Of a stretch of DNA of 47,250 nt, positions 1-47,250 are shown in pieces. The DNA is taken from contig DATCLE010000165.1 of NCBI GenBank assembly GCA_036564075.1, forward strand, positions 1 to 47,250, in the 5' to 3' direction. Made by a program: the position numbers and the translations under genes. This DNA comes from Dehalococcoidia bacterium (GTDB lineage Bacteria > Chloroflexota > Dehalococcoidia > DATCLE01). Under the pieces are notes generated by a model, which searched no databases, had not been told where the DNA came from, and was given only the letters and a program-made list of their open reading frames with translations. The number at the start of each line of letters is the position of its first letter. Positions within the stretch are counted from its first letter, which is position 1.

Positions 1-143
1 TGGGCGCCCATGTCGATGCGGGTGACGTCGGCGGGGTCGCCGCGGGCCATGGCGTGCGCCAGCTCCAGGGAGACGGGCGGATCGCCCCGGTAGACGGGGA
101 TCCTGGGGGAGACGGGGACGGAGACGTCATGGATGGTGGGCAT
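1..143 (-). CDS. putative cyclase / arylformamidase-family protein, N-terminal fragment (runs off left edge)
   Basis: Hand-translated minus-strand ORF with ATG at 143-141. The product MPTIHDVSVPVSPRIPVYRGDPPVSLELAHAMARGDPADVTRIDMGA resembles the N-terminus of putative cyclase (PF04199-like) proteins. It is too short for the ORF track. Confidence 0.45.
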   Translation of the reverse strand, partial: MPTIHDVSVPVSPRIPVYRGDPPVSLELAHAMARGDPADVTRIDMGA

Positions 144-214
144 GGCGTGGCTCCGGCGGGGCCTGCCTGCATGGGGTAACCCGGCGCGCGGGGGTGTCGA
201 TTGCGTGCCGCGCG

Positions 215-661
215 CTACAGCCGCAGCGGCTTCACCGGGGAGAGGACCGCCTGCGGATTCTCCCGCCAGATGGCCGGGTCCGCGTCCACAAAGACCTCCA
301 CCTCGTGCCCGTCCGGGTCCAGCACGTAGAGGCTCTGGCTCACCGTGTGGTCTGCCGTCCCCACCACCGGCACCCCCGCGTTCACCAGCTCCGCGTAGGC
401 GGCGCGCAGCTCCTCCAGGCTGTCCCCCACCTTCACGCCGATGTGGTACAGCCCCACCCGGGGCGGGGGCGGCGGCTCCGCTGCGTCCTCCCCTACCTCG
501 ATGAGCAGCAGCTCGTGGTGGGTGCGGCCGGCGGTGAAGGCGGCGGCCTTCCCCCACATCCGGCCGATCTCCTGGAAGCCCAGGAGGTCGCGGTAGAAGC
601 GCACGGAGCGCTCCAGGTTGCGGACGTAGAGCACCACGTGGCCCAGTTCCCGTGCGCGCAT
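215..661 (-). CDS. VOC-family protein (glyoxalase / bleomycin resistance / extradiol dioxygenase fold)
   Basis: 148-aa ORF with VLYVRNLERSVRFYRDLLGF, HIGVKV and DPDGHEVEVF motifs typical of the vicinal-oxygen-chelate fold. GGAGGA lies upstream of the ATG. Confidence 0.8.
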   Translation of the reverse strand: MRARELGHVVLYVRNLERSVRFYRDLLGFQEIGRMWGKAAAFTAGRTHHELLLIEVGEDAAEPPPPPRVGLYHIGVKVGDSLEELRAAYAELVNAGVPVVGTADHTVSQSLYVLDPDGHEVEVFVDADPAIWRENPQAVLSPVKPLRL

Positions 662-765
662 AGTTCCGTCCTCCGGTGACCGCCGGCGCCCGCCCCGTCC
701 GGGGCGCCGGCCCTCCTACTGTAGCGAACCGGGCGCCGGGGCGCCAGGGTGGCCGCCGGCGAAAT

Positions 766-786
766 CTTGACAAGAATCATATCAAG
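766..786. promoter_or_regulatory. HAIR-like inverted repeat (candidate HspR operator)
   Basis: CTTGAca-N7-taTCAAG (CTTGACAAGAATCATATCAAG). The Streptomyces HAIR consensus is CTTGAGT-N7-ACTCAAG, so the spacing is identical and 5+5 of 7+7 positions match. It lies in an AT-rich patch upstream of dnaJ, in an operon that encodes an HspR-like MerR protein. Confidence 0.6.
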
Positions 787-814
787 TTTCATTCTATACG
801 TGTCGTTAATCTTC

Positions 815-844
815 TTGACGAGATAAATCACAGTCGGCTATACT
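815..844 (+). promoter_or_regulatory. sigma-70-type promoter of the dnaJ-htrA-hspR-clpC operon
   Basis: TTGACG (815-820), 18-nt spacer, TATACT (839-844), about 20 nt upstream of the dnaJ ATG and its GAGGAGG RBS. Confidence 0.55.
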
Positions 845-864
845 GGCGGCTGAGGAGGCGGGCC

Positions 865-1866
865 ATGGCGAAGGACTACTACCAGATCCTCGGCGTCCCG
901 CGGAGCGCGTCGGAGAAGGAGATCCGCCAGGCGTACCGCCGGCTGGCGCGCCAGTACCACCCGGACGTCAACCCCGGCGACCGCGCCGCGGAGCAGAAGT
1001 TCAAGGAGATCAACGCCGCCTACGAGGTCCTCTCCGATCCGGAGAAGCGCCGCAAGTACGACAAGTACGGCGACAAGTGGCAGTACGCCGACCAGATCGA
1101 AGAGGCCCAGCGCCAGTCCGCCGGCCGCTGGTGGAACGCCAACCGCGGTGGCGGCGGCGGCTTCGACTTCGGCGACTTCCGCTTCGGCGACGACCTGGGC
1201 AGCATCTTCGAGAACATCTTCCGCGGCGGCCGCCGCACGGAGACGCGCCGCAAGGGCGCCGACATTGACCATCCCGTGGAGGTCTCCCTGGAGGAGGCCT
1301 ACACCGGCACCCAGCGCGTGCTCCAGATGCAGGGCGAAGAGATCTGCCGCACCTGCGGCGGCACCGGCATGGTGGCGGGCGCCGTCTGCCACGTCTGTGA
1401 GGGCGCCGGCGTCTCCCTGCGGCCCCGGCGCCTGGAGGTCAAGATCCCGCCCGGCGTCCGGGACGGCTCCCGGGTGCGCATTGCGGGCGAGGGCCGGCCC
1501 GGCCTGGCCGGCGGCCCGCGCGGTGACCTGTACCTGGTCATCTCCGTCCGCCCGCACCCGCGCTTCGAGCGCCGGGGTGACGACCTCTACACGGACGTGA
1601 CCGTGCCCCTGGTGGACGCGGTCCTGGGCGGCGAGGCCGAGGTCCAGACCCTGAAGGGCCGGGTGGTCATGAAGGTCCCGCCCCTCACCCAGAACGGGCA
1701 GGCCATCCGCCTGGCCGGGCTGGGCATGCCCCGGCTCAACGCCCCGGACCAGCGGGGTGACCTGTACGTCCGCGTGAAGGTGGCCCTGCCCAAGCACCTG
1801 ACGGACGAAGAGCGCCGGCTCTTCGAGCGGCTGCGGGAGTTGCAGCAGGCCGGCGCGCGGGCGTGA
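865..1866 (+). CDS. dnaJ: molecular chaperone DnaJ (J-domain protein with a half-size zinc-finger region)
   Basis: [11 protein letters not shown]...YHPDVNP J-domain with HPD, then a G/F-rich linker. Only two CxxCxGxG motifs are present ([16 protein letters not shown]) instead of four, followed by C-terminal DnaJ beta domains. Start set at the ATG at 865 preceded by GAGGAGG; the ORF-track extension to 676 covers the promoter. Confidence 0.9.
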
Positions 1867-1905
1867 CCGGCGGACGGAACGGAACACAAGGACGAACGGC
1901 GAACC

Positions 1906-2895
1906 ATGAACCGGTATCAGCAAGACGCGGCGGCGCTGGACGCCTACTCTGAGGCGGTCACCTCCGCGGCGGAGCGCGTGGGCCCCGCCGTGGTGAAGGT
2001 GGAGATCGCCGGTGGGCGGTCCCCGCGCAACCCTTACCAGGAGCGGACGGGGATGGGCTCCGGCGTCATCATCGGCTCGGACGGCCGCATCCTCACCAAC
2101 GCCCACGTGGTGCAGGGCGCGCGGCGCGTCCAGGTGACCCTAGCGGACGGGCGCACGCTGCCCGCGGGCGTGGAGGGCGTGGACCCCTCCGTGGACCTGG
2201 CGGTCCTGCGCGTGGCCGGTGCCAATCTGCCCGTGGCGGAGCTCTCCGACCGGCCCCTCAAGGCAGGCCAGCTGGTGGTGGCCATCGGCAACCCCTTCGG
2301 GCTGGGCTGGACGGTCACCGCGGGCGTGGTGAGCGCCCTGGGCCGTCACCTACCGCTGCCCGGCAGCGCGGGCCTGACGGACCTGATCCAGACGGACGCC
2401 TCCATCAACCCGGGCAACTCCGGCGGCCCCCTGGTGGACTCCGGCGGCCGGGTGGTGGGCATCACCACGGCCATGCTGGCCTACGCCCAGGGGCTGGGCT
2501 TCGCGGTGCCTGTGAGCACCATCCTGGCCACCCTGGCGCGGTTCCAGCAGGAGCGTGAGGCGGCGGAGCGCGCCGCCCGCGGGCGGGTGCGGCTGGGCAT
2601 CGGCGGCATGCGGCAGCAGATCGAGGCCGCGGTGGTCCGGTCGGAGGGCCTGCCCGGCGAGTTCGGCGTGGTGGTGCTGGAGGTCCACCCCGGCAGCCCG
2701 GCGGAGCGGGCCAGCATCCATCCCCTGGACGTCATTGTGGAGGTGGACGGCCGGCCCGTGGAGCGTGTGGAGGAGGTGGTGAGCCTGGTCTCCCGCCACC
2801 GGCGGGGGGACCGGGTGCCCGTGACCTTCCTCCGCGGCGGCCGGAAGCGTCGGACCACGGTGGTCCTGGAGGAGCCGGCGCCGGCCGCGGGCTGA
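1906..2895 (+). CDS. htrA: HtrA/DegP-family trypsin-like serine protease with C-terminal PDZ domain
   Basis: 329 aa with a TNAHVV catalytic His region, DLAVL, and the GNSGGPL serine motif. The C-terminal PDZ-like segment includes GVVVLEVHPGSPAERA. Confidence 0.88.
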   Translation: MNRYQQDAAALDAYSEAVTSAAERVGPAVVKVEIAGGRSPRNPYQERTGMGSGVIIGSDGRILTNAHVVQGARRVQVTLADGRTLPAGVEGVDPSVDLAVLRVAGANLPVAELSDRPLKAGQLVVAIGNPFGLGWTVTAGVVSALGRHLPLPGSAGLTDLIQTDASINPGNSGGPLVDSGGRVVGITTAMLAYAQGLGFAVPVSTILATLARFQQEREAAERAARGRVRLGIGGMRQQIEAAVVRSEGLPGEFGVVVLEVHPGSPAERASIHPLDVIVEVDGRPVERVEEVVSLVSRHRRGDRVPVTFLRGGRKRRTTVVLEEPAPAAG

Positions 2896-2912
2896 GGCAC
2901 GAGGGTCGAACC

Positions 2913-3317
2913 ATGGCAGACAGGAAGACACGCACGCCCCGCGGGGCGGGGGACGAGATCCCGGAAGACCAGCCCTGCTACGTCATCAGCGTGGCGGCGG
3001 AGATGGTGGGCATGCACGCCCAGACCCTGCGCTACTACGAGCGCGTGGGGCTGGTCCGGCCCTCCCGGTCCCGGGGCAACATCCGGCTGTACTCCCAGGC
3101 GGACATCAACAAGCTGCGGCAGATCCAGCGGCTGATGAGTGACCTGGGGGTCAACCTGGCGGGGGTGGACGTCATCCTCCGCCTCACAGAGCGCATCCAG
3201 CGGATGGAAGAGGAGCTGGAGGAGCTGCGCCAGCAGCTCCAGCGCCAGCGCAACCGCTACCTGCCGGTGCCCCGCCGCAGCGACGAGCCCCGGCAGGAGC
3301 AGCAGCCCCCCTTCTGA
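2913..3317 (+). CDS. hspR: MerR-family heat-shock transcriptional repressor HspR
   Basis: 134 aa. YVISVAAEMVGMHAQTLRYYERVGLVRPSRSRGNIRLYSQADINKLRQIQRL is a MerR HTH of the HspR type, followed by a C-terminal coiled coil. It sits in a dnaJ-containing operon that has a HAIR-like operator. Confidence 0.85.
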   Translation: MADRKTRTPRGAGDEIPEDQPCYVISVAAEMVGMHAQTLRYYERVGLVRPSRSRGNIRLYSQADINKLRQIQRLMSDLGVNLAGVDVILRLTERIQRMEEELEELRQQLQRQRNRYLPVPRRSDEPRQEQQPPF

Positions 3318-3328
3318 GGTAAGGAACC

Positions 3329-5773
<2,445 letters not shown>

Positions 5774-5792
5774 CGGCGCCGGCTCCGCGTCG

Positions 5793-5823
5793 CAGAGGCT
5801 CCCGGGGCGTCCGGGGGCCTCTG
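5793..5823 (+). terminator. GC-rich stem-loop after clpC (candidate terminator, no clear U-tract)
   Basis: CAGAGGCtCCCGG-GGCGT-CCGGGgGCCTCTG begins 20 nt after the clpC stop. Confidence 0.45.
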
Positions 5824-5868
5824 GGCTTCCCGGGCCGGGTGTATCCTGGAGGGTGGGTGGACCCAACT

Positions 5869-5898
5869 TTGTGAAATATTGGACAAATATGGTATCCT
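5869..5898 (+). promoter_or_regulatory. candidate promoter of the histidine kinase / response regulator pair
   Basis: TTGTGA (5869-5874), 18-nt spacer, TGgTATCCT extended -10 (TATCCT at 5893-5898), in a local AT-rich patch. Confidence 0.4.
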
Positions 5899-5932
5899 GG
5901 TCCCGGGGGTTGAAGAGCGCGGCGGGTCGGTC

Positions 5933-7006
5933 ATGCGTCGGCTGGTGCAAGCGGTGGTAGCGCGGTTGCTGGGCTTTCCGCTCTTCTACAAGGTGCTGGT
6001 GGCCAACAGCGCCATTGTGGTGCTGGGCGCGGCGCTGGGCACCTGGCTCACCGCCCGCCTGGTCAGCGGCGACCAGGTCACCCAGGTGCAGCTCATTGCG
6101 GGCTTCGCCGTGGCCGGCACCGTCCTCAGCTTCCTGGTCAACTACGTGGCCCTGCGGGCCGCCTTCCGGCCGCTGGAGGCCCTGCGCCGCACCGCCGCCG
6201 CCGTGCGGGCGGGCAACCTCCAGGCGCGGGCGCCCCGGGTGCTGTTCACGGACCCGGACCAGGAGGACCTGCGGCAGACCTTCAACACCATGCTGGATGA
6301 GCTGGAGCGCCAGCGGGCCCAGCTCCGGTCCCTCTCCTCCCAGGTGATGTCCGCCCAGGAGGACGAGCGGCGGCGCATTGCCCGCGAGCTGCACGACGGC
6401 ACCGCCCAGGCCCTGACGTCCCTGCTCATCAACCTGCGCCTCCTGGCGGACGCCCCCGGCGCCGCGCCGCTCCAGGAGCAGGTGGGCGCCCTGCGGGAGA
6501 TGGTGGCGGCCACGCTGGAGGACGTGCGGCGGCTGGCCCGGGAGCTCCGCCCCGTCATGCTGGACGACCTGGGCCTGGCCGACGCCCTCTCCGGCTACGT
6601 GCAGGACCTCCGCCGCACCGTGGGACTGGACGTGCGGCTGATCAACCGCTGCACCGCGGAACGGCTGCCGCCCCAGGTGGAGCTGGTGCTGTTCCGCATT
6701 GCCCAGGAGGCGCTGGGGAACGTCCTCAAGCACGCGAAGGCCACGGAGGTGGTGGTGGAGCTGGCGTGCACCGCCGCGGAGGTGCGGCTGGAGGTGCGGG
6801 ACAACGGCCGCGGGTTTGAGGTGGCCCGCGCGCTGGCCTCCCGCCAGCGGGGGCTGGGCCTCTTCGGCATGCAGGAGCGGGCGGCGCTGGTGCAGGGCCG
6901 GCTGGACCTGGAGTCCCGCCCCGGCGGCGGGACGGTGGTGCGGGTGGTGGTGCCGCTGGGCACCGGGACGGCGATCTATGGCGAAGATACGCGTGTTGCT
7001 GGCTGA
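5933..7006 (+). CDS. sensor histidine kinase (HAMP + HisKA_3 + HATPase_c; NarL/LuxR-partner type)
   Basis: Two N-terminal TM segments and a HAMP-like region. QEDERRRIARELHDGTAQ is an H-box of the HisKA_3 type, and the C-terminal ATPase has DNGRGF and GLGLFGMQERA. Start placed at the ATG at 5933 because the ATG at 5879 lies inside the predicted promoter, so the start is uncertain. Confidence 0.85.
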   Translation: MRRLVQAVVARLLGFPLFYKVLVANSAIVVLGAALGTWLTARLVSGDQVTQVQLIAGFAVAGTVLSFLVNYVALRAAFRPLEALRRTAAAVRAGNLQARAPRVLFTDPDQEDLRQTFNTMLDELERQRAQLRSLSSQVMSAQEDERRRIARELHDGTAQALTSLLINLRLLADAPGAAPLQEQVGALREMVAATLEDVRRLARELRPVMLDDLGLADALSGYVQDLRRTVGLDVRLINRCTAERLPPQVELVLFRIAQEALGNVLKHAKATEVVVELACTAAEVRLEVRDNGRGFEVARALASRQRGLGLFGMQERAALVQGRLDLESRPGGGTVVRVVVPLGTGTAIYGEDTRVAG

Positions 7007-7643
7007 CGATCACGGCGTGCTGCGGGCGGGCCTCCGCGCCCTGCTCTCCCAGCAGCCGGACATGGAGGTGGTGGGCGAAGCCACCGACGGCACGGAGGCC
7101 GTGGAGCTGGCCGAGCGCCTCCGGCCGGACGTGGTGGTCATGGACATCACCATGCCCCGCACCGGCGGGCTGGAGGCCACCCGCCGCATCCGCGAGCGTG
7201 ACCTGCCCTCCCGCGTGCTGATCCTGACGGTGCACGCGGAGGAGCAGTACCTGCTCTCCGTCCTGCGGGCCGGCGCCTCCGGCTACGTGTTGAAGAGCGC
7301 CGCGGACCAGGACCTCATCGACGCCATCCGCACGGTCCACCGGGGCGAGGCGTTCCTCTACCCCGCCGCCGCCAAGGTGCTGCTGGAGGACTACCTCTCC
7401 CGCGTCCGCGAGGGCTCCGAGCGGGACCGCCTGGGCGGCCTGAGCGAGCGGGAGCGGGAGGTGCTCCAGCTCACGGCGGAGGGCTTCACCAGCCAGGAGA
7501 TCGCGGAGCGGCTGTACCTCAGCCCCAAGACGGTGGACACGTACCGGCAGCGGATCATGGAGAAGCTGAACCTGCACCATCGCTCCGAGCTCATCCGCTA
7601 CGCGCTCCGGCACGGCCTCCTCCAGCCGGACGGTACGGAGTGA
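6978..7643 (+). CDS. NarL/LuxR-family two-component response regulator
   Basis: MAKIRVLLADDHGVLRAGL receiver domain with the acceptor Asp in VVVMDITMP, and a C-terminal LuxR HTH (LSEREREVLQLTAEGFTSQEIAERLYLSPKTVDTYR). It overlaps the kinase 3' end by 29 nt. Confidence 0.9.
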   Translation: MAKIRVLLADDHGVLRAGLRALLSQQPDMEVVGEATDGTEAVELAERLRPDVVVMDITMPRTGGLEATRRIRERDLPSRVLILTVHAEEQYLLSVLRAGASGYVLKSAADQDLIDAIRTVHRGEAFLYPAAAKVLLEDYLSRVREGSERDRLGGLSEREREVLQLTAEGFTSQEIAERLYLSPKTVDTYRQRIMEKLNLHHRSELIRYALRHGLLQPDGTE

Positions 7644-7663
7644 CCCGGGCCTCCGGCGGCATG

Positions 7664-7695
7664 GCGAGGCCCCGGCCCTGTGGCCGGGGCCTCGC
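7664..7695. terminator. bidirectional stem-loop terminator between convergent genes
   Basis: Perfect 14-bp stem GCGAGGCCCCGGCC-ctgt-GGCCGGGGCCTCGC between the response-regulator stop (7643) and the DUF4383 gene stop (7722). Confidence 0.6.
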
Positions 7696-7721
7696 GCGTC
7701 TGCTGCGGGCGCTGCGGGACG

Positions 7722-8207
7722 CTACCGCTGGACCGGCCGCGGCGCGCCGCCCACCACCGGCGTGCGCCAGGCCCACGGCACCAGGCCGAAGAACAGCAGG
7801 AGGCCCGCCGTGACCAGGTGGAGCCAGTTGTCCGCCGCGTTCACCGGCAGGATGTCCAGGATCTCCTCGATCTCCGTGCCCGTGGCGCCCACCAAGGCGA
7901 AGCCCCAGATGGCCAGCAGGAGGAAGACCACCCCGAAGATCTGCGCGAAGAAGCGCGAGAGGTCGTTCCGCGCGGCCGCCAGGATGGCCAGCACCCCCGC
8001 CGCCAGGTGGACCACGTTGTGCACCGGATCGATGGCGAAGATGTCCAGCAGTTCCCCGGTGCCGTCGACGAAGCCGGTCTGGTCCGTCACCAGCGTGCCG
8101 ACGAACCCGAGGATCCCCACCAGCGTGTACACCAGCCCGAAGGCCAGGACGAAGATGCGCACCGGGGTCCACACGGTCTCGTACATGGCAGCGTTGCTCG
8201 CCCTCAT
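7722..8207 (-). CDS. DUF4383-like small integral membrane protein
   Basis: 162 aa starting at MRASNAAMYETVW, with four hydrophobic helices and repeated NxxH / NxLH motifs (DPVHNVVHLAAG, NWLHLVTAG). GAAGGAGGG RBS before the ATG at 8207; the longer track ORF to 8324 is rejected. Confidence 0.65.
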   Translation of the reverse strand: MRASNAAMYETVWTPVRIFVLAFGLVYTLVGILGFVGTLVTDQTGFVDGTGELLDIFAIDPVHNVVHLAAGVLAILAAARNDLSRFFAQIFGVVFLLLAIWGFALVGATGTEIEEILDILPVNAADNWLHLVTAGLLLFFGLVPWAWRTPVVGGAPRPVQR

Positions 8208-8419
8208 GGTCCCTCCTTCGCCTCCACTGGTACCGCCCCGCGGAGCGTGCCCGCAGGCCGCGGCGGGCCCGTCCTGCCGGCCTCCCGGTGCCACCATGGT
8301 ACGCCCGGCGCCGATCGCCGCCATACGCCGGATGGGGTAGGGCGCCGCGCCGCCCGCCCTTGACCGTTACGGCCACGCCGGTACGCTACAGGGGAATCAC
8401 ACGTCAGCGGAGTGGAGCC

Positions 8420-9022
8420 GTGCGGGCGTTCTGGCGTGCGCTGCCGGCGCTGGTCATCGTGGCGGCCTTCGTGACCGGCTGCGGCGGTGGCGGGGAGAAG
8501 GAGGGGACGGAGATGACGTCACAGGGGGCGCCGGAGACGGTCATCGACGTGAACAAGCAGTACTTCGCCACCATTGAGCTGGAGAAGGGGGGCAGCATCC
8601 GCATTGAGCTCTTCCCGCAGGACGCGCCCCAGACCGTCAACAACTTCGTCTACCTGGCCCGCCGCGGCTACTACGACGGCGTCACGTTCCACCGCGTCAT
8701 CCCCGGCTTCGTGGCCCAGGCGGGCGACCCCACGGGCACCGGGACGGGCGGCCCCGGCTGGACCATCCCGGACGAGGTGAACCAGCACAAGCACGGGGAG
8801 GGTGCCGTGGCCATGGCCAAGACGGCGCGCCCCAACTCCGCCGGCAGCCAGTTCTACATCACTTTGGCGCCCCAGCCCATGCTGGACGGGACGTACACCG
8901 TCTTCGGCCAGGTGGTGGAGGGGATGGACGTGGTGCGGTCCATCACGCCGCGGGACCCCCAGCGCAACCCCTCCGCGCCGGAGGGTGATCGCATCCGCAC
9001 CATCACCATCGAGGAGCGGTAG
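8420..9022 (+). CDS. cyclophilin-type peptidyl-prolyl cis-trans isomerase, lipoprotein
   Basis: GTG start with GGAGTGGAG upstream. The signal peptide ends in the lipobox FVTGC. Cyclophilin motifs present: FHRVIPGFVAQAGDP, GGPGW, GSQFYI. Confidence 0.85.
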   Translation: MRAFWRALPALVIVAAFVTGCGGGGEKEGTEMTSQGAPETVIDVNKQYFATIELEKGGSIRIELFPQDAPQTVNNFVYLARRGYYDGVTFHRVIPGFVAQAGDPTGTGTGGPGWTIPDEVNQHKHGEGAVAMAKTARPNSAGSQFYITLAPQPMLDGTYTVFGQVVEGMDVVRSITPRDPQRNPSAPEGDRIRTITIEER

Positions 9023-9060
9023 GGCAGCCCGCCCCCGGCTGTCCGGGGTATGATGGAGGC

Positions 9061-10005
9061 GTGAGCGGCCACGTCTACCACAGCCTCACCGCGCTGGTGG
9101 GGAACACCCCGCTGGTGGAGCTCCGGCACCTGGACGTGCCGGACGGTGTGCGGGTGTACGCCAAGCTGGAGGGGCAGAACCCCTCCGGCAGCGTGAAGGA
9201 CCGGGTGGTGGTGGGCCTGCTGGCGGCGGCGGCGCGGGAGGGCCGCCTGCGGCCCGGGATGCCGCTGGTGGAGGCCACCACCGGCAACACCGGCATCGCC
9301 CTGGCGCTGCTGGGCCGCCGCCTGGGGCACCCTGTCCACGTCTTCGTCCCCCGCAACGTCTTCCCCGCCATCCCGCGCCTGCTGCGCTCCTTCGGTGCGC
9401 AGATCACTTGGGTGGACCCCTCAGAGGGGATGCACGGCGCCATTGCCTGGGCCCGCGCATGGGCGGCGGAGCGGGACGGGCTCATGCTGGACCAGTTCGG
9501 GAACGAGGCGAACCCCCGCGCCCACTACGAGACCACGGCGGCCGAGATCCTGCGGGACCTGGGCCGGGTGGACGTCTTCGTGGCGGGACTGGGCACCGGC
9601 GGCACCATCATGGGCGTGGGCCGCCGGCTGAAGGAGGCCTCCCCCGGCGCCAAGGTGGTGGCGGTGGAGCCTCACCCCGGCAGCCAGGTCCAGGGCCTGC
9701 GGAGCCTGGAGGAGGGGTTCGTCCCGCCCATCCTGGACCTGGGGCTGTTGGACGGCAAGATCCTGGTCCGCAGCGCCAGCGCCTTCCGGGCGGCGCGGGA
9801 ACTCACCCGGCGGGAGGGCCTCTTCGGCGGCGTCTCCTCCGGGGCGGTGCTGCACGGCACGCTCCGCTGGTGCCGCCGGATGCGCCGGGGCACGGTGGTG
9901 GCGCTCTTCGCCGACGCCGGCTGGAAGTACCTGGAGACGGGCCTCTGGACGACGGAGGCCCCGGACGGGGACGAGGAAGCGCTGGACGATCTGTTCTGGT
10001 GGTGA
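9061..10005 (+). CDS. PLP-dependent cysteine synthase family protein (CysK/CysM-like)
   Basis: 314 aa with the GNTPLVEL...EGQNPSGSVKDR PLP-lysine motif, TTGNTGIALA, and a GTGGTIMG glycine loop. Confidence 0.85.
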   Translation: MSGHVYHSLTALVGNTPLVELRHLDVPDGVRVYAKLEGQNPSGSVKDRVVVGLLAAAAREGRLRPGMPLVEATTGNTGIALALLGRRLGHPVHVFVPRNVFPAIPRLLRSFGAQITWVDPSEGMHGAIAWARAWAAERDGLMLDQFGNEANPRAHYETTAAEILRDLGRVDVFVAGLGTGGTIMGVGRRLKEASPGAKVVAVEPHPGSQVQGLRSLEEGFVPPILDLGLLDGKILVRSASAFRAARELTRREGLFGGVSSGAVLHGTLRWCRRMRRGTVVALFADAGWKYLETGLWTTEAPDGDEEALDDLFWW

Positions 10006-10030
10006 CGCCCGCCGTGGGAGGTGAGTAGCC

Positions 10031-10213
10031 GTGAGGATGGTGCCCAGAGACACCCGCCGCCACCTGTGGGCCGCACTGCGGGAGCAGTTGCTGGCGGTGC
10101 GCAGCGCCGTGGACGCCGGCGCCCGCTGGTTCGACGAGCGGGCGCGCCGCGCCGGCGAAGGGGAGCGCCGCCGGGAAGAACCGCCGCGGCCGGAGGGTCC
10201 GCCGGGCGCGTGA
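10031..10213 (+). CDS. hypothetical small protein (60 aa)
   Basis: ORF directly after the cysteine synthase gene with GGGAGGTGAG upstream. The start could be GTG 10031 or ATG 10037. Arg/Glu-rich with no recognisable domain. Confidence 0.35.
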   Translation: MRMVPRDTRRHLWAALREQLLAVRSAVDAGARWFDERARRAGEGERRREEPPRPEGPPGA

Positions 10214-10245
10214 GCGGGCGGCCGCCGCCGCCTCCCCGGTGCCCC

Positions 10246-11691
10246 CTACCGGCGACCCCTGCCGGGGCCGCGCCCGTTGCCGGGGCCGCCGTCCGCGGCG
10301 CGGTCGGGCGCGGTGGCGTCCCGGTCCTTGGCCTGGCCCGGCGGGACCCACGCCGTGGGCTGGTCCGGCAGCGAGACGGCCGGCTGCCAGGGGCGCACGT
10401 CCGGCGGGTCCGGGGTCCGGGGCTGGAAGGCCGCCGTCAGGGTGCCCGGCGTGGCCGCCGCGGTGGCCGGTTCGTCGCGGCCTTCGCCTTCCCGGTCGCG
10501 CGCCTCGCCGGTGCGGACCGGCGGGCCGGCGGACCAGGCGGGCGGTCCCTCCCGGCCGTCCTGCCATGGTTGCGGGAGGGCCTTCACGCCGCCATCCCGG
10601 CCCTGCGTCGGGGCGGCCGGGGGAGCGGGCGTGTTGCCGGGCGCGGCCGCCTCGGCGTCCGCCTCCAGGATGGTGTAGGTGGCGTCGTCCATGCAGCCGG
10701 CCCGGCGGCAGACCTCCAGCTTCTGCCGGTAGGACGTGATGGCGTCCTTCGCGGCGGCCCGGTCGCCGGCGGCCAGCGCCGTCAGGAAGTGGCTCAGGTC
10801 GCTCCGGAGGTCCGTGGCCCAGTCGGCGGCGGGGCCGGGCGTCTCCGCCATGCGGCCCAGGATCTCCGCGCTGTTCATCACCGGCGCCGCCGGGGACCCG
10901 AACGCCGTATCTTCCGTCACGATCAGGGAGGCCGTCCGCAGCACGCCGCCCTGGGCGGTCATGGCGGCTTCCCGCAGGTACCGGCCGGCCCCCTCGTCCT
11001 CCACCTGGGAGCGCGCCGTGGCCAGCCGTCCCTCATGCCCCCGCAGCCGGTCCAGCACCGCCGCGGCCGTCCCCGCGTCCTGGGTGCCGCCGGCGCCCGC
11101 CAGGGCCACCGCCTGCGCCACCTCCCGCTGGTAGTCCGCCAGCAGGCCGGGGATGTACGCCGTGCGGCCGCGCTCCGCCAGCTCCACCATCTCTTCCAGG
11201 CGGCGTTCGGCCAGATCCAAGTGCGTGACGGGGTTGTTGGGGTCCACCAGGAGGTACTGCCCGCGCTCCACGGCGCGCTTCACACCGTAGAGGGGATCGC
11301 CGGGCAGGGAGCCCTGGGCCGCGTAGGCCGTGGCGCCCGCCAGCGCGCCGGCGCCCACCAGCAGCGCCGCCACGCCCCGGACCAGGACCAGGGCGGGTCT
11401 GCCGGGCACGGTGGGGCGCAGCAGGCGGGACCAGGCGGCCGGGCCGCGCGGCGGCTCCGGCGCCGTGGCGGCGTGCAGCTCCCGCATGAGCCGGTCATGG
11501 ATGCGCTGCCGGACGGGCTGGGGTGCCCGCGCCCAGAGGGGCGGCGGCTTGACCTCCGCCGCCACCTGGAGCAGGACCTCCAGCTCCGGGCCTGCCTCCG
11601 GGTGCTCCAGGCCGCACTGCTGAGCGGTCCGGCGGCGTGCCAGGACCTGGTTCAGGCAGTCGGCCAGGACATCGGCGCTGTGCTCCCTCAC
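10246..11691 (-). CDS. anti-sigma factor-like membrane protein (DUF5667-like extracytoplasmic domain, Pro/Gly-rich tail)
   Basis: 481 aa, translationally coupled to the ECF sigma gene by a 4-nt overlap. It has a short cytoplasmic N-terminus, one TM (ALVLVRGVAALLVGAGALAGA), then GDPLYGVKRAVER, typical of DUF5667. Confidence 0.7.
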   Translation of the reverse strand: MREHSADVLADCLNQVLARRRTAQQCGLEHPEAGPELEVLLQVAAEVKPPPLWARAPQPVRQRIHDRLMRELHAATAPEPPRGPAAWSRLLRPTVPGRPALVLVRGVAALLVGAGALAGATAYAAQGSLPGDPLYGVKRAVERGQYLLVDPNNPVTHLDLAERRLEEMVELAERGRTAYIPGLLADYQREVAQAVALAGAGGTQDAGTAAAVLDRLRGHEGRLATARSQVEDEGAGRYLREAAMTAQGGVLRTASLIVTEDTAFGSPAAPVMNSAEILGRMAETPGPAADWATDLRSDLSHFLTALAAGDRAAAKDAITSYRQKLEVCRRAGCMDDATYTILEADAEAAAPGNTPAPPAAPTQGRDGGVKALPQPWQDGREGPPAWSAGPPVRTGEARDREGEGRDEPATAAATPGTLTAAFQPRTPDPPDVRPWQPAVSLPDQPTAWVPPGQAKDRDATAPDRAADGGPGNGRGPGRGRR

Positions 11692-12329
11692 GGCTGCACG
11701 TCCTTCTCTAGCAAGTGGCTGCGGAGGGAGCGCAGGGCGCGGAACAGGATGACCCGGACCGTGCTCTCCGGCTTGCCCAGGATCTGCGCGATCTCCGAGT
11801 AGTCCATCTGCTCAATCAGCCGCATGGTGACCACCAGTTGCTGGTCCCGCTTCAGCCGGGCAATGCCGTCCCGGATGGCCATCTGGGAGTGGCGGCGGAG
11901 CTGGATCTTCTCCGGGTCCGTGCCGCCGTCCAGGTCTTCCAGCGGCACCTCGCGCAACAACTGGCGCTTGCTCCGGCGGTAGTAGTCGGTCACCAGGTTG
12001 TTGGCGATGGTGAGCAGCCAGGCCAGGATGGGCCGGCCCTTCTCCGGCCGGTACCGGTCAATGGCCCGCCAGGCGTTCAGGAACACCTGGCCCGTGATGT
12101 CCTCCGCCACCAGCCGGTTGGGCACCCGGTAGCTGATGTGGCGGTACAGCCGGTCCACGTACGCCTCGTAGATGAGGGCGAAGGCGTCCTGGTCCCGCCG
12201 GCACGCCCGGGCGACCACCTCCGCGTCCACCTCGGGCTCGGCCGTGTGCGGCACGTGCTCCGCGCCGGCCGCTCGCTTGAGATAACGGATCGCCTGAGCG
12301 TCCGTTTCATACTGGGCTTCGCGGGGCAT
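11688..12329 (-). CDS. ECF-type RNA polymerase sigma-70 family factor
   Basis: 213 aa. Region 2 reads DAFALIYEAYVDRLYRHISYRV...AEDITGQVFLNAWRAIDRY. Region 4 HTH reads MDYSEIAQILGKPESTVRVILFRALRSLR. Confidence 0.9.
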   Translation of the reverse strand: MPREAQYETDAQAIRYLKRAAGAEHVPHTAEPEVDAEVVARACRRDQDAFALIYEAYVDRLYRHISYRVPNRLVAEDITGQVFLNAWRAIDRYRPEKGRPILAWLLTIANNLVTDYYRRSKRQLLREVPLEDLDGGTDPEKIQLRRHSQMAIRDGIARLKRDQQLVVTMRLIEQMDYSEIAQILGKPESTVRVILFRALRSLRSHLLEKDVQP

Positions 12330-12347
12330 AGGTGTGCGCTCCCCCCT

Positions 12348-12366
12348 CCTGCGGGGTGCCCGCAGG
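12348..12366 (-). promoter_or_regulatory. 5'-UTR hairpin partly sequestering the Shine-Dalgarno of the ECF sigma gene
   Basis: On the mRNA strand the sequence is CCTGCGGG-cac-CCCGCAGG followed directly by AGGGGGG...ATG. The 3' arm supplies the AGG of the AGGAGGGGGG SD. Confidence 0.4.
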
Positions 12367-12477
12367 CATGCTGGGGCCGCCCCGATCCGCGTCGGGCGCT
12401 CCCGGAGTTAACAACGATGTGGTTCAATGAATGCGACGGGTTTGCGCGAAAATCGTGCGGGAGGAGGTGACGGCGGC

Positions 12478-12930
12478 GTGCGCCTTGCCGTGGGAAGTGA
12501 CGAGCGGACCCACCTGACGGACGCGGTGGTGGAGGAACTGGAGCGCCGCGGGCACCGGGTGACGCTCTTCGGGCCGTTGGCCGGGCAGCCCCTCCAGTGG
12601 GTGGACGTGGCGCAGGCCGTGGCCCAGGAGGTGGCGGCCGGGCGCGCGGATCAGGGGGTGCTGTTTTGCTGGACGGGCACCGGCGTCTCCATGGCGGCCA
12701 ACAAGGTGCCCGGCGTCCGGGCCGCGCTGGTGCAGGACGCGGAGACGGCCCGCGGCGCCCGCCGGTGGAACGACGCCAACGTGCTCTGTCTGAGCCTGCG
12801 GGCTACGCCGGAGGTGGTGGCCCGCGAGATCCTGGACGCCTGGTTCTCCGCCGAGCCCGACGAGAGCGAGCGGGAGAACATTGAGAAGGTGAAGGCCATG
12901 GACGCACGGACCGCCCGGCCCGCGAGCTGA
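12478..12930 (+). CDS. rpiB: RpiB/LacA/LacB-family sugar-phosphate isomerase (ribose-5-phosphate isomerase B-like)
   Basis: GTG 12478 lies 7 nt after GGGAGGAGGTGA. VRLAVGSDERTHLTD...GVLFCWTGTGVSMAANKVPGVRAAL...ARRWNDANVLCLS matches the RpiB pattern. Confidence 0.85.
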   Translation: MRLAVGSDERTHLTDAVVEELERRGHRVTLFGPLAGQPLQWVDVAQAVAQEVAAGRADQGVLFCWTGTGVSMAANKVPGVRAALVQDAETARGARRWNDANVLCLSLRATPEVVAREILDAWFSAEPDESERENIEKVKAMDARTARPAS

Positions 12931-12948
12931 GCCGACTGCGGCGGCCGG

Positions 12949-13230
12949 TCAGCCCTGCCGGGCGCCGTCCCCGCCGTGCAGCGCCTCCGTGCTGGTGAGC
13001 GGCCGGCTGGGCAGGCGGCCCGCCTCCTCTCGGCTGATGGAGAGCCGCACGTGGCCGGGGGCCGTCTCCTCCACCACCTCCAGCGGCACCGTCACGGCCG
13101 CCGCGCGGTCCCAGGAGCGGACCACCAGGTGGGTCACGTCCCCCCACTCGTTGGTCACCACGTCCAGGAGGTCCCCCAGGTCACCGTCGGTGCAGGTGAC
13201 CCCGGCTCCCGGGCTGAAGCGGTCCTGCAT
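12949..13230 (-). CDS. PRC-barrel-like small protein (hypothetical)
   Basis: 93 aa with GGAGG 5 nt before the ATG. The pattern DG.LG.L.DVV....G.VTHLVV...AVTVPLEVV...V.LSISREEA resembles PRC-barrel/DUF2171-type proteins. Confidence 0.5.
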   Translation of the reverse strand: MQDRFSPGAGVTCTDGDLGDLLDVVTNEWGDVTHLVVRSWDRAAAVTVPLEVVEETAPGHVRLSISREEAGRLPSRPLTSTEALHGGDGARQG

Positions 13231-13246
13231 ACCGGCCTCCAGGATG

Positions 13247-13277
13247 GGGGCCCTTCCGCACCAGACGGAAGGGCCCC
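13247..13277. other. perfect 12-bp stem-loop just 5' of the RBS of the PRC-barrel-like gene
   Basis: GGGGCCCTTCCG-caccaga-CGGAAGGGCCCC. On the minus strand it ends 6 nt before the GGAGG of the 12949-13230 gene. Confidence 0.5.
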
Positions 13278-13482
13278 GTCTTCAGCAGCGAGCACCAAGG
13301 CGCAGATTTTGCCCCTGTCTCGCCTGATGCTAGCTCTGGGGCAATCACGACTCCATACCAAGCGCGGGCTCCTTGTATATCAAAAGGGTATCATTTGCAA
13401 CAGGATCGCAAGGCCATTACACTGAGGCCACGTTCATCTCGCGCCGGGCCGGCGCGCGTAGCCCTGGACCGCAAGGAGAGCC

Positions 13483-13668
13483 ATGTACCGCTGCTCTGAG
13501 CCACACTGCCCGAACGATGCGAACTGGCTGTACCTGCCGGTGATCGAGACGGTCCCGGTCAACGGCAGCCGTGGGTGGGCCGCGCTGCGCGACCCGCAGC
13601 CGGTTTGCCTGGCACACATGCCCCGGGCAGGGCTCGTAGGGCCCCGGCCGCAGCGGCCTGGCACCTAA
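13483..13668 (+). CDS. hypothetical small Cys-containing protein (61 aa)
   Basis: Strong AAGGAG SD 5 nt before the ATG, and a terminator-like hairpin plus T-run downstream (13742-13769). No recognisable family (MYRCSEPHCPND...CLAH). Confidence 0.45.
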   Translation: MYRCSEPHCPNDANWLYLPVIETVPVNGSRGWAALRDPQPVCLAHMPRAGLVGPRPQRPGT

Positions 13669-13693
13669 CGTCCGCGCGGCCCTCGCGTCGCTG

Positions 13694-13734
13694 CCGTGGC
13701 TCGCGGACCTTCCCCGCCTGTCCGCGAGCCACGG
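13694..13734. repeat. perfect 15-bp inverted repeat (11-nt loop)
   Basis: CCGTGGCTCGCGGAC-cttccccgcct-GTCCGCGAGCCACGG. Confidence 0.8.
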
Positions 13735-13741
13735 ACCCGGC

Positions 13742-13769
13742 AGCCCGCCTTGCGCGGGCTTCTTTCTTG
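13742..13769 (+). terminator. rho-independent-type terminator
   Basis: AGCCCGC-cttgc-GCGGGCT followed by TCTTTCTTG. Confidence 0.6.
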
Positions 13770-13782
13770 CCCCCTGGCTCAC

Positions 13783-13811
13783 TTGCAACCCTCTCCCCAC
13801 GTCACTATACT
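13783..13811 (+). promoter_or_regulatory. sigma-70-type promoter of the cytidylate-kinase-like gene
   Basis: TTGCAA, 17-nt spacer, TATACT, located 54 nt upstream of the GTG at 13865. Confidence 0.6.
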
Positions 13812-13864
13812 AGGCGCGCTTGGAGACCGGCCGGCCGGCAGCCGGCCCGCACGGGAGGCGGAAG

Positions 13865-14563
13865 GTGGCGGTCATCACCATCTCCGGTGAGACGGGGAGC
13901 GGGGCCCGCGACGTGGGGCGGTTGGTGGCGGACCTCCTGGAGATCGACTACGTGGACCAGGAGATCCTGGTGGACGCCGCACGCGAACTGGGCGTCTCCG
14001 TGGACAGCGTGGCGGAGCGGGACGAACGCACCCGGAGCTTCCGGCAACGGCTCGCCTCGGTCTTCCGCACGTTCCTGGAGCACTCCGCCGCGTCCGGCGC
14101 CGGCGACCCCTTCCTGGGCGCCGGCGGCCTGGAGAACATCCTGGCCCGCACCTACGGCGAAGCCTCCGCCGAGACCGGCGAGATCGACGACGAGACGTAC
14201 ATCGGCACGGTGAAGCGGATCATCCTGGGCCTGGCGGAGAAGGGGAACATCGTCATCCTGGGACGGGGCAGCCAGGTGATCCTGCGGGACTGCCCCGGCG
14301 CGCTCCACGTGCTGGTGGTCTGCCCGCTGGCCAACCGGGTGGACCGGCTGGCGGCCCAGGAGAACGTGCCTCGGGAGGCGGCGGAGAAACGGATCCATGA
14401 GGCGGACCGCGGCCGGGCGGCGTTCCACCGCAAGTTCTTCAAGGTAGACCCCAACGATCCCCGCCTCTACGATGTGACGGTGAACACGGGGCGGCTCTCC
14501 GTCCCGTCCGCCGCCGCCGTGGTGACGGCGGCGCTCCAGACCCGCCTGCCCCACCCCGGTTGA
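13865..14563 (+). CDS. cytidylate kinase-like family P-loop protein
   Basis: GTG start 7 nt after GGGAGG. VAVITISGETGSGARDVGRLVADLLEIDYVDQEIL is the signature of the cytidylate-kinase-like (PF13189-type) family. Confidence 0.75.
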   Translation: MAVITISGETGSGARDVGRLVADLLEIDYVDQEILVDAARELGVSVDSVAERDERTRSFRQRLASVFRTFLEHSAASGAGDPFLGAGGLENILARTYGEASAETGEIDDETYIGTVKRIILGLAEKGNIVILGRGSQVILRDCPGALHVLVVCPLANRVDRLAAQENVPREAAEKRIHEADRGRAAFHRKFFKVDPNDPRLYDVTVNTGRLSVPSAAAVVTAALQTRLPHPG

Positions 14564-14579
14564 GGCCCTAGGAGCTGAG

Positions 14580-14903
14580 ATGTACCTCTCACCGCGGGCG
14601 GCGCGGCTCCTCAAGGACCTGGAGGACTCCCACCGGGCGCTCATGGCGGAGGCGGCCGCCGATGACGCGGCGCGCCACGCCCTGCGCGCCGTGTACGACG
14701 CCTTCGCCGCGGCCATGGCCGGCCTGGACGAGGAGCGGCTCATTGCGCCGCCGGGGCCGGAGGAGTGGTCCGTGGCGCAGGTGCTGGAGCACGTGGTGGA
14801 GCACGACCGGAAGTACCGCGAGCTCCAGGAGCGGGGGCTGGTCCACTACATCGAGCACGGCCTGGAGCACGCCCGGCAGGCGTGGCTCCTCCGCAGCCCG
14901 TAG
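14580..14903 (+). CDS. hypothetical protein, DinB-superfamily-like helical protein
   Basis: 107 aa with AGGAG upstream. The EWSVAQVLEHVVEH motif is reminiscent of DinB/YfiT-like four-helix proteins. Confidence 0.5.
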   Translation: MYLSPRAARLLKDLEDSHRALMAEAAADDAARHALRAVYDAFAAAMAGLDEERLIAPPGPEEWSVAQVLEHVVEHDRKYRELQERGLVHYIEHGLEHARQAWLLRSP

Positions 14904-14917
14904 CACTGCCCGGCCGC

Positions 14918-15217
14918 CTACGGTGCGCCGGCCGCCTCGGCTTCCCACCGCGCCAGCAGCCGTTCGATGGCGTCCAGGCGCTCCAGGTACGCCTGCCGGC
15001 GGACGGGCTCGGCGGCGTCCGCGGGCGCGCGGAAGGTCTGGAGGGCGTCCGTGAGGGCCGCCATCTGGGGTGAGGCCTGGCCGTAGACGGCGTGCACGAA
15101 CTCGATGAGGTCGCCCAGCCAGAGGCGGTAGCGGGGGCTCTCCGGGACCAGGCCGCGGACCCAAGCCAGCCGGCCGCGCAGCTCCCGGAGGTGGTGCTGC
15201 TGGTGGGGGTCCAGCAT
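14918..15217 (-). CDS. hypothetical helical protein (99 aa), distant paralogue of the upstream gene
   Basis: Internal ATG at 15217 in the 14918-15679 track ORF, 8 nt after the stop of the upstream gene. It shares the LAWxR..P....Y..W.....G..S...LER motif with 15226-15561. Confidence 0.55.
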   Translation of the reverse strand: MLDPHQQHHLRELRGRLAWVRGLVPESPRYRLWLGDLIEFVHAVYGQASPQMAALTDALQTFRAPADAAEPVRRQAYLERLDAIERLLARWEAEAAGAP

Positions 15218-15225
15218 GGCGGCGG

Positions 15226-15561
15226 TCAGGCCGCGGCGCCTTCTAGCTGCCGGACCAGCTCCCGCAGGACGGCCTCGCCGCGCTCCAGCCGGGCCCAGAT
15301 GCCCCAGGCCCCGTGCAGGCCCAGCGTCATGTTCTCGCCGATGCCGCGCTGGTCCAGGGTGCGGCCCCGCTGGCCCACGGCCTGGAAGAGGCGCCGCACC
15401 TCCTCCGACTCTTCGCCGAAGATGTCCGTGCACACGAACCACACCTCGTCCGCCCACTGGTAGTAGTCGAACGGGTTCGGCCCCGTGGCGCGGAGCCACG
15501 CGATCCGGTCGATGAGCTGCTGGATGCGGTCGCGCGCCTCCCGGCGGTCCACGTCCTGCAT
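15226..15561 (-). CDS. hypothetical helical protein (111 aa)
   Basis: Start at MQDVDRREARD with AGGAGG upstream, and its own TATAAT promoter at 15605-15633. Confidence 0.6.
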   Translation of the reverse strand: MQDVDRREARDRIQQLIDRIAWLRATGPNPFDYYQWADEVWFVCTDIFGEESEEVRRLFQAVGQRGRTLDQRGIGENMTLGLHGAWGIWARLERGEAVLRELVRQLEGAAA

Positions 15562-15604
15562 GGCGGTGCCGCCGCCTCCTGCCTCGCTTCGGGGTGTCGG
15601 CCCC

Positions 15605-15633
15605 ATTATAGGGCGGCCCGGCCGTAGGGTCCA
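15605..15633 (-). promoter_or_regulatory. promoter of the two small paralogous genes
   Basis: Minus strand reads TGGACC, 17-nt spacer, TATAAT. Confidence 0.5.
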
Positions 15634-15672
15634 CCGTGGTGGCCGCGCGCCGCTGGCGGCCGGCCTGCCGCT

Positions 15673-15702
15673 TTGACACCCGCCTTCGCCGGGCCGTAGA
15701 CT
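15673..15702 (+). promoter_or_regulatory. promoter of the MFS transporter gene
   Basis: TTGACA, 18-nt spacer, TAGACT. This places the transcription start downstream of the first in-frame GTG (15636). Confidence 0.5.
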
Positions 15703-15740
15703 CGGATCACGCCCCCGAACGACTCCTGGAGACGCGGCCC

Positions 15741-16928
15741 TTGCACGCTCCCCGGACGGAGGCGGCCGCCGGGACCCGGCTCTGGACCAGGAACTTCCTC
15801 CTGGTCCTGGCGGCCATGCACCTCTACTTCCTCAGCTTCTTCGGCACCTTCACGGCGCTGCCCCTGTACCTGGCGGGTGCCGCGGACTGGGAGATCGGCC
15901 TGGTGGTGGGCCTCCAGGCGGCGGCCGCTGGGGTGGTGCGGCCGTACTCCGGCCGGCTGGTGGACCGCTACGGCCGGAAGCCGTTCCAGCTCTGGGGCGC
16001 GCTGGCCTCCGGCCTGGCGCTGGCCGGGCACGCCCTCACCGCGGACCCGTACCTGCTGCTGCCGCTCCGCGTCCTGCACGGCCTGGCCATGTCCGTCTTC
16101 ACCACCGCCTCCCTGGCCATGGGGGCGGACGCGGCCCCGCCGGGCCGCCGCGGCGAGGCCATGGGCTACTACACCATGATCAACAACCTGGCGCAGCTCT
16201 ACGGCCCCTGGTTGGGCCTGTCCGTGGCCACGGCCCTGAGCTTCACGTCCTTCTTCCTTGCGGCCGGCCTCTCCGCCGCGGCGGCGGCGGCTCTGGGGCT
16301 GCTGCTGCGGGAGCCCCCTGCCGTGACGGCGGCGGATCCGCTACGGGACCCGCTGGTGAACCGGCGGGCGCTGCTGCCCACCGGCGTCTTCCTGACCGCC
16401 ACCATTGGGTACGGCGCCATCCAGGGCTTCCTGGCCCTGTTCGCGGAGCGGGCGGGACTGGGCAACTCCGGCCTCTTCTTCATCGTCTTCGGCGGGGCGC
16501 TGGTGCTGGTGCGGGTGGCCGCGGGCGTGGTCTCGGACCGGCGGGGCCGCCTGGTGGTGGTGGTGCCGGGGCTGGTGGTGGCGGCCGGGGCCATGGCGCT
16601 GCTGGCGTCCTCCCAGGCGGCGCTGTTCCTGCCCGCGGCGGCGCTGTTCGGCGCCGGGTTCGCCATGGCGCACACCGGCCTGCTGGCGCTCACCGTGGAC
16701 CGCGCGGGAGAGGCGCAGCGGGGCTCCGCGCTGGCCACCTTCGTGCTGGCCTGGGACGTGGGCACCCTGCTGGGGACGCTGGGGATGGGGCTGGTGGCCG
16801 CCGTGGCGGGCTTTGGCGGCGTCTTCGGGCTGGCGGCGGCGCTGCCGCTGCTGGGGGTCTGGACGCTCCTCCTGGCGCGCGGCCCGCGGGGGGCCGCGGG
16901 TCAGCGGACGGGGTGGAGCCGTTCGTAG
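15741..16928 (+). CDS. MFS transporter
   Basis: About 12 predicted hydrophobic helices, with an N-terminal RNFLLVLAAMHLYFLSFF and the loop motif GRLVDRYGRKP between TM2 and TM3. Start placed at TTG 15741 (GGAGA 7 nt upstream, downstream of the promoter). GTG 15636 is the alternative, so the start is uncertain. Confidence 0.8.
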   Translation: MHAPRTEAAAGTRLWTRNFLLVLAAMHLYFLSFFGTFTALPLYLAGAADWEIGLVVGLQAAAAGVVRPYSGRLVDRYGRKPFQLWGALASGLALAGHALTADPYLLLPLRVLHGLAMSVFTTASLAMGADAAPPGRRGEAMGYYTMINNLAQLYGPWLGLSVATALSFTSFFLAAGLSAAAAAALGLLLREPPAVTAADPLRDPLVNRRALLPTGVFLTATIGYGAIQGFLALFAERAGLGNSGLFFIVFGGALVLVRVAAGVVSDRRGRLVVVVPGLVVAAGAMALLASSQAALFLPAAALFGAGFAMAHTGLLALTVDRAGEAQRGSALATFVLAWDVGTLLGTLGMGLVAAVAGFGGVFGLAAALPLLGVWTLLLARGPRGAAGQRTGWSRS

Positions 16929-17551
16929 CCGTACCGGGCGGCGTACTCCTGGAGCCGCTGCTGGAACAGCGCCCGGTAGGCCTGGCTGTCCAGCCGCCCC
17001 GTGGTCATGATGACGGCGTCCTCCTGGTTATCGCTGTAGTAGCGGGGCCGGATGCCCACCCGCTGGAAGCCGTACTTCTCATAGAGGCGCTGGGCGGGCT
17101 CATTGGAGATGCGGACCTCCAGCGTCACCGTGGCCTCGCCCCGCTCCGCCGCCAGCTCCAGGGCGCGGATGAGCAGCAGCTCGCCGATGCCCCGCTGCCG
17201 GTGGGACGCCCGCACTGCGATGGTGACAACGTGCGCCTCCTCTACCATGAACCAGATGCCCAGGAAGCCCACCAGGTGCTCCCGCGTGGGCTCCGGCTCC
17301 TCCTCCCCGGAGATGGCGCGACGGACACCGGAGATCAGCCGGCTCAGACTCCCCTCCGGCGGGGGCGGCGGGGCCTCCGCGCCCTCCTCCACGGCCACCA
17401 GGTAGCGGGCCAGGCGGTTCTCCTGGAGCTCCCGCCGGTAGGCCGTCTGCGGCCACATGGTGGGGAAGGACTCCCGCTCAATGTCCATGACCTGGGGGAT
17501 GTCCGCCAGGGTCATGGGCCGGACGTAGTAAGAATGGGTGGCCAGCTTCAT
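16901..17551 (-). CDS. rimI: GNAT N-acetyltransferase, RimI-like (ribosomal-protein-alanine acetyltransferase family)
   Basis: VRPMTLADIPQVMDIERESFPTMWPQTAYRREL together with the acetyl-CoA motif RQRGIGELLL. It has an unusual Glu/Pro-rich insertion. It overlaps the MFS gene 3' end convergently by 28 nt. Confidence 0.75.
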   Translation of the reverse strand: MKLATHSYYVRPMTLADIPQVMDIERESFPTMWPQTAYRRELQENRLARYLVAVEEGAEAPPPPPEGSLSRLISGVRRAISGEEEPEPTREHLVGFLGIWFMVEEAHVVTIAVRASHRQRGIGELLLIRALELAAERGEATVTLEVRISNEPAQRLYEKYGFQRVGIRPRYYSDNQEDAVIMTTGRLDSQAYRALFQQRLQEYAARYGYERLHPVR

Positions 17552-17753
17552 AGGATCGGGTCCCTGCGGCTGCTCTCTTCCCAGTCTAGCACAGCCGCGC
17601 GCAGGGGATGGGCGCCGGAGGGTCCTGCCGGGCCCGCAAGGGGGGCAGGGAGGGCTTGCAACCGCCCCCGTCGCTCGTTATTGTCGCTACTGTTCTCGTC
17701 GGCCGGTAGCCGGAGGGGCCGGAACCGCGCCCCTCCGTCCGCGAGGTGAGGCC

Positions 17754-19598
17754 ATGCGCAGATCCACCCTCCTCCCGGACCTCTCGGTCCCCGCGCTGCT
17801 GGACGCCCTGCCCATGGCCGCGGCCCTGACGGAAGGACCGGAGCACCGCATCCGGTACCTGAACGCGGCCTTCCGCCGGTTCCCGGACCTGGCGGAGGAC
17901 GGCGTCACCGGCCGGCCGCTCTTGGAGCTCCTGCCGCCGCCCGTGGAGGGGCTGGCGGCGGCCCTGGCCGGCGCCTACGCCACGGGCCGACCGGTCCACG
18001 CCCGGAACGTGGCGTACTGCGGCCTCAGCCGCGGCACTACCTACTGGGACCTCACCGTCCAGCCGTACGGGTCCGGGGGGCAGGTCCGGGGGCTGTTCCT
18101 GGTCCTCCAGGAGACCACCGCGGAGGTGGAGGCGCGCGCCGCCTCTGCCCGCCGGGACGATCTCTTGCAATCCCTCTTGGCCACGGAGCCGGTGGCCGTG
18201 GCGGTGCTGCGCGGGCCGGACCTGACCTTCGAGTACGTGAACCCCGGCTACTGCGTGCTGGCAGAGCGGGAGCCCGCGGCGTTCCTGGGGCGGCCGTTCC
18301 GGGAGACGTGCCTCCACTGCCTGGGCGAAGGGGTGGTGGCGGCGGCGGAGGCGGTGCTGAGCTCCGGTGCGCCGTGGGAGTGCCCGGACGTGCGGCTGCC
18401 GCCCGCAACGGGAGGCCAGGAGCCGCGGTTCGCCTCCTTCCGGCTGGTGCCGACGCGGGACCACGCGGGCGCCGTGGACGGGGTGCTGCTGGCGGCGTGG
18501 GAGACTACGGAGCTGGTGCGGACGCAGCAGGTGGCGGAGGAGCGGGCGGCCCGCCTGGGCGCCATCCTGGGCAGCATGGCGGAGGGGGTGGTGCTCCTGG
18601 ACCCGGACTACCAGGTCCAGTACTTCAATGAGACGGTGCGGCGCATCGCTCCGGAGTTCGGGTGGTCCGGCGCCTCGCTGGAGGACGCCATCGCCGCGCT
18701 GGCGCCCCGGGACGTGGAGGGCCGGCCCCTCCACCTGCACGATACGCCCCTGCGGGAGATCTTCGCCGGGCGGGCCGTCAACGGGTTCGAGATGATCGTC
18801 CGGTCGGCGGACGGCCGGGACGTGGTGCTGAGCGCCAGCGGTGCGCCGGTGCGCTCCGGCGACCGGACGGCGGGCGCGGTGCTGGTCTTCCGGGACGTGA
18901 CCCACCGGCGGGAGATGGACCGGCTGAAGGACGAGTTCATCGGCCTGGTCTCCCATGAGCTGCGCACCCCCACCACCACCATCCGGGCGGGGCTGAACCT
19001 GCTGGGCCGGTACGGCCCGGCGCTCCAGGGGCCGCTGGCCCAGGTCTTCCGCGATGTCCAGGAGGAGGCGGCCCGCCTCCACGGGCTCATTGAGGACATG
19101 CTGGAGCTGGCGCGGCTCAGCGCCGGGGCGGACGTCACCACGGAGCCCGTACGGCTGGACCGGACCGTCCGCGCCGTGGTGGAGGCCATGGGATCGGAGG
19201 TGCGGACGCACCCCATCCTGCTGGACCTGCCGCCCTCCCTGCCGCTGGTGGAGGCGGAGCCCGGCCACCTGGCCCAGTTGATCCGGAACCTGGTGGAGAA
19301 CGCGCGGAAGTACGCTCCGCCGGGGACGGAGGTGGTGGTGGCCGCCACGGCCGCGGAGGGCCGCGTCATTGTCTCCGTCCTGGACCGGGGGCCGGGGGTG
19401 CCGCCGGAGGAGCGGGAGCTGGTCTTTGCGCCGTTCCACCGGGGCTCCGGGGCGGTGGAGCGGGCCGGCGGCGTGGGCCTGGGGCTCACCGTCTGCCGGC
19501 GGCTGGTGGAGGCGCAGGGCGGGCGGATCTGGGTGGAGGACCGGCCCGGGGGCGGCGCCGCGTTCCGCTTCTCGCTGCGGGCCATTGTGGACCCGTAG
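17754..19598 (+). CDS. multi-PAS sensor histidine kinase (no cognate regulator adjacent)
   Basis: ATG follows GAGGTGAG. Several PAS-like repeats (RIRYLNAAF, FEYVNPGYCVL, VQYFNETVRRI) precede the HisKA H-box SHELRTPTT and a HATPase_c domain (DRGPGV, GVGLGLTVCRR). Confidence 0.88.
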   Translation: MRRSTLLPDLSVPALLDALPMAAALTEGPEHRIRYLNAAFRRFPDLAEDGVTGRPLLELLPPPVEGLAAALAGAYATGRPVHARNVAYCGLSRGTTYWDLTVQPYGSGGQVRGLFLVLQETTAEVEARAASARRDDLLQSLLATEPVAVAVLRGPDLTFEYVNPGYCVLAEREPAAFLGRPFRETCLHCLGEGVVAAAEAVLSSGAPWECPDVRLPPATGGQEPRFASFRLVPTRDHAGAVDGVLLAAWETTELVRTQQVAEERAARLGAILGSMAEGVVLLDPDYQVQYFNETVRRIAPEFGWSGASLEDAIAALAPRDVEGRPLHLHDTPLREIFAGRAVNGFEMIVRSADGRDVVLSASGAPVRSGDRTAGAVLVFRDVTHRREMDRLKDEFIGLVSHELRTPTTTIRAGLNLLGRYGPALQGPLAQVFRDVQEEAARLHGLIEDMLELARLSAGADVTTEPVRLDRTVRAVVEAMGSEVRTHPILLDLPPSLPLVEAEPGHLAQLIRNLVENARKYAPPGTEVVVAATAAEGRVIVSVLDRGPGVPPEERELVFAPFHRGSGAVERAGGVGLGLTVCRRLVEAQGGRIWVEDRPGGGAAFRFSLRAIVDP

Positions 19599-19687
19599 GG
19601 TGGGAGCGCTTGGGATGCCCGTCCTTCGGGGTCGTTGGGGTCGCGCGGAACGAGTGAGAGTGGGATAACAGATAACAACAAAGGAGA

Positions 19688-19705
19688 GCCGGGGACAGCC
19701 CCGGC
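19688..19705. terminator. stem-loop terminator (serves the minus-strand TA operon; T-run on the minus strand)
   Basis: GCCGGGG-acag-CCCCGGC. On the minus strand it is followed by TCTCCTTTGTTGTTATCTGTTAT. Confidence 0.6.
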
Positions 19706-19734
19706 CCTCTTGGACTCCAGACCGCACATCATCA

Positions 19735-19962
19735 TCAAACAGCCGCGTACTCCCGCGTCTGCTCCCTGACGCCGCGATTGGCCAACTCCTCTGCCTTCGC
19801 AAGGAGCCGTTCCGTCACGTGTTCGTCCACGTAATCCTCGCCGCAGTAATCGCAGATCTCGGCAGGGACTGATCGGAACACGATTGTGGTGTCACCCCGT
19901 TGGACGGTCACGGTCGTGGTACCTCGATTCAGGGTGCCAATGCCGCACATCGCGCACTTCAT
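19735..19962 (-). CDS. YgiT/MqsA-type zinc-finger protein (putative antitoxin)
   Basis: MKCAMCG...ICDYCGE forms a CxxC...CxxC zinc ribbon (75 aa). Its start overlaps the upstream gene stop (ATGA). Confidence 0.75.
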   Translation of the reverse strand: MKCAMCGIGTLNRGTTTVTVQRGDTTIVFRSVPAEICDYCGEDYVDEHVTERLLAKAEELANRGVREQTREYAAV

Positions 19963-20249
19963 GACGGCCTCCTGTGGCGGAACGTTTCGTCCCACCGCTC
20001 CGGGTCAGGCTCGTATACGGTGATAACGAACGTGACGGGCTCGCTGTGATGGTCCGCTGCGACGACGTGCAGCGGGCGGCCATGGCAGAAACCAAGTATG
20101 AGACGGCTAGGAAAGGGAACATCTGAAGGGTATTCTTCGATAACATCGCCGTGTTCCAGGACATAACGGACATCTGCCGTTGGGATGCTTCGCAGAAACA
20201 TTTGCTCGATGGCATGCTTCCGGTACACGACCCGGTTAGCACTCGGCAT
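19959..20249 (-). CDS. DUF4258-domain protein (putative toxin)
   Basis: 96 aa; YRKHAIEQMFLRSI...VEYVLEHGDVIEEYP is the pattern typical of DUF4258. It is coupled to a YgiT-type zinc-finger gene. Local G+C is about 50-63% in the three 60-nt lines I counted. Confidence 0.7.
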   Translation of the reverse strand: MPSANRVVYRKHAIEQMFLRSIPTADVRYVLEHGDVIEEYPSDVPFPSRLILGFCHGRPLHVVAADHHSEPVTFVITVYEPDPERWDETFRHRRPS

Positions 20250-20330
20250 CCCTTAGGACCCTAGTCTGTCATAAGGCTACCCCACCCTGCACCTAGCAGG
20301 AACCCTACGCCAGCGGTGGATCGGCCTGCA

Positions 20331-20343
20331 TTTTGTAACAAAA
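20331..20343. promoter_or_regulatory. short AT-rich palindrome upstream of the TA operon (candidate operator)
   Basis: TTTTGT-a-ACAAAA, about 85 nt upstream of the toxin gene start. Confidence 0.3.
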
Positions 20344-20525
20344 CCTTTCAGACGGCAGTATACATCCCCGTCAATGCGACATGCGTTCTGGTTTTGTCAC
20401 CCGCCTCTGGCGCCCCGCGCTGCCCCTGGCCTCTCCTTCCTCCGTCACTGGAGTCCCCGAGCCCTACTCCCGCTTCACCCCACAGGGTGCTCACCGCTCC
20501 CCTGGCGGTGGAGGTGCTCCGACTC

Positions 20526-20543
20526 CGTTGCGAACGTTGCGAT
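20526..20543 (+). repeat. 9-bp tandem direct repeat upstream of the ABC-exporter promoter
   Basis: CGTTGCGAA CGTTGCGAT, ending 17 nt upstream of the -35 element. Confidence 0.5.
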
Positions 20544-20559
20544 GGGCTGTGTCCGGAGC

Positions 20560-20588
20560 TTTACCTTCGCGTAAAGGTAGAGTATAAT
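20560..20588 (+). promoter_or_regulatory. sigma-70-type promoter of the ABC exporter operon with embedded small palindrome
   Basis: TTTACC, 17-nt spacer, TATAAT. The palindrome CTTTAC-N6-GTAAAG (20559-20576) overlaps the -35 and spacer. Confidence 0.6.
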
Positions 20589-20631
20589 GGGGCACCTGGT
20601 GCAGCCGGTGAGTCTGGTAAGGTAGGTGCGC

Positions 20632-22455
20632 ATGGGTGTTGTCCCACGACTTCTGAAGTTCGTCTTCCCGTACTGGCCGCGCATCATTGTGGCCTGGCTC
20701 TGCGTCTTCGGCTCGGCGGGCTTCGTGCTGGCCATCCCCCGCATTGTGGGTGAGGCGGTGGACATGGCCGTGCAGTCCCGGGCGGAGCAGGCGGGCGCCG
20801 GCTTCGGCTGGGATGACCTCCGGCCGCTGCTCATTGCCGCGGGGCTGGTGGTGGCGGCCGCCGTGCTGCGCGGCCTCTTCGCCTACGGCCAGACGTACCT
20901 GGGCGAGTGGATCTCCCAGCGGGCGGCGTACGACATCCGCAACCGCATCTATGACCGCCTCCAGCGGCTGAGCTTCGCCTACCATGACCGGGCCCAGACG
21001 GGCCAGATCATGTCCCGGGCCACCCAGGACGTGGAGGGCGTCCGCATGTTCATCAACATGGGCGTCCTCCGCCTCATGTACGTGGTGGTCCTGCTGGCGG
21101 TGGCCGTGGCCCTCATGATCAGCGAGAACTGGCGGCTGGCGCTGGTCAGCTTCTCCTTCTTCCCCGTCATCGCCGGCGTCTCCATCTTCATGACCATGCG
21201 GCTCCGCCCCCTCTGGCTGCGCATCCAGGATGAGCAGGGCCGGCTGGGCACGGTGCTCCAGGAGAACCTCACGGGGATGCGCGTGGTGAAGGCCTTCGGG
21301 CGGGAGGACTCAGAGTCCAAGAAGTTCGCCAAGGAGGCCAAGACGCTCTTCCAGGACTCCTTCGCGTCCAACCGGATCCAGGCCGTGAACACCCCCCTGC
21401 TCACGGGGCTCTGGATGCTGGACGTGGCCGCCACCATGTGGTTCGGCGGCTACGAGGCCATCCACGGGCGGCTCTCACCGGGTGACCTGACCCAGTTCGT
21501 CCTCTACCTCTACCTGCTCCAGCTCCCGGTGCGCTCCTTGGGCTGGATCGTGAACCTGTTCGCCCGGGCGCAGTCCTCCGGCCAGCGCATCTTCGAGATC
21601 CTGGACGCTGAGTCCGCGGTGAAGGAGAAGCCGGACGCGGTGGAGCTCAAGGACATCACCGGCCACGTCCGGTTCGAGAACGTCTCCTTCTCCTACGACG
21701 CCATCAGCGCGGTGCTGAAGGGGATCGACATCGACGCGAAGCCGGGGCAGATGGTGGCGCTGCTGGGCCCCACGGGCTCCGGCAAGTCCACGGTGGTGAA
21801 CCTCCTGCCGCGCTTCTACGACGTGACGGACGGCCGCATCACCATCGACGGGATCGACATCCGGGACGTGACGCTGGCCTCCCTGCGGCGGAACATCGGC
21901 GTGGTGCAGCAGGACGTCTTCCTGTTCAACGACACCATCCGGGCGAACATTGCCTACGGCGCGGTGGACGCCACCCAGGAGCAGATCGAGCGGGCGGCCA
22001 AGGCGGCGCGCATCCACGACTTCATCATGAGCCTGCCGGACGGCTACGACACGTGGGTGGGGGAGCGCGGCGTCACCCTCTCCGGCGGCCAGAAGCAGCG
22101 GGTGGCCATTGCCCGCACGCTGCTGGTGGACCCCAAGATCCTGATCTTCGATGACTCCACGTCCAGCGTGGACACGGAGACGGAGTACCTGATCCAGCAG
22201 GCGCTCCAGGAGCTCATGAAGGGCCGCACCACCTTCGTCATCGCCCAGCGGCTGCGGACGGTGAAGCGGGCGGACCAGATCCTGGTGCTCAAGGACGGCC
22301 GCATTGTGGAGCGCGGCCGGCACGAGGATCTGCTGGCCCTGGGCGGCCACTACCGCCAGATCTACGACTTGGAGCTGCGGGACCAGGAGGAAGCCCTGGC
22401 ACGGCTGGCCAGGCCCGCCGGCGCCCTGGACACGGCACCGGCGGCCGGCGGATAG
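20632..22455 (+). CDS. ABC transporter permease/ATP-binding protein (type I exporter half-transporter)
   Basis: Six-helix TMD followed by an NBD: Walker A GPTGSGKST, signature LSGGQKQR, Walker B ILIFDDSTS. The ATG at 20632 lies 6 nt after AAGGTAGG (track start 20626). Confidence 0.9.
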   Translation: MGVVPRLLKFVFPYWPRIIVAWLCVFGSAGFVLAIPRIVGEAVDMAVQSRAEQAGAGFGWDDLRPLLIAAGLVVAAAVLRGLFAYGQTYLGEWISQRAAYDIRNRIYDRLQRLSFAYHDRAQTGQIMSRATQDVEGVRMFINMGVLRLMYVVVLLAVAVALMISENWRLALVSFSFFPVIAGVSIFMTMRLRPLWLRIQDEQGRLGTVLQENLTGMRVVKAFGREDSESKKFAKEAKTLFQDSFASNRIQAVNTPLLTGLWMLDVAATMWFGGYEAIHGRLSPGDLTQFVLYLYLLQLPVRSLGWIVNLFARAQSSGQRIFEILDAESAVKEKPDAVELKDITGHVRFENVSFSYDAISAVLKGIDIDAKPGQMVALLGPTGSGKSTVVNLLPRFYDVTDGRITIDGIDIRDVTLASLRRNIGVVQQDVFLFNDTIRANIAYGAVDATQEQIERAAKAARIHDFIMSLPDGYDTWVGERGVTLSGGQKQRVAIARTLLVDPKILIFDDSTSSVDTETEYLIQQALQELMKGRTTFVIAQRLRTVKRADQILVLKDGRIVERGRHEDLLALGGHYRQIYDLELRDQEEALARLARPAGALDTAPAAGG

Positions 22456-22473
22456 AGGTAAGGAGGGAGTCAC

Positions 22474-24378
22474 GTGGCCTACTGGGGCGGCGCGGGCGCC
22501 GGCGGTTGGAGCGGCGGCGCCAGCGTCTTCGGAGGGAACTTCCGCCGCCGTACCGCGGATGGCTGGGACGACGACGAACTGGGGAAGGTCTATGACCACC
22601 AGGTGGTCAAGCGCCTCATCCCCTACCTCAAGCCGTACAAGCTCCGGGCCTTCGTTGCCCTGGGCGCCATGCTGGTCTACGCCGCCACGTCCTACGCCCA
22701 GCCGTTCGTCTTCGGCATGATCCTGAAGCAGGTTGGGCAGGCGGACCTCTCCGGCCTCAACCGGCCGGCCGGGGCGTTCCTGGCCATCGCCGTCATCAGC
22801 GGGCTGGCCTACTACGTCCAGCTGAACAACACCGGCTGGATCGGCCACCGGCTGCTGTTCACGCTGCGGACCCAGCTCTTCAACCACCTCCAGAAGCTCT
22901 CCCTCCGCTTCTACGACAACCATGAGGTGGGCAAGGTCATGTCCCGCGTGACCAGCGACGTGACGGTGCTCCAGGAGCTCCTCACGGCGGGTTTCCTCAC
23001 CATTGTGGCGGATGTGGTGGGCCTGGCGGTGATCATCATCACCATGCTCTACTACGACGTGCTGCTGACCCTCATCACGTTCGCCGTGGTGCCCTTCATG
23101 GTGCTGGCCATGGCCGTCTGGCAGGCCAAGGCCCGGCAGGCCTTCATCGGCGTGCGGCAGGCCATCGCCGTGGTGAACGCCAACCTGAACGAGAACCTGA
23201 CGGGCGTCCGGGTGGTGCAGAGCCTGAGCCGGGAGCAGGAGAACAGCCGCCGGTTCGACCAGATCAACCGCGGCAACTGGGAGGCCAACCTGCGGGCCGG
23301 CCGGCTCACCGCCGCGGTGATGCCGCTGGTGGAGGTCTCCTCCGCCGCCGCCACGGCGCTGGTCATCGCCATCGGCGGCTACCTGGTCTTCGAAGGGCAC
23401 GCGGAGCCCGCCGCGGTGGCCGTGTTCGCCCTCTCCATCCAGCGGTTCTTCGACCCGGTGCGGGACCTCACGCTCCAGTACACCCAGCTCCAGCGGGCCA
23501 TGGCCGGCGGCGTCCGCATCTTTGAGGTGCTGGACACGGAGCCGGACATCCAGGACAAGCCGGACGCCGTGGCGCTGCCCACCGTCAAGGGCGAGGTGGT
23601 CTTTGACCACGTGTGGTTCCGGTACGTGGACGGGGTGGACGTGCTGCGGGACATCAACCTCCACGTCCGGCCGGGGGAGACGGTGGCCCTGGTGGGCCAG
23701 ACGGGCGCCGGCAAGACCACCATCACCTCCCTGGTGGCACGCTTCTACGACGTGAGCGAAGGGCGCGTCCTCATCGACGGGTACGACGTCCGGGACATCC
23801 AGCGCCGCTCCCTGGCCAACCAGTTGGGCGTGGTGCTCCAGGACCCCTTCCTCTTCTCCGGCACCATCCGGGAGAACATCCGCTTCAGCCGGCCGGACGC
23901 CACGGACGAGGAGGTGGAGGAGGCGGCCCGCCTGGTGGGCGCGTACGACTTCATCATGCGGCTGGAGCAGGGCTTTGACACGGAGCTCCACGAGCGCGGC
24001 CAGAACCTCTCCATGGGCCAGCGCCAGCTCATCAGCTTTGCCCGGGCCATCCTGGCCCGGCCGCGCATCCTCATCCTGGACGAGGCCACGGCCAACGTGG
24101 ACACGGCCACGGAGGTGGTCATCCAGCGGGCCCTGGAGCAGCTCCTGAAGGACCGCACCTCCTTCGTCATCGCCCATCGGCTCTCCACCATCCGCAACGC
24201 GGACCGCGTGGTGGTGCTGGACCACGGCCAGATTGCGGAGATGGGCACGCACGAGGAGCTGCTGGCCAAGGACGGCATCTACGCCCGCCTCTACCGCATG
24301 ACCTACCAGCAGCATGAGGAGGCGGAGCAGCGCCGCCGTGCCGCCGCGGAGCCGTCCGTTACCCCGTCCCCTTCCTGA
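22474..24378 (+). CDS. ABC transporter permease/ATP-binding protein (partner half-transporter)
   Basis: GTG start after AAGGAGGGAG. Walker A GQTGAGKTT, degenerate signature LSMGQRQL, Walker B ILILDEATA. This is the typical heterodimeric exporter arrangement. Confidence 0.9.
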   Translation: MAYWGGAGAGGWSGGASVFGGNFRRRTADGWDDDELGKVYDHQVVKRLIPYLKPYKLRAFVALGAMLVYAATSYAQPFVFGMILKQVGQADLSGLNRPAGAFLAIAVISGLAYYVQLNNTGWIGHRLLFTLRTQLFNHLQKLSLRFYDNHEVGKVMSRVTSDVTVLQELLTAGFLTIVADVVGLAVIIITMLYYDVLLTLITFAVVPFMVLAMAVWQAKARQAFIGVRQAIAVVNANLNENLTGVRVVQSLSREQENSRRFDQINRGNWEANLRAGRLTAAVMPLVEVSSAAATALVIAIGGYLVFEGHAEPAAVAVFALSIQRFFDPVRDLTLQYTQLQRAMAGGVRIFEVLDTEPDIQDKPDAVALPTVKGEVVFDHVWFRYVDGVDVLRDINLHVRPGETVALVGQTGAGKTTITSLVARFYDVSEGRVLIDGYDVRDIQRRSLANQLGVVLQDPFLFSGTIRENIRFSRPDATDEEVEEAARLVGAYDFIMRLEQGFDTELHERGQNLSMGQRQLISFARAILARPRILILDEATANVDTATEVVIQRALEQLLKDRTSFVIAHRLSTIRNADRVVVLDHGQIAEMGTHEELLAKDGIYARLYRMTYQQHEEAEQRRRAAAEPSVTPSPS

Positions 24379-24422
24379 CGCCGCCGTGTGATACACTGGA
24401 ACACACGGGAAGAGGGACCACG

Positions 24423-24460
24423 CAGCAGGCGCCGCTCTCCGGCAGGGGCGGCGCCTGCTG
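24423..24460 (+). terminator. strong stem-loop after the ABC genes (terminator or attenuator before the receiver gene)
   Basis: Perfect 13-bp stem CAGCAGGCGCCGC-N12-GCGGCGCCTGCTG. It ends 21 nt before the GTG of the next gene. Confidence 0.5.
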
Positions 24461-24481
24461 GCATGCGGGAGGACCGGCACG

Positions 24482-24880
24482 GTGCCGAAGCGGATCGCGG
24501 TGGTGAACGAGGACACGGCGTACCTGCGGATGATGGAGACCTTCCTCCAGCTTGAGGGGTATGAGACCTTCGCCTGGCGGGAGGGCAGCACCGCCTACGA
24601 GGTCATCAAGCGCGAGCAGCCGGACCTGGTGATCCTGGACATCCGGCTGGAGCACCCGGACGCCGGCTGGGTGGTGCTGGACCTCCTCCGGCTGGACCCG
24701 GAGACGGCGGACCTGCCCGTCATTGTGGCGTCCGGGGACCTGCGGTTCCTGCGGGAGAAGGAGGAGCGGCTACGGGCCCAGCGGTGCCAGGTGCTGCCCA
24801 AGCCCTTCGGCCTGGAGGAGCTGCTGCGCAAGATCCAGGAGGTCATCGGGCCGCCGGAGCGGCCGCCGGGCGCCAAGTGA
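24482..24880 (+). CDS. stand-alone receiver-domain response regulator (CheY-like, no output domain)
   Basis: 132 aa with the acceptor Asp in DLVILDIRL, T/S in VIVASG, and Lys in LPKPF. Confidence 0.85.
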   Translation: MPKRIAVVNEDTAYLRMMETFLQLEGYETFAWREGSTAYEVIKREQPDLVILDIRLEHPDAGWVVLDLLRLDPETADLPVIVASGDLRFLREKEERLRAQRCQVLPKPFGLEELLRKIQEVIGPPERPPGAK

Positions 24881-24886
24881 GGGGGC

Positions 24887-25927
24887 TCAGCCGTCCCAGA
24901 GGCTCCGCTGGACCGCCTCCGGCGCCGGCCGCTCCTGGTAGGGGATGCCCAGGTGCTCGTAGGCGCGGCGGGTGGCCAGCCGGCCCCGCGGCGTCCGCTG
25001 GATGAAGCCCACCTGGAGTAGGTACGGCTCGTACACGTCCATGATGGTGTCCGCCTCCTCCGAGATGGAGGCGGCGATGGTATCCAGCCCCACGGGACCG
25101 CCCTCGAACTTCTCGATGATGGTGCGGAGGACGCGGTGGTCCACCTCGTCCAGGCCCAGGGCGTCCACGTCCAGCCGCGCCAGCGCCTCCCGGGCCACGG
25201 GGAGCGTGATGACGCCCTCCGCCCGCACCTGCGCGTAGTCCCGCAGCCGGCGCAGCAGCCGGTTGGCCACCCGGGGCGTCCCGCGGGCCCGCCGGGCGAT
25301 CTCCCGCGCCGCCGCCGGCTCGATCTCCACGCGGAGGATGCGGGCGCTGCGGGTCACAATGGTGGTCAGCGCCTCCTCGTCGTAGAAGTCCAGGCGGTAC
25401 ACCTGCCCGAACCGGTCGCGCAGCGGCGCGCTCACCATGGCGTACCGCGTGGTGGCGCCGATGAGGGTGAAGCGGGGCAGCGTCAGCCGCACGCTGCGGG
25501 CGCCCGGCCCCTTCCCCAGGACGATGTCCAGGGCGAAGTCCTCCATGGCCGGGTAGAGCACCTCCTCCACCGCCCGGGAGAGGCGGTGGATCTCGTCGAT
25601 GAACAGGATGTCGTCCGGCTGGAGGTTGGTGAGGATGGAGGCCAGGTCCCCCGGCCGTTCGATGGCGGGCCCGGAGGTGGTGCGGATGTTCACCCGCATC
25701 TCCGCGGCGATGATGTTGGCCAGGGTGGTCTTGCCCAGGCCGGGGGGACCGTACAGGAGGACGTGGTCCAGGGCGTCCTGCCGCCGCAACGCCGCCTGGA
25801 TGGCGATGCTCAGGTTCTCCTTGACCTTCTCCTGACCGATGTACTCCGAAAGCTGCCTGGGCCGCAGGGAACGGTCCAGGACGGAGTCCTCCTCCTGCTG
25901 GCGCCCGGAGATCACGCGTTCGGTCAC
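24887..25927 (-). CDS. ruvB: Holliday junction branch migration DNA helicase RuvB
   Basis: 346 aa with [19 protein letters not shown], Walker [12 protein letters not shown], Walker [10 protein letters not shown], and a C-terminal winged helix. Confidence 0.97.
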
Positions 25928-25982
25928 GGGTGGTCCCTCTCTCCGGCGGGCCCGCCCGCCGGGGGCGGCCGGCGGCCCGTCC

Positions 25983-25996
25983 AGAACGGAAGTTCG
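25983..25996 (-). promoter_or_regulatory. LexA (SOS/Cheo) box at the ruvB promoter
   Basis: Minus strand reads CGAAC-TTCC-GTTCT, a perfect GAAC-N4-GTTC core, 14 nt downstream of the TATAAT. Confidence 0.6.
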
Positions 25997-26010
25997 CGTC
26001 TGTCCCCTCC

Positions 26011-26040
26011 ATTATACGCGCCCGTCCCGCCGCGGTCCAA
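26011..26040 (-). promoter_or_regulatory. ruvB promoter
   Basis: Minus strand reads TTGGAC, 18-nt spacer, TATAAT. It starts only 27 nt after the stop of the upstream phage-like gene. Confidence 0.6.
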
Positions 26041-26067
26041 GCCCGCCGGCCGCCCCCGGCGTCCCCG

Positions 26068-26739
26068 TCAGGCCGTCCGCACCAGCTCTACTCCCAGCAC
26101 CGTGGCATCGTTGGGGAGCGTGTCCAGCGGGTGGGTGGCCGACCGCTGGATGCGGACGGTGGTGATGCGGGACGAGGCGGGCACCGCCGTGGCCAGCGTG
26201 CTGACCTTCAGGATGTGCTGCGCCGGCGCGGCTACGGCCGTCAGGCCCACCACGTCGGTCACGTTCAGGCTCTCGCCGCCGGCCACGTCCGTGAGGAGGT
26301 GCTGCCACACCACGTCGCCGCTGCCGGGGTCCGGATTGCTCCAGTAGAGCAGCACGTCCATGCGGCTCCAGAGCGGCGGCAGGACCACCGTGGCGGCCAC
26401 CGTCTCCACGTTGGTGGCGTCCAGCGCCCATGCCGCCCACCGGCCGGTGGCCTGGCCCACCAGCGCGGGCGTTCCGCCCACGGCCTCCATGGCGCCGGCG
26501 CCCAGGAACAGCCGCTCCCCGTTGCCCGGGCCCATGACGCCCAGGAGCAGCGTGTTCTCCGGGTTCGTCTCGTCAAAGGCCACCACGGCGCACGCCGCGC
26601 CGGGCGTGAGATGTGCGGGCGGCACGTGGGACGCCACCGGCACGCCGGTGTGGAAGACGGCGGTGCTCCCAGGAAGCTGGACCGTGGCGCGGTGGGTGGC
26701 CGCCTGGTAGGCGCGGACGATTCCCCTGAGCAGTTGCAT
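26068..26739 (-). CDS. phage-like hypothetical protein, possible tail-tip/needle (gpV/gp5-type OB-fold-like N-terminus)
   Basis: 223 aa, the last gene of the capsid-tail unit. The N-terminus LLRGIVRAYQAATHRATVQLPGS...GVPVAS...GAACAVVAFDETNPENTLLLGVM follows the pattern of baseplate-spike OB-fold domains. This is a weak assignment made by eye only. Confidence 0.35.
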   Translation of the reverse strand: MQLLRGIVRAYQAATHRATVQLPGSTAVFHTGVPVASHVPPAHLTPGAACAVVAFDETNPENTLLLGVMGPGNGERLFLGAGAMEAVGGTPALVGQATGRWAAWALDATNVETVAATVVLPPLWSRMDVLLYWSNPDPGSGDVVWQHLLTDVAGGESLNVTDVVGLTAVAAPAQHILKVSTLATAVPASSRITTVRIQRSATHPLDTLPNDATVLGVELVRTA

Positions 26740-26766
26740 CTCCCCCGTGCTCCTTCCGCCGCCGGC

Positions 26767-28728
26767 TCAGGGCAGCTCCAGCCGCAGCCGCTGCCGGTAC
26801 TGCCCGCGTTCCGGCCGGTACAGCCAGGTGATGGCCGCCACCCGTCGGGTCAGGGTTGGGAGCCCTGCCGCGGGATCGCTGACCGTCACCACGTCGTACA
26901 GCTCCTGGCCCGTGTTGACGGGCACCAGGACCTCGTGGGTTCCGCCGGCGCGCTCCGCCTCCGATAGCAGCGCCGCGGCGCGGCTGCCCGCCTGGGCCGC
27001 CGTGGTGAGGGTGAGGTCGTGGACCTGACGCAGCCGCAGCCCCCCGGCGGCGACGGAGCCGTGGGCGAACGCCTCCCCCAGGACGCCCGCGCCGAAGACC
27101 TGCACGGCGTTCCACGGCTCGGCCCGCGCCCGGTGCGTTGCCTCCAGCACGGGGTGGTCCGTGCCGTACGCGTAGGACGGCGGCTCCGCCGGGCTGGGGT
27201 TGCGGAGCACCAGCGTGCCCCCGTCAAACCGTACCCGGTCCGGCACCGCGGCCAGCAGGCGGCGGAGGACCACGTCGCCCCGCTCGCCGGGGTAGACGGT
27301 GAACGCCGGCTCCAGCGCCGTGAGCTCCGGGCTGGTCCCGTCTGACAGCACAGGCAGGCCGGCCCTGGCGCTGATCGCCGTGGCGATGAGGAAGATGTTG
27401 GCCGAGCCCTGATCCCACTGGAGCTGGCGGCGGGCGGTCCAAGCGGCCAGCCGGCCCCAGCCGTCGTGGCCCTCCAGCACCACCACGCCCCGGCCGCGGC
27501 CGGCGCTCCGGGTCACCGAGTGCAGCCAGTAGGCGGGCCGGGCGCCGTACTGCGGGCCGGCGGCGGTCACGTAGCCGAACTCCACGTCCACCTGGGCGCC
27601 GGGCGCCAGGCGGTCTCCATCCGGCGTGCCGGCGTGGTAGCGGCCGTGGTCGTTCCGTAGCGTCAGGCGCAGGCTGCCACCCTCCTCCTCCGAGGCCACC
27701 AGCTCCAGCACGTCCTCCTGGGGGATGGAGAGGGCGGGCTGCTCCGGCGCCAGCCAGACCTCCCGGCCGGTCACCAGCCAGTGCCCGGCGGCGGTCCGGA
27801 CCAGGGACGGCGCGGTGACGGGGTCCGCCTGGGAGGGCGCCGGCTCCTGCCACCAAGGCTCCAGCGACCCCGAGACGTTGGGCTGGTGGCTGAGCTCCAG
27901 CCGCCGGTAGGCCCCGCTCCCGGCGTCCTGCTCCACCCAGCCGGCGCGCAGCGTGTCGTAGGCCGCCGCGCCCACCCGCTCGTACGTCACGGGGGAGCCG
28001 GGGCTGGCCGTGGCGAGGGTCACGCGCGGGCCCCACGTATCCGCGGGCACGCCGAAGCCGGCGCCGTAGGCCAGCGCCCACACGTGGGCGCCGCCGGCGT
28101 CCGCCCCCGTGACGAAGAGGACGTAGTCCCCCAGGAACGCCACGGCCAGCCCCGTGACGGCCGCCGCCGCGTGCGGCCAGGGGGAGGCGGCGCCCCACAC
28201 GCCGGAGACGCGCCGCCGGACCGCCACGGCGTTCCCGGCGGCGTACGCCAGGAGCAGGTCCCCGTTGAAGGAGGCGGCCACGGCCACGTGCTGCACCGGG
28301 ACGGCCCCGGTGAGCGCCACCGAGGCCGCGCCGAAGGTCCCGCCGCCGTCCGTGCTCTCCCGCACCACCACCGTCGTCCCGTTGCTCTCCACTGAGGCGA
28401 TGACCACGCGGTTCGGCCCCGCCGTCCCCACGCCGGGGTCCACGGCGGCGGCAGGGCCCAGGCCGGTCCAGGACGTGAAGTCGCTGCCGGCGCCGGGGCC
28501 CGGCACCCGCTGCACCTGGAGGACGCCGCCGGCCACGCGGGCGCGCACCAGCGCGCCGTCCGGCGTCACCGCGGCGGCGTGGGGGGCGCCGCCGGCGGGG
28601 TCGCGGTAGACCAGGGCGTAGGGGGTTCGGGCCACGCCCGCCAGCTGGCTGCGCACGGTGACGCGGAGGGCGGGCGTGGCGTTGGGGCTGCGCTGGGCGG
28701 CCAGCAAGTCCGGCGGGAGGGTCCGCAT
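26767..28728 (-). CDS. phage-like large structural protein (tail/tailspike candidate) with Asp-box (BNR) motif
   Basis: 653 aa with the Asp-box STDGGGTF in a beta-rich N-terminal half. Its position after the capsid and adaptor-like genes fits a tail protein. The exact family is not recognised. Confidence 0.45.
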   Translation of the reverse strand: MRTLPPDLLAAQRSPNATPALRVTVRSQLAGVARTPYALVYRDPAGGAPHAAAVTPDGALVRARVAGGVLQVQRVPGPGAGSDFTSWTGLGPAAAVDPGVGTAGPNRVVIASVESNGTTVVVRESTDGGGTFGAASVALTGAVPVQHVAVAASFNGDLLLAYAAGNAVAVRRRVSGVWGAASPWPHAAAAVTGLAVAFLGDYVLFVTGADAGGAHVWALAYGAGFGVPADTWGPRVTLATASPGSPVTYERVGAAAYDTLRAGWVEQDAGSGAYRRLELSHQPNVSGSLEPWWQEPAPSQADPVTAPSLVRTAAGHWLVTGREVWLAPEQPALSIPQEDVLELVASEEEGGSLRLTLRNDHGRYHAGTPDGDRLAPGAQVDVEFGYVTAAGPQYGARPAYWLHSVTRSAGRGRGVVVLEGHDGWGRLAAWTARRQLQWDQGSANIFLIATAISARAGLPVLSDGTSPELTALEPAFTVYPGERGDVVLRRLLAAVPDRVRFDGGTLVLRNPSPAEPPSYAYGTDHPVLEATHRARAEPWNAVQVFGAGVLGEAFAHGSVAAGGLRLRQVHDLTLTTAAQAGSRAAALLSEAERAGGTHEVLVPVNTGQELYDVVTVSDPAAGLPTLTRRVAAITWLYRPERGQYRQRLRLELP

Positions 28729-28731
28729 GGG

Positions 28732-29343
28732 TCAGCGCTCCGGGCCGGCGGGGAGGTAGAGCCGGCGGACGCGCACGGCGTTCCGGCGGCCGTAGCGGGC
28801 CAGGCCGCGGGTGAAGGCGGCCAGCCGCTCGTTCCCCCAGGCCTGGAACTGACGCCAGACATCCGGGCCGCCGGCGTTCACCCGGTTCACGGCGTAGGCG
28901 GCCTGCTCCAGGGCGGCGTAGGCCGCCGCGCCCGCCGCCAGCAGCTCCTCCAACTGGGGCGGGACGGTGGAGCCGGCCGCGTCCAGGCTGTGGAGGCGGG
29001 CGTAGAGCACCCGCACCGGCTCCGCGGCCTGGGGCGCCGTCTCCACCAGCAGGGTCAGGGTGCTGCCCCGGCGGGAGAACGGCACGTAGGCGGGCGGGTA
29101 GCGGTCCACCGGGTACTCCACCGCGTCCACGCCGATGAGGCCGTCCAGGCCGGCCAGGGAGAGGTCCCGGCTGCCGGGCGTGGTGGTGAGCTGGGCCGCC
29201 GCCTCGTCCGGGATGGCCAGGCTCAGCTCCCGCAGCGCCCGCTGGATGTGCCGGTCCAAGGCGGCGTCCGGCCACCGCTGGGCCGTGGGGTCGGTGTCGC
29301 GCAGGTCCAGGCGGACCCGGGATCGCAGCTCCGTCAGGTTCAT
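28732..29343 (-). CDS. phage-like hypothetical protein in head-tail adaptor position
   Basis: 203 aa starting MNLTELRSRVRLDLRDTDPTAQRWPDAALDRHIQRAL, immediately downstream of the major capsid gene. The function is inferred from position only. Confidence 0.4.
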   Translation of the reverse strand: MNLTELRSRVRLDLRDTDPTAQRWPDAALDRHIQRALRELSLAIPDEAAAQLTTTPGSRDLSLAGLDGLIGVDAVEYPVDRYPPAYVPFSRRGSTLTLLVETAPQAAEPVRVLYARLHSLDAAGSTVPPQLEELLAAGAAAYAALEQAAYAVNRVNAGGPDVWRQFQAWGNERLAAFTRGLARYGRRNAVRVRRLYLPAGPER

Positions 29344-29367
29344 GGCTCCTGCCTCCTCCGGCCCAGC

Positions 29368-29393
29368 GGCCCCGGGGCGCCGTCCCCGGGGCC
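29368..29393 (-). terminator. intercistronic stem-loop after the capsid gene (partial terminator or mRNA stabiliser)
   Basis: Perfect 10-bp stem GGCCCCGGGG-N6-CCCCGGGGCC in the 64-nt gap between the capsid gene stop and the next ORF. Confidence 0.5.
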
Positions 29394-29407
29394 GCCCGCG
29401 GGCGCTC

Positions 29408-30295
29408 CTACGGCCGCACGCCGGTGAGCCGGGCCAGCTTCAGTGTGTTGAAGAGGGCCAGGGAGGCGTACCACTTGATGCGGGTACGGGTGGCGTCCTT
29501 CTCCTCCAGGCTGCCGATGCGCTCCACCTGGAGCCCGCCGGGGGAGGTGAGCCCGGCCAGCCCGCCCTCGCCGAACTGGACCGCGTAGATGGTGGAGCAG
29601 TCCGTGCTGGTGCCCACCGTCTGCGCGTCGGAGATGAAGTCGGACGTGGCCACCGGGATGCCGTCGTAGAACTGCACCATCTGGCCGAACTCGTTGCGGT
29701 CCGTCTCCAGGAAGGCGCCGGAGTTGCGGGCCAGGCTGTTGAGCTTGCGGCGGCTGCGTTTGCTCATGATGAGCAGGTCCGGCTTCCCGCCCTTCACCTG
29801 GTCCACCAGCTCGTCCAGCTTCTCCAGGGTGAGCTGGCCGCCGTTGGCGCCCAGGCTGATGGTCTGCTCCGGCGCGCACAGGCGGTCCAGGCCGTCGAAG
29901 GCCTTGGGGTCCGCCGTGCTGTCGCCGTTGATGAAGTAGTCGTCGAAGAGCCGCTGGACGGCCCGGGCCTTGAGCTGGATCACCGCCGTCTCCAGGTCCT
30001 GCACGTTGCTGCGGGTCTGGGCCAGGAAGTTGTCCACGTCGGCGTCGCCGCCCAGGATGCGGAGGGTAGCCGTCTCCTGCGTGAAGGTGGGCGTGCTCTC
30101 CGTCCAGATGTCGCCCACGGCGAAGAAGGCCGCTCCGGCCGGGGTGTTCTCCCGGTTGTAGGTGAGGCCGTTCCCCACGATCTCGATGAACGGCAGGTGC
30201 TGGAGCACCGGCGAGTCCATGATGACGGTCTCGATGACGCCCGCCAGCAGGACGTCGTTGGAGAGCTTGGATGCCTCCGCCAGGGTCAGGGCCAT
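29408..30295 (-). CDS. phage major capsid protein (HK97-fold type, no delta domain)
   Basis: 295 aa from MALTLAEASKLSNDVLLAGVIETVIMDSPVLQHLPFIEIVGNGLTYNRE, with C-terminal IKWYASLALFN. This pattern is typical of a phage major capsid family. GAGAGGAGG RBS; the track ORF start at 30364 is rejected. Confidence 0.75.
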   Translation of the reverse strand: MALTLAEASKLSNDVLLAGVIETVIMDSPVLQHLPFIEIVGNGLTYNRENTPAGAAFFAVGDIWTESTPTFTQETATLRILGGDADVDNFLAQTRSNVQDLETAVIQLKARAVQRLFDDYFINGDSTADPKAFDGLDRLCAPEQTISLGANGGQLTLEKLDELVDQVKGGKPDLLIMSKRSRRKLNSLARNSGAFLETDRNEFGQMVQFYDGIPVATSDFISDAQTVGTSTDCSTIYAVQFGEGGLAGLTSPGGLQVERIGSLEEKDATRTRIKWYASLALFNTLKLARLTGVRP

Positions 30296-30317
30296 GGAGT
30301 ACCTCCTCTCGGCTGCG

Positions 30318-30335
30318 GTCCTTCCCGGGAAGGAC
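30318..30335. repeat. perfect 18-bp palindrome in the capsid-gene leader
   Basis: GTCCTTCCCGGGAAGGAC, between the predicted transcription start and the RBS of the capsid gene. Confidence 0.8.
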
Positions 30336-30352
30336 GCCTTTGACCGGCCCGG

Positions 30353-30383
30353 AGGATAGCACATGTGTTCTATAGACCGTCAA
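30353..30383 (-). promoter_or_regulatory. promoter P2 (capsid-tail unit) with LexA/Cheo-box-like operator
   Basis: Minus strand reads TTGACG, 19-nt spacer, TATCCT. The operator TAGAAC-ACAT-GTGCTA (30357-30372) ends with its last two bases forming the TA of the -10. Confidence 0.6.
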
Positions 30384-30474
30384 CGGGCGCCTGTCACCGG
30401 CGGAATACCACACCCGGGGGTCCCGCCCCACGTCGCGGCGGGGCTACCGTGGAGGTGTCAAGGAGGTGAGCACC

Positions 30475-30870
30475 ATGCCGGCACGAACGCGCGAACGGGC
30501 CGCGGGCGGCGGCGGGACGTCCATCCCCAGCACCATCCTGCGGTCCGATAAGCACGCCCAGGAGATCTGGAAGAAGGCGCACGACAGCGCGGTGCAGACG
30601 TATGGCGAGGGCGGCCGGGCGCACCGCGTGGCCTACGCCGCCCTGAAGCACCAGTACGAGAAGAAGGGCGACCGCTGGGTCAGGAAGGAGCACCCCGGCC
30701 CGTCCGACCCGCAGGCCGCCCGTGGCCCCACCACGCGCCCCCGCTCCACCGACGAGCCGGCGGCCCCCACAGCGGGCGGCAAGGTGGCGCGGACGGAGCC
30801 GGAGGCGCGGGCCAAGGCCCGGGAGGCCCGCAAGGAGGCGGCGGCCGCCCGGCGCCGCCGCAGCCGCTGA
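30475..30870 (+). CDS. chaB: ChaB-family protein
   Basis: The ATG follows AGGAGGTGA. The ChaB pattern is present: IPSTILRSDKHAQEIWKKAHDSAVQTYGEGGRAHRVAYAALKHQYEKKGDRW. The C-terminal tail is basic and low-complexity. Confidence 0.75.
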   Translation: MPARTRERAAGGGGTSIPSTILRSDKHAQEIWKKAHDSAVQTYGEGGRAHRVAYAALKHQYEKKGDRWVRKEHPGPSDPQAARGPTTRPRSTDEPAAPTAGGKVARTEPEARAKAREARKEAAAARRRRSR

Positions 30871-30885
30871 CGCCCCGCCGTCCGG

Positions 30886-31788
30886 TCACGGGCCTCCGGT
30901 GGGGCCGCGCCGCAAGGCCAGCACGCCGGCCGCCCGCCAGCCGGCGGCGGCGGTCAGGGCCCCGGCCAGCACATCGGCCGTGTAGTGCTCGCCCAGGTAG
31001 ACCAGGGCGAAGCCCATGGCCGCCGCGTACCCGGCCCCGGCCACCCCCGCGGCCCGGCGGAGCCGCCACGCGGCGGTCGCCACCAGGACCGTCAGCGCCG
31101 TGTGCAGCGACGGCATGGCCGCCACAGGGTTGACGCCTGCCAGCTCGTGGCCCTCGCGGTACGCCGCTGCCCCTTCGCCCCCCACCAGTTCCGGCACAAT
31201 GCGGGTCACGGGGGGGATCTCGCCCGCCTGCGCCGCCAGCCACGGAGGCGCCGTGGGCACCGCGTAGCAGACCGCCAGGCCGATGTACGCGGTGATGAGG
31301 ACGGCGTACACGTACTGCCGGAAGACGGCTGCCCCGCACCGCCAGAGCAGCAGTGCCGTGAGGTGGGGCACCAGGAAGTAGGAGAGGTAGACGGCCGCCG
31401 TGACCACGTCCAGGGTGCCCGCCGTCCCCGGCGTGTGGAGGTGCTGCTGGAGCCAGACGGTGGGGATGCCGCCGGTCAGTGCCCGCTCCAGCACGATGAC
31501 GTAGCCGTACTGCCAGGGGACGCCCGTCTCGTCGCCGAAGCGGCGCAGGTACGCCCAGAGGACAAAGCCCACCAGGTAGAGGGCCGCCGCGCTGGAGGCG
31601 GCCCGCTGCCGCTCCACGAGGAGCAGCAGGCCGGCGGAGGCCGCCAGCGTCCCGCCGATGACGTAGGGCGGGACTTCGGACCTGGCCAGCAGCAGGGTCC
31701 AGAGGCAGGCCGCCAGGGCGGCCCACCGGCCGAGGTTCAACGCCGCGTGGGCCATGCCGTGGGCGGAGACCGGGGTGCGGACGTTCAC
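30886..31788 (-). CDS. PAP2-superfamily membrane phosphatase/phosphotransferase (PAP2_3-like)
   Basis: Multi-TM protein with MPSLHTA and GEHYTADVLAG phosphatase motifs. Start placed at GTG 31788, 4 nt after GGAGG; ATG 31755 is the alternative. The longer track ORF to 32061 is Arg/Pro-rich and overlaps the speH promoter. Confidence 0.7.
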   Translation of the reverse strand: MNVRTPVSAHGMAHAALNLGRWAALAACLWTLLLARSEVPPYVIGGTLAASAGLLLLVERQRAASSAAALYLVGFVLWAYLRRFGDETGVPWQYGYVIVLERALTGGIPTVWLQQHLHTPGTAGTLDVVTAAVYLSYFLVPHLTALLLWRCGAAVFRQYVYAVLITAYIGLAVCYAVPTAPPWLAAQAGEIPPVTRIVPELVGGEGAAAYREGHELAGVNPVAAMPSLHTALTVLVATAAWRLRRAAGVAGAGYAAAMGFALVYLGEHYTADVLAGALTAAAGWRAAGVLALRRGPTGGP

Positions 31789-32008
31789 GGCGCCTCCGGG
31801 CAAGGCTGGTGTGGTGGACGGTGGCAGCGCGCACGCCGCCGCTGGGATCATCGGCCGGCGGTCGCCCGGGCCTGAGGGCGGGCGCGGGGTTCCGGCGCGC
31901 GGCAGGCAGCGTGGGCCGGGCTGCCGCCCGCGGGCCAGGATCCTCCCGCGGCCTGCTCCTCTCCGGCCCCCGTTCCCCGTCACGGCCCCCGTTTTCCTGC
32001 ACAGAGCA

Positions 32009-32037
32009 TTGACCGGCGCCGCCGTGGATCCGACAAT
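32009..32037 (+). promoter_or_regulatory. promoter of speH-speE
   Basis: TTGACC, 17-nt spacer, GACAAT, 40 nt upstream of the GTG start. Confidence 0.5.
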
Positions 32038-32076
32038 GGACGGTGATTCCAGTCGGCCCATGGAGGTTACGGGGGG

Positions 32077-32427
32077 GTGAAAAGCCTAGGACGACACGTC
32101 ATCGTCGAGCTCTGGGGTTGTCAGAACATCGATTCCGAGTCCCTGGTCGAGGAGGCCTTGCGAGAGGCCGTGGACGCCTGCCAGGTCACCATGCGGGACC
32201 TGCAGGTGTTTCCGTGGGAGCCGTACAACGGGGTGAGCGGCATCGCCATCCTGGCGGAGTCCCACCTCAGCATCCACACGTGGCCGGAGTTGGGGTACGC
32301 CGCGGTGGACATCTTCACCTGCGGCGAGCAGGCGCGGCCGGAGGCCGCCGTGCCGGTCCTCCAGCGCTACTTCGTGCCGCAGCGGCTCAACGTCATGCAG
32401 GTGGACCGGGGGATCATCCTTGACTGA
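32077..32427 (+). CDS. speH: S-adenosylmethionine decarboxylase proenzyme (pyruvoyl, small bacterial/archaeal class)
   Basis: 116 aa with GRHVIVELWGC and the self-cleavage/pyruvoyl motif AESHLSIHTWPE, followed by VDIFTCG. Confidence 0.92.
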   Translation: MKSLGRHVIVELWGCQNIDSESLVEEALREAVDACQVTMRDLQVFPWEPYNGVSGIAILAESHLSIHTWPELGYAAVDIFTCGEQARPEAAVPVLQRYFVPQRLNVMQVDRGIILD

Positions 32428-33379
32428 CGGCGGCCTGTGGTTCGGGGAACCGCCACAAGCGGGGCAGCAGCCACTCCTGCTGGTCCGCGCTTCTTTGCAC
32501 CGGCGCCGCTCCCGCTACCAGACCATTGAAGTCCTGGAGACGGCCCTCTTCGGCCGTACCCTGGTCCTGGACCAGATCATCCAGACCACGGAGCGGGACG
32601 AGTTCTTCTACCATGAGATGCTGGTCCACCCCGCCATGACGGCGCACCCGGCCCCGCGCCGCGTCCTGGTCATCGGCGGGGGCGACGGCGGCGCCCTGCG
32701 CCGTGTCCTGGAGCACGGGGTGGAGCACGCCACCCTGGTGGAGATCGACCCGGAGGTGGTGGAGGTGAGCCGCCAGCACCTCCCCTCCGTCAGCGCCGGC
32801 GCCTTTGACGACCCGCGGGCGGAGCTGGTGTTCCAGGACGGCTACGCCTTCGTGGAGGAGCGGGCGGCCGCCCGCTCCGCCCCGCGGTACGACGTGGTGA
32901 TCGTGGACGCGCCGGACCCCATCGGTCCCGGCAAGCGGCTGTTCACGCCGGCGTTCTACCGCGCCCTGCACGACGTCCTTACGGAGGACGGCTTGGCGGT
33001 GGTGCAGAGCGAGTCGCCGCTGCTCATGGCCACGCAGACGGCGGCCACCTTCCTGCACCTGCGGGGCGCCTTCCCCACCGCCCGCACGTACCTGGGGGCG
33101 GTGCCCGCGTACCCCGGCGTGCTGTGGAGCTTCACCATCGGCTCCCGCCGGCACGACCCGGCGGCCGTGGAGCCGGCGGAGCTGGAGCGGCGCGTCCAGG
33201 AGCGCGGCCTCCTGACCCAGTACTACACGCCCGCCGTGCACCGGGCCGCCTTCGCGCTGCCCGCGTTCCTGGAGCGGTTCCTGGCGGACTCCGCGGCGGC
33301 GGGCGAGCCGGCGGACCGGCACCCCTTCTTCCCCGTGGCCCAGGGCATCACCGTGGCCGAGCCGCCGCCCGGCGGCTGA
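32420..33379 (+). CDS. speE: spermidine synthase (polyamine aminopropyltransferase)
   Basis: TTG start overlapping the speH stop. Motifs: QTIEVLE...GRTLVLD...ERDEFFYHEMLVHP, VLVIGGGDGGALR, and DVVIVDAPDP. Confidence 0.9.
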   Translation: MTDGGLWFGEPPQAGQQPLLLVRASLHRRRSRYQTIEVLETALFGRTLVLDQIIQTTERDEFFYHEMLVHPAMTAHPAPRRVLVIGGGDGGALRRVLEHGVEHATLVEIDPEVVEVSRQHLPSVSAGAFDDPRAELVFQDGYAFVEERAAARSAPRYDVVIVDAPDPIGPGKRLFTPAFYRALHDVLTEDGLAVVQSESPLLMATQTAATFLHLRGAFPTARTYLGAVPAYPGVLWSFTIGSRRHDPAAVEPAELERRVQERGLLTQYYTPAVHRAAFALPAFLERFLADSAAAGEPADRHPFFPVAQGITVAEPPPGG

Positions 33380-33433
33380 GCCGGGCTGGACGCTGCGGCG
33401 GGAATACGGTATCCTGAAAACAGGCGTTGACGG

Positions 33434-33510
33434 GGCGCATTCGTCTAGCGGCCCAGGACGCCGCCCTCTCAAGGCGGAGATCAGGGGTTCGAATCCCCTA
33501 TGCGCCACCA
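33434..33510 (+). tRNA. tRNA-Glu (anticodon CUC), CCA encoded
   Basis: GGCGCAT acceptor stem paired with ATGCGCC, and an anticodon stem CCGCC/GGCGG with loop CTCTCAA. The T-arm is AGGGGTTCGAATCCCCT and the 3' end is ACCA. The sequence is collinear with E. coli tRNA-Glu. Confidence 0.93.
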
Positions 33511-33516
33511 GACGCC

Positions 33517-33545
33517 CGCGGGCCGGACAGAACGTCCGGCCCGCG
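33517..33545. terminator. bidirectional stem-loop between tRNA-Glu and the coiled-coil gene
   Basis: 12-bp stem CGCGGGCCGGAC-agaac-GTCCGGCCCGCG. Confidence 0.55.
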
Positions 33546-33572
33546 CTCGTTCTCCCGCCGTCGCCCCTGCGC

Positions 33573-34076
33573 TCACCCCCGGGACGTGCGCAGCCCGTGG
33601 GCGATCTTGTCCCGCGGGCTCAGGCCCGTGAGGTCCGTCCCTGTGCGGGGCGGCGCTCCCGGCGGCACGCGGCCGCGGCGGGCCTGGGCCTCCATCTGCT
33701 CCCGCACGCGCGCCACCGTCTCCCGCGCCCGCGCCAGCGCCCCGTCGATCTCCTCGATGCTGTCGCCCGTCACTAGGTCGGCCGGTAGCTCCGGCTCCGC
33801 CCGCAGCGCCAGCTCCCGGTAGCGCGCCGCGGCCGTGGTCAGGCGGCCCTGGAGCTCCTCCACGCTGCTCCGGAGGGAGGCCGCCTCCTGCTCCCGCGTC
33901 CGCGCCGTCTCCTCCGCCGCCGCCAGTGCCTGCTCCAGCGCCGCCGTCCGCTCCTCCAGGTGGCGGGCCCGCGCCTCCCGGTCCGCCGTCAGGGCCGCCA
34001 GCCGCTCCAGCTCCGCCTGTGCCTCCGCCAGCTCCTCCTGGAGCGCCGCCAGTTCCGGATCCTGCTCGTCGCTCAT
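33573..34076 (-). CDS. acidic coiled-coil protein with basic C-terminus (phage scaffolding-protein candidate)
   Basis: 167 aa. Heptad-rich ELAALQEELAEAQAELERLAAL...ALEQALAAAEE precedes an Arg-rich tail. It lies between portal and capsid in gene order and is driven by a promoter with the same operator design as those two units. Confidence 0.5.
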   Translation of the reverse strand: MSDEQDPELAALQEELAEAQAELERLAALTADREARARHLEERTAALEQALAAAEETARTREQEAASLRSSVEELQGRLTTAAARYRELALRAEPELPADLVTGDSIEEIDGALARARETVARVREQMEAQARRGRVPPGAPPRTGTDLTGLSPRDKIAHGLRTSRG

Positions 34077-34115
34077 GGGGTCTCCTCCGTGCTCCGTCCT
34101 GGGATCGACGCCCGC

Positions 34116-34145
34116 AGGATAGAACGCATGTTCTCATCCCGGCAA
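34116..34145 (-). promoter_or_regulatory. promoter P3 (scaffold-like gene) with LexA/Cheo-box-like operator
   Basis: Minus strand reads TTGCCG, 18-nt spacer, TATCCT. The operator gAGAAC-ATGC-GTTCTA (34120-34135) has a perfect GAAC-N4-GTTC core abutting the -10. Confidence 0.6.
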
Positions 34146-34267
34146 CGGCCGGGCGTCACCTCGGGTCTCCCTACGGAATGGGCCCGCCCGTGCCGATACT
34201 GAAGGAAGGCACCCGTCTCAGGCCCGCAGGCGACCCCGCGGCCTTTCCGGCTGGTGATGGTGTTCAC

Positions 34268-35386
34268 ATGCACACAGTTCGCCGTCTGCTGGACGGTCTG
34301 AGGCCGCTGCCCGACCCTGCCCGCCAGGAGCGGGAGCGCCAGACGGCCATCCTCCGCGTGGTCCTGCGCCTCAACGATGTGGCGCTGGTGGCCTTCGTCT
34401 TCCTGGCCGTCGTCTCGCCCACCGTGCGGGACCGGCCGGAGGTGGCGCTGGGCGTGCCCCTCTACGTCCTCCTCTTCCGCGCCGTCCTGGCCCTCTACCT
34501 GAGCGACCGGATGTGGGCCTGGGGGCGCCGCGTGCGGAACCCCCTGCTCCTGACCGCCCTCTCCGGCGCGCCGCCCGTGGCCACCGCCCTCTGCTTCGGC
34601 TACGCCGTCGCCGTCACCGGCGGCGTCCACTCCCCCTTCGTGCCGGTCTTCGTGGTGGCCATGGTCTTCCCCGTCTCCCTGTTCCCGGACTGGCGGGGCC
34701 TGGCCATTGCGCTGGTGCAGCAGGCCGTCCTGGTGATGGCTTGCCTCTCCACCAAGCTCCACACACCGCTGGAAGACGCCCTCTTCCTGGTCATGCTGTT
34801 CGGCGTGCCCGCCGTGGTGGTGCCCCTGGCCCGGAACGAGCAGCGCTACCGGGTCCTCTCCGCCGTGGACGCCCTCTCCGGCGTCATGCTCCGCCGCCGC
34901 TTCGAGGAGCTGGCGGAACGACGGCTGGCGCGTCGCACCCGGCGGGCCGGCGGCGTGGGGCTGGCCATGCTGGACGTGGACCACTTCAAGGCCATCAACG
35001 ACGCCGTGGGCCACCTCCACGGCGACCGCGCCTTGCGCGCGGTGGGACAGGCGGCGCGGGAGGTGCTGAACCCGGCGGACCTCATCGGCCGGATGGGCGG
35101 CGATGAGTTCGCCATCCTCCTGTTCCGCCGCACCCGCCGGGAGGTGGAGGCGGAGCTGGAGCGCCTGCGGCGGTGCGTGGCGGAGCTGGATCTGGGACGC
35201 CAGGCGGATGGGGCGGGGCCGCAGCGCATCACCGTGAGCATCGGCCTGGCGTGGTCCACCGCCCGGCAGGTGCGGCTCCTGGAGCTGCTGTCCGCCGCGG
35301 ACGAGGCGCTCTACCGCGCCAAGGAGCGCGGCCGGAACCGGCTGGAGGTGGCGCCGCTGCCGGCGTGGGCCGGACGCGTGGCCTAG
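34268..35386 (+). CDS. membrane-anchored GGDEF diguanylate cyclase
   Basis: About 5 N-terminal TM helices, then DVDHFKAINDAVGHLHGDRAL...GRMGGDEFAILL (intact GGDEF) and LYRAKERGRN. Start at ATG 34268; the upstream part of the track ORF is antisense to the coiled-coil gene. Confidence 0.88.
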   Translation: MHTVRRLLDGLRPLPDPARQERERQTAILRVVLRLNDVALVAFVFLAVVSPTVRDRPEVALGVPLYVLLFRAVLALYLSDRMWAWGRRVRNPLLLTALSGAPPVATALCFGYAVAVTGGVHSPFVPVFVVAMVFPVSLFPDWRGLAIALVQQAVLVMACLSTKLHTPLEDALFLVMLFGVPAVVVPLARNEQRYRVLSAVDALSGVMLRRRFEELAERRLARRTRRAGGVGLAMLDVDHFKAINDAVGHLHGDRALRAVGQAAREVLNPADLIGRMGGDEFAILLFRRTRREVEAELERLRRCVAELDLGRQADGAGPQRITVSIGLAWSTARQVRLLELLSAADEALYRAKERGRNRLEVAPLPAWAGRVA

Positions 35387-36693
35387 CCCCGCTCCGCCGC
35401 CCGCTCCTCCAGCCAGCGGCGGAACTCCAGCTCCGGGTCCTCCACCCCCAGCTCATCGGCGGCGCGGCGGCGGCTGTAGACGCCCGCCTCCACCAGCGCC
35501 GTCACGTCGCCCACCTGGCGGCTCCGGTCCTGCGGCAGGACGGGACCCCACGTCACCCGGTGCCGCAGCCGGCCGAAGGACTCGCCCGTGGCGGCCTCCA
35601 GCACCCGCAGGATCAGCTCGTTGCGGCGGCGGTAGGCCGCCGTGCGGATCAGCCGCTTGCGCTCCACCTTCTTCAGCAAGGGGTCCAGCTCCGTGTTGAG
35701 GGCCACGCCGGAGAGCCCCTGCCGGTTCTCGCCGAAGGCCGTGCGCGGGCTCTCGCCCAGGTCGTGCAGGGTGCGGTAGATGAGGTCCACGTACTCCGCG
35801 TGGAGCCGCACGCCGCCGCCCTGGAGGAGGTCCAGCAGGTACGCCCGTGCCCGCTCCGGCAGCTCCCACACCGCGCCCGGCTGCACGGCGATGTCCTGGC
35901 TCTCCGTGACGTTCTCCAGCACGGCGATGGGGTTGCCGGAGAGCTCCAGGATCATGGAGAGCTGGGAGAGGGCGCGGTTCAACTCCCGCACCGGCTCCAT
36001 GATGGGCGGCAGGTCGCTCACGCCCCAGAACTGCTTGGGCTCCCGCAGGTTGGGGTAGATGACGAAGGGGATGACGCCGTAGGGGTTGGGGCGGGCCTCC
36101 ACCAGCCGGTCCGCCACCCACAGGTCAAAGGTGCGGTCCGTCCACACCTCCACCACCGTGCAGCGGCGCCGTCCCTGGGGCGGCTGCACGCCGTGGAGCA
36201 GCGCCGCCTCCTCCGCGGAGAGCTCGTACCGGCTGGCCACGCGCCAGACGCGTGTCACGTCGTCCCCCGCCCACCAGACGAAGAGCCCCTGCACGTCCGG
36301 CGCGGAGATGCGGACGCGGCGCTCCTGCGGGTCCCACGTCACCTTGAAGGCGCCGTCGCCCAGGACCGCCGCGTCCACCTCCGTATCGAAGTCCAGCTGG
36401 GCCAGGTCGTTCTCGTCCCAGATCCGCCGCAGCGTCTCCTCCGCCCGCCGGGCGCGCTCCGCCGCCTCCGGGCCCGGCTCCACCGGGTCCACGCTGAAGC
36501 CGCGCCCCAGCATCAGGTAGGAGGTGGTCTTGTCCACCAGCGCCTTCGCGTAGTTGAAGGTGAGGCGGCGTTCGTTACGGCGGCGCGGCCCCGTCCACTG
36601 CTGCCCTTGGTAGAAGGCCAGGTTCTCCGCGTAGGCCCGGAGCCGGCCCTGGTCCATGCGGTTCAACTGCTGGGGGATAGGGACCTCCCTCAC
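35383..36693 (-). CDS. phage portal protein (SPP1 gp6-like family)
   Basis: 436 aa with a GTG start 7 nt after GGGAGG. NLAFYQGQQW...RRLTFNYAKALVDKTTSYLMLGRGFSV is the characteristic N-terminal portal motif. Confidence 0.75.
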   Translation of the reverse strand: MREVPIPQQLNRMDQGRLRAYAENLAFYQGQQWTGPRRRNERRLTFNYAKALVDKTTSYLMLGRGFSVDPVEPGPEAAERARRAEETLRRIWDENDLAQLDFDTEVDAAVLGDGAFKVTWDPQERRVRISAPDVQGLFVWWAGDDVTRVWRVASRYELSAEEAALLHGVQPPQGRRRCTVVEVWTDRTFDLWVADRLVEARPNPYGVIPFVIYPNLREPKQFWGVSDLPPIMEPVRELNRALSQLSMILELSGNPIAVLENVTESQDIAVQPGAVWELPERARAYLLDLLQGGGVRLHAEYVDLIYRTLHDLGESPRTAFGENRQGLSGVALNTELDPLLKKVERKRLIRTAAYRRRNELILRVLEAATGESFGRLRHRVTWGPVLPQDRSRQVGDVTALVEAGVYSRRRAADELGVEDPELEFRRWLEERAAERG

Positions 36694-36721
36694 GCCTGCA
36701 CCTCCCGCGTCCGTCCCGCCG

Positions 36722-37042
36722 TCACGCCCGTGCCCGCCTCGCGCCGCCCTGCACCGGCGCGCCGGACGCGGCGCAGCGGCTGAGGATGCGGAACACCGTC
36801 CGGCGCGAGAGCCCGAACCGCGCCGCGATCTCGTTCACCGGCACCCGCTCCTGGAGCCGCAGCCGGACCACCTCCGCGTCCCGCGCCTCGTTCAGGATCT
36901 GGCGCAGGCCGCCCGGCACATCGTAGCGGCACTGGGGCAGCGGGCACCGCAGGCAGGACGGCGAGACCTCGCAGCCCACGTCGCGGTACTCCTGGTGTTC
37001 CGGCAGACCGTCCTCGCAGATCTCTCCACGCACCCGTCTCAT
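36722..37042 (-). CDS. Cys-rich N-terminus + helix-turn-helix protein (function unknown)
   Basis: 106 aa with C9-x14-C24-x5-C30-x2-C33-x4-C38, then VPVNEIAARFGLSRRTVFRIL (sigma-r4/Hin-like HTH). It lies between TerL and portal. Confidence 0.55.
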   Translation of the reverse strand: MRRVRGEICEDGLPEHQEYRDVGCEVSPSCLRCPLPQCRYDVPGGLRQILNEARDAEVVRLRLQERVPVNEIAARFGLSRRTVFRILSRCAASGAPVQGGARRARA

Positions 37043-37045
37043 GGC

Positions 37046-38419
37046 TCATCGCTCCCGCAACCTTCCTCTGGCGGCCCTGGGCAGCAGTCCCGCCGCGGCC
37101 TCCACCGTCAGCGCCAGGCTCATGAGGTAGTCGTCGTGCCCCTCGGCCGGGTCCACGAAGAAGCTCATGGTCCGGTTGGGACGGTAGATGGCCCGGGCCA
37201 GCTCCAGTTCCCGCCGGCACTCCGCGTACTCCGCCGACCCGTCCGCGGCGTGGAGCCGTAGCTGGCCCCCGTTCACGGCGGCCAGCAGGGCGAAGCCCAG
37301 GCGGGACTTGCTCTCCGCCGTGAACCGGTAGGGGCGGACGGCCGCCTCGCCCAGCGTCCCCGTGAGGAGGCGCGCCACCGTCTCACCCAGGCCCGTGGCG
37401 TCCACCGCCACCCGCCGGACCGCCCACGTCCGGCGCAGCAGCGCCGCAACCTGCGCCACCAGCGCGTCGTGGGGTTCGCCGCGCCAGCGGTAGAGGGCCA
37501 CCACCTCCAGCGCCGGCTCCCGCACCACCTCGCCCGCCGGCGGGAAGGCTGCGCGGGCCACCGTGAGCACTGTGGCGTCGTGGCGGGCTGCCGCGGCCCC
37601 GTCCGCCGCCTCTCCCGCCACGTCCAGCCCCGCCACGTACGTCTCCCCCGGCCGGGCGCCCGCCTGGCGCGGATGCCGCCCCAGCAGCAGCGAGAGCTGC
37701 GCCGGGGAGAGCAGCCGGCCCCCGCCGGCCAGCGGCCGGAGGCAGTACTGCGTCTGGAACAGGGGGTGGGCCTCCCCAAGCCGCTCCCGCTCCGCGGCCA
37801 CGTAGGCGGCGTAGCTGGGGTTGTGCCGCGCCACCTCCTCCCAGCCGATCTGGAAGTGACGCCGCACCCCGTCCCGGCGCTCCTGCGCCAGGTGGTGCTG
37901 GCGCATCCGCTCCAGCAGCGACGACTCTTCCCACGCCGTGCCGTAGAAGACCACGGTGGCGTTGCGGGCCGCCGCCATGGGCCGGAAGTCCCTATCGAAC
38001 TTCTCCGGGTCCACGTCCTGCGCCTCGTCCACCTCCAGCAGCGTGTCCGCCGTGTGGCCCACCACGTTGCTGGCGGGCTCCGCGGAGAGGAAGACCTGCC
38101 GCGCCCGCACCAGCCGGACCACGTGACCCGCCTCCACCCGGTACACGCGGCCGAAGCCGCACTGCTCCAGCCGGTCCCGCAGCCGCCGCAGGCTGATGCG
38201 CGCCTGGGGCGAAAGGGTGGGAGCCGCCTTCACCGCGTCGCCGCCGTGGAAGGCGTTGGCCGCCAGCAGCAGCGCCTCCAGCTGCGCCGAAAGCTCGTTC
38301 TTCCCGCCCTGCCGCGCAATCTGCACGGAGAAGCTCAACCCCCGCCGGTTCCGCACGCTGTCCAGCACCGCCCGCACCACCTGCCGTTGGTAGGGCCGCA
38401 GCGGCGGCATCCCCTCCAT
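37046..38419 (-). CDS. phage terminase large subunit
   Basis: 457 aa with LRPYQRQVVRAV, Walker A-like ARQGGKNE and Walker B LLEVDEAQD. The C-terminal nuclease-like half includes YVAGLDVAGE and HDDYLMSLAL. Confidence 0.8.
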   Translation of the reverse strand: MEGMPPLRPYQRQVVRAVLDSVRNRRGLSFSVQIARQGGKNELSAQLEALLLAANAFHGGDAVKAAPTLSPQARISLRRLRDRLEQCGFGRVYRVEAGHVVRLVRARQVFLSAEPASNVVGHTADTLLEVDEAQDVDPEKFDRDFRPMAAARNATVVFYGTAWEESSLLERMRQHHLAQERRDGVRRHFQIGWEEVARHNPSYAAYVAAERERLGEAHPLFQTQYCLRPLAGGGRLLSPAQLSLLLGRHPRQAGARPGETYVAGLDVAGEAADGAAAARHDATVLTVARAAFPPAGEVVREPALEVVALYRWRGEPHDALVAQVAALLRRTWAVRRVAVDATGLGETVARLLTGTLGEAAVRPYRFTAESKSRLGFALLAAVNGGQLRLHAADGSAEYAECRRELELARAIYRPNRTMSFFVDPAEGHDDYLMSLALTVEAAAGLLPRAARGRLRER

Positions 38420-38428
38420 GCCCGGCCC

Positions 38429-38635
38429 TCACTCCATCACCTTCAGGACCACCTGCGTCGCCACGGCGCCGGCGATGACGAAGATCAGCCCGTTCACGCG
38501 GGCCTTGATCTCCTGCACCTGCGCCTCCAGGTGGCGCAGCCGCTCCTCCGTCACCGCGTGGAACGTCTCCTCCCGGTCCCGGGCCCGCCCGGCCCGTGCT
38601 ACCTCCCGGATCGCCGATCCCAGTTCATCCGTCAT
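38429..38635 (-). CDS. small coiled-coil protein with C-terminal TM helix (XhlA/holin-accessory-like)
   Basis: 68 aa. LRHLEAQVQEIKARVNGLIFVIAGAVATQVVL has the architecture of XhlA-type proteins. Its start overlaps the upstream gene by 11 nt. Confidence 0.5.
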   Translation of the reverse strand: MTDELGSAIREVARAGRARDREETFHAVTEERLRHLEAQVQEIKARVNGLIFVIAGAVATQVVLKVME

Positions 38636-38957
38636 GGCCGTCCTCGCCGTGCAGCAGATCGCCCATCTGGCGCAGCAGCGCCGCCGCACGCTCCCCCAGC
38701 GTCTCGCCGTCCTCCTGGGAGATGCGGTACCGTGTCCGTACCGCCCTGATGAGGAGGTCCAGGCCCCGGTACATGAGGGGTAGGTCCTCCGGGTGCTCCT
38801 GGAGCGCCGCCCAGAGCTTGGCCCGCAGCACGGCGATCTCCTGGTCCAGGCCCTCCACCTCCCGGGCCGCCGCCAGCGCCTCGCGCTCCGCCTCCGTGAG
38901 GGCCCGCTCATAGAACGCCTGCGCGCTGACCGGCCGCCGCGTCCGCTTACCGGGCAT
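38625..38957 (-). CDS. hypothetical helical protein with basic N-terminus (terminase small-subunit candidate by position)
   Basis: 110 aa starting MPGKRTRRPVSAQAFYERALTEAEREAL. It lies upstream of TerL, with 11-nt overlaps at both ends. Confidence 0.45.
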   Translation of the reverse strand: MPGKRTRRPVSAQAFYERALTEAEREALAAAREVEGLDQEIAVLRAKLWAALQEHPEDLPLMYRGLDLLIRAVRTRYRISQEDGETLGERAAALLRQMGDLLHGEDGHDG

Positions 38958-39096
38958 CGCTCTCCCCCAGCACGTCCAGCAGGTCCTGCACCGCCTCCCG
39001 GGGGAGCGCCTCCGCCGCCCGGACCACGCCCAGCAGCAGGTACAGCGCCACCACGTCCCAGGCCCGCCGCTCCAGGGCACGCGCCATGGCCGTCAT
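38947..39096 (-). CDS. hypothetical 49-aa protein with one hydrophobic helix
   Basis: Hand-translated product: MTAMARALERRAWDVVALYLLLGVVRAAEALPREAVQDLLDVLGESDAR. AGGAGGG lies 5 nt before the ATG. It is below the ORF-track size cutoff. Confidence 0.4.
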   Translation of the reverse strand: MTAMARALERRAWDVVALYLLLGVVRAAEALPREAVQDLLDVLGESDAR

Positions 39097-39106
39097 CCCC
39101 GCCCTC

Positions 39107-39400
39107 CTAGCCGCGCAGCGCCCGCCGTGCGATCATGCCCGTGGCCACCAGCGTGCCCGCCGCCACCAACCACCGGCCCGCCGACGGCAGGAGCGACGCC
39201 GCGCCCGTGGCCGGCAGCGCCGCCGCCGCCGAGGCCGATTGCAGCGCGATGCCGCAGAACAGGAGCGCCAGCACGCCCGCTGCCAGCCGCCGTCCGCGCG
39301 TCCGGGCCCGGCTCCGGACGTACCGCGCGAAGTACCAGCCGTTGACCGCCGCACAGGCGCCCGTGACGCCAGCCAGCGCTGTGGTGAGGGGATCCGGCAT
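39107..39400 (-). CDS. small membrane protein (three hydrophobic segments, holin-like topology)
   Basis: 97 aa and the first gene after promoter P1. Hydrophobic stretches are separated by an RSRARTRGRR loop. Confidence 0.5.
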   Translation of the reverse strand: MPDPLTTALAGVTGACAAVNGWYFARYVRSRARTRGRRLAAGVLALLFCGIALQSASAAAALPATGAASLLPSAGRWLVAAGTLVATGMIARRALRG

Positions 39401-39449
39401 CTGCCCTGTCCGTCTCCATCCGTGTGCTCCCCGCGTTCAGGTGAGCCTG

Positions 39450-39479
39450 AGAGTAGAACAGATGTACTACACCTGTCAA
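39450..39479 (-). promoter_or_regulatory. promoter P1 (terminase-portal unit) with LexA/Cheo-box-like operator
   Basis: Minus strand reads TTGACA, 18-nt spacer, TACTCT. The operator TAGtAC-ATCT-GTTCTA (39454-39469) abuts the -10. Confidence 0.6.
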
Positions 39480-39494
39480 GCGACGGATGGCAAG

Positions 39495-39516
39495 GCGCAC
39501 CGGCACGCCGGTGCGC
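39495..39516 (-). terminator. stem-loop after the methyltransferase gene, insulating P1
   Basis: GCGCACCGG-cacg-CCGGTGCGC: a 22-nt near-perfect palindrome, 25 nt after the methyltransferase stop. Confidence 0.45.
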
Positions 39517-39540
39517 GCACCGGGGGCAGGGCCGGCGCCG

Positions 39541-40437
39541 CTAGGCGTCCGGCGTGGCTACGGCCCAGATGTGGTTGCTGAAGAGGCGGTCCAGGGGCGG
39601 GTAGTAGCTGAGGGGCCGGAGGAACCGCACCGTGTCCAGGAGCCGCACAGGGAGCGATGCCCGGTAGCTGCCGCGGTCGGGGTCGTGGTAGTCCATCCGG
39701 CGGATACGGAAGCCGTGCCGCCGCAGGAGGCGCCGGAGGTCCCCCGGGGAGTGCTCGTTCACGTGCATCTGGAGCTCGTACGGGGAGCGGGGCGGCTCCT
39801 GGCCCGTGGGGAACATGAGGTCCCGGAATCCGGCGCTGCGCACGCGGGCCGCGGCGGCCATGAGCTTCACCACCCGGTGCACGTGCCGGACGTAGTGCCG
39901 CCAGACGGGGCCGTAGAACAGCCCGTTGGGCGCGGTATGCACAATGAGCCGCCCCTGCGGTGCCAGTACCCGCCGGACCTCCGCCATGGCCTGGTCCAGC
40001 TCCTCCGGGTACAGGTGCTCCACCACGTCCGTCATGAACACCACGTCGAAGGCGCCGTCCGCGAACTCCAGCCGCCGCGCGTCCATCTGCCGCACGGCCA
40101 CGCGGTCGCGCAGCGCCGGTTCCAACTCAGCGACCGCTGCCGCGGCCAGCCGCACCGCCGCCTCCGCGTAGTCGATGCCGGTGGCGTGGGCGCCCAGCAG
40201 GGCGCACTGCACCAGCAGCTCGCCCCGCCCGCAGCCGATGTCCAGCACCCGCTCCCCCCGCTGCACGCGGGCCAGCGCCAGCGCGCGCCGGAGGCGGGGT
40301 GCCGGGTCGCGGCCGTGGGACGCCAGGTAGTACTGGAAGCCGTTGCAGTTGGAGAGGAAGTACTCTTCGGTGTAGGCCTCGGGCGGGACACCCGGCTCCG
40401 TCAGGTCGGCGTCGCGGGTGGGGCGGGGCGCGGTCAT
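39541..40437 (-). CDS. class I SAM-dependent methyltransferase
   Basis: Motif I VLDIGCGRGEL, then DYAEAAV and FDVVFMTDVVEHL. Start set at ATG 40437 (AAGGAGG 11 nt upstream); ATG 40485 is the alternative. Confidence 0.8.
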   Translation of the reverse strand: MTAPRPTRDADLTEPGVPPEAYTEEYFLSNCNGFQYYLASHGRDPAPRLRRALALARVQRGERVLDIGCGRGELLVQCALLGAHATGIDYAEAAVRLAAAAVAELEPALRDRVAVRQMDARRLEFADGAFDVVFMTDVVEHLYPEELDQAMAEVRRVLAPQGRLIVHTAPNGLFYGPVWRHYVRHVHRVVKLMAAAARVRSAGFRDLMFPTGQEPPRSPYELQMHVNEHSPGDLRRLLRRHGFRIRRMDYHDPDRGSYRASLPVRLLDTVRFLRPLSYYPPLDRLFSNHIWAVATPDA

Positions 40438-40596
40438 CGGGTGACGGGCCTCCTTCTTGCTCCAGGCCCTCCGCGGGCGCCTCATTCTAGCGTTTGGACG
40501 TCCGTCCGGTCAACAGCCGCGCGCCGGGACCGCCGTTTGACCGTAGGCCCCGCAGGCCGTAGCATAGCGTCTCGGCCGCCCCGGCCGGAGGCGGCC

Positions 40597-41367
40597 GTGC
40601 AGGAGATTGCCGTGAACGGTCCCCGTCCCCTGGCCGTCCTGTTCGACCTGGACGACACCATCCTGGACGATAGCAGCTCAACCGTCTCCGCCTGGCACGT
40701 TGCCTGTGCCGGTGCCGCGGCCGAGCTGCCGGGCCTCACCGCCGCCGCGCTGTACCAGGCCATCGACCGGGTCCGGACCTGGTACTGGTCGGACCCGGAG
40801 CGGCACCGGCAGGGACGGCAGGACCTCCGCGCCGCCACCCGCGCCATCGTCCGGCAGGCCATGGCAGGCCTGGGCGTGGACGCGCCGGCCCTGGCGGACG
40901 CCGTGGCGGACCGCTACCGGGACCTGCGGGAGGAGGCCCAGCGCCTCTTCCCCCGCGCCGTGGAGACGCTGGAGGCGCTGCGGGCGGAAGGCATCCGGCT
41001 GGCCCTCCTCACCAACGGCGCGGCCGCTGCCCAGCGCACCAAGATCGAGCGGTTCGACCTGGCCCGCCACTTCGACTACATCTGCATCGAAGGCGAGTTC
41101 GGCTGCGGCAAGCCGGACCTCCAGGTCTACCGGGCCGCCCTGGCGGCCCTGGGCTGCCCCGCGGAGCGGACCTGGATGGTGGGCGATAACCTGGAGTGGG
41201 ACGTGCTGGCGCCGCAGCGGCTGGGTGTGGCCGGCATCTGGCTGGACCGGGCGGGGGCCGGCCTCCCGGCGGGCCTTGCGGTCCGGCCCTCCCGGATCAT
41301 CCGTGACCTGCCGGAACTGCTTCCGGCGTCGTTCTCCCCTCATCCTCCCCCTTCCCCCGGCCGATAA
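40597..41367 (+). CDS. HAD-superfamily hydrolase (subfamily IA-like)
   Basis: Motif I LFDLDDTILD, motif II LLTNG, then GKPD and VGDNLEWDV. The start is GTG 40597 or GTG 40612. The 5' part of the 626-aa track ORF is antisense to the methyltransferase. Confidence 0.8.
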   Translation: MQEIAVNGPRPLAVLFDLDDTILDDSSSTVSAWHVACAGAAAELPGLTAAALYQAIDRVRTWYWSDPERHRQGRQDLRAATRAIVRQAMAGLGVDAPALADAVADRYRDLREEAQRLFPRAVETLEALRAEGIRLALLTNGAAAAQRTKIERFDLARHFDYICIEGEFGCGKPDLQVYRAALAALGCPAERTWMVGDNLEWDVLAPQRLGVAGIWLDRAGAGLPAGLAVRPSRIIRDLPELLPASFSPHPPPSPGR

Positions 41368-41432
41368 TCGAGACAGGGGATCTGTGCGCGGGAACCGGGC
41401 GCCGGAGCCCCGGAACGGGGGGAGGTGGGCCC

Positions 41433-42119
41433 ATGGCCCTGTGGTCCGCAGCGCGGGAGCCGGAAGGCGCGCAGCTCAGGCTTGTCCCAGGCCTGCGCGT
41501 CCTGCTGCAAACGGTAGAGGGGGACGCGCTCCGGGAGCACGCCGCCGCGGTACTGGCGGTGGAGGACGGCGCCTTCCTGGTGCCCGCGCCGGCGAAGGGC
41601 GGCCGCCCCTGGCGGAGCCCCGGCCGGCACGTGGCGGTCCACGCCTCCCAGGACGGCCGGGACTACGTCTTCGATACGGAGGTCCTGGGCCTGGCGGACG
41701 GCGCGCCGCCGCGCCTGCGCCTGGCGGTCCCCGCGCGCGTCTTCCCCTTTGAGCGGCGGGAGTACTACCGGCTGCCCAAGGTGCTGCGGCCGGCCGCCGC
41801 CGGCGTCCTGGACGCCGCGGGCAACACGGCCCGGGTCCTGGACCCCGTGGTAGTGGACATCGGCGGCGGCGGCCTCCGGTTCCTGGAGGACCGGCCGGTG
41901 CCCGCCGGCAGCACCGTCTGGCTGGAGCTGCCCCTCACCGGCCCCGCGGACGCCGTCCACGTGCAGGCGGAGGTGGTGGCGGCCCGCGGGCCGGAGCCCC
42001 ACGAACCCCGCCACAGCATGAGCGCCCGCTTCGTGGGGCTCTCCCCGGCGGACCGGCAGCGGATCCTGCGCTTCGTCTTCCAGCAGCAGGTAGAGCTACG
42101 GCGGAGCGCGTTGGGGTGA
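41433..42119 (+). CDS. PilZ-domain c-di-GMP-binding protein (YcgR-like two-domain architecture)
   Basis: 228 aa with ERREYYRL (RxxxR) and DIGGGGLRF (D/NxSxxG-type) motifs in the C-terminal half. Confidence 0.75.
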   Translation: MALWSAAREPEGAQLRLVPGLRVLLQTVEGDALREHAAAVLAVEDGAFLVPAPAKGGRPWRSPGRHVAVHASQDGRDYVFDTEVLGLADGAPPRLRLAVPARVFPFERREYYRLPKVLRPAAAGVLDAAGNTARVLDPVVVDIGGGGLRFLEDRPVPAGSTVWLELPLTGPADAVHVQAEVVAARGPEPHEPRHSMSARFVGLSPADRQRILRFVFQQQVELRRSALG

Positions 42120-42182
42120 CGGTGGCAGCGGGGCGTCCGCGGCCGTGAGGCGCCGGGGGCTGCGCGTCCCAGGGGGACGGAG

Positions 42183-42872
42183 ATGGCAGGCTGGAACATT
42201 GCGCACGACGCCCACGGGGCCCGAAGAGTCCCCTCCCCGGGCGCCAGCGTCCTGCTCCAGACCATCAGCCGTGGCGCCCTGCACCAGTGGGCCGGCACCC
42301 TGGTGGGGCTGAACGAGGACGCCCTGGTGCTGATGGTGCCGCCGGAAGCCCTGGGCGCTCTCTGGCGCGGGGCCGGGCAGGGCGTGGTGGTCACCCTCCA
42401 CGAGGGCGGCCACGAGTACGTCTTCGACAGCGTGGTCCTGGAGATCGCGGAGGCACCCCGCCCCACGGTCCGGCTCCGGGTCCCGGACCGTATCTTCCCC
42501 ATCGAGCGCCGGGAGTACTACCGGCTGACCAAACTGATCCGCCCGCGCGCCGCGGAGCTGCTGGCCGGGGAAGAGGGGGCCCGGCAGCCCCTCCGCGCCG
42601 TCATCAGCAACATCAGCGGCGGGGGGCTCCAGTTCCTGGCGCCGCAGCCCGTCTCCACGGGCAGCCTGGTCCGCATGGAGGTGCCCCTCTCCACGCTGGA
42701 CGACACGCTGGAGGTCAAGGTGCAGGTCCTGGCCGTGCGGGCCCCGGAGGAGGGACGGTCCCTCTACCGCATCAGCGGGCGGTTCCGGGACCTCCCGGAG
42801 CGCGACCGGCGCCGCCTCATGCAGTTCATCTTCCGGGAGCAGATCGAGCTCCGGCGGCGCGGGCTGGCCTAG
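42183..42872 (+). CDS. PilZ-domain c-di-GMP-binding protein, tandem paralogue
   Basis: 229 aa with IERREYYRL and NISGGGLQF. It has the same architecture and length as the preceding gene. Confidence 0.75.
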   Translation: MAGWNIAHDAHGARRVPSPGASVLLQTISRGALHQWAGTLVGLNEDALVLMVPPEALGALWRGAGQGVVVTLHEGGHEYVFDSVVLEIAEAPRPTVRLRVPDRIFPIERREYYRLTKLIRPRAAELLAGEEGARQPLRAVISNISGGGLQFLAPQPVSTGSLVRMEVPLSTLDDTLEVKVQVLAVRAPEEGRSLYRISGRFRDLPERDRRRLMQFIFREQIELRRRGLA

Positions 42873-43723
42873 CGGCCGCGGGGCGGCGCCTCCGCCCCCA
42901 GGACGAACCGCTCGATGGCTTCCGCCACGCCGTCCTCCGCGTTGGTGCCCACCACGACATCCGCGTAGCGCTTCACCAGCGCCGGTGCGTGGCCCATGGC
43001 CACCCCCAGTCCCGCGGCCTCCAGCATCTCCACGTCGTTGTAGTCGTCCCCCACCACCATCACGTCCGCCATGGTGAGCCCGTGCCGCCCTGCCAGCTCC
43101 GCCAGCGCGTTCGCCTTGGTGGCGCCGGGCCCGTACACGTGGACCTCCACGTGCGGCTCCTCACCGTGGAGCGGTACCTGAGGCGAGCACGGGAGGCGGC
43201 CGGCCACCGCGTCGTAGTAGCGGCGGGCTGTGGCGGGGTCGTCCGTCTGGGCGGAGACCAGCAGCGGGTCCTGCACCTCGTGCAGCGCGTCGAACGGGAC
43301 GCGGATGCAGAAGTGGGCGCGCGGCCCCACGTACGCCCGCACAATGGCGGAGTCGAACTCCTCCGGCCCCAGGAAGACCCGCTCACCCGCCAGCGGGTGT
43401 TCAAAGACCATGGCCTGCATCCGGTGCTCCCGCGCCAGCGCCACCAGTTCCCGGACCGTCTCCCGGGCCAGCGGCCGCTGGTGGAGGGCCTCCGCCTTCA
43501 CCGCGTCCCAGATCAGCCCGCCGTTGTACAGCACCAGCGGCACGTTGATCCCCAGCTCCGCGATGATCCGCTTCACGGACCACGCCCGCCGCCCCGTGGC
43601 CAGCGTCACGTGGCACCCCGCCCCGGCCGCCCGGGTCACCGCCTCCCGCACCCGCGGCGAGACGTGGCCCTCCGGGTTCAGCAGCGTGCCGTCGCAGTCC
43701 AGCGCCAGGAGCCGGTATCCCAT
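42869..43723 (-). CDS. Cof-type HAD-IIB family hydrolase
   Basis: LLALDCDGTLL motif I, TLATGR, and VMVVGDDYNDVEMLEAAGLGVAMGHA. Confidence 0.85.
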   Translation of the reverse strand: MGYRLLALDCDGTLLNPEGHVSPRVREAVTRAAGAGCHVTLATGRRAWSVKRIIAELGINVPLVLYNGGLIWDAVKAEALHQRPLARETVRELVALAREHRMQAMVFEHPLAGERVFLGPEEFDSAIVRAYVGPRAHFCIRVPFDALHEVQDPLLVSAQTDDPATARRYYDAVAGRLPCSPQVPLHGEEPHVEVHVYGPGATKANALAELAGRHGLTMADVMVVGDDYNDVEMLEAAGLGVAMGHAPALVKRYADVVVGTNAEDGVAEAIERFVLGAEAPPRGR

Positions 43724-43729
43724 GATCCG

Positions 43730-44332
43730 TTACGCCTCGGCCTCCCGCGGCTCCCCCAGCGGCGCGCGCTCCCGTAGCAGACGGTTGCGCGTGTGGACCT
43801 CCAGGGGGTGGAGCAGCCAGCCCCGCGCCGCCGCCTCCAGGAGCTGGCCGTCCAGGTACGCCAGCAGCGCCCCGTCCAGATCACCCTCCTCCGCCAGCCG
43901 GCGGACCTCCCCCAGCCGCTCCCGGCGCCGGAGCTTCTCCGGCTCGATCTTGTCCGCCACGAAGACCAGCTTCTCCAGCGGGGACATTTCCGGGCTGCCG
44001 GTGGTGTGGGAGCGGGCGGCGGCCAGCACCTCCGGGTCCGTCACGCCGTAGTCACGCTCCAGGAGCCGCGCGCCCACCGGGCCGTGGAGGAGCACCGGGA
44101 CCGCCCGGTCCACCTCGTCCGTGGGGACCGCCAGCTCGCGGGCCAGGCGGAGCAACTCCGCCGGCGGCAGGGCCCGCGCCACGTCGTGCGCCTGCGCCGC
44201 CAGCGCCGCCCGTTCCGGGTCGATGCCGTACCGGGGCGCCAGCCGGCGCGCCTCCGCCACCACGCGGTCGATGTGTTCCAGGAGTCCGGCGGGGAGGTGG
44301 CCCATGCGGGCGCGCAGGGCCGCCGCGTCCAT
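43730..44332 (-). CDS. yqeK: HD-domain bis(5'-nucleosyl)-tetraphosphatase (symmetrical), YqeK-like
   Basis: Motifs HIDRVV, AAQAHDVAR, LLHGPVGA, SHTTG and VFVADKIEP match the YqeK pattern. Confidence 0.75.
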   Translation of the reverse strand: MDAAALRARMGHLPAGLLEHIDRVVAEARRLAPRYGIDPERAALAAQAHDVARALPPAELLRLARELAVPTDEVDRAVPVLLHGPVGARLLERDYGVTDPEVLAAARSHTTGSPEMSPLEKLVFVADKIEPEKLRRRERLGEVRRLAEEGDLDGALLAYLDGQLLEAAARGWLLHPLEVHTRNRLLRERAPLGEPREAEA

Positions 44333-44335
44333 CCG

Positions 44336-44680
44336 CTACCCCTCCGCGCCCAGCCGGCGGCCGCCCAGCACGTGCATGTGCAGATGGCCGATGGTCTGGC
44401 CGCCGTCCCGGCCGTAGTTGAAGGCGAAGCGGTAGCCGCTCTCGGCAATGCCCTCCTGCTGGGCCACCTGGTTGGCCACGCTGAAGATGCGGCCCAGCAG
44501 CGACCCTTCCGCCTCCCCCACCTCTGCCACGGAGGGGATGTGCCGTTTGGGGATGACCATGAAGTGCACCGGGGCCCGCGGGTTGATGTCCCGGATGGCG
44601 AAGACCTCCGCGTCGTCGTACAGCTTGCTGACGTCCATCTCACCGCTCGCCATCTTGCAGAACAGGCACTCTTCGGCCAT
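44336..44680 (-). CDS. HIT-family (histidine triad) nucleotide-binding protein
   Basis: CLFCKM..., then HFMVIPKRH, and the HIT motif HLHMHVLGG. ATG 44680 follows GGAGGG. Confidence 0.88.
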   Translation of the reverse strand: MAEECLFCKMASGEMDVSKLYDDAEVFAIRDINPRAPVHFMVIPKRHIPSVAEVGEAEGSLLGRIFSVANQVAQQEGIAESGYRFAFNYGRDGGQTIGHLHMHVLGGRRLGAEG

Positions 44681-44728
44681 GAACACCCTCCACGCGCCTC
44701 CTCTGGGGCTCAATCGCCGTCCATGATA

Positions 44729-45958
44729 TCACAGCCGTCCTGCCCCGTCGGCGGCCGTCGCGCCCGCGGCGCCCGGCGCCCTGTACGACGCCTGCACCCG
44801 CCAGTGGCGCGTCAGCACCTCATCCGGCGCCACCTCCTGCCCGCGGCGGCGGCGCGGCTCCGGCAGCGGCGTCAGCCGGAGCGCCAGGCGGTCCAGCCCC
44901 GGCCGGCCCAAGCCCTGCCAGCGGTCCAGCGCCGCCCGCATCCACCGGAGGGCGGCGTCCGTCCCGTAGACCCACGCCGCGCCCTCCTTGAGCCGCTCCC
45001 AGCGGACCAGGCAGGCGGAGGGCTCCTGCGTATCGACCATGGCCCAGGCGCTGCCGAAGCCGTGGCCGGGGTTCTGGGTGCTCAGCAGCGCCACCGGCGC
45101 CCCCTGGAGCGCCGCGAAGTAGGAAAAGCCGTAGGCAGCCTCATCCGCCTGGCGCGGCAGCCCCGGCAGCGGCTCCGTCCGCGGCACCGTGGCCAGCAGC
45201 GCGCCCAGCGCCCGCACGTCCAGCCGCGGCCCGCGGTAGTCCCGCGCCACGCTGATGTCGCCGATGGCGCCCGTCCGCTCCGCCGCCCCGGCCCCGAAGG
45301 CGCCCCGCAGCCGCATGAAGCCGCTGGCGCTGACGCGCTCACTGGCCAGCGCCGCCCCCTCCTTCCGCAGCGCCACCGTGAAGTGGGGGCCGTTCAGCCG
45401 CAGGGGGAGCACCAGTACCCCGCCCTCCCGGAGCTGGTGGAACCAGGCGGGCGGCACGTCGTCGCTGCTGGCCGTGACGATGATCCGGTCGTACGGCGCC
45501 TCCGGCGCGTAACCCAGCCCGCCGTCCCCCTCCACCACCAGCGGCGCCCGGTAGCCGGCGGCCTCCAGGCTCCGGCGGGCCCACGCCGCCGTCTCCCGGT
45601 CCACGTCCACCGTCACCACGCGGCCCTCCGGGCCCACCAGCTCCTGGAGCAGGGCTGCGTTGTACCCGGAGCCGGCGCCCACCTCCAGCACCCGCTGCCC
45701 CGGCTCCGGCCGCAGCGCCTCCAGCATGATGGCCATGATGGCGGGCTGGCTGGAGGAGCTGACGGGCTGCCCACCCCGCCAGCGTGTGGGGATCACCACG
45801 TCCTGGTACGCCATGTCCGGCCGCACGTGGGGCACGAAGAGGTGGCGCGGCACCCGGAGGAAGGCGCGGGCCACCGCCCGGCTCCGGACGGCGCCGGACT
45901 TGCGCAGCCGCGCCACCAGCTCCTCCCGCATCCGCGCGAATTCGCCGTCGCCGGTCAC
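44729..45958 (-). CDS. protein-L-isoaspartate O-methyltransferase (PIMT)-domain protein with about 200-aa C-terminal extension
   Basis: N-terminal VPRHLFVP...SSSQPAIMAIMLE...VLEVGAGSGYNAALL...DRIIVTAS is the PIMT fold. The C-terminal half has no motif I recognise. Start is GTG 45958 (GGAGGGG upstream) or ATG 45931. Confidence 0.7.
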   Translation of the reverse strand: MTGDGEFARMREELVARLRKSGAVRSRAVARAFLRVPRHLFVPHVRPDMAYQDVVIPTRWRGGQPVSSSSQPAIMAIMLEALRPEPGQRVLEVGAGSGYNAALLQELVGPEGRVVTVDVDRETAAWARRSLEAAGYRAPLVVEGDGGLGYAPEAPYDRIIVTASSDDVPPAWFHQLREGGVLVLPLRLNGPHFTVALRKEGAALASERVSASGFMRLRGAFGAGAAERTGAIGDISVARDYRGPRLDVRALGALLATVPRTEPLPGLPRQADEAAYGFSYFAALQGAPVALLSTQNPGHGFGSAWAMVDTQEPSACLVRWERLKEGAAWVYGTDAALRWMRAALDRWQGLGRPGLDRLALRLTPLPEPRRRRGQEVAPDEVLTRHWRVQASYRAPGAAGATAADGAGRL

Positions 45959-46031
45959 GTCCCCTCCGTCCCGTTCGCCCGTCCCCGCCGTCCACGGGCA
46001 TGGTAACACACCGCACGGCGGGCAGAAGGAA

Positions 46032-46058
46032 GGGGCCGCCCGGTTGCCGGGCGGCCCC
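46032..46058 (-). terminator. rho-independent-type terminator after the acyl-CoA dehydrogenase gene
   Basis: Perfect 12-bp stem GGGGCCGCCCGG-ttg-CCGGGCGGCCCC, followed on the minus strand by TTCCTTCTG. Confidence 0.65.
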
Positions 46059-46085
46059 CTGACCTATCCTGGACGGCGCCCGCGC

Positions 46086-47222
46086 CTACAGCGCCAGCGC
46101 CTCGGCCACGGCCTCGCGGTGGAAGTCGGCGTCGCCCCACATGAGCTCCGCCTTCTTCTGCCGCCGGAAGTAGAGCTGGATCTTGTAGTCCTTGGTGAAG
46201 CCGATGCCGCCGTGGATCTGCTGCCCGTGGGCCACCACCCGGCGGGACGCCTCGGACACCCACGCCTTCGCCATGTGGACGTACGTGTCGGCGTCCGGCT
46301 CGCCCTCTGCCACGGCCCACGCCGCCCGGTACATGATGAACCGGGAGCCGTCCACGTCCGTCACCATGTCCGCCGCCTTGTGCTGGATGGCCTGGAAGCT
46401 GCCGATGGGCCGGCCGAACTGGACCCGCTCCTTGGCGTAGTTGACGCTGATCTCGAAGTCCATCTGCGCCAGGCCCACCAGGTACGCGCACTCCGCCACC
46501 GTCGCCCGCCGGGCGATGGAGCGGACCACGTCCCAGCCCCGGTCCACCTGGCCCAGCACGGCGGAGGCCGGCACCTGCACGTTCTCGAAGGTCACCTCGC
46601 ACTGCTTGTCGGCGGCGATGGTCTTGAGCGTCTCCACCGTCACGCCCGGCGCCTTGGCGTCCACCAGGAAGACGGTGATGCCGTCCTCCGGCTTCCCGCC
46701 GGCCGAGGTCCGCGCCGCTACCAGCAGGAGGTCCGCCACGTGGGCGTCCTCCACGAAGAGCTTCGTCCCGGAGAGCACGAAGCCGTCGCCCTCCCGCGTC
46801 GCCTGGAGCTGCACGCCCTCAGCGTCCCAGCGGGCGCTGGGCTCCGTCAGCGCCAGCGTCACGATGAGGTTGCCGGCGGCGATCTTCGGCAGGTACTCCT
46901 GCTTCTGCGCCTCCGTCCCGAACTCCAGCAGCGGCTGGGCGCCGTAGACCACCGTGGGGATGAACGGCCCCGGCACCAGCGCCCGGCCGAACTCCTCCAG
47001 CAGGACGATGAGGTCCAGGAACCCCATGCCGGTGCCGCCGTACTGCTCCGGGATGATGAGCCCCTGCCAGCCCTGCTGGGCCATCTTCTGCCAGAGCTCC
47101 GGCGAATACCCCTTCTCGTCCTCCTCCATGGCGCGGACGAGGCTCTCCGGGCACTCCTTCTCCAGGAAGTCCCGGGCGAAGTTCTTCAGCATCTCCTGCT
47201 CTTCCGTCAGCCCCAGGTCCAT
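46086..47222 (-). CDS. acyl-CoA dehydrogenase family protein
   Basis: 378 aa with the ACAD N, M and C domain pattern (LTEPSARWDA, and GGIGFTKDYKIQLYFRRQK near the C-terminus). Confidence 0.9.
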   Translation of the reverse strand: MDLGLTEEQEMLKNFARDFLEKECPESLVRAMEEDEKGYSPELWQKMAQQGWQGLIIPEQYGGTGMGFLDLIVLLEEFGRALVPGPFIPTVVYGAQPLLEFGTEAQKQEYLPKIAAGNLIVTLALTEPSARWDAEGVQLQATREGDGFVLSGTKLFVEDAHVADLLLVAARTSAGGKPEDGITVFLVDAKAPGVTVETLKTIAADKQCEVTFENVQVPASAVLGQVDRGWDVVRSIARRATVAECAYLVGLAQMDFEISVNYAKERVQFGRPIGSFQAIQHKAADMVTDVDGSRFIMYRAAWAVAEGEPDADTYVHMAKAWVSEASRRVVAHGQQIHGGIGFTKDYKIQLYFRRQKKAELMWGDADFHREAVAEALAL

Positions 47223-47250
47223 CTCCCTTCCTTCCTCCTCCTGGTCTGCC

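Follow-up and report, generated by a model that had tools for sequence, protein, structure and literature searches.

A set of phage-derived head, DNA-packaging and tail genes was found on the minus strand between positions 26068 and 39493 of a 47-kb contig from a Dehalococcoidia bacterium, and we consider it reasonably likely that these genes represent a GTA-like or PBSX-like particle system, which was fixed and is maintained by the host lineage. Judging from sequence comparisons, the element is probably a new, independently domesticated GTA-like particle system in uncultured Chloroflexota. Besides TerL and a portal, it encodes a scaffold-like protein, a capsid of the epsilon15-gp7 type, an adaptor of the SU10 type and two tail proteins, interleaved with cellular genes (GGDEF, tRNA-Glu, speE, speH, PAP2, and chaB). 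Domestication, as proposed by a sequence-only reading of this DNA, was supported by conserved synteny, purifying selection, co-divergence with the host and the lack of an integrase in approximately 50 close loci.

The analyzed window comprises the whole stretch of 47,250 nucleotides, a metagenome-assembled contig whose source organism is an uncultured MAG. Gene calls were based on third-position GC and profile searches, which supported every major call, including those of capsid, portal and terminase, and confirmed the integrase-less head, packaging and tail set interleaved with cellular genes. The genes are arranged in three transcription units, namely (1) g97-g49-g110-g68-TerL-HTH-portal, (2) the scaffold gene and (3) capsid-adaptor-g653-g223, with the element's own genes accounting for approximately 9 kb of a 13.4 kb span. 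Among the ORFs called across the 47-kb contig, no Pfam match was obtained for an integrase, recombinase, repressor or replication gene, nor for a tape-measure, tail-tube or endolysin gene, and neither flanking direct repeats nor a tRNA-derived att repeat were found, so that the absences noted previously hold across the contig. Furthermore, no holin was recognisable among the element genes. Third-position GC of the element genes (0.93–0.98) equals that of the host genes and confirms the host-like G+C described before; the composition of the element is fully ameliorated to the host and uniform across the module junctions.

The packaging module begins with four small genes on the minus strand, by which the overlapping 151- and 160-aa ORFs initially modelled at 38429–39400 were replaced. 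The first, g97 (39107–39400), encodes a small membrane protein with a hydrophobic segment at residues 38–56, is a candidate holin or membrane component, and had no Pfam or PHROG match. It is followed by the small conserved ORF g49 (MTAMARALERRAWDVVALYLLLGV...; 38947–39096), which shares 49–58% identity with its counterparts in L001, L006, L039, L070 and L071. The helical protein g110 (38625–38957), for which no PDB or Pfam match was obtained, lies directly upstream of TerL in both element classes described below without exception, a position suggesting a putative small terminase subunit; at its N-terminus, Class II has an Arg-rich segment in place of the GNQNARKHG motif of Class I. The product of g68 (38429–38635), a candidate lysis or membrane-anchoring protein, is a coiled coil carrying a transmembrane segment at its C-terminus. 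TerL itself (37046–38419, minus strand), consisting of an ATPase and an RNaseH-like nuclease, matched Terminase_6C (3.7e-8) and TerL PHROGs, and every catalytic motif of both domains is conserved and intact. At E ≤ 1e-20, 3,263 TerL homologues were retrieved. Among cultured phages, TerL has almost no relatives, the best match being Bacillus phage vB_BboS-125 with 33% identity. Downstream, HTH106 (36722–37042, minus strand) features a Cys-rich N-terminal segment, followed by a helix-turn-helix resembling HTH_23 and sigma-70 region 4 (HTH_23 and Sigma70_r4 matches); its match to phrog_836, a late transcriptional activator (4e-6), makes it a candidate element-encoded activator or regulator. The unit ends with the portal gene (35383–36693, minus strand; SPP1_portal 1e-20, phrog_64 4e-30).

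The scaffold-like protein (33573–34076, minus strand) is a coiled coil whose body is acidic (pI 4.5) and whose final 37 residues form a basic tail (pI 12); in most relatives, the capsid gene comes immediately after the scaffold gene. The major capsid protein (29408–30295, minus strand; 295 aa) has an HK97 fold and belongs to the epsilon15 gp7 family (NCBIfam MCP_gp7_epsi_15 at 214 bits; phrog_212 2e-77); a start at 30364 was rejected in favor of 30295. It is followed on the same strand by the head-to-tail adaptor (28732–29343, 203 aa; PF24175 SU10_adaptor 3e-11) and by g653 (26767–28728, 653 aa), a tail protein whose N-terminal domain is a beta-propeller and which has one Asp-box (STDGGGTF). 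The tail protein g653 is a candidate nozzle (tail tubular B-like) or receptor-binding protein; its structure model has a mean pLDDT of 60. The last gene, g223 (26068–26739, minus strand; 223 aa), comprises a conserved 70-aa N-terminal domain representing family F9, which is placed after g653 in relatives, as well as a C-terminal domain of 150 aa seen in this genome only, and may encode a tail fibre or receptor-binding protein. The nearest cultured capsids, with approximately 42% identity over the full length, are those of Pseudomonas PaMx11/Ab18-like, Xanthomonas Xp15 and Clostridium vB_CtyS phages, which share the capsid family with the element, but have 55–60-kb genomes and were in several cases named as siphoviruses. 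Accordingly, only part of the 'P22-like podovirus' label given before can be retained: a short tail is suggested by the SU10-type adaptor and by the missing tube and tape-measure genes, whereas members of the capsid family are found in siphoviruses, too.

A copy of one ancestral promoter precedes each of the separated modules, in agreement with the shared promoter design noted earlier. P1, preceding the packaging module (39450–39493, minus strand), consists of an upstream TTGCCA (39488–39493), the -35 hexamer TTGACA (39474–39479), the palindromic box GTACATCTGTTC (39456–39467) and the -10 hexamer TACTCT (39450–39455), and has orthologues in L006, L039, L070 and L071 as well as in the Class I phages L051, L055 and L061. 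P2 of the scaffold gene (34116–34159, minus strand) features GTGACG, the -35 TTGCCG, the perfect box GAACATGCGTTC (34122–34133) and the -10 TATCCT, and P3 of the capsid-tail module (30353–30397, minus strand) features GTGACA, the -35 TTGACG, the box GAACACATGTGC (30359–30370) and the -10 TATCCT. In each case, a GAAC-N4-GTTC-type palindrome occupies the spacer and adjoins the -10 hexamer; many boxes read GAAC-N4-ATTC. The strict box-plus-minus-10 pattern was matched 16 times in the 1.37 Mb searched, nearly always upstream of modules, and a relaxed scan yielded 39 unique promoter instances, with two to three copies in each Class II genome and a single copy in each Class I phage. A perfect box was also located upstream of ruvB in the window, but is conserved in neither L010 nor L039. 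The palindrome resembles a LexA operator, as seen from the Gram-positive LexA consensus (PMC3323433). From this resemblance of motifs, we somewhat favor host LexA as the likeliest repressor; since the entire 45-bp promoter is conserved as one unit, a dedicated element-encoded regulator would account for the pattern equally well. That the same promoter was kept or gained by every separated module implies that joint expression of all these genes was selected for.

Capsid orthologues with 65–77% identity were detected in 40 GTDB species of Dehalococcoidia/Chloroflexota, and the module order recurs across species, with differing inserted genes. In several genomes, the chromosomal address HIT-HD ... 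ruvB recurs as well, RuvB flanking one side and acyl-CoA dehydrogenase, HIT and HD the opposite one, while elsewhere the modules sit amid housekeeping genes (MacAB-type efflux, aconitase, and acyl-CoA synthetase). The dN/dS values, rough because extreme third-position GC compresses dS, ranged from 0.26 to 0.30 for capsid, portal, TerL and adaptor and from 0.44 to 0.54 for HTH, scaffold and g653, compared to 0.19 for RuvB, and thus bear out the anticipated purifying selection. For the same genome pairs, most adjacent host genes are more divergent than the capsid, and the divergence of most of these genes is correlated with that of the capsid (Spearman 0.56–0.83). The reading frames, described as intact in the window, are mostly so in relatives; split or truncated orthologues in L010, L015, L037 and L040 could reflect decay or assembly error.

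The cellular genes reside at the module junctions. At the portal/scaffold junction, a GGDEF diguanylate cyclase (34268–35386, plus strand; profile 2.7e-35), for which 34268 is the likely true start, was found in this genome only. The scaffold/capsid junction holds an insert at 30475–33510, likewise restricted to this genome and not seen at this junction in any relative, comprising chaB (30475–30870, plus strand; PF06150 5e-18), PAP2 (30886–32061, minus strand), speH (32077–32427, plus strand), speE (32420–33379, plus strand) and tRNA-Glu(CUC) (33434–33510, plus strand). A 99-aa minus-strand ORF at chaB proved spurious; chaB thus changed strand relative to the former gene list, of which the major calls stood, while the capsid start and the small-ORF models at 38429–39400 also required correction. 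The expectation that relatives would show the same interruptions held for the junction positions, but not for the inserted genes, which vary by genome and are partly defence-like, e.g., RVT_1 next to STM3845 and DUF4411 next to a Peptidase_M78-type gene. Such inserts would suit a grounded defective prophage retained for a role other than DNA-carrying particles, its junctions acting as defence/accessory insertion hotspots or single proteins being co-opted while the complete particle pathway has ceased to function, as would the lack of a recognisable lysis enzyme and the partial modules of synteny groups A and B. In these groups, only scaffold-capsid or capsid-tail modules are kept within 10 kb and neither portal nor TerL lies ≤10 kb from the capsid gene, so that packaging may be missing from part of the clade. 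We nevertheless regard this explanation as unlikely, because head, packaging and tail genes are jointly under purifying selection, the TerL catalytic motifs are intact, and a mere hotspot scaffold would not need co-expression from a common promoter on every module.

The closest phages outside the integrase-less elements (Class II, including that of the window) are uncultured compact temperate phages in IMG/VR (Class I, L050–L069; approximately 50% identity to Class II). Both classes share the homologous g110-TerL-portal-scaffold-capsid-adaptor-F9-HTH-g653 set, the TerL motifs and the promoter cassette; in contrast to the element, Class I is contiguous, encodes tyrosine integrases, has a lower G+C (47–59%) and lacks g97, g49 and g68, all three being confined to Class II. 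Eight integrase ORFs were identified in Class I, that of L062 adjoining tRNA-Val, and the flanks include Amidase_2 in one set and Phage_rep_O in one. None of these eight integrases matched the window or 48 close loci in tblastn searches, and the Pfam-annotated neighbours in L070 and L071 included one mobility type only, an IS transposase. Relatives inside integrase-bearing phages, which would speak against domestication, are thus present, but as a distant sister group in other hosts. Since NJ trees of portal and TerL recover Class II as a monophyletic group and Class I falls outside it, the latter marks the ancestor type and does not refute domestication; the trees point to a single origin of Class II. 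Free-living phage relatives of the probably domesticated particle genes remain identifiable.

A still self-transmitting virus, i.e., a cargo-tolerant prophage that moves independently of a tyrosine integrase, such as via in-situ packaging from an internal pac site, could be imagined from the complete gene set with intact motifs, the retained ancestral phage promoter and a size (approximately 9 kb of own genes in 13.4 kb) that might fit one headful. It is rendered quite improbable by the replication, integration and immunity genes not found in the 47-kb contig, the fixed address and monophyletic clade, the fully ameliorated third-position GC, and a capsid that follows host-gene divergence and is more conserved than most host genes; moreover, modules lying >10 kb apart in other genomes are too dispersed for one headful. 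Chimeric assembly or binning of phage and host reads, conceivable for a metagenome-assembled contig, can practically be dismissed, as dozens of independent assemblies, among them contigs of 0.15–3.6 Mb and 'chromosome' records, show the same interleaving and composition is uniform across junctions.

The host-maintained particle system would have arisen from a small temperate phage whose capsid was of the epsilon15 type and which may have lost its integrase and all other recognisable non-structural genes. A repressor, most likely host LexA, would occupy the palindrome, and DNA damage or other stress would free the three units together. Procapsids may then be assembled from scaffold, capsid and portal and loaded with DNA by g110 and TerL, whereas adaptor, g653 and g223 would form a short tail and the small membrane proteins could aid particle release. 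As the element appears unable to excise or replicate, the packaged DNA should be host chromosome. The best reading is thus a stress-inducible particle that would package host DNA like a GTA or PBSX, and the packaged DNA may be transferred to recipient cells.

PBSX of Bacillus subtilis is chromosomally fixed, non-excising and SOS-induced, and packages host DNA; a Cheo-type box seen in the element adds to the likeness. PBSX is contiguous and myovirus-like and possesses its own repressor Xre and the lysis cassette xhlA, xhlB and xlyA, whereas the element is divided into modules and combines a podovirus-like tail set with the lack of a recognisable repressor or endolysin. Host LexA serves as the direct lysogeny switch in the temperate phages GIL01, a Bacillus tectivirus, and CTXphi. 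Similarly, Class I phages and the element place a GAAC-N4-GTTC-type palindrome inside the structural-operon promoter, but GIL01 and CTXphi are autonomous viruses unrelated to the element in sequence, and the LexA operator of the latter is putative. RcGTA of Alphaproteobacteria (Rhodogtaviriformidae) represents a phage-derived set without integrase and replication genes, featuring slow vertical evolution and host-wired control (PMC9662315). The putative particle system resembles RcGTA in its head, packaging and tail set, its vertical inheritance and slow evolution, in having genes beyond one locus and, putatively, in being controlled by the host. It differs in residing in Chloroflexota and in its unrelated phage ancestor, an epsilon15-gp7-type capsid with SU10-type adaptor and presumed short tail facing a siphovirus-like particle. 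In contrast to RcGTA, it holds variable cargo between its modules, placed at fixed junctions, and one promoter-operator cassette copied per module takes the place of control by GafA, CtrA and quorum sensing.

The phage-derived genes of the window are located on the minus strand of a contig that is complete at 47,250 bp, has a G+C content of 73%, and was deposited at NCBI as a metagenome-assembled 'Dehalococcoidia bacterium'. Genes were called by third-position GC, and the calls were then checked with profile searches. The packaging genes begin with four small ORFs named by their length in amino acids (g97, g49, g110, and g68; 39400–38429, re-delimited here), followed by the terminase large subunit TerL (38419–37046; Terminase_6C and TerL PHROGs), annotated by NCBI only as a hypothetical protein, a Cys-rich HTH protein (37042–36722; HTH_23 / Sigma70_r4), and the portal (36693–35383; SPP1_portal, 1e-20). 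A cellular GGDEF gene on the plus strand (34268–35386) lies between the portal gene and that for a scaffold-like protein with an acidic coiled coil and a basic tail (34076–33573). Cellular genes (chaB, PAP2, speH, speE, and tRNA-Glu) also separate the scaffold gene from the genes for the capsid protein (30295–29408; NCBIfam MCP_gp7_epsi_15, NF045672, 214 bits), the adaptor (29343–28732; SU10_adaptor, PF24175, 3e-11), the beta-propeller tail protein g653 (28728–26767), and g223 (26739–26068), which consists of an F9 domain and a unique C-terminal domain. The element is thus divided by cellular genes into three units, and the rest of the contig is likewise cellular (DnaJ, ClpB, two-component systems, ABC exporters, RuvB, PilZ proteins, HIT, HD, and acyl-CoA dehydrogenase). 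The minus-strand gene list proposed in the sequence-only reading stands after these steps; however, chaB is actually encoded on the plus strand, the real start of the capsid gene is at 30295, and two overlapping ORFs of '151 aa' and '160 aa' resolve into g49, g110, and g68.

The absences reported in the same reading (integrase, repressor, replication genes, tape measure, tail tube, endolysin, and direct repeats) were upheld, since profile searches of the 47-kb contig detected none of these domains and neither flanking nor tRNA-derived repeats were found around the element. An ordinary integrated prophage was rejected for the lack of integrase and repeats and because the genes are not contiguous. 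No prohead protease domain was found either. Exact-sequence look-ups with capsid and TerL returned no match, and the same was true of Pfam and PHROGs searches with g97, g49, g110, g68, the C-terminal domain of g223, the protein families F8, F57, and F9, and their phage counterparts, as well as of sequence-profile searches against the PDB with g653, F9/g223, and g110. Searching a large protein set with g653 yielded only four sequences, and its structure model is therefore shallow (mean pLDDT 60, with a confident N-terminal beta-propeller and a poor C-terminal third); fold matches comprised generic beta-propellers and a weak match to tail-tubular-B. Elsewhere in the contig, G+C falls to 0.63 at 20001–21000, where a PAS histidine kinase gene ends and the first of two ABC exporter genes begins; a toxin-antitoxin islet had been placed at 19.7–20.3 kb in the sequence-only reading.

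Capsid orthologues with 65–77% identity occur in 40 GTDB species of Dehalococcoidia/Chloroflexota, several of them on contigs of 0.15–3.6 Mb. Mapping of the window proteins onto the fetched loci revealed the recurring order g110-(g68)-TerL-HTH-portal ... scaffold-capsid ... adaptor-g653-F9, with inter-module gaps that differ in size and content. As determined with a gene-position index, the chromosomal address of the window recurs in two large contigs (L070 and L071), where acyl-CoA dehydrogenase, HIT, and HD genes flank the element and the order after HD is four small ORFs-TerL-HTH-portal, an insert, scaffold-capsid-F8 ... adaptor-g653. The insert at this portal/scaffold junction comprises a reverse transcriptase (RVT_1) and STM3845 in L071 (13029–15099), and DUF4411, an HTH_3/Peptidase_M78-type gene, and PMT_2 in L070 (13788–15426); the corresponding inserts between the modules of the window are GGDEF and the speE/speH island. 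RuvB is encoded a few kb past the tail module in four further loci (L004, L010, L037, and L039). In some genomes, the capsid gene has only part of the set around it within 10 kb (scaffold-capsid only, or capsid-adaptor-g653-F9), amid genes for efflux, aconitase, and acyl-CoA synthetase; in two groups of these loci (A and B), neither portal nor TerL occurs over that distance, the modules being separated by more than 10 kb.

Several further features of the module surroundings were observed. The portal/scaffold inserts of L070 and L071 resemble defence or toxin-antitoxin genes, and module junctions may be hotspots for accessory genes. Genes related to c-di-GMP cluster near the modules: besides the GGDEF gene, two adjacent PilZ paralogues (41433–42119 and 42183–42872, both on the plus strand) are located 2 kb past the packaging module of the window, and in locus L009 (5849–9852) an HD-GYP protein (HHERYDGAGYP) is encoded just ahead of the capsid promoter; the genes before it, for an ECF sigma factor and a putative anti-sigma factor, follow a perfect-box promoter of the module-promoter design described below. 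In L002, a tRNA-Sec gene (1817–1913) lies directly upstream of the packaging-module promoter. In one clade (L018, L020, L023, L025, L027, L028, and L036), the intergenic DNA around the scaffold and capsid genes is filled with runs of 7-nt tandem repeats, for example (CCAGTAA/CCAGTGA)n or (GGTTCTA)n.

Orthologues of the element genes are mostly full length. Pairwise Nei-Gojobori estimates of dN/dS amounted to 0.26 for the portal, 0.27 for the capsid, 0.30 for both TerL and the adaptor, 0.44 for the HTH protein, 0.51 for the scaffold, and 0.54 for g653, compared to 0.19 for the control RuvB; the ratios are probably upper bounds, because a GC3 near 0.95 compresses synonymous divergence. For identical genome pairs, the mean capsid distance was 0.10–0.11 versus 0.17–0.34 in four flanking host families, with two adjacent host families (F46 and F47) being less diverged than the capsid, and capsid divergence correlated with that of most host families (Spearman 0.56–0.83). 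Together with the conserved address and the monophyly of the integrase-less elements, this co-divergence and dN/dS values below 1 indicate vertical inheritance and co-evolution with the host. Furthermore, the Walker A, Walker B, and nuclease aspartate residues of TerL follow the same pattern as in the phage relatives. The Walker A motif of the whole TerL family reads (A/S)RQ(G/A)GKNE, in which Asn replaces the usual Ser or Thr, and this Asn type is kept in phages and domesticated elements alike.

Those phage relatives were recovered by a TerL scan of IMG/VR, which yielded about 20 contigs with 47–53% identity and mostly 47–59% G+C (Class I, as opposed to the integrase-less, host-fixed Class II elements including that of the window), in which the same genes lie together in one compact block without interruption. 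Among 110 ORFs located outside this block in 15 of the contigs, Pfam identified eight tyrosine integrases, one Amidase_2, one Phage_rep_O, and HNH and ParA-like proteins. The integrase of L062 lies next to a tRNA-Val gene, and no att repeat of this prophage was found within the part of the contig examined. Neither the window nor 48 close loci contained a homologue of any of the eight integrases, and the integrase-less elements grouped as a single clade, free of phage intruders, in the neighbour-joining trees of both portal and TerL. Matches in cultured phages are much weaker, at best about 42% identity for the capsid and 33% over 80% of the protein for TerL. The sequence-only reading had named relatives inside complete prophages as evidence against its view; integrase-bearing phages do exist, but only as a distant sister lineage, which identifies the ancestor type of the window's element. 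In one Class I subgroup (L050, L052, L053, L056, and L067–L069), the capsid protein carries an insertion of ~65 aa (360 aa versus 295–307 aa; e.g., L052, 5246–6328), which may be an added surface domain.

Class II differs from Class I by loss of the integrase and by the split cluster. In addition, the Class II packaging operon features three extra small ORFs (g97, g49, and g68), with one predicted transmembrane segment each in g97 and g68, and the N-terminal motif GNQNARKHG, conserved in the phages, is lost from the protein in the small-terminase position (g110 in the window). The HTH gene has also changed position: the phages carry it ahead of g653, and Class II has it between TerL and portal. 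In the phages, a 270–290-aa protein starts with the F9 domain, which is likewise N-terminal in g223; a shared N-terminus combined with a variable C-terminus is a pattern typical of receptor-binding proteins, a role that g223 may therefore have.

The single promoter design that had been proposed for the separated modules was confirmed on all three units of the window. From 5' to 3', it consists of (G/T)TG(A/C)CA, about 8–10 nt, the −35 element TTGAC(A/G), 6–7 nt, a 12-nt palindrome of the GAAC-N4-GTTC type (box), and, without a gap, the −10 element TAYYCT. A generic sigma-70 scan flagged none of the three, because TATCCT and TACTCT are weak matches to TATAAT. The perfect box alone was rejected as the signal, since it is not conserved upstream of orthologues; the signal emerged only with the composite of box and −10 hexamer, and perfect boxes elsewhere lie mostly within coding regions and are probably due to chance. 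The strict composite pattern had 16 matches in 1.37 Mb on both strands, nearly all immediately ahead of a packaging, scaffold, capsid, or F8/tail module, and a relaxed scan of all fetched sequence returned 39 unique instances. In Class II genomes, every separated module has its own copy (two or three per genome), with flanks characteristic of the module type; each promoter type is therefore orthologous across species. Class I phages possess one copy, ahead of g110-TerL. Since the promoter occurs in both classes, it is ancestral and was multiplied or kept where the cluster was split; its retention is hard to explain unless there is selection for co-expression of all modules.

The position of the palindrome between −35 and −10 would suit repression. 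Dehalococcoides LexA reportedly binds a GAAC-N4-GTTC-type motif. The palindrome also fits the Gram-positive LexA (Cheo) consensus (PMC3323433). Genes for lexA and recA were absent from the about 1 Mb of fetched loci. On the basis of the motif, we lean slightly towards LexA as the binder, the element's own HTH protein being the alternative. A perfect GAACTTCCGTTC, a candidate SOS box by its sequence, was also found at 25984–25995, just downstream of the TATAAT promoter for ruvB; a box of this type upstream of ruvB is not conserved in L010 or L039. In scaffold-type promoters, −10 is additionally followed, after about 13 nt, by a TGTCAA or GTCGA element (34095–34110 in the window), inverted with respect to the upstream GTGACA, so that an inverted repeat brackets the promoter (also in L001, L003, L004, L005, L029, L039, L041, L042, and L070); this element may be a second operator. 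A second clade (L011, L018, L019, L020, L025, and L036) has no box promoter before the scaffold, and instead the conserved TTGGAGATCGCGC is found there (at about 9300–9450 in most), often with GATC-containing flanks, which suggests a change of regulator.

The best-supported reading is that the element represents a host-maintained, phage-derived particle system, in which an active terminase would package chromosomal DNA, because the element can neither excise nor replicate. A grounded prophage kept for other reasons appears unlikely. A still-autonomous virus of an unconventional kind, which has against it that no replication, integration, or immunity genes were found in the 47-kb contig, is considered highly improbable. 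An assembly artefact is rejected on the orthologues in 40 species and the L070/L071 layouts, its residual probability being close to nil. Building on the host-maintained particle system, we tentatively propose, as a possible though in total rather doubtful scenario, an independent, phylum-level origin of GTA type in Chloroflexota with an extant phage sister group and in-situ export of the chromosome. Domestication would have proceeded via loss of the integrase, multiplication of the ancestral promoter-operator cassette to keep the separated modules co-regulated, gain of the small membrane proteins g97, g49, and g68, and remodelling of the N-terminal motif of the TerS-position protein. Since the element cannot excise, packaging that begins at its own locus would favour export of the neighbouring chromosome, including the variable defence and signalling cargo between the modules, and the junctions could represent high-frequency export sites in a kind of lateral transduction that is part of the host.

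To our knowledge, GTAs have few established independent origins, none of them in Chloroflexota, and no description of a GTA-like element in this phylum was found in the literature searched. The novelty lies in the ancestor and the phylum, both different from those of known GTAs, in a split layout with variable cargo, and in the repetition of one promoter cassette. The forms before and after domestication are both visible, phages and host-fixed clade having genes, motor motifs, and promoter in common, and the steps listed above can therefore be read from their comparison. The element may also offer a route of gene exchange to abundant uncultured soil and subsurface bacteria, for which we know of no horizontal transfer mechanism. 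Moreover, one promoter cassette repeated ahead of dispersed phage structural modules could serve as a search signature for similar systems elsewhere.

GTAs, a polyphyletic kind, are characterized by caudoviricete-derived structural and packaging genes within a cellular genome, by the inability to propagate autonomously, lacking integrase, excision, replication, and immunity genes, and by vertical inheritance, host co-evolution, and slower evolution than their viral homologues; their genes may be dispersed over several host loci (PMC9662315). The window encodes such a caudoviricete-derived set (TerL, portal, scaffold-like protein, capsid, adaptor, and tail proteins), and the element resembles GTAs in this set, the lack of propagation genes in the contig, vertical inheritance, and scattered genes. 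GTA particles are filled mainly with random DNA of the host, their own genes being packaged in part at best, bring DNA into recipient cells with demonstrated gene transfer, and are produced under cellular regulators (PMC9662315); in the element, a LexA-like box is present at all three promoters, and an own HTH protein is encoded as well. With respect to its head genes, the element corresponds to epsilon15/SU10-like podoviruses, which have a gp7-type HK97-fold capsid and a separate scaffold but lack a prohead protease, and the scaffold-like gene of the relatives is located upstream of the capsid gene. Podoviruses of this type also have a short tail composed of adaptor, nozzle, and fibres or spikes, which the element may share: its adaptor matches PF24175, g653 had the generic propeller and weak tail-tubular-B matches given above, and a tube or tape-measure gene was not found; the capsid family occurs in siphoviruses too. 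In summary, the element resembles GTAs in its evolutionary status and PBSX in its probable stress induction.

Follow-up and report, generated by a model that had tools for sequence, protein, structure and literature searches.

Colicin operons carry LexA boxes that overlap the −10 element, and the induction of tailocins runs via RecA. The late promoter P3 of GIL01, a tectivirus of Bacillus thuringiensis, combines LexA boxes with a phage activator overlapping the −35 element (Fornelos et al. 2018, PMC6182141). This temperate phage replicates and has a single linear genome with three promoters; the co-repressor gp7 is required, and the activator gp6 is a truncated LexA homologue (PMC6182141). The gene transfer agent RcGTA is driven by an activator of its own, GafA, which has sigma-factor-like DNA-binding regions and binds near −10 and −35, and RcGTA production is influenced by LexA and by c-di-GMP (PMC9638019). 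Here we analyze a 47,250-nucleotide stretch of a Dehalococcoidia genome (contig DATCLE010000165.1; the window), in which three promoters with a LexA-box-like palindrome, P1, P2 and P3, had been predicted ahead of phage-like genes. The accompanying statement, that late genes are unusual targets of direct LexA control, is correct, and GIL01 P3 is a precedent (PMC6182141).

Results

The phage-derived gene set

The following genes were annotated:

39107..39400, minus strand, u97, small predicted membrane protein, first gene behind P1 (ORF and GC3 analysis)
38625..39092, minus strand, u155, conserved small protein; start uncertain, probably the ATG at 38957
37046..38419, minus strand, large terminase subunit (TerL; Pfam Terminase_6C 3.7e-8; PHROG terminase large subunit families)
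36722..37042, minus strand, Cys4 zinc-ribbon plus sigma-70 region-4-like HTH protein (Cys4-HTH), 106 aa, P1 operon
35383..36834, minus strand, portal protein, SPP1 Gp6-like (Pfam SPP1_portal 1.9e-20); start uncertain
about 34265-35386, plus strand, GGDEF gene diverging from P3, missed by the original prediction
33573..34076, minus strand, scaffold-like coiled-coil protein, 167 aa, with only coiled-coil matches
29408..30295, minus strand, HK97-fold major capsid protein, 295 aa (PHROG 212 2.8e-77; NF045672 2.7e-63)
28732..29346, minus strand, head-tail adaptor, SU10 adaptor-like (Pfam SU10_adaptor 5.3e-11)
26767..28728, minus strand, u654, conserved 650-aa protein following the adaptor gene
26068..26739, minus strand, u232, conserved only in its N-terminal ~70 residues

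Family searches gave no significant match for u97 and no match for u155; u654 had no match in either a family or a PDB search. The u155 gene is kept upstream of TerL in many loci and could encode a small terminase subunit. In more than 20 loci a u654 homologue (34–45% identity) is the neighbour of the adaptor gene; u654 may be a tail or nozzle component, and the conserved N-terminal part of u232 is a separate 70-aa gene in other genomes. The C-terminus of the window coiled-coil protein (..LSPRDKIAHGL..) matches the ..EQKIRYGL.. end encoded by the gene that, in most relatives, immediately precedes the capsid gene. The coiled-coil gene had been assigned to the cluster, and it is indeed the scaffold gene that normally directly precedes the capsid gene.

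The conserved set comprises scaffold, HK97-type capsid, portal, large terminase, adaptor and two unknowns, with host genes interleaved, and its host flanks are identical in the window and in locus L053, two different genomes. On these grounds it looks like a domesticated, GTA-like element, and the capsid homologues (75–99% identical and 294–296 aa among the best 120 listed) likewise support the predicted domestication. The window cluster contains no integrase and no replication genes. No repressor gene was found alongside the cluster, nor in the mobile relative L125. In the window, c-di-GMP-related genes (GGDEF and two PilZ) lie among those of the cluster.

Architecture of P1, P2 and P3

The minus-strand promoter sequences quoted in the original prediction are present where it placed them, and comprise the following elements:

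39450..39493, minus strand, P1 promoter, driving the operon u97, u155, large terminase, Cys4-HTH, portal
39493-39488, minus strand, P1 upstream hexamer TTGCCA
39479-39474, minus strand, P1 −35 TTGACA, spacer 18 nt to −10
39469-39454, minus strand, P1 palindrome TAGTACATCTGTTCTA
39455-39450, minus strand, P1 −10 TACTCT
34116..34159, minus strand, P3 promoter, driving the scaffold (coiled-coil) gene
34159-34154, minus strand, P3 upstream hexamer GTGACG
34145-34140, minus strand, P3 −35 TTGCCG, spacer 18 nt to −10
34135-34120, minus strand, P3 palindrome GAGAACATGCGTTCTA, with a perfect GAAC-N4-GTTC core
34121-34116, minus strand, P3 −10 TATCCT
30353..30397, minus strand, P2 promoter, driving the operon capsid, adaptor, u654, u232
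30397-30392, minus strand, P2 upstream hexamer GTGACA
30383-30378, minus strand, P2 −35 TTGACG, spacer 19 nt to −10
30372-30357, minus strand, P2 palindrome TAGAACACATGTGCTA
30358-30353, minus strand, P2 −10 TATCCT, with TGC just before it (extended −10 form)

Each 16-bp palindrome has one mismatch relative to TAGAACNNNNGTTCTA, and the identical phasing proposed for the three promoters was confirmed: in every case the final TA of the palindrome is the opening TA of the −10. A single conserved regulatory design is thus borne out, but it has three parts rather than two, because an upstream hexamer (GTGACA, GTGACG or TTGCCA; GTGNCA-type) exactly 8 nt from the −35 of all three promoters had been missed. 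A simple sigma-70 scan of the window did not call P1–P3. The palindromes form only weak hairpins (−2.8 to −6.5 kcal/mol), and this favours a site for a protein over a structural element.

Sites within one mismatch of TAGAACNNNNGTTCTA occur in the window only at the P1, P2 and P3 palindromes, and 100 dinucleotide-preserving shuffles of the window yielded none. With a weight matrix built on 22 sites, three of which are the P1–P3 palindromes themselves, P1–P3 scored 22.7–26.3 as compared to a best score of 16.5 in 100 simulated windows. The shorter 12-bp core GAACNNNNGTTC has 17 matches at up to one mismatch in the window (8.2 ± 2.7 expected). Thirteen of these lie beyond P1–P3 and a box near ruvB, not three as claimed, and they are not all inside CDSs: the match at 33479-33490 sits between convergent genes. 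The ruvB features are:

25984..25995, no strand assigned, ruvB box with a perfect GAAC-N4-GTTC core; the ruvB −10 TATAAT lies 15 nt upstream of it
24887-25927, minus strand, ruvB

Scored with the full 16-bp matrix, the ruvB box reaches 7.3, which is chance level.

The design is conserved and confined to cluster operons

We found the same design in 100 non-redundant promoters at 70 loci, ahead of terminase, scaffold, capsid and adaptor operons. All taxon-named records among these loci are Chloroflexota or Dehalococcoidia MAGs, and the GC content of the organisms ranges from 46 to 72%. In L002, L009, L039, L053 and numerous metagenome loci the terminase operon is preceded by an orthologue of P1, and orthologues of the scaffold promoter P3 were found in L002–L005, L009, L029, L039, L041, L050 and L053. 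Capsid genes that lie apart from the scaffold gene have a P2-like promoter (L006, L007, L026, L037, L043–L047). In about 1.4 Mb of related DNA, all strong sites are at cluster operons or at a neighbour of no known identity. The P1–P3-type promoter design is conserved and confined to cluster operons.

In an alignment of 18 promoters the G, A, T and C of the palindrome arms are invariant, and across the 100 sites positions G3, A5, T12 and C14 are 100% conserved. A −10 fitting TAnnnT is present in 87/100 sites, and a GACA-type upstream element (at least three of four bases matching) in 89/100, 77 of these 89 with a gap of 8 nt; among 37 non-redundant sites from the genome and viral loci, the hexamer-to-−35 gap is 8 nt in 32.

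The −35/−10 spacer is 17 nt in 49/100 sites and 18 nt in 44/100. These lengths bear on a MerR-type mechanism, in which a dimeric activator on a dyad in an over-long spacer twists −35 and −10 into register. The window spacers of 18, 18 and 19 nt with the dyad inside would suit it, but across the 100 sites the spacer is typically 17 or 18 nt rather than 19–20, the dyad lies away from the spacer centre and runs into the −10, and the only MerR genes nearby (window 2913-3317, L030, L032) are HspR-like, with no linkage to the cluster. We regard this mechanism as barely conceivable.

In another reading, which we hold very improbable, RNA polymerase, possibly aided by the sigma-like HTH protein, reads the conserved bases as nothing more than an unusual promoter, with incidental dyad symmetry and no separate binder. 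The failure of the sigma-70 scan would fit such a promoter, as would the right arm, which overlaps the −10 and is conserved better than the left in L013, L014, L023, L024 and L038. Over the 100 sites, however, the left arm (G100, A87, A100, C96) mirrors the right and is equally conserved. Extra tandem boxes lie outside the fixed phasing in L050, L082, L094 and L096, and those in L050 (at 2637), L082 and L094 are away from any −10. Moreover, the clade L011–L036 (clade B) keeps the upstream element and the conserved −35 region while the palindrome is absent, and its promoters work without GTTC ahead of the −10.

The Cys4-HTH protein co-occurs with the design

The Cys4-HTH protein of the P1 operon matches Pfam HTH_23 (3.7e-8), Sigma70_r4 (5.9e-6), TIGR02937 (6e-6) and PHROG 836, a late transcriptional activator (3.9e-6). 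Its Cys4 and recognition helix are conserved across 50 homologues, the helix, (V/I)S(R/K)RT(V/I)xR, to about the same degree as the palindrome. The palindrome is present in 24/27 loci with the HTH gene after TerL and in 0/5 loci without it (hypergeometric p ~3e-4, with loci treated as independent). Based on this co-occurrence, Cys4-HTH is the likely candidate activator acting on the upstream hexamer.

The co-occurrence fits equally well with Cys4-HTH binding the palindrome, and in that respect counts against LexA. The palindrome would then be the operator of a Cys4-HTH dimer that represses or times its own and other operons, with no part for LexA and with the upstream hexamer as a UP-like element or the site of another factor. 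The comparable conservation of helix and palindrome and the association of all strong sites with the cluster agree with such an operator, as do L124 and L135, in both of which a separate palindrome promoter serves the HTH-portal operon. We nonetheless consider it unlikely. Single HTH domains of the sigma-region-4 type typically recognise one hexamer (such as TTGACA or GTGACA) and not a dyad of 16 bp; from two conserved cis elements one would expect two binding activities; and the palindrome fits a known host operator family. In L125, one palindrome promoter, directly between the integrase gene and the primase operon, precedes DUF3854/Toprim primase, small protein, TerL and HTH genes, and a repressor encoded at the far end would silence its own operon only with continuous terminase and primase expression.

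Resemblance to LexA boxes

The palindrome consensus TAGAACATATGTTCTA falls within the Gram-positive and cyanobacterial LexA-box family, as the original prediction had proposed for its core (PMC2248561, PMC3091678). The Firmicutes lexA-promoter consensus is TACGAACATATGTTCGTA (PMC2248561), and the Nostoc boxes are AGTACTAATGTTCT (lexA), AGTATATCTGTTCT (recA) and AGTACTATTGTTCT (uvrA) (PMC3091678). The P1 box of the window, AGTACATCTGTTCT, is one base off the Nostoc recA box, and the ATAT centre is compatible with RNRY. In 2002 work attributed to Fernandez de Henestrosa and colleagues, the LexA of Dehalococcoides ethenogenes is said to bind GAAC-N4-GTTC.

Like the cluster palindrome, the Gram-positive (Cheo) box CGAACRNRYGTTYC and the cyanobacterial box RGTACNNNDGTWCB are 4-4-4 dyads in which A precedes the left arm, the centre is rich in A/T (ATAT) and GAAC/GTAC variation is tolerated. 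Unlike them, the cluster palindrome has an outer flank of TA...TA instead of C...G, a fixed phasing with the −10, and in 40% of sites a right arm of GTGC (24/100) or ATTC (16/100).

These right arms weaken the LexA reading, because they differ from the LexA core at bases that matter in Bacillus and Mycobacterium. It is further weakened by the lack of any strong site at a recognised repair gene in the ~1.4 Mb of related DNA, by the absence of lexA, recA and uvrA promoters from the sequence retrieved for these genomes, by the ruvB box, which is not conserved in relatives, and by clade B, which dispenses with the palindrome alone. The reading is strengthened by the lack of a repressor gene accompanying the cluster, even in L125.

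The same DNA bears on another host winged-helix repressor with this core specificity, such as an ArsR/SmtB-type protein or an uncharacterised Dehalococcoidia factor, responding to an inducer other than DNA damage. ArsR/SmtB-type operators have the form TGAACA-N2-TGTTCA and so share the GAAC-A-N2-T-GTTC core; that no SOS gene with the motif was found, and that c-di-GMP genes are interleaved, would also suit such a repressor. But the base preceding GAAC is A in 89/100 sites, as in LexA boxes (AGAAC, AGTAC), whereas SmtB-type operators have T, and none of the loci has a gene for such a regulator linked to the cluster. We consider this repressor decidedly improbable.

Discussion

We give an even chance to the explanation that P1–P3 are copies of an ancient phage-derived three-part promoter, blocked by LexA and boosted by Cys4-HTH. 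Such a promoter would drive every operon of a genome-dispersed, vertically inherited set of phage-particle genes in Dehalococcoidia. Its parts are a weak sigma-70-type core (TTGACg, a spacer of 17–18 nt, or 18–19 in the window, and TAYYCT); the 16-bp palindrome, filling the 3' part of the spacer and overlapping the first two −10 bases; and, with a gap of exactly 8 nt before the −35, a GTGNCA or GACAAAA element. A host LexA dimer on the palindrome would block RNA polymerase at all operons simultaneously, and upon DNA damage RecA-stimulated self-cleavage of LexA would free the promoters. Cys4-HTH, a product of the P1 operon, would next occupy the −50 to −45 element and stimulate the weak core promoters in a positive feedback. 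Three points of this account are inferred: that LexA is what binds the palindrome, that the HTH protein acts as the activator, and that damage induces the operons.

SOS-controlled bacteriocins place a damage-sensitive repressor over the core promoter of a costly, probably lethal export product, as the cluster would. They differ from the dispersed set in that each forms one operon, plasmid-borne or within a single cluster, without an activator element and without capsid or terminase genes. L125, which bears an integrase, resembles a phage satellite or minimal prophage; the window cluster differs in having neither integrase nor replication genes and in sharing its host neighbours with L053. RcGTA, from the alphaproteobacterium Rhodobacter capsulatus, resembles the cluster in having domesticated phage-particle genes spread over several loci. 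There, LexA acts indirectly via cckA and the structural-gene promoters have no SOS box, unlike the cluster promoters with their LexA-like palindromes; GafA is much larger than Cys4-HTH and unrelated in sequence.

The closest precedent for the cluster promoters is GIL01 P3, which drives virion and lysis genes and has host LexA boxes within it; the cluster palindromes are only LexA-like. Neither system has a dedicated phage repressor. GIL01 encodes a small DNA-binding activator at or near the −35 that is needed for late expression, while the cluster has a candidate only, a Cys4 plus sigma-region-4-like protein instead of the truncated LexA gp6; no homologue of gp7 or gp6 was detected at the cluster, and its genes are scattered in the chromosome rather than on one linear phage genome. 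Because GIL01 P3 joins LexA boxes and an activator in one late promoter, the LexA-plus-activator logic does exist (PMC6182141). The three-part promoter shared by dispersed phage-derived operons may follow a logic of LexA and late activator already known from GIL01.

Three promoters of a split phage-like cluster share one design

The three minus-strand promoter sequences quoted in the original prediction are all present exactly as given, at P1, P2 and P3 of the gene map that we obtained from GC3 framing and from Pfam, PHROG and NCBIfam scans of the window.

Map of the cluster and its neighbours in the window
39450-39493, minus strand: promoter P1
39107-39400, minus strand: u97, no assigned family, after P1
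38625-39092, minus strand: u155, no assigned family, after P1
37046-38419, minus strand: large terminase (TerL), after P1
36722-37042, minus strand: Cys4-HTH protein, after P1
35383-36834, minus strand: portal, after P1
about 34265-35386, plus strand: GGDEF diguanylate cyclase, diverging from P3 and lying between the P1 and P3 units
34116-34159, minus strand: promoter P3
33573-34076, minus strand: coiled-coil gene, after P3
between the P3 and P2 units: spermidine synthase and AdoMet decarboxylase (plus strand), then a PAP2 gene
30353-30397, minus strand: promoter P2
29408-30295, minus strand: HK97-type capsid, after P2
28732-29346, minus strand: SU10-like adaptor, after P2
26767-28728, minus strand: u654, no assigned family, after P2
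26068-26739, minus strand: u232, no assigned family, after P2
24887-25927, minus strand: ruvB, next after the P2 unit, without ruvA or ruvC

P1, P2 and P3 lie 33-50 nt upstream of start codons that are preceded by GGAGG-like sites, as expected of sigma-70-type promoters. Their predicted -35 (TTGACA, TTGACG and TTGCCG, respectively) and -10 hexamers (TACTCT/TATCCT, of the form TAYYCT) are separated by 18, 19 and 18 nt and are too weak for a simple consensus scan. Each contains a 16-bp palindrome that shares its final TA with the start of the -10; the GAAC-N4-GTTC core of this palindrome is perfect in P3 and carries one mismatch each in P1 and P2. A third shared element that had escaped the original prediction, a GTGNCA-type hexamer, lies further upstream (39493-39488, 34159-34154 and 30397-30392).

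Apart from P1-P3, no site in the 47-kb window comes within one mismatch of TAGAACNNNNGTTCTA, and 100 dinucleotide-preserving shuffles of the window yielded no such site. Their weight-matrix scores are 22.7-26.3 as compared to a maximum of 16.5 across 100 simulated windows, a comparison that is slightly circular since 3 of the 22 sites used to train the matrix are P1-P3 themselves. The earlier tally, which outside P1-P3 and a box at ruvB counted only three further near matches, all within coding sequences, was wrong: 17 sites in the window fall within one mismatch of GAACNNNNGTTC, 13 of them outside P1-P3 and the ruvB box, and one of these (33479-33490) lies between convergent genes.

The cluster resembles a domesticated set of phage-particle genes

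The coiled-coil protein encoded after P3 ends in ..LSPRDKIAHGL.., which is the conserved C-terminus of the protein encoded immediately before the capsid in most relatives, and we therefore assign its gene as the scaffold gene. By this sequence match, the scaffold gene of the window is separated from the capsid gene by host genes, and the earlier suggestion that the motif ties the coiled-coil gene to the rest of the cluster gains support from its identity. In other loci (L002, L017-L019, L021, L025, L027, L028 and L036) tandem heptamers such as (ACCAGTG/A)n, (GGTTCTA)n and (CACCAAT)n fill the short spacer from the scaffold stop to just upstream of the capsid ribosome-binding site.

The gene content is GTA-like (scaffold, capsid, portal, TerL, adaptor and two unknowns), and domain scans of the cluster in the window and in loci L050 and L053 found no integrase, replication or repressor domains. 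Of 8,000 scored capsid candidates 6,238 pass E <= 0.001, and the best 120 of these are 75-99% identical and 294-296 aa in length; the closest isolated phages reach at most 42% capsid identity. A scan of species-representative genomes returned 40 loci, all in Chloroflexota or Dehalococcoidia MAGs. The cluster genes recur in pieces, with scaffold-capsid alone in many genomes, and host genes are interleaved at different places in each genome. The window and L053 have identical host flanks around the cluster, with HIT and HD to one side and ruvB and two ABC transporters to the other. Strong conservation, a common chromosomal location and the scattering of the cluster among host genes point to vertical inheritance, and the cluster has the hallmarks of a set of phage-particle genes that was domesticated and passed on vertically (GTA-like). 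The proposal of a domesticated element is supported by a gene set free of integrase, replication and repressor genes, by the flanks shared with L053 and by the high capsid conservation. Our literature search found no description of this element or of any Chloroflexota GTA-like cluster, and the element is apparently undescribed and widespread in Dehalococcoidia.

Only the first ~70 residues of u232 are conserved (window 26068-26739; L050 13912-14353; L053 14186-14572), and elsewhere this N-terminal part has a gene of its own (70 aa), with a short variable gene behind it. Such an arrangement, in which the anchor is conserved and the distal part varies, resembles that of receptor-binding proteins. 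Two PilZ-domain genes lie just past the cluster (41307-42872, plus strand); neither these nor the GGDEF gene (34265-35386, plus strand) are conserved beside the cluster in other loci. The window also contains a heat-shock block (664-5773) encoding DnaJ, an HtrA-like protease, an HspR-like MerR regulator (2913-3317) and ClpB.

The promoter design is conserved in related loci

In related genomes the palindrome precedes the terminase operon and the scaffold gene, and also the capsid gene or adaptor operon where these stand separately. An alignment of 18 promoters gave the order GTG(A/C)CA(C/T), 8 nt, TTGACg, 3-4 nt, palindrome, -10 TAYYCT. A metagenome scan with a terminase alignment added 80 loci, and all data combined comprise 100 non-redundant sites in 70 loci. 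Across these sites the palindrome reads, by position frequency, T58 A89 G100 A87 A100 C96, A79 T56 A65 T84, G76 T100 T64/G27 C100 T97 A94, with G3, A5, T12 and C14 invariant and ATAT at the centre. The -35 is conserved as TTGACr and the -10 as TAYYCT (TAnnnT in 87/100 sites). A GACA-type element matching at least 3 of 4 bases is found in 89/100 sites, and in 77 of the 89 its distance to the downstream -35 is exactly 8 nt. Host GC ranges from 46 to 72%; at one low-GC locus a neighbouring protein is 95% identical to a protein labelled Dehalococcoidia. Terminase identity among the loci falls to 50%, a distance at which intergenic DNA would be randomised, which argues that all three promoter elements are under selection.

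The spacer is 17 nt in 49 and 18 nt in 44 of the 100 sites. A dyad placed within a promoter could suggest a MerR-type mechanism, which we disfavour because 93/100 spacers are 17-18 nt rather than 19-20 nt, the dyad extends into the -10, and the MerR genes nearby are HspR-like and unlinked to the cluster. The one next to a weak motif match in L030/L032 has a homologue at window 2913-3317 and is unrelated to the cluster.

Several loci vary the design. The palindrome is absent from one group, clade B (L011, L012, L016-L022, L025, L027, L028, L031 and L036), where the promoter, about 100 nt upstream of the scaffold gene, reads GTGAYC, 8 nt, TTGGAGATCGC and a TAcnCT -10; an IMG/VR scan for this promoter gave 119 chance matches, none with cluster genes. 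Another clade (L013, L014, L023, L024 and L038) has a degenerate left palindrome arm. In the HR25-like locus L050 (2448-2760) the 110 bp ahead of the terminase gene contain three boxes. Two of these serve a divergent 54-aa zinc-ribbon gene (CxxC...CxxC), the second lying at its predicted start site; the promoter of this gene has the same design (TTGACA, N4, GAGAATGTTTGTTCTA, TTTT). Tandem boxes occur 23 bp apart in L082 and L094 and 43 bp apart in L096.

In L125 (1252-7847) a tyrosine integrase and a primase operon diverge from a single palindrome promoter. The operon encodes a DUF3854/Toprim primase (809 aa), a u155-like protein, TerL and the Cys4-HTH protein, Abi_alpha and HD-CE genes flank the locus, and it has no capsid, portal or repressor gene. 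This mobile relative may be a satellite-like element that uses the same switch. In two low-GC Dehalococcoidia (L128 and L261) a two-gene u155-TerL operon (TerL operon at L261 13307-15147) stands alone between PHO4 phosphate transporter and CetZ-like tubulin genes, and its palindrome promoter (score 25.5) is the sole strong site in 21 kb.

The palindrome as a proposed LexA operator

The palindrome has the form of a LexA operator, a GAAC-N4-GTTC or GTAC-variant dyad with an A/T-rich centre, and as judged by sequence its consensus TAGAACATATGTTCTA lies inside the LexA-box family. LexA of Dehalococcoides ethenogenes, from the same class as the window organism, reportedly binds GAAC-N4-GTTC. The P1 palindrome, AGTACATCTGTTCT, can be set beside the consensus of Firmicutes lexA promoters, TACGAACATATGTTCGTA (PMC2248561), and the Nostoc boxes of lexA (AGTACTAATGTTCT), recA (AGTATATCTGTTCT) and uvrA (AGTACTATTGTTCT) (PMC3091678). 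We rejected a functional hairpin, since the palindrome folds weakly (z-scores -0.9 to -2.5), which makes a protein site likelier than a structural element. No repressor gene is linked to the cluster, even in L125, so that a host-encoded repressor is the simplest reading.

Several observations weaken the assignment to LexA. In ~1.4 Mb of related DNA the strong sites all belong to cluster operons or to unidentified small genes, and the right arm departs from the LexA core as GTGC in 24/100 sites and ATTC in 16/100. Neither the window nor the ~1.4 Mb of related loci contains lexA, recA, uvrA or uvrB: tblastn of all loci with E. coli and B. subtilis LexA and with RecA gave no match, and when repair-protein motifs were screened by regex, only ABC transporters, one dnaE and one recQ came up. 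With a GC-shifted B. subtilis LexA as the query, the matches were all from Firmicutes, as the cluster names confirmed, and the eight contigs, mixed in GC, that an IMG/VR scan for the extended motif picked out lack lexA. Taking both sides together, LexA is a plausible binder of the palindrome, in which we place roughly even confidence.

We also rejected two further leads. Downstream of the motif matches outside the cluster (L007, L029, L013, L040, L030 and L079) the ORFs carry no repair domains. The idea that GTGC right arms, which create a TGn extended -10, make up for a weak -35 is not supported, as sites with GTTC and with GTGC do not differ in the quality of their -35.

The ruvB box had been listed with P1-P3 in the original prediction. 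It is present with a perfect core, 15 nt downstream of the TATAAT promoter of ruvB itself (TGGACC, 17 nt, TATAAT; window 24887-26039), but it scores at chance level by the full matrix and is absent or different in the relatives L010, L053, L039 and L005. We therefore do not regard ruvB as strong evidence anchoring the motif to the SOS response. The position of ruvB directly downstream of the cluster recurs in L005, L010, L037, L039 and L053. The promoter at L053 15700-15760, which serves an operon of a small gene and ruvB, contains a perfect dyad of another sequence, TAGCTTcacacAAGCTA, within the 18-nt spacer, and this dyad likewise ends in the TA of the -10.

A zinc-ribbon protein is a candidate activator

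The 106-aa protein encoded between TerL and the portal gene combines four conserved cysteines with a C-terminal HTH (Cys4-HTH). Its HTH matches HTH_23, sigma-70 region 4, an ECF-sigma superfamily model and a late transcriptional activator PHROG. A single-sequence structure model (pLDDT 60) was of too low quality to support a fold search. When only loci with sufficient flanking DNA are counted, 24 of the 27 with a Cys4-HTH gene after TerL have a palindrome promoter within 1.6 kb upstream, and two of the remaining three have one further upstream. Where the portal gene directly follows TerL, the palindrome promoter is missing (5/5 loci). This co-occurrence is equally expected under the main rival explanation, that the Cys4-HTH protein binds the palindrome. 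We assign it instead to the -50 to -45 element because a single region-4-type HTH suits a -35-like hexamer (GTGACA) better than a 16-bp dyad, and by analogy with GafA of RcGTA (PMC9638019) or gp6 of GIL01 we infer that it would act there as an activator.

With Cys4-HTH at the upstream element, the promoters could work as follows. A repressor dimer, most likely LexA, would cover the spacer and the -10 at every operon. Upon DNA damage the repressor would be lost and P1 would open. The Cys4-HTH protein made from P1 would then bind the upstream hexamers and increase transcription at every operon, the core promoters being weak.

Discussion

Tentatively, and with somewhat under even confidence, we propose that these loci form an undescribed, dispersed and vertically inherited particle system, GTA-like or a particle-based weapon or vehicle, in which every operon would be SOS-wired through LexA boxes and a self-encoded zinc-ribbon sigma-region-4-like activator, and whose mobile integrase-bearing relatives would use the same switch without a repressor of their own. 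If LexA holds these promoters, the cluster would be a clear case of domesticated phage-particle genes placed directly under the SOS repressor at all operons, in a phylum, Chloroflexota, for which our literature search found no described gene transfer agent. An operator combined with a site further upstream, to which a very small sigma-region-4-like protein binds, would make a simple, testable two-input switch, and an integrase-bearing relative with the same design would let the path of domestication be traced. The 100-site matrix is a tool to find scattered parts of the system in fragmentary MAGs and can serve as well to predict the SOS regulon of this class, most of which is uncultured.

Control of phage-derived particles by an SOS-type operator is of a known kind; what appears new is the three-part design in a domesticated Dehalococcoidia element. 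The closest known case is the late promoter P3 of phage GIL01, which has LexA boxes in the promoter and a phage activator overlapping the -35 (PMC6182141). The window promoters would follow the same logic, with LexA here predicted from sequence. RcGTA has the activator GafA and is regulated by c-di-GMP (PMC9638019); LexA acts on it only indirectly, whereas the element described here would have the SOS repressor at every operon.
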